From Convolutriloba macropyga (taxonomy: Eukaryota): 64,000 bases of DNA. The translations under genes were made by a program, and so were the position numbers. The notes below the pieces were generated by a model. The model worked only from the letters and a program-made list of their open reading frames with translations, had not been told where the DNA came from and made no database searches. Position 1 is the first letter of the stretch. The number at the start of each line of letters is the position of its first letter. The stretch spans positions 16,802,001 through 16,866,000 of the forward strand of contig NC_134471.1 in the NCBI RefSeq assembly GCF_964194025.1, written 5' to 3'. This document shows, piece by piece, positions 1 through 64,000 of this stretch.

Positions 1-10
1 ATAGTTACCC

Positions 11-2478
11 TCAGTCACAGCAAGATGGGTCCTGACTTCTCCAAAAAAACTGCGGAACATTCCTTGCTCGTGTCCCTTGTCTGGGCTCTGCCCTGTCCGC
101 TTGCTCCAGTGCCTCTTCAAAGAAGCCAACTGTCAGTGAGTAGTCCTCCGTTTCACTGTCTTCCAGTGACTCAGAGTCTCTGATACTCCCTCTTGTTGCA
201 GTAGATTCTTCATCCAGTGCTGCTTCTTCAATATCTGAGGCATCTCGTCTCAGTGTCGTTTCTTGAGTGTTCACGCTCTCTGCGTCATGCCGCTCTTCCT
301 TTATTGCAGTAGATGTGCCTTGCTCCTCTTTGTTGCCATCGTCTTGATGACCATCATCTGAGTGCCAGATCCCCAGTTGCCGTGACCCCTCATCTAGTAG
401 GTCGGGCGTCTCTGTGTTGTCAGGGATTGAGCCCACTTCGGACTCCTTGATGATCACATATCGAACTGCCACAACCTTGCGTGTGTTGGGTACGTACACC
501 AGGTATCCATTACCTCCTTCAGTGTAACCCACAAACTTTCCTTCCAGTGCCTTGGGTTCAAGTTTGCTGACATCTGTCCCGCTTCCTCATGAAGACTGTG
601 CAAACAAAATAGATAGTTTACTAATTGAAAGATTAGGTTTTATACCTCGCATCAGCTCTGCTGGTCATTTTTCTTCTCGTCTCACAACCAATTTCCTGAT
701 CCTTGTTGCGTGAAGAATTGCTGCTCCCCACATCATCTTGGGAAGTCCTGAGTCAATGAGCAAACATCTTGCCATCTCCAGCAGTGTCCTGTTGCACCTC
801 TCAGCTAACCTTTTCTGTTGTGGCGTCTATGGTATGGTCTTCTCCTGCAGAATGCCTGCATCTAAGCAGTATGCCTTGAACTGCTCTGAGAGAAACTCCT
901 TCGCATTGTCTTGCCTCAGCTTCTTGGGCGTCCCCACACTGAGAACAAATTTCTTCAGGCTAGCCAGTGCTTCACTCATTGCCTTAAGCAAGTCCGCAAA
1001 CACAAACTTCGTGTACTGGTCTGCAAACACAATGCAGAACCGGAACCCTGACAGTGACTCTACTCTGAAAGGTCCCATCACGTCTGTGAACACCCTCTCC
1101 AGCTTTTCTGCTGGGGTCTCTGCCACTCTTGGTACTGGAGTCTTTGTGATCTTGGCCAATGCACACACATTGCATACATCATCGAGTTCCCCCACTGTCT
1201 CTGGTGCATTCCTGACCACATCCGCTTGATTCAAATGACCCAATCGTCTGTGCCACTTCCTTGCATTGTCAAGTTTCACGCTATTAGAACTCATCTTGAA
1301 TTCTAGAACGCTGCAGGGTAAGTAAAACAAACTATTTTGTGTTAGTTTTACCCGAGTTCCCTTCTGGAGTTTCATGCAGCTGTTTCCTTTCTCGAAAGTG
1401 AAGCTATGTCCCCACTCCGTGCATCTTGAGACTGGTAGGAGGTTTGAACAATAGTCTGGCACACACCACTCTGAAAGCCTCTCCGTTGGGATTTCTGACC
1501 ACTGATTGAATGGGCACAAAGTCCAGGAATGCATCGATGTTCGTCACTATGTGATCTGTACAACCAATGTCCACTAGCATGCCTGCTGTCTTCCACTGGG
1601 TAAGAGCTGCCCAGTATTCCTCGTCTGGTGAAGCCAATGTTGGACCCATTGCCACTGACTCCTGTTTGCCTCCGTCTCTTTGTCTCTTGCATGCCCTGTC
1701 ACAACACTTGCTGCATTGTGCTGTCTCCTTCCTCCTGCAGTCCTTGGCTAAGTGTCCAGGGATCCCACACACAAAGCAGTTTCCTTTCTTGGGTCCCTTC
1801 TTGAAGTCATGCTTCACTGCCAGTGCCACTGAACCACTTTGTCCCTTGTGCCTCTGTGCTGTGCTCTCATGGAAGTTCTGCAGCCTTTTCCTCCACTCTG
1901 TGAAGTTCCTTGCCGGGTTAAAGCTTTCCTGTATAACAAAACTTTCATACCTCATTGGCAGACCATTGAGGACCAAGGCGTTGAAGAGGGTCTCTGAGAC
2001 TGCTTCCCCTGCTTCTTGTAGCCTTGTGAGCAACTCCTGTCCTCTGATGAAGAAACTATCCAAATATGTGCCACCAAAGTCACCACTGTCGGCGTCTCCA
2101 CACTCTGAAATCTCTCTTGCAAAAGCTTCCAAGCCTTTGCTCCATCTCCGATGCCGTCATCTCCCACACAGTCATGTCTCATCAGCATGAGGGTTGTTGC
2201 ATCTAGAGTCAGTGCCAGATGGCACCACACATTGTTCCGTTTCTCTTTGATGCAAGTTCCTTCTCATATACATCCTTCAGCACCTTGTGGTTCTTCTTTT
2301 CATCATTGCTCGCCCCATTGGCTAGTGGTTCAGGCTCGTTGGGTTGCTCCTCTGTCCCAAGTAGTGATTTGTAGAGTCCTTTCGTCTGCATCATTGCCAA
2401 AAATCTTGTGCTCCAGATTGGAAAGTCCTGTGCCTTTCCTGTGTAGGTCAGCAGCTTCACTGTCTGTTGATCCATCAT
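11..2478 (-). pseudogene. Copia gag-pol polyprotein, disrupted by several frameshifts
   Basis: Domains are split over at least five reading-frame segments in the ORF track. Confidence 0.85.
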
Positions 2479-2593
2479 AGTTTGAGCAGGCAAAACAGTT
2501 GTGAAAAGAAAAGGTACTAAGCAGAAAAGAATTATGACTGTCAACAACAAATTAGTTTTGTTTTAGAAATTATTTTTAAGACTTAGAAAATTG

Positions 2594-2607
2594 CTGGGCC
2601 CATAACC
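2594..2607 (-). promoter_or_regulatory. Copia primer-binding site GGTTATGGGCCCAG
   Basis: Plus strand ctgggcccataacc; its reverse complement matches the PBS I recall for Drosophila copia-type elements (internal tRNA-iMet fragment priming); abuts the LTR. Confidence 0.85.
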
Positions 2608-2890
2608 TATTGGGCTATGGGTTTTCGCAAGAGGAATAAAAAGCGTTTTTAACTAAGTAGAAAAAATTAATTTCTCAAAATGAGAGAATAACAAGAATGA
2701 TATTTTACAGTAGGATTTAGAGATTTACAGGAGATCTGATTATTAGATCAAGATGTTGATTTGATTTTGGGGGTGAAATAGGACGCAAAAATCAGCTGTA
2801 TATAAACCCATTATCAGTGTGAAAAAGTCAAGATACAAAACTAATCTTAGCACCATGATTTATAGTGGGGGTCGCAAGGGTTACCCAATA
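2608..2890 (-). repeat. Putative 5' LTR (283 bp) with TATTGGG...CCCAATA terminal inverted repeats
   Basis: tattggg at 2608-2614 directly next to the PBS and cccaata at 2884-2890; partner LTR is outside the window so the outer boundary is inferred. Confidence 0.65.
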
Positions 2891-3524
2891 TGGTTTGCTT
2901 CTGAAAATCAGTCGCAAAGGGAACCATAAATGGAATGCATTTGCACTTTTCTAAGAATTCTTTCACACTTCCGGAGATATCATAATCATTTAATACATGC
3001 TGGGAAGATTTTACATCAATTAATCTAACTCTAATAATAGTTATCTAGAATCATCAGTTTGAACCTAGTATTGATTCACAGCACCATTTCTTGAGGATTC
3101 ATATATATCAGTATTGGTGACTTGAATCGATTTACCTCTGTCAGATTAATTTGGTAAGTTAAACTTTCTAATAATACTAATTTTAAGTCTTCAACTCGAA
3201 TCAAAATTCTAACAGTATGAAATTTTCTATGAAGAGCTCGGAGCTAGAATGTTATTGGTCTCTTTTGCTTGAATTACTGCTGTTTTTCAAATTCAATTTG
3301 AAAGCAAAGATTTGTTGACAATCAGAATTTCATTTTTTCATCAGGCCGTTTTTCACAGGCTTAACTTCGATAGAAACATACTATTAATTCAATATTTCAA
3401 AGTGAGTGCGGATAGTGAAAATAAGAAAAACAAAATGAGCTTGTAGCAATGAATATTGCGCTCAAATTTCCTTTATAACGGTCGGCTACAGTTTTCACAC
3501 CATTTACACTGGTGTGCTTTTCAG

Positions 3525-15447
<11,923 letters not shown>

Positions 15448-16869
15448 AAAATGATAGCTTTGGTTCTGCTTTGGATCGACCATCCAGAAAGTGTCCTATA
15501 GCTACCAATCGATGCTTGCGAAGCTTGACCTGCTAACAATCTTTGCCATGTTTGTAATTCACACAAAATTCTCGAATCAATTTTAAGTAAAACGAAGAGA
15601 TTGACAATTGTACATTTTAATTTTAATTTGTCGATGAGAAATTATACAGCCTGTTAGTTATCTCTGAGACACCTTATCTGAAAAGTTTGTGTTATCCAAT
15701 ATCATTTACGCCTATAACTGATTGCTATCTAAACTGATCAAAAAATTTTATCTATTGTAGTTTAGTGTCCAATTCAACAGTTTTCGATGTTAGCTTTTTA
15801 GGCTATCACAAATATCAGCCAATCAAGTCGGTTTCCTCATTTTTGCTTTTTTAAAAAAATAACAATAAATGCTGTTATTCTTTTTTCCTATGCATTGCAG
15901 TTGCCTCTCTCCGTGTTGTGAGAGTCAACAATTTTGGTCTAATCTGTGCTCATAGTTTTCATGACTCTATTGAGTATCATCATGAGTATTGATTTTGTTG
16001 GATTTTACTGGAAGTACTATTTGTCCGGGCGGCGTCTTGACCTCGAAAGGAAATAGAGAAAATATTCTGATGTAAACAAATTTTTGCTAAGTGAGACATC
16101 TTTTTGTTCAGGTGCCGCGTTCAATCAGTGACAGTTCGATATTGAATAGTTCTCTAACAAAATAGTTTTGGTCGATTTTCTGGCTTTTAGATAGATTAAT
16201 TTAGGTGCAAGTTTTTATTTTTTGTTCATGTGCGGCTTTTAAAAGCAGTTTTTCAACTTTTGATGGTTATGAGGTTTGATTATGATATTGTATTAGTTTT
16301 AGGCTTGTTTTGATAGGAATTGAGGGTTTCAAGTAGTTAATTTGAGTTTAATGCTAACTCGGAGGTTTTTGATCAGTTTTGCTGATTTTTAGACGAAATT
16401 TAATGATTTTTTGTCTGTTTTTTTCTTGTTACTTAATAAATTTTCAGATACCAATTGATTAAAATTTTGTTGGTATAAATGATTTTTTTTCTTGACAGAA
16501 AAATTGAGAAAAAATGACAGAAAAATGGAGAAATTAAAAAAATTTTTTGCAGTTTTTCTGAATCTTAGACAAGTTTCTTAGCCTATTATGACTTGCCTAT
16601 TGCATTGCGATCCTTTCATTGCTCTAATTGCAATGGAACTTTATTTGGTTTTATGTTTTCTTGTACTAAAAAAAACTCATTAAGCTTTTCTGGTTTTTTT
16701 TGTTCAGTTTGGTTTTGAATGCCGTTTCTATTCTTCTTTTTTTGTTCAGTTTGGTTTTGAATGCCGTTTCTATTCTTCCTTAAATTTTTTATGGCATTTG
16801 TGGAGGTTTAGGGTTCACAATAGTTGTTCTAGTTGTTTAAATTTTAAGTATTGGCAATTTTCTCCTAGT

Positions 16870-17446
16870 CATTTCCGGAATTCTTCCGGCTATGTTTTTT
16901 ACTTCGTCCAACATATTTTCGTCTTACCCTGACTTTCATGACTTTGTTGACTTCTCATGACTTTGAGCTTTCAAAACCGATAAACAGGTAAAGCTCAGCG
17001 GGCATCAAGTTTCATTAGAGGCCCTTAGCCGCGTTTGGTAGTCCTTCAAGTACTTAGAGTGGTGAAGTTACTGGGAACTAACATCATTAAAAAAATGACT
17101 TGTGAAATCACTTAATGAACTTTAAATTTTATGACAATTTATTAGTTAAAGATCAATAGTGTGCATCTAAGTATTGCCAAACCTGTTTTCCCTAATTCTT
17201 GAGTATTAGAGTCTTGAGTTTATGGTTTCGAATAATATTTTTGAAAAAAAGCTCCCTTAGGGCTTTTTCCTTATAGAGCGTATGTGTCTCATTAAAATGA
17301 CACCGGATCTAACCCAAAAAGTAGAGTGGTCTAATAAAGGACTGGTGGTCAATCTGTCTTTCTTTTTTTTTTAGTTGCTTCAAATCCATGGAAGGCTTGA
17401 AGCCTCTTTCGCGGCTATTTTCCGGCAATCTGCCGGCTATGTTTTT
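16870..17446 (+). mobile_element. Family B HINE-like fragments with two 3' ends
   Basis: 3' hairpins ccggaattcttccgg-ctatgtttt (16875) and gcggctatt-ttccggcaatctgccgg-ctatgtttt (17411-17441); interior matches 5100-5200 and 7350-7470. Confidence 0.6.
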
Positions 17447-17547
17447 ACAACATACTTTTGTGAAAGTATTCTTTCGTTGAAGGTTTGTAGGTTATCCATG
17501 AGATATATCCATCCATGAGCTCAATATGAGATATAGTGGAACCGTTT

Positions 17548-20500
17548 CGATATATTCATTGTAGAGAAATGTGAGTGGTATCATTAAAAAGCTCGTGCAG
17601 CGTAGAAATCAAAATTAAAAGATTTTGAATTTCTGTTTTTTTTTCGAGGTTTAAAATTTAATGTGAACACGGGATATTTGGTTCACTTTTGTTCTTTTTT
17701 TACGTTAATTTTTGTTCCAATTAACATTTTTTCTATGAAAATTCTAATTCATAGTTACATTTCACGCTACAAAATGCATAAATTTGTTGTTCCTATTAGA
17801 CAAAAGGCGATAAAAAAAAGACTAGTTCTGGTCTCACAGGGAAGTTTACTTTCAAAAAAAATCAAATTTTATTTGGGAGCTGTCTTTTTACATTTTTTTT
17901 TGCTTTTAAGTCACTAAGAGTATAGTCGCGTTTCATATCGAGGTCCCGTTAATGAAAAACCTCATTTACAGTCCAACGATCCCCAATGAACAGAAAATTA
18001 GCTTTCAAGGAGTCGTTCATTTTTTTTTGGGCTTCGACTCTGTTCGTAATTTTTAATGAACTTTTGATTTTTCTTTTGAGATTGTACTGATTTTTTGAAG
18101 TCCTAGAGCATGGATACGTTGACTAAAAGTGCGATAGTCTTCCTATTTAATTGATTGCGTTAGTTGAACCTATCTAGTGCTTTGAGTGTACAGCTAATTG
18201 CTGTTAAGACTTTAAAAATAATTCGATAATTTTTAAGGTTAACCGATCTTAAACTTATTTTTTTTGAAACGTTAGGCAGTCTCAATAAAGACAGAACCCC
18301 GTCCTTTCTATTGCAACCAAAATTAACCTGCTTAGTGGTTTTATCTTCAATTATTGGTTTTGTGACTTCGATTCGACGAGTTTTCATATAATTCTTTAAT
18401 TTCTTATATATTTTTTATAATTTTGTTTCCAGAATTATATCACATTATCCTAATATTGAATATTCCCATTGGCTCAGAGAAGAAGTTTAGAAATCACGAA
18501 TAAATTTTTTAGAAATAAAATTTATGGATTAACTGACTTCGACACTTCCTTTTCTGAATTTTTGTTTTTTCCGTGTATTTTTTATTGTTTTCAAGGTCAT
18601 GAGACCTTTTCTGATATCTTATTGATGACTGTTGAACTAAGAACATCCTTCTCTTTTCATCTAGGAATGAAGTAGCGTATTTATTGCTTTCCGTTTAAAG
18701 CTATTGTTTTTAATGCCGTTGATACTACGGGCTTTCTCAAAGAGTTCGTCATTTTAAAATAGTTGTACATATTTGTTGATTTTTTTGAAGTCTTACAGTT
18801 AAAAAAAAGAAAGGGAGGATCCTATTGCTGTTAAAATTACTTTAAAAAAGAAACTTTTTCCTGAAAAATGAATATTCAGTGGTTTAGACACTTTTCTGTC
18901 ATTTTTTTTTATTTTGCTGTTTTTTAAAATCCTTTGTAGTCGTAAAATTTTTTTATTTCAGTTTTTGTTCTTTTAGTCAACTTGTAACTTATTCTCATCA
19001 TTGAGAAGTCGCTTCCAATTCCTTGTACTTCAAAAATTAAACTTTCTATTGATATTATGTTCTTACTGATGATTTGGTATAATATGCTTTTTCATAATTG
19101 TCATGTGAGTGGTCAATATTTGTGTTTCTTTTTCTCTTCTTTTACCACATTCGCGAAATAAGAGAGCCCACATTTTTTCAACGTTAACCGATCCCAAACT
19201 TGTTTTTCTGAACTGTAAGTCAGTCTCAGTAATGACAGGAACCCCGTCTTTTCTACTGCAACAAAAATTAACCTGGTTAGCGGTTTTATCAATTATTGGT
19301 TTTGTGACTTCGATGCGACGAGTTTTCATTTAGTTTTGGATATTTTTTCATAATTATTTCTTTGTAATTGTATTACCTTTTCCTAATAGTGAGAGTTTCA
19401 ATTGGCTCAGAGAAGGCGTTAAAAGAATCATAGATAAAGTTTTCTGAGAAAAGCTTATGAATTAAATTCGACACTTTCTTCTGAGACTTTTCTACTGAAG
19501 TTGTGGTTCTTGCCTGTATTTCTTATTGTTTTTTTTGAATTTGCTGTTTTTTTCTTAGTGGTTGTAAAATGCTAAGAGGTCTCCTAAGCTTCTAATTGAG
19601 GAGTGAATGAATGGCATTACTCTATGCAGTCAGTTCATAGCGAATAGTTAAAAAGTTTATGATATTGTTCCTTCTCAATTTTTTTTTCATTTCAGTTTTT
19701 GTTCTTTTGTCAACTTGTAACTTATTCTCATCATTGAGAGGTCCCATCCAGTTCCTTGTAATTCAAAAGTTAAACTTTCTATTGATAATATATAGTAACT
19801 GATTTGTTTGTATGACGATATTCGTTTTCATAAATGTTTTGTGAGTGGTGTATTTGTTTCTTTTTCTCTTTTACCACATTCGCGTAGTAATAGAGCCCAT
19901 TTTTTTCCAAATGAGGACCAAGTGAACTTATTTAATTGTTCATTATAAAGTTACCTCAATCACTACAGATAGCAATAGAAATATAAACAATATTCAGATA
20001 ATAGCTAATGACTTTAATGGCTTCATTAATTTGATTTTTCTTAGGTTGTTTGTAATTTCTTGAGTTTTTCTGCATCAACTTATTCTCATCATTGAGAAGT
20101 CGCTTCCAATTCCTTGTACTTCAAAAATTAAACTTTCTATTGATATTATGTTGTTACTGATGATTTGGTATAATATGCTTTATCATAATTGTCATGTGAG
20201 TGGTCAATTTTTGTGTTTCTTTTTCTCTTCTTTTACCACATTCGCGAAATAAGAGAGCCCAAATTTTTTCAACGCTAACCGATCCCAAACTTGTTTTTCT
20301 GAACTGTAAGTCAGTCTCAGTAATGACAGGAACCCCGTCTTTTCTACTGCAACAAAAATTAACCTGGTTAGCGGTTTTATCAATTATTGGTTTTGTGACT
20401 TCGATGCGACGAGTTTTCATTTAGTTTTGGATATTTTTTCATAATTATTTCTTTGTAATTGTATTACCTTTTCCTAATAGTGAGAGTTTCAATTGGCTCA

Positions 20501-22820
20501 GAGAAGGCGTTAAAAGAATCATGGATAAAGTTTTCTGAGAAAAGCTTATGAATTAAATTCGACACTTTCTTCTGAGACTTTTCTACTGAAGTTGTGGTTC
20601 TTGCCTGTATTTCTTATTGTTTTTTTTTTGAATTTGCTGTTTTTTTCTTAGTGGTTGTAAAATGCTAAGAGGTCTCCTAAGCTTCTAATTGAGGAGTGAA
20701 TGAATGGCATTACTCTATGCAGTCAGTTCATAGCGAATAGTCAAAAAGTTTATGATATTGTTCCTTCTCAATTTTTTTTTTCATTTCAGTTTTTGTTCTT
20801 TTGTCAACTTGTAACTTATTCTCATCATTGAGAGGTCCCATCCAGTTCCTTGTAATTCAAAAGTTAAACTTTCTATTGATAATATATAGTAACTGATTTG
20901 TTTGTATGACGATATTCGTTTTCATAAATGTTTTGTGAGTGGTGTATTTGTTTCTTTTTCTCTTTTACCACATTCGCGTAGTAATAGAGCCCAATTTTTT
21001 CCAAATGAGGACCAAGTGAACTTATTTAATTGTTCATTATAAAGTTACCTCAATCACTACAGATAGCAATAGAAATATAAACAATATTCAGATAATAGCT
21101 AATGACTTTAATGGCTTCATTAATTTGATTTTTCTTAGGTTGTTTGTAATTTCTTGAGTTTTTCTGCATCAACTTATTCTCATCATTGAGAAGTCGCTTC
21201 CAATTCCTTGTACTTCAAAAATTAAACTTTCTATTGATATTATGTTGTTACTGATGATTTGGTATAATATGCTTTTTCATAATTGTCATGTGAGTGGTCA
21301 ATATTTGTGTTTCTTTTTCTCTTCTTTTACCACATTCGCGAAATAAGAGAGCCCAAATTTTTTCAACGTTAACCGATCCCAAACTTGTTTTTCTGAACTG
21401 TACGTCAGTCTCAGTAATGACAGGAACCCCGTCTTTTCTACTACAACAAAAATTAACCTGGTTAGCGGTTTTATCAATTATTGGTTTTGTGACTTCGATG
21501 CGACGAGTTTTCATTTAGTTTTGGATATTTTTTCATAATTATTTCTTTGTAATTGTATTACCTTTTCCTAATATTGAGAGTTTCAATTGGCTCAGAGAAG
21601 GCGTTAAAAGAATCATGGATAAAGTTTTCTGAGAAAAGCTTATGAATTAAATTCGACACTTTCTTCTGAGACTTTTCTACTGAAGTTGTGGTTCTTGCCT
21701 GTATTTCTTATTGTTTTTTTTTGAATTTGCTGTTTTTTTCTTAGTGGTTGTAAAATGCTAAGAGGTCTCCTAAGCTTCTAATTGAGGAGTGAATGAATGG
21801 CATTACTCTATGCAGTCATATCATAGCGAATAGTCTAAAAGTTTATGATATTGTTCCTTCTCAATTTTTTTTTTCATTTCAGTTTTTGTTCTTTTTGTCA
21901 ACTTGTAACTTATTCTCATCATTGAGAGGTCCCATCCAGTTCCTTGAAATTCAAAAGTTAAACTTTCTATTGATAATATATAGTAACTGATTTGTTTGTA
22001 TGACGATATTCGTTTTCATAAATGTTTTGTGAGTGGTGTATTTGTTTCTTTTTCTCTTTTACCACATTCGCGTAGTAATAGAGCCCAATTTTTTCCAAAT
22101 GAGGACCAAGTGAACTTATTTAATTGTTCATTATAAAGTTACCTCAATCACTACAGATAGCAATAGAAATATAAACAATATTCAGATAATAGCTATTTAC
22201 TTTAATGGCTTCATTAATTTGATTTTTCTTAGGTTGTTTGTAATTTCTTGAGTTTTTCTGCATCTTTAGTCCGTTTCTATGCCTTAGTCTAACCAAAGAT
22301 AGGTCCTATCGGTTTCATATTGACTTTTAGTAAATTTATGGATAATTATTTTGTTAAAAGCTAATTTGAAATTATTTGGTTGAAAAATTTTGATAGATTG
22401 TTGAATTTCTCCTCATTAGTTGTTCTTTTTCCTTGTTACCTAGTCTCAATAAGGAAACTTCCCATCTGCTGTATAGTTAAGATAAAAGAAATTTTGTGCC
22501 GTTAGGCTTTTATCTGATTGCTTTTTGACGTTGTTTACCAGGTGCTTTTACATTTAGGTTTTTTTTTGCCTTTAGTTTTTTAATTCTGCTTATTTTGTTT
22601 GTTTTTTTCGTAGTCTTTTTATTGGCAGATCTTGTGAGCGCTGTAATCAGGCATTGCATTATTTAATTCAGTTAGTAGTTTAACGAGTTGTATAACTATT
22701 TTTTTAAACTCAAACATCTATTTTTTGGTTTTCTTCATTTGGTTGACAATTAAGCCAAAAATATATATCAGCTCGGGTCGGAACATCATGTGCAAACGCA
22801 CATTAACGAGCTTCCTTGTT
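17548..22820 (+). mobile_element. Large family A HINE/Helentron-like element, 5' terminus missing, with internal 3x 1.09 kb array
   Basis: 17548-17660 is homologous to 32458-32580 (just inside the family A 5' end); 3' end gggtcggaac (22775-22784) + atgtgc-aaac-gcacat hairpin + gagc..ccttgtt. Confidence 0.6.
18986..22264. repeat. Tandem triplication, units 18986-20076, 20077-21170, 21171-22264 (~1.09 kb, near identical)
   Basis: Identical repeated ORFs at 19063, 20154, 21248; unit start aacttattctcatcattgagaagtcgc; unit itself holds a diverged internal repeat; older diverged copy around 18230-18560. Confidence 0.95.
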
Positions 22821-23432
22821 AGTTTTAGCGTCAAAAGACACTCCCTGTCGCGTCTAAAGGTACACTTCGTGAAATCTAGTCAATGGCGTTTATAAATTTT
22901 TGACTTGATCTATTTCAAAGAACGGCATGGTTAAATAATGAAAGCACAGCATCGTGCTATGATTGGATTAACTGAGTAGCTTAGGCCTTGTCTGAATTCG
23001 AGAGCTGTTTATTCCGTGCAATCTTTAAATGAAAGGTGTTGAATGCTACCTACGAAAGAGAGACGTGGTTGCTGTTTTGTGATGGAAAATGCTGTTTCGA
23101 TAATAAAAATTTTTAATGAAGACAAAAAGCGAAGTTTTTGGGGAATCATTTTTAAACACTGCGTTTATAATTCATTTAGTTTTCTGTGGGTGTTGAAATA
23201 TATTGACTCAATGTTTTACCAAGTTCACAGCCGTTTTTTCAAAACCATGTATTATAAAATTTGTATATGAGCTTTAGAAATAAAAACGGACAAATTTGTT
23301 CATGGGGGGGGGGGGGGGGGGGGCATCAAATTCGGGCCATTTTTTAAATCCTGTAATGCAACTATTGTTATTCCAATAGAATATTACCCGAGATTAGTTT
23401 GAATCTGTGGGTCCATTAATTTAAGGCAGTGA

Positions 23433-25298
23433 ATGACCGATAGGGTGGACGGAAATGTTGAGGTGACTACTGACATGAAGTCGCCCAAGACAGTCAAAAT
23501 CGGTAGCGAAGATGACATTAAAAGTAGCACTGAAATTTCAGCCGCGCACAGCGAGCCAGGGATTTGCGATGGCTCGAACGGCGTGTCATCTAATGGTAGT
23601 TTAGAAGTTAGTGAACTGCTTGAAACAAACGTCTCGGATGTCTGTAAAACAGATATTGCAGAACCTCGCGAAGTTATCGATGTTCTAGATGATACGCAGC
23701 AATCTTTAAGTTTAAGTTGTCCCTTGCCCGAGGACTCCGCCGCAGGTCTGTCCAAACGTCAGGTTAGGAAACGGAAGAAGTTTGAAAAACATCTGGAGCA
23801 AAGAAAAGCGAAGCGTGTGGAAGAGAAAGCGAGACAAAAAGAGAAAAACCGCAAAATTGCTGAAGAAACTGGTCAAACAGTTCGAATGAAGCGTGAATAT
23901 TTTAAAGGTGCCTTAGAAAGAAGTGTGGATATTAATATTGTTTTTGATTTGAGTTTTTCGGAGTTGATGTCGATAAAAGATCTCCACAAAGTTGTCCAAC
24001 AGATTCAGAGGTGTTACTCGGTCAATAGAGCCAGTCCGAAACCACTTAAAATACACTTGGCAGGTCTCGATGAGAAGGGAAAGGAAGCGTTCAAGCATTC
24101 GGTCCCTGGATACGAAGGATGGCAGGTTTCTACAATAACGGACGAGTCGTACGCTGATCATTTCAAAATGCAAGTAATTATAGCATACTGTTTCAAAACC
24201 CGATAATGATGCTGTATAGCATTTCAATAAGAATGTTCATTTCTCATTTGAAGCTGTTTGATAGGGAATGGGATATTAGGCGAAGGCTCGATTAGGCGAG
24301 GCGAATTTTTTAAGCCATTAGGCGAAAATTTTATAACTTTTTTGTAGAAATTAGAAGAAAAGCAATTAAAGCTCTTAAAAACGATAAAATGTGCTGAATG
24401 CTACAAAGTACTCAAGTGTCCCCAGCAATTGTCTTTATCTAAGTTTTTAAGTCTAAATTTTTATCTAAATTTTTACACCCCTTAAAAAAATTCTTCGCTC
24501 CTTCTGCAGTAATTTTTAACAAAATCCTCTTCTCGGATATTGCTGCTGAGGGTTCTAAAAATGATGTAACAACTCGAAGAATAGTACTTTTCACATGTTT
24601 TTATGAAATCATTATCACGTAAAGACAATTGCTGGGGACACTTCAGTACTTGGTAGCTTTGAGCACTATTTGAAGTATCGTCTTTAAGAGCTTTAACTAT
24701 GGTTTTCTTCTAATTTCCAGAAAAAGTTAGAGAATTTACGCCTAATGGTTACAAAAATTAACTTCGCCCAATATCCCTTCGGTATAGACCAAAATTGATT
24801 AAAATAATGATGATTTCTCGTTTTTGTGTTTTTGGGTATGCAAATTTTTCAATAAAATAATTCAACTTTTCTTCATTGTAGGTTGAGACAAAAAAGTTGT
24901 TTTACTTGACTGCCGAATCAGATAAATGCATGAGTAGTCTTGAACTGGGAACCTATTACGTAATCGGTGGCTTAGTCGACCATAATTCTCTAAAAGGACA
25001 CTGTCATAATCTGGCCAATGAAAAGTCAGTACCAACTATGCGACTACCAATATCTGAACACATAGATTTGAAAACGAGACACGTTTTGACAATAAACCAC
25101 GTGTTCGAGATTCTCTTAGCTTTAAATAACCAAGATGATGAAAGTGCCGGAGGATGGAAGGAGGCGTTGACTACTGTCATTCCTCAACGTAAAGGTCTCC
25201 AAGCTAAATCAGATTCATTGGAAGCAACAAAAAACAATGTAGCAGAGAAGGCCGAGGAAGAAGCAGCTAATGATGTCGAAGCGCCCAACTTACAGTAG
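23433..25298 (+). CDS. TRMT10A: tRNA (guanine-9-N1)-methyltransferase TRM10 homolog A; exons 23433-24173 and 24882-25298
   Basis: LSKRQ..K-rich N-term, IVFDLSFSELMSIKDL..VVQQIQRCYSVNR, FYLTAES, YYVIGGLVDHN..KG, RLPISEHI..RHVLTINHVFEIL, WKEAL..VIPQRKG; phase-0 GT-AG intron. A vs B/C paralog assigned from motif recall. Confidence 0.9.
24263..24780. mobile_element. MITE/foldback element in TRMT10A intron
   Basis: Long imperfect inverted arms: gggatattaggcgaag...ccattaggcgaaaatt...aagtgtccccagcaattgtcttta vs taaagacaattgctggggacactt...aatttacgcctaatgg...cttcgcccaatatccc; related copy at ~62247-62500. Confidence 0.8.
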
Positions 25299-25647
25299 AA
25301 ACTCGGACTCCGGAGCAGATGTTACGTAATTATGGTGATGCGACTTGATCAGTTGTTGCTCATTATGAAGCACGGTTTTCTTCGACGTGTAATACCGTGA
25401 CAGGACCCCGTTCTAAACGCTATACCGTTGACTCTCTTGACATTGTTGGTATGCAAAAATTTGTATGCGGAGTTGTCTATGGAAATATTTTTTTGTTCAG
25501 TTAAATTTTTGAACTGTATTCTTTTCTGCATCATTTAATTAATCCCACATAATTTTATTGACTTAAAGTTGATAGATTTTGCATGATTTTTAAGAACCAG
25601 ATGTGATGACAATTGCCATAATAGTAGTCTTATTTTTTCAGGGAAAA

Positions 25648-26550
25648 ATGGTCTCCGCAGGTACTGATGATTGTGAGCGTTTTTCTGTCAAAAACAAAAG
25701 GTTTCCCAAAGTAACCAAATTTGAATCGGCTGATAACCTTGAAGATAACTTTGCGCTGGAACCAGCCCTTGAAGATTTTGGAAGCGAATCTGAAGATGTT
25801 CACCCGTCTAATGCCAAATTGACTGTAAAATGTCAGAAAACAGCGCCTGAACAAAACAACTACAATTCCAGAAAAGGGGGCGAAGGAGAAATTAAAAAAA
25901 AGAAAAAGAAGCCCAAATTCAAGAGACGAAAAATTACGGAAGATTTGTCGATAATTAATTCGACAACTCTTTCTAAATCAGACAGCTTTATAGCCGTTTA
26001 TCAGAAGTTTTTGGTCGATCAAAATTTATCAAGTATTGAAACTGATGAGTTAAAAATGGAACAATCATTTTTCAGTGATGTTACTGATCGGACCAAAGAG
26101 ACCCGTATCGAAGATTTTTTAACCACAGGGTTGCATTGGTCACCCAGATTTTGCCAACCGAGAATTAAGAGTGCATATATTGTGATTGTTTGCTCTGCAG
26201 CAATGCGATGTATTGAGTTGATTAACAGTCTACGGCGCTCAGAAACACAATCGAAGGCGCACGTATCCAAAATGTTCTCTTCTCATATGAAAATATCAGA
26301 TCAAGCTGCTGAGCTGAACAAAAGTTTGGTTCACATTTGTGTTGGGACGCCTGCAAGGCTCACAAAATTAGTTGAAGAAAAGCATTTAGCCTTAGACTGG
26401 TGCAAATATTTGATAATTGACTATAATTGGAGAAATTCAAAATGGAAACGTATCGTTGACATTCCGGAGACAAATGTAGAACTGATGAAATTTGTGTTTT
26501 TGTTTCGGAAGGGTTTCAATGAAGCTAAAAATTCAATTGCTATATTCTGA
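25648..26550 (+). CDS. CMSS1: CMS1 ribosomal small subunit homolog (U3-containing 90S pre-ribosome factor), intronless
   Basis: ADNLEDNF N-term motif, K-rich tract, IVIVCSAAMRCIELI, VSKMFSSHMKI..Q, HICVGTPARLTKLV, LIIDYNWRNSKWKRIVDIPE match CMSS1/Cms1; ATG at 25648 follows tattttttcag. Confidence 0.9.
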   Translation: MVSAGTDDCERFSVKNKRFPKVTKFESADNLEDNFALEPALEDFGSESEDVHPSNAKLTVKCQKTAPEQNNYNSRKGGEGEIKKKKKKPKFKRRKITEDLSIINSTTLSKSDSFIAVYQKFLVDQNLSSIETDELKMEQSFFSDVTDRTKETRIEDFLTTGLHWSPRFCQPRIKSAYIVIVCSAAMRCIELINSLRRSETQSKAHVSKMFSSHMKISDQAAELNKSLVHICVGTPARLTKLVEEKHLALDWCKYLIIDYNWRNSKWKRIVDIPETNVELMKFVFLFRKGFNEAKNSIAIF

Positions 26551-27909
26551 ATGTTTGTAATTGACTGATAAAATTTTGTCAATACAAATTTTTGTTTAAA
26601 AAATAGATCAGATTGTATTCGGTGGCTTAGATCTAGTGAGCGGTTTTGGTTGGAAATGGAATGAAGCTTAGACTTGCTTCAGGAAATTCACAGCCTTCAA
26701 AATTTGTTGGGTTTGCGATCAGAGAGAAATGGAACTAAAAGAAAATAACGATTGTTCGAAATCCTGTGCAACTTTTCTGTGTTAATATTAAAAAAATAAT
26801 TTAACTCAGGAATCATATCGATCGCGAAAAATCATCTGTGAATATCCAATCCAGATTTTTTTCGAAACAATTGAAATAATACCTTCGCAAAATGTTTCAG
26901 AATGAAAATTAATGAGTTGCTGGCGATTAAAAATACTGATTCAACAAACCTTGGTACTTAAACGTCTAGAAGCCAGCCATTGAATTTGTACAACAGACCT
27001 GCCAATTGATGAAAAACTGTAAGCTTTGGTAATTATTTGGTTTGACGAATCAGAAAAGTTAAACTTATTCAGTTTGTATTAAGTATTGTTTTTGGTTGCC
27101 TATGTGTTGAAAAAGTAGGTTGCATATATTGTAACAAGACGGCTCAATTGATCCTGCTTGTGGCATGTTTCACAATTGATTAAGAATCTGACTTAAAAAA
27201 TGTAGATATTTGGAAATCCCAAAATAAATATTTAAAGGTTTTCTAACGTTTTTCACTAGTGGTGATTATTCTTTGGTCAGAACATTGGTTAGATATTCAA
27301 TAACCTTTCATGACGTCATTTGAAGCTTTATTGGATTTAGTTACTCCACCCTCCCCCGACTGATGCAGGTTGCAATAGATTTGAGTTCCAATTGTGCGTT
27401 GAAGAGAAATTCTTTCGATGTTAGTCGGTTATGTTTGTCTATATTGTTCTGCATTGTAATTTTGTTGATATGATGACAACGAAAATTGAAAAAGTGTTGC
27501 GTGATAGTTTTCCATTTGGCCTTGATAAATTAAAACTTCAGTAGCTCTCTACTTTAGATAAATTAATTGTTTTCTAAAAGTCCAACACGTACTTTTGAAT
27601 TAATGTTTTTGTGTTATTTGTCCACTTTAACTGGGTTTATATTAATTTATAATGAGAATATTAAATCCGCCCTATTTAAAACTTCTCCCCCCTCGAATCA
27701 TCCCCTATTTAAAACTATTGTTGATTTCTGTTTGGCTATCAAGTTCATTTCAGAAACTTTGGGTTAAATTTTAAGAATTAAAAAAATTATGTAGCAAATT
27801 ACTTTGCTCGCTTAGGCACGCCATATTTATTGCAAAAATGAGTCCCACCAGAAAAACTTTGCAAACCTAAAAGGAAAGTTTAGCAAACCTAAAAGGAAAC
27901 TTGGAAAAC

Positions 27910-29260
27910 TCAACGAAGAGGCTCGCTAATGTGCAATGGTACATAATGCTGCAACCTCGCTGATCTACATTTTCCGTTTAGTTGTCTACCAAATGAAGCC
28001 GAGATAAATAAATAGATAAAGTTTTGTTGTTTAATTTTTAATCGATTCTTGAAAAAGACGGACGTGCATACAAAAAAGGGGTCAATATCAATGAGAAAAA
28101 CTTCACTTTTCAATAGAATGAACCATTGAAAAATGAAACGACAAAAATGAAATCAACACTAATATATTTTCAAGCAAAAAAAATCAATCAAGTAAACAAT
28201 TAATTTGTCCAAACAAGAGGTGATATCCAGAAATCAATCTAAATTCCGTTTTAAAACCAAATTACCAACATTGGCTAAAGTAACAACCTGGTTATCAGCA
28301 AGCTTGCAAGGCCAATATTTAATTTTGGTCAGTTTTATATTCTCAATTTAGGTTGGTAAGTGTTCAGAAGTCAATAAAATGTGAGATAATCACGAGTTTA
28401 GCATGGTTAAAATAAGTAAACATAAATTTATTAAACATAATAAATTAATGTCTTCCTATGGAACTTATCAAGTGATTGAGCTAATAAAATGGTTTAACAT
28501 ATGCAAAAAAAATGAACAGAAAAAAAAGGCGAAAAAGAGACAAGTAATATGACAATAATGGAACGTTTGATCCAAACCAAAAACATATTGAAAATCAATT
28601 GCGTTTGAATAGCGTCTGATAGCGTCCAAAGTAGCAAAAGCCTCAAAGATATATTGAAAACGTTAACCATTTCCTACTTCGTCCTTGGAAACAAAAAATC
28701 AATTCATAGGTACAGTAAGCGAGAAAGTGACAACACTTACACCAATGCAAATGAATAACTGCAATTTTAAGGCGTAAATCTGGAAAATAATTAAACTTAA
28801 AAGAAATTTTCTTTCAGTATAATTAGCTAAAAATTGGAATCTTTATCTAATTTGGTTTATGCTCAGTCTCAAGGCTGACCAAACTTGTTTTTATTGAGAC
28901 AAGTCTACGACAAACAAAAACTTGGCAAATCGCCAAAAGTTCACTTTTAATTTAAACAGAAAAGAAATTCAAAAACAAAAAACTTTATTTTTTGGTCATG
29001 TCTTTCAGAAAAAGGCTACTTCTTTTTATTGCGGTTAGTTTGCAATTCAACGAAAAGCAATACTGAGGGGCCAAATCTTAACGTTGTTTGTAGCAAAAGT
29101 TAGAAGTAGTTAGCTACCAGAAATTTAAAACACGTGAACGGCTTCAAAGTTTGAACTTATATAACCTGAGTATGTCAATCAAACTTGACAAAAATTGGCC
29201 CAGGTGAGATAAAAGTAGAAAAATCCAAATATAATCAAAATACAGAGTATTAGCTAAGCT
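27910..29260 (-). mobile_element. Degenerate family A element fragment, reverse orientation
   Basis: 27910-28010 resembles 53107-53200 (reverse family A 3' end plus ttgtctaccaaatgaagc.gagata); local A-rich skew; far boundary approximate. Confidence 0.45.
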
Positions 29261-29299
29261 TCACTTTTTGTTCTTTTTCTACCTCTGAGGACTTAAGGT

Positions 29300-29413
29300 T
29301 AGAGGGCAAGACAAGACAACGAAATTGACCTCAAAAATGACAAGAAAAATGGTCAGAACTCAAACTTGATGACTTTTTGTCATTTTTCAGGTCACTTTTG
29401 TTGTCTTGCCCTT
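29300..29413. repeat. Short palindromic MITE-like element
   Basis: agggcaagacaa...tgacct.aaaaatgacaa vs ttgtcattttt.aggtca...ttgtcttgccct. Confidence 0.6.
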
Positions 29414-29498
29414 CAATTGGTGTTAGTGTTGTCATTTTAGTTGTTGTCAATAGTGTTTCGCCCATTTTTTGTTCTCAATGTTTTTTTATTGACGTCTA

Positions 29499-29942
29499 AA
29501 TGAACTATACAATGTTTTCAGTTAATAGTTTATGGTATTGTTTATTTTGGAACTATGTTTTTAGTTTTTTTTAAAAATAGATGACTAATTGCTGTTATTT
29601 TGTTCTGTAGTTTTATCGGAGTCTGAGTATTGAGCAGTTCTAATTATTGCTTTAGTGTCATAAGTGATGCTATTAATTGTTAGAGTTCATAGGAAAATGT
29701 TTTTTTGAAAGCAATTAGTGTAAGAGTCATAAAAACTATTTTCAATGAACTCAAACAATTAGTAGCGTCAATTATGACACTATGGCAGTCCGTGGGACTT
29801 TTTAAAATTCAGACTGGGATAAAACCACAGACAAAAATAAAAACACTTATAGCCAAAACAAAAAAAACCTTTTCAACGAAGGCATATTTTCAAAGTAATC
29901 AATACCATAAACTATTAACTGAAAACATTGTGTAAGTTCATT
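29499..29942. mobile_element. ~445 bp foldback (palindromic MITE)
   Basis: aatgaactatacaatgttttcagttaatagtttatggtattg vs caataccataaactattaactgaaaacattgtgtaagttcatt; inner arms gtgtcataa..gagttcat / atgaactc..ttatgacac also pair. Confidence 0.8.
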
Positions 29943-30086
29943 GAGCCAGTCCTATATATCTGCTCCACAGATTCATGTGAATGGTTAATTAACTGCTTTT
30001 AAAAGGCAAGTAATACTTTGTTGATCGAACAAAGCTGAATTTTTTAAATTTTTTTCAGATTGTTTGTTAGGTTCGACCCATTTACT

Positions 30087-31577
30087 ATGAAGTCAGTCTT
30101 TGAAGAGTCTTTGATCATGCCGGGAAGAGCGGCGGAGAAGCACCAGATTTTCGTATCACTTATAACTCCAATCAACCTCGTCACAGTTGCATGTTCAAAT
30201 TTGTGTTTTCTATACAAACGCGTATCTAAACACGCTGGCGAAGAAGCCGTCCAAAAAATGGGATGTTTACGACTCGAGTCCTCGAAGGTTTTCACATCTC
30301 AACTCGTATTGGATTCTTTTAATAAGAGAATTCTGGCAATTCTGAATAAAAACGAAATTGTCTCGTGGAGCTTGGACGAGGAAAAAGAGCTAACTCCTAA
30401 TGCAGAAAATGTTTCAATTTTTAAAGCTAAAAGCCTGCAAAAATTGATAGCTTTATTCAGTGTCGGAAATGATGTCACAATTCTGACGGAAGACGGAGAT
30501 TTGTTCAACTTGGCAAGGGCAGACGTCACGTTCTCGATTCCTGCGAAAGGTCGGGGACAATTAAAAATGGCGGAAATGTGCCAACTTGAAGTTGATGATG
30601 GAAATATCAAACCGTATCTGATAGCATGTTTTATAATGAAAGGCAACAAATCATGCTTAACTATACACTATCTCAACGCGAAAAATGTGAAGAAATCGGA
30701 ATTTATTCACAGCGTAATTTACAAATCTCAAATTGAAGATTTAAGCCTCCCAAAAATTGTTTATGCTGGGGCTATAAACGTAGAGTTAAAATTTGCGTTG
30801 AGTTTGGAAAATGGCGATTCGAAAATATACGACCTGAAAACAGGTTGGGAGTTGAAAACTTGTCCGTTTCAAGTCAAGGCAGTTTTGAGTTCTGACAAAT
30901 TTGTATGTCACTCGAAGGATAAACTCTTTACATGGTGTGAGCCCTTAAACCATGTCATGTCATCATGTGAGATGAAAAATTTGAAAGCTGTTTGCGCTGA
31001 TCAGCACTTAATTGCCGTGATCTTTTCTGATAATGCGACAACCGAACTTAAATTGTTTTCGAATATGGCGAACCAAATTACAACAACTGTATCGGAAATT
31101 GCTTCGAATGATGAAATAGCTGGCTCATTTCTTGCGTTCAAAGGCGACGAAATTTTCAATTCTTTGTGTCAGGTTTTGAGAAAAGAAATAGGCCTCTCTG
31201 AGACTATTTGGCATGGATTTGAACAGAAATTAAAAGTTGCGATTTCAAGAAACTTTAACGCTGAACAAGTTAAAACGTTGTTCGAACTGTGTGTTTTGAA
31301 TTATGAAACCGAGAACATTGAGCTACGATCTTTTGTTTTGACAATTTGTGATCTACTGCTTCTCTCACAACGTGACGTCATTATAGAGTTGCTTAGTGTC
31401 GCTGGCCAGTCAGAATTCAGATCTAACTTTATAACAATCTGCGATCGAGTAACGAAAGATCTTAAACGACACGAGGCTATCGTGGACTGTATGAATACAT
31501 ATGATGATTTAGCGGCCATGTATAGCTCTAAACCTGTTGATGATCCTGGTTTCTACATAACTTATTTGGATATATGA
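30087..31577 (+). CDS. NOL11: 496-aa intronless protein, probable divergent nucleolar protein 11 (NOL11-like, t-UTP/UTP-A component)
   Basis: Long clean ORF; N-term CFLYKRVS..QKMGCLRLESSKVFTSQLVLD...ILAILNKNEIVSW..IFKAK..IALFSV..VTILTEDG aligns by eye with recalled NOL11 [30 protein letters not shown]...YVVVHDNKVLRIW..VFKAT..VYRILSV..PLVLFKEG; C-term GFYITYLDI resembles YSIEVLELF. Gene is likely real; name is tentative. Confidence 0.65.
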   Translation: MKSVFEESLIMPGRAAEKHQIFVSLITPINLVTVACSNLCFLYKRVSKHAGEEAVQKMGCLRLESSKVFTSQLVLDSFNKRILAILNKNEIVSWSLDEEKELTPNAENVSIFKAKSLQKLIALFSVGNDVTILTEDGDLFNLARADVTFSIPAKGRGQLKMAEMCQLEVDDGNIKPYLIACFIMKGNKSCLTIHYLNAKNVKKSEFIHSVIYKSQIEDLSLPKIVYAGAINVELKFALSLENGDSKIYDLKTGWELKTCPFQVKAVLSSDKFVCHSKDKLFTWCEPLNHVMSSCEMKNLKAVCADQHLIAVIFSDNATTELKLFSNMANQITTTVSEIASNDEIAGSFLAFKGDEIFNSLCQVLRKEIGLSETIWHGFEQKLKVAISRNFNAEQVKTLFELCVLNYETENIELRSFVLTICDLLLLSQRDVIIELLSVAGQSEFRSNFITICDRVTKDLKRHEAIVDCMNTYDDLAAMYSSKPVDDPGFYITYLDI

Positions 31578-32634
31578 TTAGATGAACAGTTTTTGAAATT
31601 TGAGTTTTCTCTGAGTTCGGCACGATTTTGAAAAGCGTGACAAATTCTTGCTGTCGAAACGTGACTCTGTGCTTTGGTGAACACAGTCTCAGGCAATTAA
31701 ATAATCTATCAAATAGTGAACCCAAAATAAAAGGGGGTATATATCTATTCTGCTTAAAGGGCTTGCCTTCAGAAACTTAAAAATTTTCACATTTCGCCAG
31801 ATAGTTTTAAATTTATTTTTCAATGAACAAAGTGTTTTTGGCCTTGAGAGGGACCAGTGTCTCAGGATTTAAACACACGTACGTCAGGCAACTCTGTGAT
31901 GCAATCTAGCCCTAGTAGTTGCAGCATTTGCAGAAAAGCTCTAAATCAAGTTACGAAAAATAGATAGACATTTCTCTCTGAACTTGAAGCTTTGTTAACA
32001 TTTTCAACAGTTTTTTATTATGATTATGAAGCTGTATCTCCTTCTGGAAAATAAACGTATTCTTTATTTCAACTTAAATCATACTATTCTAAAGATAGTT
32101 CGAACTCCTCAGAATCACTGTTTTTCTCTCTCACTCTCTCTCTCTGCGGCGTTGGCTGGCATGATTTCTGGCTCTAACAGAGATAGCTGCGTTGAACATT
32201 TAATGGCGTCATCTAAGTAGAAGACTAGTTTCATCGTCCATTGGCTTTCGTAATCGGTCGAGTTTTTTTGAAACAGGAAATGCAGCAGATGAGAAAGTGT
32301 TGTGGAGAGACTGCTGAACAAAAGTTTACAGCTTGATTGGAATTATTCTAGACACTTTTATTTTACACCTTGCGACTTTTATTGTTCCGACCCCTCTTGA
32401 GGGGGGAGGAACTATATACTCAATTGGGTTTTTTTGTTCAGTCAATTTTGGCCGATCGATATATTCATCGTAGAGAGTTGAGACTGGTATCATTAGAAAG
32501 CTTGTCCAGCGTAGAATATGGAATTAAAAAGATTTTTATGATTTTCGTTTTTGACAGGGAGATATCGAGGTTTAAACTTTCGAGAAAATAGAGTGAATTC
32601 CGTTGATTGCATTCACCTTTTTTCGGAATTTTTG

Positions 32635-32749
32635 ACTAAAATTTTGCCAATTTCGATAAAATTTAATAAAATTTTTCAAGAAAATGCTAAAATTTTGACT
32701 AATTTTGCCAATTTCGATAAAATTTAATAAAATTTTTCAAGAAAATGCT
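32635..32749. repeat. ~61 bp direct tandem duplication
   Basis: gactaa(a)ttttgccaatttcgataaaatttaataaaatttttcaagaaaatgct twice. Confidence 0.85.
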
Positions 32750-33264
32750 GTTGATTTTACATTTAAAGACAAAATATATTGTCGACTATTTTCATTGATT
32801 TTTTTTTGTCATAAATTCCGGCTAAACATTTCACAAAATTCAGACTTTTTTTTTATCAAAAACAGCTCGAAATAAGTTTGTTTAGTCCACTTTGATTAAA
32901 TTTGCAGGAAGTGCACACGCAAACACCACTAACACAATATTTGTAGACTGAAAAGGGGGCTAATTCCACTTCAACTTCCGTTGAGAGTGCTCTGTAAATA
33001 AAATTTTGCCGTTTTTTGCTAACTTTATTGGTTGATTATCAAAAACGCAGCTTTTTTTTTTATTTTTTAACTAACAAAATATCTATATCAATGACATTCC
33101 AAAAATTAAATTTTCCTAAAGGACAATCAGCATTAGCAGGACTAGTTCTGTACCAATCTTGGACCGTTACAATCCAAAAGTAATTCGGATTGTCGTCAGT
33201 CGGTTTTTTATAAAAAAAATTCGATCTTTTTTATATTAATTAAAGAACAGAAGATTTCAAATCA

Positions 33265-36200
33265 AAGCTCACAAGTGATGGGTCCTATTGGCTTCCTAAT
33301 TAGCTCGAAATTAATTTATCTAGATTGCTTGAAAGCTTATGGTCGTTTTGACTTTTAAAATAATTGATTTTTAAAAAATGGCTTATTGAACTTTGCCTCC
33401 ATTGTTCTCTTAATTTGGTCAACTTGTAGCTTAGTGTCAATAATCAAAGAGTGCTCCTTCTTTCTGCTGAATTCAAATGTTGTCTTTATTGCGGTTTTAC
33501 GCCTTAAGTTATGGTGTTCTGGCTTTGATACTACTAGATTTCAATTCTTTTTAGTTTTCAGGTATTTGCCCATTTTTCATGTTTTCTAGTTTTGTCAAAT
33601 TATCACGTTATTGTCCGTCCATATATCACATTTTTCGTGTTTAAAATAACGCACAATTGATAATATTTAAATCCTTAAAGATATAGATTGTGGTTATTTA
33701 CCGCTTCGACAGTACTTTCTCGAAGAATTTAATTAAATTTTTTTAATTTTGCCTTTAACTGTCATTTTTACTTTGTCTTTTTATACGTATTTAATTTCCT
33801 GTACAATGACACGGTTTGATTGGCTTTTTCTGGAAGAGTAGATGAGCTGATGTTCTGATATTAGAAGATAGATATTGGCTTTCATGACTTTGAAAACAAT
33901 TGTTTTCCAAAATGAAAAAAAAAAATTCAACTTGGCAATTTTGTTCCTTTTATTGTCTGTTTGTTACCTGGTCTCGTTAATTAAAGGTTAAAGATGACAT
34001 TATCTTTGTCAAGGAAAGGTGTCAAAAGGATTGGTGTCACAAAATCTAATGTTTTAAGAGAATTCGTTGTGACTTTACTGGCTTCCACACGGGTTTTTCA
34101 CAAATAAAAGTAAACGAATTTTTGTTTTTTGTCATATTTGACGTTCTTTTTGTAAAAGTAAGACATATTCTGGATAATTGCAGGTCTCAAGGGCTTCCTT
34201 TGGAAGAATGGACGAACCTATTCAAATTTTTCATCTTGTAATTAATGGCTTTTATGTCTTTGGAAATTAATTTTTTTTCGAAAAAAAACAAGTTACATAA
34301 TTTTGCATTTTTTTTCTTTTTTGACTAATTGTTGCTTATTTTCATTAATGAGCGGCCACATAATACATTGTCGGTGTTCAACAAAGTTGCAATCGAACAT
34401 ATTTTGGGGGCCAAAGTATGGCTTTACGGCTTCCAAAGCATTTTCTGGCAAGTTTTAATTGATTTTTAGTTTGTTGTCTATTTGTTGTTCTTTTTGTAAC
34501 TGCATAGAAAATTGAAAACCAAGTGTTCTTAATTCCCTTCTATAGAAGCAGTGGTAATTGTAAACCTATGGGATATTTTAGTTGATTCCTAATGGTTTTC
34601 ATTACTTTGAAATTAATTGTTTTTTTTTTAATAAAATTCAGCGAATTTTTTAACTTTGAAGTTTCTGTTCTTTTTTATCTAATTGTTACCAAGCTTTGTT
34701 ATGAACTGGTGAATAACCATTTTTTTCTGGTGTATTACAAGTTCGTTTGTTTATTTTCAGTTTTATCTGACGCTATTTTGACTTTGTTATTAAGTTTTGT
34801 TTTTTAAAACGGACAGAAATTTTTTGATGTAATTAATGTTTGTTGTTGTTGTTTGATTTTGCCGTTCGTCTCCGCTCGCTTTCTTAATATCGGCATATGT
34901 CGTCAATCCAATGCATCATTTTTTACTCCATTGAAGCTCACAAGTGATGGGTCCTATTGGCTTCCTAATTAGCTCGAAATTAATTTATCTAGATTGCTTG
35001 AAAGCTTATGGTCCTTTTGACTTTTAAAATATTTGATTTTTAAATAAAAAATGGCTTATTGAACTTTGCCTCCATTGTTCTCTTAATTTGGTCAACTTGT
35101 AGCTTAGTGTCAGCAATCAAAGAGTGCTCCTTCTTTCTGCTGAATTCAAATGTTGTCTTTATTGCGGTTTTACGCCTTAAGTTATGGTGTTCTGGCTTTG
35201 ATACTACTAGATTTCAATTTTTTTTTAATTTTCAGGTATTTGCCCATTTTTCATGTTTTCTAGTTTTGTCAAATTATCACGTTATTGTCCGTCCATATAT
35301 CACATTTTTCGTGTTTAAAATAACTCACAATTGATAATATTTAAATCCTTAAAGATATAGATTGTGGTTCTTTACCGCTTCGACAGTACTTTCTCGAAGA
35401 AATTAATTGAATTTTTTAATTTTGCCTTTAACTGTCATTTTTACTGTCTTTTTAAACGTATTTAATTTCCTGTACAATGACACGGTTTGATTTTTTTTTT
35501 CGGAAGAGTAGATAAGCCGATGTTCTGATATTAGAAGATAGATATTGGCTTTCATGACTTTGAAAACAATTGTTTTCCAAAATGAAAAAAAAAAATCAAC
35601 TTGGCAATTTTGTTCCTTTTGTCTGTTTGTTACCTGGTCTCGTTAATTAAAGGTTAAAGATGGCATTATCTTTGTCAGGGGAAGGTGTCAAAAGGATTGG
35701 TGTCACAAAATCTAATGTTTTAAGAGAGTTTGTTATGACTTTACTGGCTTCCACACGGGTTTTTCACAAATAAAAGTAAACGAATTTTTGTTTTGTCATA
35801 TTTGACGTTCTTTTTGTAGAAGTAAGACATATTCTGGATAATTGCAGGTCTCAAGGGCTTCCTTTGGAAGAATGGACGAACCTATTCAAATTTTTCATTT
35901 TGTAATTAATGGCTTTTATGTCTTTGGAAATTATTTTTTTTTTCGAAAAAAAACAAGTTACATAATTTTGCATTTTTTTTCTTTTTTGTCTAATTGTTGC
36001 TTATTTTCATTAATGAGCGGCCACATAATACATTGTCGGTGTTCAACAAAGTTGCAATCGAACATATTTTGGGGGCCAAAGTATGGCTTTACGGCTTCCA
36101 AAGCATTTTCTGGCAAGTTTTAATTGATTTTTAGTTTGTTTATTTGTTGTTCTTTTTGTAACTGCATAGAAAATTGAAAACCAAGTGTTCTTAATTCCCT

Positions 36201-36593
36201 TCTATAGAAGCAGTGGTAATTGTAAACCTATGGGATATTTTAGTTGATTCCTAATGGTTTTCATTACTTTGAAATTAATTGTTTTTTTTAATAAAATTCA
36301 GCGAATTTTTTAACTTTGAAGTTTCTGTTCTTTTTTATCTAATTGTTACCAAGCTTTATTATGAACTGGTGAATAACCATTTTTTTCTGGTGTATTACAA
36401 GTTCGTTTGTTTATTTTCAGTTTTATCTGACGCTATTTTGACTTTGTTATTAAGTTTTGTTTTTTAAAACGGACAGAAATTTTTTGATGTAATTAATGTT
36501 TGTTGTTGTTGTTTGATTTTGCCGTTCGTCTCCGCTCGCTTTCTTAATATCGGCATATGTCGTCAATCTAATGCATCATTTTTTACTCCATTG
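33265..36593. repeat. Tandem duplication of ~1.66 kb (33265-34933, 34934-36593)
   Basis: aagctcacaagtgatgggtcc at 33265 and 34934; both end ttttactccattg; duplicated ORFs 33386/35059 and 34592/36279. Confidence 0.95.
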
Positions 36594-36876
36594 AGTTAAT
36601 TGCTGTGGAGGCTATCTTTTCGGTCATACACCAGTTTTTTTTTCAGAAATACTTGAATTTTTTGTGTTTTCTCATCTGTTCCTCATTTGATAGACAATTA
36701 TGCCAAAATTGTGGATGGGCGGGGTCGGAACCTTATGTGCGATCGCACATTACTGAGCGACCTTGTTTTACAAATTGTCTTATTTACTAAGGTTTTAATA
36801 AATACAGTTATATTTTTATCTCATTTCAATTGAAATATGGATTTGATTTTTGCTTGAAAATTTTTGCTTGACCGTT

Positions 36877-37272
36877 TTTAATTGCTCTCGAAGAGAAGCA
36901 ATTATTGTAAATGTGTGTCTTTGCAAAATTTTTGCTTGACCGTTTTTTCAATTTTTCGGATGACTTTTACGCCCTTTAAGTTCTGTATTTTGTGTGATCT
37001 AAAGTTCGCTCATTCAGAATTTCAAGCACCTGAGCTCAATTGGAGGCAATTTAATACTAAAATTCAAATTGTAAGTGCGTCAAAACTGGTACCATTTTTT
37101 CACTTAATAGTGGTGTATATTAACCTCTAATGAGGTTATTTGAAGCCTTCTAGTGATTTTCTCAGTCCCATTCAGGCTGCTACCCCCCGCCCCCGACTTT
37201 AGCTGGCTGCAGTTGACTAGAGCTCCCTCTAGTCGCTCGAGAGCAATTCTTCCGCCGTTAGTCGGTTATGTT
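36877..37272 (+). mobile_element. Complete ~400 bp family C HINE-like element
   Basis: attgctctc 36881-36889 with partner gagaagcaat; 3' gagagcaat 37239-37247 + ccgccgttagtcgg + ttatgtt. Confidence 0.65.
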
Positions 37273-37404
37273 CGCTCTTTTGTTCTAGAAAATTCCACTT
37301 CGCAAGTGGCTTTTTCATGGTGCACTTTTCATTTTTTAGTAATCTTTAATTGATCTCATTGCTCGTTTTTAATATAAAAGTGATTTGAGCGGTTAAGGAT
37401 CAAA

Positions 37405-37560
37405 GCAGTTGTAGCTTATTGGTTAAGATGTTAGACTGATATCCTCGAGGTCGTAGGTTCCAACCCCTAGGAGCGCTGAGTTGTTGCATCCTTAAACAAA
37501 ATCCGAAATTAAAATCCTTCAGACCCAAGTTATAAGCAGTTTAATTGTAGCGGCTGCTAG
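37405..37560 (+). mobile_element. tRNA-derived SINE head or tRNA pseudogene
   Basis: A box tagcttattggt, B box ggttccaaccc at tRNA-like spacing, but acceptor and anticodon stems do not pair well; followed by gttgcatcctt SINE-body-like sequence. Confidence 0.55.
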
Positions 37561-38366
37561 TAGTCATTTTTTTCCAGAAAGGGCACTTTTTTTTTCTCTA
37601 TTAACTTTTTTTAAAGAAGTACACCATTAGGCAATAGGTACGTTTTCACTCCATTTTTGCATTTTATAGCAGTATAGTCTTTATTTTTTTTCTATTACGG
37701 TTCGATTCGATAGATGCGTTGAGTTGTTCTGCAGATGGATTTTTTGTTGGCTTTTGCTGTAAATGAGGGTTGTTTGTTGAGGGTTAGGTCAAGTTCAATT
37801 TGATACCTTTCCGGAATTATTCAGTGATTTTCATTTATGCGGTAACATTTTTGGTTCTGACTTTTTTACGCCACCTTCAACGCATTTTTGCTGACCCATT
37901 CCTGCTATAAAACCGAAAATGGTTCCTGACGTCATTTTCTGCGTTCTTGAATGTGAATAACTTTTGGCCAGACATAAATTACTTGCTCAATTTATTTGGG
38001 ACGACTTGTCAACTGAGGATTTCTCAATAGAATTTGAAGTTAATGTTGGGCTAGGTTTTTAGTTTGTTTTTAACATTTCTTACATCAGATATTTTAATTC
38101 AGGGAAAGAACAGAGCAACTGGTACAAAAAAACTAATTTTCTTTCCTATTTATTATTAGCACTTTTTACACCTGTTTTTCGATTTTTAAGTTCTATAAGA
38201 CTCACAGCTATTTCTGGCAACCGGTTGGGGATTCTCGGAGGTTTTTGTTTATTACATAAATTTAGACCGAACTTGGATTGATATAAAGGAAGCACACAAT
38301 TGCGTTAATATTTGGAACTAGAATTATATAAATTGTTTCAGATAAATTGTTTTGAAATTATCTGCC

Positions 38367-41122
38367 ATGAGTAGTAGCTCACAGATAGCTCAACGGCAGT
38401 TTGAGCTTGAGAATGAAATGGAACAGGTGAGCTCAATTGATCAAATTTTCAAGTACGATGCGGTGATGCAAGCAGACATGTTGAAGACTAAGCCCTGGGC
38501 CAAGGATCCCAACTACTTCAAACTTTGCAAAATATCAGCTCTGGCTCTGCTGAAAATGGTGATCCATGCGAGGTCTGGTGGAACAATTGAAGTGATGGGA
38601 ACTCTTCTGGGAAAAGTTAGATATAACTCTTCTGATGGTGTTCGAGTTGTGCTCTAATTGTATGAATTAGTACTGATTGGTGAAAATTTGTTGAAAATTG
38701 TACTGGCGTTATCATCGACGTAACAACTAATTGCGTAATTGGTAATCGTTAAACACAAATTATTTTCGCAATCTTCTCACTTCTGTTTGACAAACTAGTT
38801 GCTCCCAAGTTAGATGAAGGGTCTAACTTGTTAGAGCAAAGTGAGCCATTATGAGATTGTAGTCGGTGGACATTACTTCTATGATCTCGAAGTCTGCCTT
38901 ATGATAGCGCATTGCGTCTCCTGTAGTGTGATTGAACCGAGGAAACTGTTGCGGGGAAGTATCTAGTGGGGTTTTTTTGCATAGACATAGACATTACTTG
39001 GCGTCTCATTGTTTTTGAACCTTAATTTTTTTCTGATTGACAGGTAGATGGTGATACGATGATAGTGATGGACTGCTTCGCTCTTCCAGTGGAGGGCACT
39101 GAGACTAGAGTGAATGCTGCCGCAGCTGCCTACGAGTACATGACTGAGTACTGCGAACAGGCCAAGAAAATTGGTTAGTGCTGTTTACTTTTTCAAATTA
39201 TAGCTAGGTCGTCATTTGAAAAGATAACGCATCTAAAATGTCAAAACAAAACTGAAACGTTAACAAAAGTTCTCAACACTTCGATTTGTTGTTGTTTTGC
39301 TTTGTTTACAGGTAGGTGTGAGAACGTGATCGGCTGGTACCATAGTCACCCTGGCTATGGATGCTGGCTATCTGGTATAGATGTTCAGACCCAAATGTCC
39401 AACCAACAGTACACAGATCCGTTCCTGGCAATCGTTGTTGATCCCACACGCACCATCAGGTACGCTTTGTTGACATCCCTGAACTTATAAATTATATCCT
39501 TGGGTTAATTTCTTGATTAAAAAAGACCTTGAATGAAAACGTGATACACCTTGTTGAAATATCAAATTGTTATAGTAATTTAGTAAACTTCAGGTATCTC
39601 ATTGAAGACTTGATCAGCAAATTTTTGAAAAAATTGTGAAGAATCGTCGAATTTATGAAGAGATCTTGGATCTTGCTTCTTTGGACATATATGTACGATT
39701 TCTTTTTATATTAGTATGATGTGTCAATTTTGGTTTCGTTCGGAAACGAAATTCAGATTCAGATGATGTCAAAAATACTGATTGTGCTTAGTTTCTGTTT
39801 AGTGCTGGTAAAGTGAGTTTGGGTGCATTCCGAACATATCCAAAGGGATACCAGCCCCCGGATGCGCCCCCTTCTGAGTACCAGACAATTCCGCTGAATA
39901 AAATTGAGGACTATGGTGTTCATTGCAAGCAGTATTACTCGCTTGAGGTCACATATTTCAAGTCAACCCTGGACAAGCGATTGCTGGATCTTCTCTGGAA
40001 CAAGTATTGGCTCGATACTCTCAGGTATGTTGCTTAAAACTATTAGAACTGGCCCGCATAAGAATGATAAAAGGAATTTTTGACGCAGGTTAGGACTATT
40101 GATTTAAAATAATCGGATTTGTTCTGTTCCCCCCCCAGTGTTTTTACGCCCCCAGTTACAAATTATATGGTGTTATATAGCACGTTACATTGTAAAAAGT
40201 AGCACGTGCGCCTGGGGGCGTAAAAAATATAAGCCCACTAAGCTGGGGTGGGGGGTGCAAAACAGAATAGATCCAAAAAATCAATTAAACTCAAGGAGAA
40301 ACATTGAAACCATTGAACTCAACTAGGACTCTTTAAGCCTCGTTTAAATCAAGTTCTTGTGAGTCAATGACCGCTATAGATGAAGCATGGTACGAAAGAA
40401 GAAGTGGATTAACAGCAGCTAGTCTTTAACTCAAATATTAAAGTTTATCTCTAAATGCACAACAGGGCCATACCTGTCTAGGGTTCGACGAATACTAAAA
40501 TAGTGTACTAATTTAATCAGGTGACTGTTATCGTCTGTAGGTACAAACGAAGAGTTTGTTGAGAATCTGTGGATTTTTTCGGTTGCTTTGCGGGCTGAAA
40601 TCTTATTTGACCGATTTTCTTTCTGAGCGAAGTTATAAGTGTCTGCAGAAAAGAGTAGAGCATGTTACAAAATACATTTTATCAATAACTGAAAGTTAAA
40701 TGGACTACCTTTTTGTGATATTTAGCTCGTCAACTCTGACAGTAAACGCTGGCTACATCACTGGACAAATCAAAGATCTAACACAGAAACTGGAGTCATC
40801 AGATCTAGCGAGGGGTCTTGTTGGAACGGGAGACCTTTCTAGACAGACCTCAGGATCTGGTGCAGCTTTTGATCCCATCTCCATGCCAGACTACGGTGCT
40901 TACCCTCCAACTTCCAGTGGTAGAAACAACAGTGGAGGGGGCTTGCGTGAAGATTTACTTGATAAATACACTGCTGATTGTAGCAAGATGACAGTTGAAA
41001 GTGTCCATGCGTTAACATTGCAATTGCTCAAACACTCCCTTTTCAACCAGCCCTTGAATAAAGACGGTGTTAGTTTGGCAACCTCTAAACTAGCTAGTGA
41101 GAGCACTGATAAAGATACTTGA
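38367..41122 (+). CDS. COPS5: COP9 signalosome subunit 5 (JAB1); exons 38367-38615, 39044-39173, 39312-39459, 39803-40024, 40726-41122
   Basis: [52 protein letters not shown], intact JAMM motif [58 protein letters not shown]; GT-AG introns in phase. Confidence 0.97.
40115..40274. mobile_element. Small MITE (GGATCTATTCTG-CCCCC type); related copy at ~49270-49415
   Basis: ggatttgttctgttccccccc / gggggtgcaaaacagaatagatcc termini, inner tttttacgcccccag / ctgggggcgtaaaaa; shared cccactaagctgggg..cagaatagatcc at 49375-49415. Confidence 0.7.
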
Positions 41123-42325
41123 AAGTTTATCATCAAAATTTTTTTGAAGGCATGAATTAATGGAACAGTTTCATAACATTTCATAATGCATTTTAAGAAT
41201 GAAATTTTTCAGTTGATAAAATTTTCACTCAAGGTTTTACTAAAAAGCTCTTTGATGCTTTATCACCTGCCTGTAGCTTAATCAGAACACACTAATAATT
41301 TTAAAATTGTAAATAACATGAAAATGTTCCAGTTTTTCCTATGTTGTCAGTTGTTTGATGGAGATCTTGAAATCTCTTCGATAGTCTTTTTCGTTGATAA
41401 AACATGCTGTGAATTCACTTATTGAATAAATAGATTGGTTACTTACAATTTTTTACTTAGCTAGCTACTGACGAAGCCAACCGAGAGTAATTCGCTTGAC
41501 GTTAGTCGGTTATATTAATTGCCACGATGCGATATCGAGGCTGTTATCGGTCTCATGTTGGTTAATAATTCCTCGGGAACGAAGTTTGAAGCAATTATTG
41601 TAAACGTGTTGGTCTTTTTAAGCAAAATTTCTTGAGCGTTTTGATTTTTCGACTGACTTGTACGCCATTGACTTTTGCGTTCTTCGTGATGTCAAATGAA
41701 AAGTGCGCTGAAATTATTTAATTTTTTTACTTTAAATTTTATTAGTTGTATTAGAGGTATATAATAACCTCTAATGACGTCATTTGAAGGCCCCCTTTGA
41801 GAATTTAGCTACTGAAGCAGGCGGCCGTGGGTAAATTAGCAGCCGTGGTTAAATATAGAACTGCGAATAGCTGAGATTTTTTTGTTCAAAGTGTTTTCGG
41901 TTTATTCAACTCAATATTTTGATTGCTATTATTATTTGACAATGCCATCTTGATTAAAAACTGTTTGTATTGACTTGAATATTTTTATGGTACACTAAAC
42001 GTTGAATCTATTGCAGAGTGGAAAGTTGTCCTGATTGATAACTTAGCGTCGCTACCACAATTTCTTCCGGTTGTTTTTACGGCCGTAAAAGACGAGCAAT
42101 TCAGTTATCCTTGACTTAGCTGAGCTGTTTGCTAAGTCAGTTTTGTAATGAGGTGATTTTAAGTCTTGGAACAACTTGCGACTGTCTCAAACTCAAATGT
42201 TGGGGAGACCAAAATTGTTGACAAAAATTCCTGCTAAAAAACCTTTCTGACTGTTTTTAATGTCAGCGAAATGAAGTGGGTTTTGCTTACATTGAATGGG
42301 GTCTATTCATCAAAATTCTTTCCCA

Positions 42326-42573
42326 NNNNNNNNNNNNNNNNNNNNNNNNNNNNNNNNNNNNNNNNNNNNNNNNNNNNNNNNNNNNNNNNNNNNNNNNNNN
42401 NNNNNNNNNNNNNNNNNNNNNNNNNNNNNNNNNNNNNNNNNNNNNNNNNNNNNNNNNNNNNNNNNNNNNNNNNNNNNNNNNNNNNNNNNNNNNNNNNNNN
42501 NNNNNNNNNNNNNNNNNNNNNNNNNNNNNNNNNNNNNNNNNNNNNNNNNNNNNNNNNNNNNNNNNNNNNNNNN
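42326..42573. other. Assembly gap (248 N)
   Basis: Run of N. Confidence 1.
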
Positions 42574-45500
42574 CCGGCCTATAAACCAAATACACAAAGA
42601 AGGATAATCAAAACACGACATAAATCACAATCAAACATCGAAAAATATATGCATTTAATATATCCAACAATCAAATTAAAATTTATTCAAGGTTATTTTA
42701 GGCTGGGAAAGGACGCGCAACGAGGTCCCTAGACCTACTTTCCAGCGTGCCCTGTAATATAAACGTTGGAGTGGATCAACTTAATTTTTTTTTCAATCTA
42801 ATATTCTTGCCATTTTGTAAATGATTTCTTTGTTAGCAACCTTTTAACTGCTCGAAATTACTGCTCCACCAGAGCCCGGAGATAAGTACTTAAACTACAT
42901 CGAATTGAAACTTGTTTACAGCAGAGAGCAACGTTGCAAGTTAAAAATTGTTTTGTCAAATGGTCCTATGAAGGAGGAAAAAGTGACAAAAACTGTCTGT
43001 AGAAATTGAAAATGATTTTTGACAGCAGACATCGAATCGCGGTGCCTTCTACAAAGGCACCGCACAAATGTTTGCGTATACTTTTCAATTAATTTCAAGG
43101 AATTACCAGGAGTTGCAGGGATGTGACAAATTATCCAAAAAACACATTTGAATGAGTTCATAATTCTCTTGTATATATGAGTCCTTCAAGTTATTAGAGA
43201 TATCAGAGACTTGCTTAATGGTTGCATTTCCTACATAGTCAGGTATGAGAAATTGTATTTTCAACATATTAAACAATTTGGAAGCTCGGTGACAAATCGA
43301 GTTTCGATTCATTTTAGTTTTGCACAATGGAACTATCAGTAGCATCAAATCAGCGCGTCTAGTTGAATGAGTGCAACTTTCGAACTGAAAAATAGTATTG
43401 AGATAATTCTCGGAATGCATATGATTTAATGACTTCAAAACGAATCTTAGTAGTTCATAGATATGCAATTCGAACACAGTTAGTATCTTATTAGCCCTAA
43501 ACAAATCTTCACTATCATCATGACGTTTTCTGAAGTATATTACTTTGATTATTTTCTTTTGCAATTGATAAATCGGATAAATGGATGAGAAGCTACAACA
43601 CCCGTAAACAAGAATATCATATTGGATAATTGGGTATACCACATTCCTATAGTATTCATTCAATTGGTGACGCGAAAATTGTCTTAATTTGGATATTACA
43701 CCGCATTGTCGTCCAAGACGTTCAGTAACGGAACTTATATGAGCGTGGTAGGAGAGCTTTGAATTAATTTTCAATCCTAGATACTTACATTCATGGTCGT
43801 TTTTTATAAGACTAGATGCAAAATTAAACCTGAGACTGGAAGCACTTGCTTTTGTACTAATTTGAAACGTTTTACTGAAATTCAGCTTAAGTTTATTTGC
43901 ATTTAACCATCTTGCTACATTGTCAAGGTCTGTTTGAACATCTGATCTGGAGCAGTCTAATCCACATAAATTTGTATCGTCAGCAAACAGATACACACTA
44001 ACATGATTACAGGCTTTAGGTAAATCATTGATATAAATGAGGAACAACAAAGGTCCAGGAATGGAACCCCGAGGAGGAACACCACAAGTGATAATTAACC
44101 AATTGGATGATATTCCAGATAAGGTTACTCTTTGTGATCTACCACATAGGTAGCTATGGAACCATTTCCATCAATTATGGCGTATACCGTACCGTTCCAA
44201 CTTGTGGAGCAAATTTTCATGATCTAGTGTATCGAAAGCCTTTTTCAGATCCAGAAAGAAACTAACTGTCTCAGATTTACTTGATCTTATCCGTTCTGTG
44301 AGTTCAGCTAGGGCATCAATAGTTGAATGTTTTTTACGGAAACCAAACTGTTTAAAATACAAAAGATCAAAACCTTACAGATATTCGTTTACTCTCGTGA
44401 ACATCGCGCGCTCATATATTTTGCTCAAGACATTCAAAAGAGAAATTGGCCTATAATTATTCTCTTCTACACGTGATCCGTTTTTCAAAAGTGGAAAAAC
44501 GTTAGCTTTTTTGAGATCAGAGGTGAAAGATCCTTCGTAAAATGATACATTTATCCATGATGTAAGGTATTTGGTAATCACTGATCCCGCAGTCTTAACC
44601 AATATATTACTTATTTCGTCTTCACCTGATGACGATTTATTGGGAAGAGAGTTAATAATATCAATCGCTTGTGTTTCAGACACTGGGTTCATTCCTATTG
44701 ACATGTTTACATCACTAGGAAGTTCGATTGTCTCTGAAGGAATACTGTGCTTAATGTTTTCTTCAATGCTAACAAAAAAACTTCTCAGCTACTTCAAAGG
44801 TTGACGGATTAGGCTTGGTGTCTGATATACACGAAGCCAATTTAATAAAGCTATTATTCGGTCGGGTTTTTCCTGATGATTCGTTGAAAAGAGCGAACGT
44901 CTTTCTTGAGTCTCCTAAACAATTATCAAACATATTTTTATAGTAAATCCGCTTCGCTGATTTGACATTTTTTTCAAAACGAATTCGAATTTCTTTGAAC
45001 CTATATAGCAAAGGTAAATTAGATGGGTCTCTTTTCCATTTACTATGAGCCCGGTTGCGTTCAGAACGTAAATTCTTCAGCTTATTGTCAAACCATTTAG
45101 ACGTTAGGTTCTTTTTGCTCGGATTTATTTGTTTAAATGGAGCATAGTGCTCGGTAACCGCCAAGAAAACTTCATAGAAAGCAGTGAAGGAAGAAATACC
45201 ACTGTTCGATAATTTGGAAAAAGTTTTGTCACTCAAAACGAATAAATATTTTTCTACAAAACTTGGATAACGTAAAAAAGATGTATCTCTTACTATTTTG
45301 CTTTCATCTTCCGTATTTATTATAGCCCGTCTGAGCAAAACGGGATAATGGTCAGAGAAACTCTGATGATCTAAAATCTCAGTCTGCAACTAAATTTTGA
45401 TAGAAATGATCGATGCAAGTTGCTGAGCTATTTGTGACCCGGGTTGGTTCACTAGGTGTTATGCTGAAGCCATTTGAATGAATGGAATTTATGTATTTTC

Positions 45501-46910
45501 GGGTTAACAGATTGTTCTTCAAGATATTTATATTAAAATCTCCACCGATTACTGTTTTTTTTGAGCTAATGTTTCCCATAATTTGTCTAAGATTTCAGTG
45601 AATGCAATTTCGTTTGCCCTTGGTTTATTGTATTTTATCATTAATCATTTATTAAGTAGCCTTTTTTATCTACGTTAACAGACAATGACTCTTCAATGTC
45701 GCAATCAAGCACTTTTTGGAAGGAACAATTGTTTCTAGTTTCAATCATAAATCCACCACCTTTTGAGTCACCAACTTTCGATAAAAGATTCTGATAACCA
45801 GTAACTGAAAACGGTTTTGGATCGTCTTTTTCGGAAAGCCAGGTTTCTGTTAAACAATGTATGTCAGGAGGAGACTCAAGACTATACGCAAGTGCTTCCA
45901 GGTCCTCAAGGTGTTTTTTCAATGAGCGAACATTTAGATTTAGAACAATAAGTGAACTACAAGACATTGAAGCTTTGTTTTTAGGTGTATTCAATGGGCG
46001 AAGAGGTGGGAAAAATATTGCTGCGAGATGGTCGGAAACATTTCATAAATTCCGAAAAGTCATAATTCAGATTTCTGGCAGCGTCCAGTAAATCCAGCAC
46101 CCTGTATATTTTTATTTTCCTTCCACAGATAAAGAATTGTTCCCTCTCGTGTCCACGCTGACTCCACAAGAGAATCTCTCTTCATCATGGAAAGAAATTT
46201 GGCACTAGCAGGTGAAACATCTTCAAATATTTTTACGCTGTTAGTATTCGCTGATAACTTCTTGTTTCTTAAAATATCAGTCTTCACGACTCTACGGGAA
46301 AATCGAGCGATTATTGTACGCTCACCCACTTTGCCTCCTGGCAGTCTGTGGGCAGTCGAAATATCCCTCTCGTCAATTGCCACTACCAACGATGACGCGA
46401 CTTCAATAACCTTAATTATAACAGTGCCTTTTTCAGGTATAATAGCCCCATTGTCAATCTGTTCGACGTCTTCCTTCAAACCAATGATTCTTATATTCTC
46501 TCTCCTATTGTAATTTTCTATACTTTCAGCTTGAGACATCGCTGCAGCATTGTAACGTTCTTCTTGGTAGTATAAGGCGCCCTCAACTTGTCGAAGAATT
46601 TCGGTCTTTAGTTCTTCCTTGATTTGCTCAACAACCTGATTTGCTCAACAACAGCGCTTGGAATAGCCGCCTGAATTTCACTTCTTACTTGAGAGATTAA
46701 TTCATTTCGCCTTTGGCTGATACAGGTAGGAATGAAGATGTTGATCCGACTTTCAAACATCTTGTCAATTTTCGAGAGGAAATTTTCTTCATCAAAGCTT
46801 TCTGCTATTGGACTTGAGTCTGGTTTGGATCGTTTAGCGTCTTGCTTCCAAAGATAAAGCGACCAATTTTTGACGGTCAAGTTCAAGATCAGCTACAAAG
46901 TTGTTTTCAG
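42574..46910 (-). mobile_element. Near full-length decayed non-LTR retrotransposon (CR1/L2/Crack-like): ORF1, APE endonuclease, RT, 3' UTR
   Basis: ORF1 IENYNRRENIRIIGL..DISTAHRL..IFEDVS..SAWTREG (46060-46886); APE LNVRSL..CLTETWL, GGDFNI, TCIDH, SDHYPV (44769-45994); RT NYRPISLL, QFGFRK, FLDLKKAFDT, LFLIYINDL, LFADDT, KYLG (43103-44704); many frameshifts. Confidence 0.93.
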
Positions 46911-46939
46911 GTAGAGAAGATAATTCAGTGAGAAGATAA

Positions 46940-47130
46940 TTAATTGGGCTCGAACGAAGTTTGATGCAAATATTGTAAATGTTTGTGTTTGTTATGCAAA
47001 ATTTAATTGAATCATCGACTAATCGGAATTTTTTTCACCAATTCAAATTTACCAAAGCTACAGCTCCCTCTGAATTAAATTGCCCCGCCTGTCGTTCGAG
47101 TGCAATTTCTCCGATGATAGTCGATTTGTT
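46940..47130 (+). mobile_element. Degenerate family C HINE-like element
   Basis: taattgggctcgaacgaagtttgatgcaaat 5' and gagtgcaat-ttctccgatgatagtcga-tttgtt 3'. Confidence 0.5.
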
Positions 47131-47486
47131 TTGATTTTGAGTTTTTTGGCAAAAAAAGTATGAAGGCTCGCCATACTTATTTGGGAGAAAAATACTTATA
47201 AATTTGCAAGATTGTAATTGGGGTGACGTGAAAACAAGCGTGAAAGTTTGAACAAAACGTACACGTGAAGTGTTGAGAGAGAAAGCCTCAGAATTAGTGA
47301 CTGAGCGCGGCCAATTTGTTGCGTTTTATTTGCAGTAAAGTGGGGGTCTAATCATGTTTTTCTGTATACTTCAGGTTTTAATGTACATTTAATAGTTTTT
47401 GCTCTCTTACGGGTGTGAAATGAACTAAGTTAAATACAATCTTCCTGTCTGTCTCTGAGTGTCAGCCCTTTTTGGTTTGATTCGGA

Positions 47487-50400
47487 ATGCCGGCAGAATA
47501 TGGCGATGTGGAGTTCTTTGACGGAAGTGTTGGTATGTACACAATATCCCTACTAACCAAGGAGCAGAGGGGTAAAAAGGACCCTCTATGGGGCAGTGGA
47601 CTGGTAGTCACAAATCCGGACGTGGTCCAGCAGATGCACAGGGAGTACATAATGGCTGGATCTAGTGTGGTATCGACCTGTACCTATCAGGCGTCGCTGG
47701 ATCTCTACTGCCAAGAATTCAATATTGAGAGAGACGAGGCTTGTCAGAAGTTGGCCGACGCGGTTGTTATTGCCCGGAATTGTTTTGATGAAAAAGGTTA
47801 GCTGTAATTTCGGAACTTTTCCCTAATGAACAAAATTTTTGCTTACATAAGAATTTTGGAACAAACTAATGAACGTTTGATTTGTTATGCTTAGGTTGTA
47901 TAGTTTCATAGGAGGCGCGACATCGGGGAACCATTCGGAAAATAATTGAGATTATCATTTAACAGTGAAATAAGTTGCTAAATCAAGTTATGTAAATGTG
48001 ACAAGATTTAACGTTTGGGTACCTGTTAATGCGCGTCTATTACGTTTTTCTCACCCTCACTCGCCCCTTTTGTGCACCTCCCCTTTGGCCGAAGCCTCAG
48101 GTATTTAGTCATCAGACCTTTAGAGGAATGAATTCCAAGTCATGAAGACCAGAGCATCGGTGCTAAGACCATCTGGGGTCTAACTCTTTGAGGAGTCGAG
48201 TCCCGTGAGCCTCAAGTCTCCTTAAAACCATCTTTCGGGACTTAGCAGAGCATGTGTTGTCTGGACCAAACATGTAGTGTAGTCACTCTTTATCTTTTAG
48301 CTCTGCGATCACAGTTGCAACACTACTCTGTGATGTTATTTCTGTGACTACCACTACATCTATCTTGTCTGGACCTTACACAGTATTTCCTACTAGAGGA
48401 CTTTCATTTCAGATAGTTGTTGTGCGCAGGGATCACACACAGTTTTCTCATCCACTACTTATCAACGTTCAGTGAATACAGTGTAGCATTCATCTCAAGT
48501 TCCCTCACATCTCAACCATACTAACCTTGCGTTCGTTGCCTACTAACAAAGATTTCTGGTCGATTAGAGTTCGCAAGAGACTTACATTGGAGTCTAGCCA
48601 ATTCACTACTAAACGATCAAAACCTCATCTACTAGTCTCGATTTCACTTTCGTTACTTTGTTGACTTTCGAATCAGTTATCTTTGACCATCTATCGCATA
48701 TTGGAGACATTTCCAACAGTTGAAGTCAGCGAGACATGACTACAAGAGCCACTTTTGTTCACAGGGTCCCGCCAACAACCACTTTGGCTCCCTTCTTTCA
48801 AGGGCGCTATTCCGAGCTCTGCCTCAACTCCTTCATCTCAGGCTCATGCCTGCGCTGATGAGTATCGGGCTGACAAGGAATTCACAGCAAATTTATTTTG
48901 AGTCCAGGGTGGCTTGCTTAGGGCACACTCCTCAGACTATCTGCTTAGCTAACTTCCACTAACTGAGCTAGCAGTAGTTACCCGGGGGCACCGCGAGGAG
49001 GTTACAGATCACGTCTACACCCTGGGTTACTAACCCTCCCCACAAGGTTTTCGCCTCAGCATTGTGCTTCCATGTCCCCCCGCCCCTTTTGTAAGTTTTG
49101 TGACACTACGTATGAAGTCATTATATAACGATTGAGCGTGAGCTTGGAGCTGCATTTTATGTGACCCGGTAAGCATGGACGGGGAGTTTGTAAAAAGTTT
49201 CAAGTTTGAATAATCAATGATAGATTGTAATTTTATTTAATAGTGCTTAATTTGCTTTTTGTTGCTACATGCTAGGAAAACTTATGACCCCCCAGTTAAA
49301 AGTTATGTGTTGTTATATAGCTTGTTACTATGTAAAAATAATGTATGTGCGCCTGGGAGTCATAAAGCATATATTCCCACTAAGCTGGGGGGGGGGGGGG
49401 GGGCAGAATAGATCCGAAAAAATAAGTATAATTGTTTGCAGATAAAGATCGGGAGAGGAATTTCAAGGTTGCAGCAAGCATTGGCAGTTTTGGTGCTCAC
49501 CTGTGCGATATGTCTGAGTACACAGGTTCCTTTGCCCCCAATTACTCCATTGATGACATGATCACATGGCACAAGGAGATGGTGACTGCATTTACCAAAA
49601 CATCCCCAGGTGCGTGAAGTTTAAATGTTTGAACTCCTTAACTTAAAGCTTGAGTATTTCAATGTGACTATTGAAGATTTTTTTAGAAGAATATACAAGG
49701 ACAATTATTAATTTATCCAGGATTATTTCCGTTACTGTCTGTACGTCGTGTTGCATCTCACAGTCCTATAGCAGCTGCCTTTGCATAGTAAACACACTTA
49801 TGTTAACATATCTCGCAGGTTGCAATTAATAGCACCCACTCAACGGGGGGGGGGGGGGGGGGGGTTTGTCTCAAACTGAAAACACTTATGTATCTTTTAA
49901 GAAATATTTTTTTCGGTATCTGTTTTCCAAACAATTTTTGTGACCGAAGCAACTATTTTTAATTGCTCTCAAACCAAATTGCAGCAATTATACATATTAG
50001 TACCGTGGTCTTTTTCATGCGATTGTTCTGTTGACCGATTTTTCGTCTGACCCTTCAGACTTTTCGTCCTCAAAAACGGAATAAACAGGCAACTCCCAGA
50101 TGGCATTAAGTTCGGCGTACTAGGCTCTGAGTAGGGGATTTATCAAAATTGTTTTGGAGAAATAAATTCATGAGTTCCACTAAAAGCACTTTAGCATTTT
50201 TGACTTGTTTGGACTCAATTCTGCTCAGATATCAGTTAACAATATTAACTGTAAACAAGGAAAGTAGTAGTTTTGGAACCGTCGGTTGAGTTTATAAGTA
50301 TCAGTTTCAAGCCTTCAGAATAAGTAGTTTTTCAAGTTCAGTACAGGTTTTACAGGTGCATATTATTTGCCATGTGCAGGGTTTCTACATATTGTAGTCT

Positions 50401-53042
50401 TCAACTAACAGTTTCCAGTATATATCGCTCAATCTCTTACCCCATAGTTGTGGTTCTACATTTAGAACTTTCTTGAAGATGCTTGCCAGGCGTTTCGCTC
50501 TTGCGTAGAAGTTACTGTCAGTCTTTTGTAGTCTCGTTTTCGGCACTATAAATTCTGCTCGTGTTCCTTGTGTTGTGTTTTCGTTCAAATAGGAAAAGTT
50601 ATCCGCGTTTGCATCATTTTTTCCTGCAGAATCGTTACGAGTTAAGCATGTCATGTAGTTCGAGATATTAGGTGATCGGGAGCCGTTCGAGTTGTTTCAG
50701 CCTTTCTTTTTATGTCTTTTCGCTGCCCATTATCCACTTCGTAGCGCTTTTTGGCGAAAGTTCAAGTTCTTTCTGCTGGGTTCTATTTGGAGACCAAGCT
50801 TGAGAACCATACACCAGGGTTTGAACAACGTAGCCATTATATGCGTTCAGGCGAGTTTTGAGCATGCATGATTTCGAGAGGTTTCTTGTCTGATGAAGCG
50901 CTGATGTGGCTTTCTTAGTTTTGGTGGCAATTATCAGTCCAGTTTAGGTTGCTTGCAACAACCAAGGTTTTTCTGGGCTGGCTGACATGCTACTAGTTCA
51001 CCGTTGATTGACGCCTGTAGATTGCCTTTGAAGTTTAACAGGTTTCATTTTTGGACATTAAGAACCATTTGGTTTTCTTCACACCAAAGTTCAATAGCAG
51101 TCGCACATTCGTCAAGTTCACATTTCGAACTCACTATAATCTTAAAATCATCCACATAGCCGAAACTATTGCACTCCTTTAATCTTTCTTGAAGTTCGTT
51201 AATAAACACCAAGAACATCAGGGGACCTAGACTGGATTCTTGTGGAACTTCGCTTGTGACATTGCTGACGTCAGATTTCCGACCAGATATAGAGACTAAT
51301 TGTTTTCTGTTCGAGAGATAAGACAAACTCAAGTTTCTCTTAAACCTGAGTCTTCCGGTTTTGTGAGCAGTCGGTTGTGTGGTACCTTGTCAAACGTCTT
51401 CGCAAAGTCTAAGTGCAGTACACTCAGTTCCGTAGATGATGGATCGTCCAACTGACTGCATAAAACATCGAAAAAGGTTATTAATTGTAGTGTTTCAGAT
51501 ACAGCTTTGCGAAAACCAAGCAGGTTTGGATGCAACTGGTTTCCTAGTTAACTGTAGAGTAACTCGAAGATTACTTTTTCAAACTTTGGAGACATTACAG
51601 AGCAGGCTGATTGGTCCGTAGTTCTCGATATCCATTCGGTCACCATCCTTATATATAGGGGTCACGTTTGCTTTTTTCCAGAGATCGAGTTACAGTCTTT
51701 TGTTGACCATGGTTGGAAACAGTAATTTCAAAGACTTTGCAAGGGATCCACAGTAAGGGTTCACAAACAACACTTATACTATATATAACTTTGAATTTAA
51801 AGCAAAACTGCCATATAGTTATCGGATATTGAAGTAATGAATTTATAAAGTTTATATAATTATTGATATACATTCATGAAAACTTGCATTTTAAATCGCT
51901 CTCAAACAATGTTTAACAATGTTTTGCAATATTATTTTAGTTTGGTCGGTTTTTATGTAATTTTTTTTGTTTGACCGTCTTTCGTCTGATTGATTTGACT
52001 GTCAAAAAAACGGTGTGAGTTGGTAGAGCCCGAGGGCTCTGAGTATAATGAGAAGAATTGTAGTTCTGTAGATTCATGCTACTGTTCACCGAAAGTACTG
52101 AAGAGGCATTGTTTCATACTGTTAAGCACAATTTTGAGAGGTTTGCACAACCCACCCAGCTAAACCAGCCTCTTAGCTCAAGATAGCTACCGTCAAATCC
52201 AGTATCAACCCCTTGCCAGTAGTTTGAGGATTTATCTGTCCTTAGTCGGTTAGGTTCATTTTTCTGAGATATTGTTGAATGCATGAAACACGGAAGCGCT
52301 TTGGTATATAATTTTGGCTTTTATGGGAAAATTATTGACATTAATTTTGGCTTTTATGGGAAAAGTATATTATGGAAAAATTATTATGGGAGTTTGCAAC
52401 GAAAACTACGCATTAACTAAAGATGTTTGCAAACATACACAGATATATTTGGAACTCAAAACTCTCAAGCTAAGTTTTGAATCAATAATAATAATGTTTA
52501 GATATAATGGGATTTGAAACTGTACCAGTGATCAAAGAGGTGCAGGCTATCATGACATTAATGAGTGAATTTTACCCCAAGCAGAAGTTCTACCTCTCTT
52601 TTGCCTGCAATTCGCCCACCACTCTAGGAAGTGGAGAGCCGTTTGTGGATGCCGTGAAAGAAATAATCAAATACAAAGAGCTCTGCAAAATTGCGGCCAT
52701 CGGTTGGTTACTCAATTCGAATACGTTCAAATTTGATTCGAACGAAAAGGGATTTTTTTATTTGAGCTGTGACAAAAATGGTCCTTCTATTGATTTTCAA
52801 GTACTTCCGTTACAAGTGGTGTCTTCTTATGGATCAGAAACAATTGATGGTGTATATCGTCAAGACCGACAGCGAGTATATATTCATTGAACTAAAATTT
52901 TGTTTACTTTTTTATGTGTCACTAACTTTGTCTTAACAGGTATCAACTGCAGTGCAGTGGAGAACACGACATCTTTGTTGCAATCGGCCAAAGATAGCAT
53001 TGAACAGTTGGCGCTCCCTATTCTCATTATGCCAAATTTGAG
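47487..53042 (+). CDS. Homocysteine S-methyltransferase family protein (HMT/MmuM-like), 3' incomplete; exons 47487-47796, 49442-49609, 52502-52702, 52940-53042
   Basis: FFDGSVG..DPLWGS..NPDVVQQMHREYIMAG..STCTYQAS; VAASIGSFGAHLCDMSEYTGSF; DIMGFETVPVIKEVQA..YLSFAC; IGINC..IMPN; GT-AG introns in phase. Terminal GGCC exon not seen. Confidence 0.88.
48085..49062. repeat. GC-richer ~1 kb insertion, possibly a solo LTR
   Basis: Compositionally distinct non-coding block in HMT intron 1; minus-strand AATAAA near 48893; cgccccttttgt occurs on both sides (48062, 49081); termini not resolved. Confidence 0.3.
50340..51650 (-). mobile_element. 5'-truncated decayed LINE (RT and 3' region) in HMT intron 2
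   Basis: LDFAKTFDKVPHNRLL, VPQESSLGPLMFLVFINEL, YVDDFK motifs across broken ORFs 51045-51535. Confidence 0.85.
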
Positions 53043-53106
53043 GTTAGCGACAAAGTACAGTTTTGTAAAAGTACAAAATTTATTAGTAAAGAAACCTGTA
53101 TTGAAA

Positions 53107-53152
53107 ACAAGGGAGCTCGGTAATGTGCGTTTTCACATAAAGTTCTGACCTC
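53107..53152 (-). mobile_element. Family A element 3' terminus in reverse orientation
   Basis: acaagggagctcggtaatgtgcgttttcacataaagttctgacc is the near reverse complement of 22775-22819. Confidence 0.65.
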
Positions 53153-53279
53153 ACTCATCGACGTTCTTGGCTTATTTGTCTACCAAATGAAGCAGAGATA
53201 GTAAACTTTCTGGAACATGCAGAGCAATTTATGATATGTAATTTAAAGCGCAATGAATCCTCAAATAAGGACAACCGAG

Positions 53280-56200
53280 CATTTGGGCGACGTTCGATGT
53301 CGTCTTTGGTTGTCTGTTGCAAAACAAAAGTTGCTGAGTCCCTGGCTCCAAAGATGTATCTTTGTATTCGTACAACTCTAATTCTTGGCTGTTGGGTTGT
53401 CTCCACGTGAATCGCAGCTAACGTCGGTCCTGTTGTACTCCAATTTGCATAAACATTGCTTCGATGTCTCCCTGGATGGTAATGGCTCCCGGAATCGTAG
53501 CAAAATTCCAAGCATATTGCCGAGGAGGTCAGTTGCGGCTAAGAGTTTGTCGTTGAGGCTTGCTCTGCTTTGCGGTGCTTTGGCATTGCAAATTCTCCGT
53601 CTCACGCATGTTGTATTAAGTATTTTGTTGGCTAACAAAACCTCTGGATCATTTGATTTGCTTTTGGATTCTAACGGTATTGTCTCTGTTTTCCAGCAAT
53701 GAGAAACTCCTTCGTCGAGGTTATTTTCTTGTTCGAGGCAATTGCTGCAAAGCAAAGCAATTTGATGCATTGAATGTTGCGATATGATGTTGTTCTGTTC
53801 AATCAGTACCGTGAGTTGGAGATTATCCAGAATTGGCATATTGACATGTCTAAGATGGTCATACTTTATGGCAATGTCTCCGGGTGCTCCCTCAACTTTG
53901 GCAAATTGATGTTGTCCAGAACATATATCTGTTTGAGGTTCTAACCTTGGTCGTCTTCCAAATTTGAAATTTCTGTTGATGTCTAACATGTTTTTGTGTT
54001 TGTTGCGTTGGCTCCTTCCAAGACAAGTTGTTGCCGTGTTTCTTTCTGGAAGCCCATCAGCTGTCTTCGAGAGTAGTATTGTCAAGCTGCATCCTGGGTT
54101 GATGAACGCGTATGTCCTCCTTTACTCTCCTTGTTATGTAAAATAACTGGCATGACGTGGATAAGATTTTGTTGTTTTTTGTCGTTGTTGTCCTTTGTTG
54201 TGGTTGTATCGTTGCTGTTGATTACTGCAAATGTGTTGCCATTTCCTCCTGAGTTGATCAGTTGAGAGTTTGAGCAAATGATGTCACTGTTCTTCCGTAT
54301 CTGCTATTTGCACCGTGTATCGTAGTGTTGTTCCGCTGTCCCCATCCTTGCTCCGTGCCAATAGAGTTTGAAGGAAAGTTGTTGGCTCCCAAACAGTTTC
54401 TGCAAAGTTTCAACTGATAAACCGTTTGCAGTTTTCCACCTGTTGTCTTTGCTTTAAACGATGGGCAATGGAATAACTGATGGTTACCATCGTTGAAACC
54501 GCAAGGAAAAAGATGTTATTGTTTCAAACAGTTGTGTTCTGCTCCGCTGGTTGTATTGGTTGTTGTTGTTGTTGTTGCCGTTGCTGAAGTTGTTTGTTCG
54601 GTGTTGGTTGTTGTTGCTGTTGTTCCCCGTTCGGATGGGTTTGTTGTTGATGACTGTCGGGTTCCATTTGAGTTAAAGTTTCGTTGATGTGTGTCACTGG
54701 CTGTTTTAAGGCTGGTCCCGCTTCGTCCTTGTGTTGAGCGTTCGTGTACCTCAGCTATCTCTTTAATCCATTGGTTGAAATCTGCGAGTGTCGGCTGTTG
54801 AATTCTTCGTCGTAGCACAAACTGATTCCGTTTGATTTCTTCTCTGTAAGGCAGATTGTCGGTTGAATGCTCCAAGATTGTTGTGCTGTTGAGAATGGCT
54901 TCGAAATTAAGTTCTTGCAATGTCCCTGTCATGGTGTTTATGAAAGTGGAGATGTTTACAATTGTCCAAGGAAGAGATTTTGTCGGTGGCCTTTAGTTGA
55001 TGAGTTTCTCTAACAAGTTGCCGATGATGACGTTTGAGTTCCGAAACCGCTGTTTTAACTCGTTCATTGCATCTTTGTATAGGTGTACGTTGCAGGCAAA
55101 TCCGTCAATTGCTGTTTTGGCTTTTCCAATCAAAACTCCCTGCAGATAGGCAATCTTCTGTCCATCACTTAGATGAGTGTATCCGATCATGAAGCTGTAA
55201 TGACTGTACCAGTCTGATCTTTTGCTCGTTGACCAATCTGCCCTGGTCACCGTTGAACTTCTGAAGATCAATCTTTGGAAGAGTTTCAACATAAGGCGTG
55301 TAAAATGGAACTGGTTATGGAAAAGCTGTTGACAATTGCTGTGTTTGTACTGTTGGCTGATTGAATGTTTTTGTGTCCTCATTCCAGTTGCTCTTTTCTG
55401 TTGGTCGTTCAGGCTGCTTGAGTAAGCTAGTCTATCATACGAAAAGCTGTTGATGTTATCACGTTGAACAGAATTGCTGGTTTCCGGTTGTTCGTTGTGT
55501 GAATTTCCGTTAATCGATGTTTGCTGTTGTCCAGTTGCTCTTATGTTGATGTTCTTGGTTGCTGATTTATAGGCTGTCGATATGGCTGCTACTTCTGTCT
55601 CGTTGATGTCTTGTGTGCTCAAGTTTAGTGGTGTTTTTTGCACAGGGTGATTTTGAATTTTAGTTTTCATGTCGATGTTGTTCCCCTTTGTCGGTGATCT
55701 TGCCGATGTACTCCTCATGTTGATCTTCAAACTATGAAATCAACTGTTAACTTGTTTCCTGGAACGCAGAAAATGCTTCCGCCTCCTTTTAATGAACATT
55801 CTTTGCTGAATTTATGTTTTCACTGTCAATGAACTCATTCATGGTTTGGATGTTTTTCGCAATTTTCTCCCCCATCATCCTGATTTTTGCTTTCAAAATG
55901 GGTGGTTGCATGGTTCTGTTCGGTATTGCTATCAGGCGAATTTTATTCTGCTTTGTGTTTTCTGTTGTTGAAATTTTGACTGTGCTGGGGGTTTTTATTG
56001 TTCGGTGAGGGGTGGTCTTTGTCTTTGGGGTTGATTCGTGGTCTTTGTCTTCGCATTTGCCTTGAGGTTGCGCGTTCGAGCTTGGTTTGGGGAGATCACC
56101 AGAAAAAAAACTGTGCGGTGTTCCGTCTTCTGTTAGTACTGAATGTTTGGTGTTGGTGGTGCTGCTGCCGGACGTCAGAGAATCAAACTAATCAGCTTGC

Positions 56201-56300
56201 TTCACTGACGCCAGTGTTGGTGGTGTTTCAAAAAAGACCCTTGAGTTATATTTCCTTTGGCACGGTATGCCTGCGCTAACCTTTGCCCACTGTTGCTTCT
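53280..56300 (-). mobile_element. Decayed BEL/Pao LTR retrotransposon fragment (gag DUF1759-like, protease, RT/RNase-side remnants), copy 1
   Basis: WYSHYSFMIGYTHLSDGQKIAYLQGVLIGKAKTAIDGF..YKDAMNELKQRF; VMPVILH..protease remnant; SLNDKLLAATDLLGNMLGILLRFRE typical Pao motif. Confidence 0.85.
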
Positions 56301-57602
56301 TGGCAACAGTTGAAACATTCGTAAGATTCGCTTCACAATTTTTCTTTTGCTACCGTGAAAAAGTCATCCTTTTCCTAACCATTGAATTACATCTCCATAA
56401 TCAACATTATGACTTGTTGTTTCAAAGCTACAATTTTTAGCACGTGCCGCCTGTTACACATGCAGAGAAATTTATGATATGTAATATAAACCGCAATAAA
56501 TCCTCAAATAAGGACAACCGTGCGCAACAGCGTGATTTTTTTAATCCTCTAGAATGAACAAAAAACTGAACTCGGCAAAGCATTTTGTTGAAAAAAAATG
56601 AAAAACATTCAATTTCTCGAGCTGACAGAGCAGAAAAGGAAACATTTTTATTAAACAAAAAAAGCTAATTTTGCCGAAAACCAAAGAAAAATGAAATTCT
56701 GAATTTAAATTTTATCCAATTTTTAAATTATTTTTTAAACAACACTGTCTTTCGTTGGAGTAACACTTACTTATAGATAGCTAGCAGGCGTGCACTCTAT
56801 TTAATTTAATAAGATTTTGTGTTCTCAATATAGATTTAATAAGGAGGCGCAAAACTCATCTTTAAAGAATGAGTGAAATTATTTATGTTTAAAACACAGA
56901 TCGAACAACTGAGCAGAAAAACGATATAAAATAAGTTAAAAGTAATCCCACCCGCACAAATTGAGCTGCTGTACGTCACTGAAAATGGTCACTTCTTGAG
57001 TACTAAGGGACTGATTAGGCGGTCATAACATCAATCGAGGAAGAGGACGAATCCAAAAAACAAATTTAAAACTACCGAGACGTATCCTGTAATACAATAC
57101 AAAGAATTGAACAATCTCATGTCTTTACTATCACTATCAGCGTTTTTTTCTGGAAGCAACATCCTTTGATATTCAACAAAGCATATGACCCTACAACGCG
57201 AAGATGAACGAAAAGCGAAAAATTTGATAAGAATTTGTTTCTTCGAATGTAAGTGATGCTTAAATTATCAGAACCAATCTTTTGTTGAAGTTCTTACTAC
57301 GCGTCATCAGACCACATACACCACTTTTTGGGAAAAAACATGGAGAACAAAGCAACGATAACAAAAAATTGGACATTTTGTGGAACGCAAGAATTTTTTG
57401 AAGATGAGTGAAGCCAAAAATAATAGAACACTTAAGCAAATACTCAAATTGACAAATAAAACAAATTGAGAAGAACGGCGAGTCAAGTAAATAACTGCAA
57501 CTGATTTAAAGTTTCAAGAATTTTAAAGTTTTGGAGCAATGGTTTTCGGTCTCTTTGCTGCCCCTTTTGAAAGATTTCGAGTAGTGCCTTTAAACTAACA
57601 GT

Positions 57603-60420
57603 CATAAACTTTGCTTCGATGTCTCCCTGGATGGCAATGGCTCCCGGAATTGTAGCAAAATTCCAAGCATATTGCCGAGGAGGTCAGTTGCGGCTAAGAG
57701 TTTGTCGTTGAGGCTTGCTCTGCTTTGTGGTGCTTTGGCATTGCAAATTCTCCGTCTCACGCATGTTGTATTAAGTATTTTTTTGGCTAACAAAACCTCT
57801 GGATCATTTGATTTGCTTTTGGATTCTAACGGTATTGTCTCTGTTTTCCAGCAATGAGAAACTCCTTCGTCGAGGTTCTTTTCTTGTTCGAGGCAATTGC
57901 TGCAAAGCAAAGCAATTTGATGCATTGAATGTTGCGATATGATGTTGTTCTGTTCAATCAGTACCGTGAGTTGGAGATTATCCAGAATTGGCATATTGAC
58001 ATGTCTAAGATGGTCATACTTTATGGCAATGTCTCCGGGTGCTCCCTCAACTTTGGCAAATTGATGTTGTCCAGAACATATATCTGTTTGAGGTTCTAAT
58101 CTGTTTGTTCCGTTGGCTCCTTCCAAGACAAGTTGTTGCCGTGTTTCTTTCTGGAAGCGCATCAGCTGTCTTCGAGAGTAGTATTGTCAAGCTGCATCCT
58201 GGGTTGATGAACGCATATGTCCTCCTTTATTCTCCTTGTTATGTAAAATAACTGGCATGACGTGGATAAGATTTTGTTGTTTTTTGTCGCTGTTGTGTCC
58301 TTTGTTGTGGTTGTATAATTGCTGTTGATTACTGCAAATGTGTTTCCATTTCCTCCTGAGTTGATCAGTTGAGAGTTTGAGCAAATGATGTCACTGTTCT
58401 TCCGTATCTGCTATTTGCACCGTGTATCGTAGTGTTGTTTCGCTGTCCCCATCCTTGCTCCCTGCCAATAGAGTTTGCAGGAAAGTTGTTGGCTCAATGG
58501 TTGGCTCCCAAACAGTTTCTGCAAAGTTTAACTGATAAACCGTTTGCAGTTTTCCAACTGTTGTCTTTGCTTTAAACGATGGGCAATGGAATAACTGATG
58601 GTTACCATCGTTGAAACCGCAAGGAAAAAGATGTTATTGTTTCAAACAGTTGTGTTCTGCTCCGCTGGTTGTATTGGTTGTTGTTGTTGTTGTTGCCGTT
58701 GCTGAAGTTGTTTGTTCGGTGTTGGTTGTTGTTGCTGTTGTTCCCCGTTCGGATGGGTTTGTTGTTGATGACTGTCGGGTTCCATTTGAGTTAAAGTTTC
58801 GTTGATGTGTGTCACTGGCTGTTTTAAGGCTGGTCCCGCTTCGTCCTTGTGTTGAGCGTTCGTGTACCTCAGCTATCTCTTTAATCCATTGGTTGAAATC
58901 TGCGAGTGTCGGCTGTTGAATTCTTCGTCGTAGCACAAACTGATTCCGTTTGATTTCTTCTCTGTAAGGCAGATTGTCGGTTGAATGCTCCAAGATTGTT
59001 GTGCTGTTGAGAATGGCTTCGAAATTAAGTTCTTGCAATGTCCCTGTCATGGTGTTTATGAAAGTGGAGATGTTTACAATTGTCCAAGGAAGAGATTTTG
59101 TCGGTGGCCTTTAGTTGATGAGTTTCTCTAACAAGTTGCCGATGATGACGTTTGAGTTCCGAAACCGCTGTTTTAACTCGTTCATTGCATCTTTGTATAG
59201 GTGTACGTTGCAGGCAAATCCGTCAATTGCTGTTTCGGCTTTTCCAATCAAAACTCCCTGCAGATAGGCAATTTTCTGTCCATCACTTAGATGAGTGTAT
59301 CCGATCATGAAGCTGTAATGACTGTACCAGTCTGCTCATTTGCTCGTTGACCAATCTGCCCTGGTCACCGTTGAATTTCTGATGATTAATCTTTGGAAGA
59401 GTTTCAACATAAGGCGTGGAAAATGGAACTGGTTATGGAAAAGCTGTTGACAAATGCTGTGTTTGTACTGTTGGCTGATTGAATGTTTTTGTGTCCTCAT
59501 TCCAGTTGCTCTTTTCTGTTGGTCGTTCAGGCTGCTTGAGTAAGCTAGTCTATCATACGAAAAGCTGTTGATGTTATCACGTTGAACAGAATTGCTGGTT
59601 TCCGGTTGTTCGTTGTGTGAATTTCCGTTAATCGATGTTTGCTGTTGTCCAGTTGCTCTTATGTTGATGTTCTTGGTTGCTGATTTATAGGCTGTCGATA
59701 TGGCTGCTAATTCTGTCTCGTTGATGTCTTGTGTGCTCAAGTTTTGTTGTGTTTTTTGCACAGGGTGATTTTGAATTTTAGTTTTCATGTCGATGTTGTT
59801 CCCCTTTGTCGGTGATCTTGCCGATGTACTCCTCATGTTGATCTTCAAACTATGAAATCAACTGTTAACTTGTTTCCTGGAACGCAGAAAATGCTTCCGC
59901 CTCCTTTTAATGAACATTCTTTGCTGAATTTATGTTTCCACTGTCAATGAACTCATTCATGGTTTGGATGTTTTTCGCAATTTTCTCCCCCATCATCCTG
60001 ATTTTTGCTTTCAAAATGGGTGGTTGCATGGTTCTGTTCGGTATTGCTATCAGGCGAATTTTATTCTGCTTTGTGTTTTCTGTTGTTGAAATTTTGACTG
60101 TGCTGGGGGTTTTTATTGTTCGGTGAGGGGTGGTCTTTGTCTTTGGGGTTGATTCGTGGTCTTTGTCTTCGCATTTGCCTTGAGGTTGCGCGTTCGAGCT
60201 TGGTTTGGGGAGATCACCAGAAAAAAAACTGTGCGGTGTTCCGTCTTCTGTTAGTACTGAATGTTTGGTGTTGGTGGTGCTGCTGCCGGACGTCAGAGAA
60301 TCAAACTAATCAGCTTGCTTCACTGACGCCAGTGTTGGTGGTGTTTCAAAAAAGACCCTTGAGTTATATTTCCTTTGGCACGGTATGCCTGCGCTAACCT
60401 TTGCCCACTGTTGCTTCTTG
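57603..60420 (-). mobile_element. Decayed BEL/Pao fragment, copy 2
   Basis: Near-identical to copy 1 with small indels. Confidence 0.85.
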
Positions 60421-61364
60421 GCAACAGTTGAAACATTCGTAAGATTCGCTTCACAATTTTTCTTTTGCTACCGTGAAAAAGTCATCCTTTTCCTAACCAT
60501 TGAATTACATCTCCATAATCAACATTATGACTTGTTGTTTCAAAGCTACAATTTTTAGCACGTGCCGCCTGTTACACATGCAGAGAAATTTATGATATGT
60601 AATATAAACCGCAATAAATCCTCAAATAAGGACAACCGTGCGCAACAGCGTGATTTTTTTAATCCTCTAGAATGAACAAAAAACTGAACTCGGCAAAGCA
60701 TTTTGTTGAAAAAAAATGAAAAACATTCAATTTCTCGAGCTGACAGAGCAGAAAAGGAAACATTTTTATTAAACAAAAAAAGCTAATTTTGCCGAAAACC
60801 AAAGAAAAATGAAATTCTGAATTTAAATTTTATCCAATTTTTAAATTATTTTTTAAACAACACTGTCTTTCGTTGGAGTAACACTTACTTATAGATAGCT
60901 AGCAGGCGTGCACTCTATTTAATTTAATAAGATTTTGTGTTCTCAATATAGATTTAATAAGGAGGCGCAAAACTCATCTTTACAGAATGAGTGAAATTAT
61001 TTATGTTTAAAACACAGATCGAACAACTGAGCAGAAAAACGATATAAAATAAGTTAAAAGTAATCCCACGCGCACAAATTGAGCTGCTGTACGTCACTGA
61101 AAATGGTCACTTCTTGAGTACTAAGGGACTGATTAGGCGGTCATAACATCAATCGAGGAAGAGGACGAATCCAAAAAACAAATTTAAAACTACCGAGACG
61201 TATCCTGTAATACAATACAAAGAATTGAACAATCTCATGTCTTTACTATAACTATCAGCGTTGTTTTTTCTGGAAGCAACAGCCTTTGATATTCAACAAA
61301 GCATATGACCCTACAACGCGAAGATGAACGAAAAGCGAAAAAACTGATAAGATTTTGTTTCTTC

Positions 61365-61852
61365 CGTGTCCGGACAAAACAGTCCCAGACAAAACAGTCC
61401 GAGACAAAACAGTCCCAAATAGCAAAATATTCCCAGACAAAACAGTCCCAGAAAAATAGTCCCAAGAAACCAGACAAAACAGTCCCAGACAAAATAGTCC
61501 CAAATAAAATGTAACTAATGCCATTATACCCATTGTACTTTGAAATGTTCGTTCAATAATCCGACAACAAATTAGAAGTCGCTATTACCTGTATGTTTTA
61601 ACATATACTTAATGGCCATGACCATGCCTCAGATGCCCGTGGGACTTGATTTGAAACTATCACAACCGAACATGGGATTAAATTATCCGCTTGTTAAATC
61701 ATACGTATGAGAGCTATTATAATGGCCTTGGGACTATTTTGTCTGGTTTCTTGGGACTATTTTGTCTGGGACTGTTTTGTCTGGGAATATTTTGCTATTT
61801 GGGACTGTTTTGTCCGGGACTGTTTTGTCTGGGACTGTTTTGTCTGTTCACC
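61365..61852. mobile_element. 488 bp MITE with subterminal GACAAAACAGTCCCA repeats and 8-bp TSD GTTTCTTC
   Basis: TSD at 61357-61364 and 61853-61860; ~150 bp inverted arms built of 15-mers; empty site at 57237-57244 in the duplicate copy. Confidence 0.92.
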
Positions 61853-62244
61853 GTTTCTTCGAATGTAAGTGATGCTTAAATTATCAGAACCAATCCTTTG
61901 TTGAAGTTCTTACTACGCGTCATCAGACCACATACACCACCTTTTGGGAAAAACGTGGAGAACAAAGTAACGATAACGAAAAATTGGACATTTTGCAGAA
62001 CGCAAGAATTTTTTGAAGATGAGTGAAGCCAAAAATAATAGAACACTTAAGCAAATACTCAAATTGACAAATAAAACGAAGTGAGAAAAACGGCGAGTCA
62101 AGTAAATAACTGCAAATGAATTAAAGTTTCAAGAAGTTTAAAGTTTTGGAGCAATGGTTTTCGGTCTCTTTGCTGCCCCTTTTGAAAGATTTCAGAGTGG
62201 TGCCTTTAAAGTAACAGTCATGACAGCCATTTTGACCTAAATGA

Positions 62245-62500
62245 GTGGGGATGGATATTAGGCGAAAGCTCGATTTGGCAAAGTAAATTTTTGTATCCAT
62301 TAGGCAAAAATTGTCAACTAACTTTTTGTGGAAATTTGGCGAAAACCAATAAGCACTTAAGGGCGGTACTTCAAAATGTGCTTTACGCTAAAAAGTACTC
62401 AAGTGTCCCAAACAATTGTCTTAACTTGAAATTGATTGTCTTAACTTGAAAACAATTGTCTTAACATTGAATTGATGTGAAATGTACTATTCTTCATTTT
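62245..62500. mobile_element. Half copy of the GGGATATTAGGCGAA MITE family
   Basis: ggatattaggcgaaagctcgatttggc..ccattaggc..aagtactcaagtgtccc matches 24269-24430; includes 3x aattgtcttaacttga. Confidence 0.7.
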
Positions 62501-62663
62501 TTAAAACATTTTTTGCACCTCTCGGTCAGAGGAGTACTGCTTTTCTTGGGTTTTTTAAATCGGAAGTACTATTTGTTGAGGCCTTTTTTGTTCCTAAAAG
62601 TGAAGGGGAATTGCCCTGTGAGTTAGAGACGTTTTTTTTCATGCGCGGCTTGGAGTAAATGAC

Positions 62664-62770
62664 TTCTGACTTTCTGACATTGAACTTTGGTTTTGAGAGA
62701 ACGACTTTCTGACTTTGAACTTTGTTTTTAGAGAACGACTTTCTTACTTTGAACTTTGTTTTTGAGAGAA
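62664..62770. repeat. 39-bp minisatellite, ~3 copies
   Basis: tttctgactttgaactttgtttttagagaacgac repeated. Confidence 0.8.
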
Positions 62771-64000
62771 TGGTACATATAGATGACCGTCTTTTCGTCA
62801 ATTGGGCTCAATTGTTTATAGTTTATTTTTCTAGAATATTTTTTATTCATGCTGCATCAGTATGTAATTCTCTGAAACTATGAAAATGTTTTTGCCAGCC
62901 TAATGTAACTTTCCAAGTGCAAAATTTACTCATTTTTCTCAATTATTTAAAAAATAATTTTGTCTTTGGTCTGAACGGACTTCTTTGTATTCAGTGTTTA
63001 TGACAACGTCCCTTCAGTAATTCTTGCGTTTAATTTCTATGTTATTGACGTGAAATCTTCTTGTTTTATAAAATAGTACTTTAATTAATCCGATTGTGGC
63101 GCTGTTTTGTACTGTTTTTTTCTAATTTTCTTGTATTTTGATTTATTATTAGAATAAGGATTTCTGTTCACTGTCAGGGTTGTTAAGTTTGTGTTATTGA
63201 TAATTTCAATTCTTTTAGTGTTAAATATTTAAAATTCATTGGGAATTTGTTTCCTAATCGCTATTTTAACAATATTTTGACATTTTGGCAATTTATTTCA
63301 AAATTTCGATTAATTGAATTCTGTTTTTTATTATTTTGCACAGTAGTAGGGCTATGAAATTTTACTGAGCCTGAAATGCTAAATTATGAAATGCACTTTA
63401 AAAATTTCAGCTTTAAAAATTATGACGATGCAGTTTCGTTTCATTTTTATACAATCTCCGTAACATCCACTTATTAATATTTGGCCTTTCAGTCTTTGCA
63501 ATTATATATGTTGAGTTTTTGCCTATAGTTTTAAGAGTTGTGTGAAGTCTGTATTTAGGAGTTGTTTGAAGTTTTTAAATTTTAACTTTTCTTCCCTGGA
63601 TTTTTTTTGTTTACAGTTGGTTTGATTTGTTTTAATATTATGCAGCTCTGAAAGTTTGTTGAAATTACTGTTATGCTTTCTTACTAAAATATACAATTGA
63701 AATGACTAATGTTCATTGTCGATTTTTTTGTTAGGTTTTCTCTAACGATTTTTTGACTTTCAGTAATATTTTTTGTCAGATTCCTGATAAATTTTGATTT
63801 TGCATTAGTTAAAATTATTTTAACAATGATATCGCGAACCAGAGAGAAGTATTTCTTGAAGTACTTTTTGGAATGCTGTTACGCCAAAACTAAACATTTA
63901 TTTTCCTGTAAGTATCTATCTGTACCTTATCTGCTTTGTGCTTTTGGGTCACATTTTGAGTTCTTAATTTTCGAGCCTGGTTATTTCGTGAATATTGACC

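Follow-up and report, generated by a model that had tools for sequence, protein, structure and literature searches.

Is a row of co-oriented genes in the acoel Convolutriloba macropyga transcribed as an operon that is resolved into separate messages by spliced-leader (SL) trans-splicing, as was originally predicted from the DNA letters, or do its genes share a leader and a neighborhood while keeping promoters of their own? SL trans-splicing and operons are patchily distributed across the animal phyla and their origin is debated; acoels themselves are classified either as the sister group of all other bilaterians or among the deuterostomes. The locus analyzed here lies on C. macropyga chromosome 4 (16.80-16.87 Mb), within a stretch of 64,000 nucleotides termed the window. 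It is a real spliced-leader gene cluster; as an operon it is unproven, and trans-splicing alone does not imply one.

Five genes, delineated by open reading frames and Pfam matches in the window, lie adjacent to one another on the + strand:

23433..25298, + strand: TRMT10A coding sequence, exons 23433-24173 and 24882-25298, 385 aa; Pfam tRNA_m1G_MT in both exons
25648..26550, + strand: CMSS1 coding sequence, single exon, 300 aa; Pfam CMS1 (7.7e-30), with contigs of run X5 (see below) over 25640-26566
30087..31577, + strand: gene encoding a 496-aa protein, single exon, a clean frame in the list of open reading frames
38367-38615, 39044-39173, 39312-39459, 39803-40024 and 40726-41122, + strand: COPS5 coding sequence; Pfam JAB and CSN5_C
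~47487-47796, 49453-49611, 52502-52702 and 52940-53042, + strand: exons of HMT (homocysteine S-methyltransferase); Pfam S-methyl_trans and tblastx against orthologues

The spliced TRMT10A model is open and in frame, with X5 contigs on exon 2; the five-exon COPS5 model (38367..41122, 381 aa) is also open, and all of its junctions are GT-AG. HMT is incomplete at 53042, where a GT donor follows directly, and neither tblastx nor Pfam detects a terminal exon past that position. Six + strand host genes had been predicted; Pfam matches and open reading frames bear out five, and the sixth, which lacks a Pfam match, is not identifiable. The stretch between 2.5 and 23.3 kb of the window likewise has no Pfam matches, and scans of the window with Rfam and for tRNAs returned no matches. 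The third gene had been labeled NOL11-like, a label that finds no support: the 496-aa protein has no detectable similarity to NOL11_N or Nol11_C and no Pfam match, and profile searches returned 0 matches against the PDB and, against 1.84 billion proteins, only acoel-type relatives. In an atlas search with this protein a NOL11 cluster appears only at rank 19 (score 0.85), and the AlphaFold model is poor (pLDDT 44).

Trans-splicing presupposes a leader, and here the organism resembles a published case. In the acoel Symsagittifera roscoffensis SL trans-splicing was described in 2022, with 30.2% of genes trans-spliced (PMC9911081). The C. macropyga leader, which is 31 nt long and ends in ..AAATAG, is identical to that of S. 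roscoffensis (GCCTAATTGTTGTGATAAACTTATTAAATAG), and the published sequence has about 2,600 matches in the C. macropyga genome as against 0 for a control. The suggestion that this might be a lineage in which trans-splicing is undescribed does not hold, since the identity of the two leaders places the locus in a lineage where it has been described (PMC9911081). The two species are also alike in having many SL RNA genes and an acceptor just upstream of the coding sequence; they differ as species, and the S. roscoffensis paper is silent on operons and conserved clusters (PMC9911081). For acoels trans-splicing alone is reported, in one species, and no report of operons in acoels or Xenacoelomorpha was found in the literature.

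The search for an SL RNA with an Sm site that the original prediction had proposed was productive. The leader followed by GT occurs 1,636 times in the genome, in tandem arrays; the SL RNA genes (about 1,600 copies) lie on chromosome 9 in 1.26-kb tandem repeats together with 5S rRNA, each repeat unit holding one 5S gene (114-120 bits). Each SL gene runs from the leader through GTAATT and AAGUUUUAUUUGAA to a GC-rich stem, and is predicted to fold into a stem, a U-rich single strand (an Sm-like site) and a second stem (z = -3.8). Judged by these features, the genome encodes an SL RNA with a leader exon, a GT donor and a predicted Sm-like site between flanking stems. Splice-leader genes are often found within ribosomal DNA clusters (PMC12460157); the SL-5S tandem arrangement given here was read from the C. 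macropyga genome itself. The window itself contains 0 leader matches at up to 3 mismatches. Environmental acoel transcripts open with the full leader, in one case 6 nt before the CMSS1 ATG (L015) and in another 60 nt before the TRMT10A ATG (L024), and the same leader is common to at least three acoels.

Direct evidence for use of the leader at this locus comes from run X5, which comprises 80 Mb of contigs and whose RNA nature is not on record; it is inferred to be a transcriptome because of its size, because it covers exons only and because its contig ends bear the SL. The X5 contig for CMSS1 matches the genome from 25640 onward and is preceded by 23 nt of leader, and that for the 496-aa gene matches from 30057 onward and is preceded by 18 nt of leader; before the genomic match these leader 3' ends read TTGTTGTGATAAACTTATTAAAT and GTGATAAACTTATTAAAT, respectively. 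Because the last AG of the leader overlaps the genomic AG, the joints fall between 25641 and 25642 and between 30058 and 30059. The DNA runs X1, X3 and X4 are colinear across both joints, and SL-bearing ends occur in X5 only. Two of the five acceptors are thus proven SL trans-splice sites:

25640..25641, + strand: SL acceptor AG of CMSS1, 6 nt before the ATG; X5 contig with leader, DNA colinear
30057..30058, + strand: SL acceptor AG of the 496-aa gene; X5 contig with leader, no joint from the GT at 30010

That the 496-aa gene might start with a cis-spliced exon, from a donor at 30010, had been named beforehand as a result that would speak against the prediction; it is rejected, the contig carrying the leader at the 30058/30059 joint instead.

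How the genes behind these acceptors are transcribed has to be judged from their spacing, both here and in other acoels. The order TRMT10A, CMSS1, 496-aa gene, HMT, all co-oriented, recurs across acoel assemblies whose proteins are 24-54% identical, with COPS5 inside the cluster in C. macropyga only, among the acoel assemblies compared:

Species D: TRM10, ~0.35 kb, CMSS1, 8 kb, 496-aa gene, ~0.35 kb, HMT; co-oriented
Species C: TRM10, 4.3 kb, CMSS1, 12 kb, 496-aa gene; co-oriented
Species B: CMSS1, 2.9 kb, 496-aa gene, 0.9 kb, HMT; co-oriented

In species B, TRM10 is absent within 16 kb upstream of CMSS1; in assembly E, CMSS1 is absent within 9.4 kb downstream of TRM10; and the TRM10 locus of E does not overlap the CMSS1 locus of B. 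Tight linkage of TRM10 with CMSS1 is therefore dispensable, being stretched to 4.3 kb in species C and broken in B and E. By sequence comparison the cluster is an evolutionarily kept, co-oriented block, though not necessarily one kept better than ordinary gene neighbors. Because about 0.3-0.4 kb separates TRMT10A from CMSS1, and likewise the 496-aa gene from HMT, in a distant acoel, the block looks like a relic of tighter ancestral pairs.

Within C. macropyga the intercistronic distances are 349 bp (TRMT10A-CMSS1), 3.5 kb (CMSS1-496-aa gene), 6.8 kb (496-aa gene-COPS5) and about 6.2 kb (COPS5-HMT), the last of these, like the continuity of that spacer, being only an estimate because of an assembly gap. 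The features of the spacers and of one HMT intron are:

25299..25641, + strand: TRMT10A-CMSS1 spacer, 349 bp from stop codon to ATG
33265..36581, no strand: 1.67-kb tandem duplication in the 496-aa gene-COPS5 spacer, two copies 95-99% identical
42326..42573, no strand: assembly gap (N) in the COPS5-HMT spacer, non-coding
43103..46886, - strand: non-LTR (LINE-like) remnant in the COPS5-HMT spacer, Pfam RVT_1 at 43103-44050 and adjoining open reading frames to 46886
50385..51332, - strand: reverse-transcriptase fragment in an HMT intron, Pfam RVT_1 (1.5e-10) on 51045-51332

No gene frame crosses the gap at 42326-42573, and the open reading frames listed over it are artefacts of the Ns. Neither AATAAA nor ATTAAA is visible in the TRMT10A-CMSS1 spacer. 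X5 has no contigs on 25235-25639 or on 26700-29899, save for part of a high-copy repeat, at depth 3, in the latter; X5 contigs lose rare forms, so that such holes cannot exclude spacer-spanning RNA, and the first hole is uninformative because coverage is already missing from the final 64 nt of TRMT10A coding sequence. Co-transcription is an inference even for the tight TRMT10A-CMSS1 pair, and a promoter could fit in 349 bp.

The reading that we prefer, tentatively and at a little below an even chance, is that of a conserved SL trans-spliced cluster with a partial operon (TRMT10A-CMSS1), the other genes having promoters of their own. The SL RNA from the chromosome 9 arrays would donate its 31-nt leader to an AG upstream of each start codon and the RNA upstream of the acceptor would be discarded; leader addition, observed in the case of CMSS1 and of the 496-aa gene, would extend to TRMT10A, COPS5 and HMT. 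Only the TRMT10A-CMSS1 pair looks operon-like, and the chances that these two genes, 349 bp apart, form an operon resolved by the leader are about even. The genes behind the repeat-filled spacers of 3.5-6.8 kb are most likely driven by promoters of their own, with short outrons that are discarded, and COPS5 would have entered the block on the lineage leading to C. macropyga, in the orientation of its neighbors.

It is also quite possible, if somewhat short of probable, that each of the five genes is a transcription unit of its own, with a separate promoter and with an outron trimmed by the leader, and that their order has been kept by slow rearrangement. This would agree with S. roscoffensis, where about 30% of genes are trans-spliced and no operon is claimed (PMC9911081), with the repeat-rich 3.5-6.8-kb spacers from which no RNA is seen in the X5 contigs, and with the TRM10-CMSS1 link being broken in species B and E and stretched in C. 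Putative CCAAT-, E-box- and CRE-like motifs directly upstream of the HMT acceptor, and putative TATA-like strings upstream of the 496-aa gene and COPS5, point the same way. Such independence would not readily account, however, for a 349-bp gap, which is unusual in a 1.18-Gb genome, for the recurrence of a sub-0.5-kb TRM10-CMSS1 gap in a species at only 41% CMSS1 identity, or for four unrelated genes holding their order and orientation despite complete spacer turnover. Base composition is of little help: CpG observed/expected is flat across the region (~0.8-1.3), leaving no CpG islands and making it useless as a promoter marker. Strand composition skew, considered as a sign of read-through, was set aside, inasmuch as antisense A-rich retroelements would produce it too and the sign is reversed in the spacer at 28-30 kb.

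The preferred reading, with leader addition at all five genes, further depends on the three acceptors for which candidates can be proposed from sequence alone:

23378..23379, + strand: candidate SL acceptor AG of TRMT10A; exon from 23380, 53 nt before the ATG
38340..38341, + strand: candidate SL acceptor AG of COPS5, 25 nt before the ATG
47373-47374, + strand: AG originally proposed for HMT
47463-47465, + strand: CAG, the preferred candidate for HMT

All five AG sites of the original prediction are present in the sequence, and the proposal that they are unpaired SL acceptors stands for CMSS1 and the 496-aa gene, with 47374 less favored for HMT than 47465. Acceptor-like sites number 5.2 per kb on the + strand, and the chance of one falling within 10, 30, 60 or 120 nt of a given point is 0.05, 0.15, 0.27 or 0.46; because such motifs are this frequent, AG sites read from sequence are weak evidence, and only the CMSS1 site, 6 nt before its ATG, is individually unusual by this estimate. 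That site has counterparts 4-13 nt before the CMSS1 ATG in 5 of 5 acoel species. It is rather unlikely, though well worth weighing, that at least one of the TRMT10A, COPS5 and HMT sites is not an SL acceptor, HMT most likely using another AG (47465) or being cis-spliced or unspliced, and TRMT10A perhaps using another nearby AG. Besides the chance values of 0.27-0.46 within 60-120 nt, this would fit the poor pyrimidine tract at 23379 (a weak site by a simple criterion) and the 112-nt leader/UTR, holding two upstream ATGs, that an acceptor at 47374 would give. Against it, a TRMT10A orthologue is leader-spliced with a similar UTR length, and the orthologues of other acoels also have an AG close upstream of the ATG. 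For HMT the CAG at 47463-47465, which stands behind a long pyrimidine tract and 21 nt before the ATG, is the better candidate. Two further sources were silent on the 5' ends of TRMT10A, COPS5 and HMT: the whole genome contains no retrocopies with the leader and first exon of these genes (an uninformative result), and the protein collection contains no RNA-derived C. macropyga proteins.

That the whole TRMT10A-HMT block (at least 30 kb) is one polycistron, with a promoter upstream of TRMT10A and transposon-inflated spacers, is improbable. In its favor, the genes are co-oriented, the leader is added to at least two of the downstream genes, the orientation of the inserted COPS5 matches that of its neighbors, acoel order is conserved though spacers range from 0.35 to 12 kb, and the coding retroelement pieces of the window are antisense, as originally noted (4 of 4 on the - strand, p ~0.06, one-sided), as is a homologous LINE-like element in the species C spacer--a bias expected from selection against sense-strand poly(A) signals in a transcribed unit. 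Against it, that bias rests on 4-5 elements only, the 496-aa gene of species B contains a 4-kb sense-strand array of open reading frames in which no retroelement domain is detected, the 496-aa gene and COPS5 are each followed by AATAAA strings, X5 has no contig on 26.7-29.9 kb save the depth-3 repeat piece, and the spacers are 10-30 times longer than any citable operon definition allows.

Known systems illustrate how the preferred reading, a trans-spliced cluster with a single operon-like pair, might be placed. In C. elegans, polycistrons are resolved by SL2 and spacers are about 100 nt long. As in those operons, the C. macropyga genes are co-oriented housekeeping or RNA-processing genes, trans-splicing of a downstream gene takes place close before its ATG, the first gene may itself be SL-spliced and a U-rich spacer is present; the differences are that one leader end is common to CMSS1 and the 496-aa gene, with no operon-specific leader seen, that spacers measure 349 bp and then 3.5-6.8 kb as against ~100 nt, and that a polycistron is unproven here. 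In most trans-spliced nematode genes the leader trims an outron; through such SL1 trimming, in nematodes and flatworms, a gene under its own promoter receives the leader in place of its native 5' end. The three widely spaced C. macropyga genes agree with such a scheme; it does not alone explain the kept order and orientation. In the chaetognath Paraspadella gotoi there is likewise no operon-specific leader and operon genes are of the housekeeping kind, and C. macropyga SL genes sit with 5S rDNA; operons are called there only for genes less than 250 bp apart, whereas the closest C. macropyga pair is separated by 349 bp (PMC12460157).

What the locus adds is a pair of acceptor sites placed to the nucleotide in a second species of acoel, a leader shared by at least three acoels, and a block of four genes that has kept its order through complete spacer turnover; it thereby provides a concrete test case for whether acoels have operons. 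If they do not, the locus represents ordinary outron trimming together with conserved microsynteny. A more far-reaching and doubtful possibility is that acoels have true operons, in which order and orientation persist over long spans of evolution while transposons inflate the spacers from ~0.35 kb to more than 10 kb. In that event the polymerase would read through kilobases of antisense-only repeats, the leader would rescue each cistron, and new genes, such as COPS5, could join merely by landing in the right orientation.

In the acoel Convolutriloba macropyga (window at 16,802,001-16,866,000 of chromosome-scale contig 4), the block running from TRMT10A to the homocysteine S-methyltransferase gene (HMT) contains two genes, CMSS1 and a gene encoding a 496-aa protein, that receive a spliced leader (SL). 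Its features are as follows.

Genes of the block and its assembly gap (coordinates are window positions)
TRMT10A, plus strand: 385 aa, two exons, Pfam match
CMSS1, plus strand: 300 aa, one exon, Pfam match
30087-31577, 496-aa gene, plus strand: single-exon clean ORF, third in the cluster
38342-41122, COPS5, plus strand: 381 aa, five exons, Pfam match
HMT, plus strand: homocysteine S-methyltransferase, Pfam match
42326-42573, assembly gap: within the COPS5-HMT non-coding spacer

The shared orientation originally proposed holds for the four Pfam-confirmed genes and for the 496-aa gene. No reading frame relies on the gap; because of it, the length and, strictly, also the continuity of the COPS5-HMT spacer are estimates.

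Evidence for trans-splicing comes from an 80-Mb contig set (X5), identified with a purely exonic query and belonging to the same study as genome-sized contig sets but to a different sample, which was compared with three DNA runs over positions 24900-30899. X5, though not on record as RNA, is taken to be a transcriptome on the basis of its size, its exon-only coverage and its leader-bearing ends. Within this interval it covers exons only (24900-25234, 25640-26566 and from 30057 onward); the spacers there are free of X5 contigs (contig sets lose rare forms), as is even the end of the TRMT10A coding region (64 nt, in a polymorphic stretch). The X5 contig matching from 25640 has TTGTTGTGATAAACTTATTAAAT ahead of the match and that matching from 30057 has GTGATAAACTTATTAAAT, both of which are the leader's 3' part; because the leader itself ends in AG, the joints fall at 25641/25642 and 30058/30059--exactly at the acceptors predicted for CMSS1 and the 496-aa gene. 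Since the DNA runs are colinear across both positions, these leader-bearing ends indicate that the two genes are trans-spliced. A cis donor at 30010, proposed as an alternative for the 496-aa gene, is unused in the assembled RNA, where the leader is joined instead. No leader copy was found within the window.

The leader is that published for S. roscoffensis, 30.2% of whose genes are trans-spliced (PMC9911081). About 2,600 matches to this 32-nt string (allowing up to 3 mismatches) are present in the C. macropyga genome, versus 0 for a reversed control. Copies followed by A have no donor and stand at the head of other sequences; three of eight such copies sampled (L001, L003 and L004, from position 1501) run on into a common sequence, AGATGAGCCAGCGAGGCATG, and are leader-headed copies of a single repeat family. 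Copies followed by GT (1,636, with at most 1 mismatch) are arrayed in tandem in two regions of contig 9, one at 23.14-23.78 Mb and the other at about 62.06-62.12 Mb. One examined unit of 1.26 kb comprises an SL RNA gene and an opposite-strand 5S rRNA gene (114-120 bits), the latter being present in each SL unit examined (sample L022, C9:23192500-23196600); elsewhere the contig 9 repeats are spaced at roughly 1.06-1.8 kb. Linkage of SL RNA and 5S rRNA genes is a classic arrangement in other trans-splicing lineages. In the predicted SL RNA fold (-30.2 kcal/mol, z = -3.8), the donor is buried in a stem, which is followed by a single-stranded, U-rich Sm-like segment and then by a GC-rich hairpin. 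The genome search for an SL RNA with an Sm site, suggested as a check on the original prediction, therefore yielded SL RNA genes having a putative Sm-like single strand, and establishes that an SL RNA system donating this leader is present in C. macropyga. In transcripts of an environmental acoel (L015:1-46 and L024:1-46) a cDNA adaptor tail (ACATGGGGG) is followed by CTTTTA and then by the published leader, and CTTTTA likewise stands before the leader in the SL RNA gene of C. macropyga (L022:188-224); on this evidence the leader may actually be about 37 nt long, with 6 nt more at its 5' end than published.

All five AG sites originally proposed as acceptors (ending at 23379, 25641, 30058, 38341 and 47374) are present. 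Acceptor-like sites, scored by a simple pyrimidine-tract rule, number 5.2 per kb on the plus strand; upstream of any given point, one would be met by chance with a probability of 0.05 within 10 nt, 0.15 within 30 nt, 0.27 within 60 nt and 0.46 within 120 nt. Judged by sequence alone, the five sites would be weak signals, and only that of CMSS1, 6 nt before the ATG, stands out. With the acceptor at 47374, the HMT transcript would keep two upstream ATGs; an alternative CAG at 47463-47465, preceded by a long pyrimidine tract and 21 nt from the ATG, looks like the better candidate. A run of 20 Gs at 23304-23323, which lies 55 nt ahead of the candidate acceptor of TRMT10A, may be a true homopolymer or a long-read artefact.

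The environmental acoel transcripts (from a JGI record, the same being found also as a Logan contig) carry the full leader at their start, 60 nt before the ATG for TRMT10A (protein 64-69% identical) and 6 nt before it for CMSS1 (protein 59% identical). Whole-genome searches for retrocopies of TRMT10A, COPS5 and HMT bearing the leader and first exon found none. These three genes presumably likewise accept the leader.

The last recognizable HMT exon stops at a GT donor (53042-53044), and the gene therefore continues past 53042; no terminal exon was found downstream. An antisense LTR-type element (gag-like DUF1759) in the roughly 6 kb after this exon (53378-59848) probably sits within an HMT intron. 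For the 496-aa gene, the earlier label of NOL11 is unsupported: neither Pfam nor, using a three-species profile, PDB yielded a match, a profile search across 1.84 billion proteins returned acoel-type relatives only, and the NOL11 cluster stood at atlas rank 19 (score 0.85). The AlphaFold model is unusable (pLDDT 44); the protein's predicted beta-rich N-terminal and helical C-terminal halves would be compatible with NOL11 without being proof of it.

ENA assemblies having CMSS1 and TRMT10A relatives (labeled species B, C, D and E) provided comparison loci.

Arrangement of the block in three other acoels (genes and spacers in order; protein identity to C. macropyga)
Species D, one strand: TRM10, about 0.35 kb, CMSS1, 8 kb, 496-aa gene, about 0.35 kb, HMT; identity 41% (CMSS1) and 24% (496-aa gene)
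Species C, one strand: TRM10, 4.3 kb, CMSS1, 12 kb, 496-aa gene; identity 41% (CMSS1)
Species B, one strand: CMSS1, 2.9 kb, 496-aa gene, 0.9 kb, HMT; identity 53% (CMSS1)

Because it recurs across these acoels, the order TRM10, CMSS1, 496-aa gene, HMT is considered old, having outlasted full turnover of the spacers; that HMT directly follows the 496-aa gene in two other acoels supports its belonging beside the cluster. An AG lies 4-13 nt before the CMSS1 ATG in 5 of 5 species. In species B the 16 kb upstream of CMSS1 contain no TRM10; no CMSS1 was found within 9.4 kb downstream of TRM10 in assembly E, where TRM10 ends a co-oriented run (L025:4588-11337) of a ribosomal P protein (Ribosomal_60s), a GFO/IDH/MocA oxidoreductase and a 126-aa ORF that may be a further leader-type cluster. 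COPS5, which lies between the 496-aa gene and HMT in C. macropyga alone, is absent from the blocks of species B and D (L026, L013), and so joined the older cluster on the C. macropyga lineage, inserted in the same orientation as its neighbours. The species B 496-aa gene is split by a putative 5-kb insertion; a 4-kb array of ten overlapping, low-complexity sense-strand ORFs without a real Pfam family inside this gene (L010:15257-19365) represents either inserted sequence or an intron of large size.

The spacers of the C. macropyga block measure 349 bp for TRMT10A-CMSS1 and 3.5, 6.8 and about 6.2 kb for the others, the larger ones containing a LINE, a repeat of high copy number and a 1.67-kb tandem duplication. 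Only TRMT10A-CMSS1 resembles an operon--on account of its short spacer, in which no canonical poly(A) signal is visible, the retention of this spacing in species D, and the acceptor at the ATG--and the odds that it is a two-gene operon are about even. That the entire cluster is one operon, as originally modeled, is improbable. Such an operon would predict conserved order, elastic spacers and antisense-only retroelements, and the coding retroelements are indeed antisense, as had been claimed, in 4 of 4 cases in the window and in the species C 12-kb spacer, whose LINE is related to the window's own; however, few retroelements were sampled and no spacer RNA was seen among X5 contigs, for which reasons this model is given low weight. 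Moreover, the three larger spacers far exceed the working limit of <250 bp applied to chaetognath operons (PMC12460157).

Other repeats were observed. A short dispersed repeat at 27300-27500 (word depth 1,200-2,000 in DNA runs versus about 40 around it) recurs in one orientation in three spacers (also at 37183-37272 and about 41480-41520), often close to a CRE-like string, ATGACGTCATTTGAAG (27310, 41778). A 1.09-kb unit in at least 3 tandem copies, 96-100% identical (18986-22166), each with an 88-aa minus-strand ORF lacking a Pfam match, ends about 1.2 kb upstream of TRMT10A.

The original prediction supposed a lineage in which this may not be described; acoel trans-splicing has in fact been published, the only paper found on it making no mention of operons (PMC9911081), and the same leader in C. 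macropyga is an expected extension of it. A literature search for operons in acoels or xenacoelomorphs turned up no publication. To this the C. macropyga cluster adds direct RNA proof at two acceptors and a four-species synteny record.
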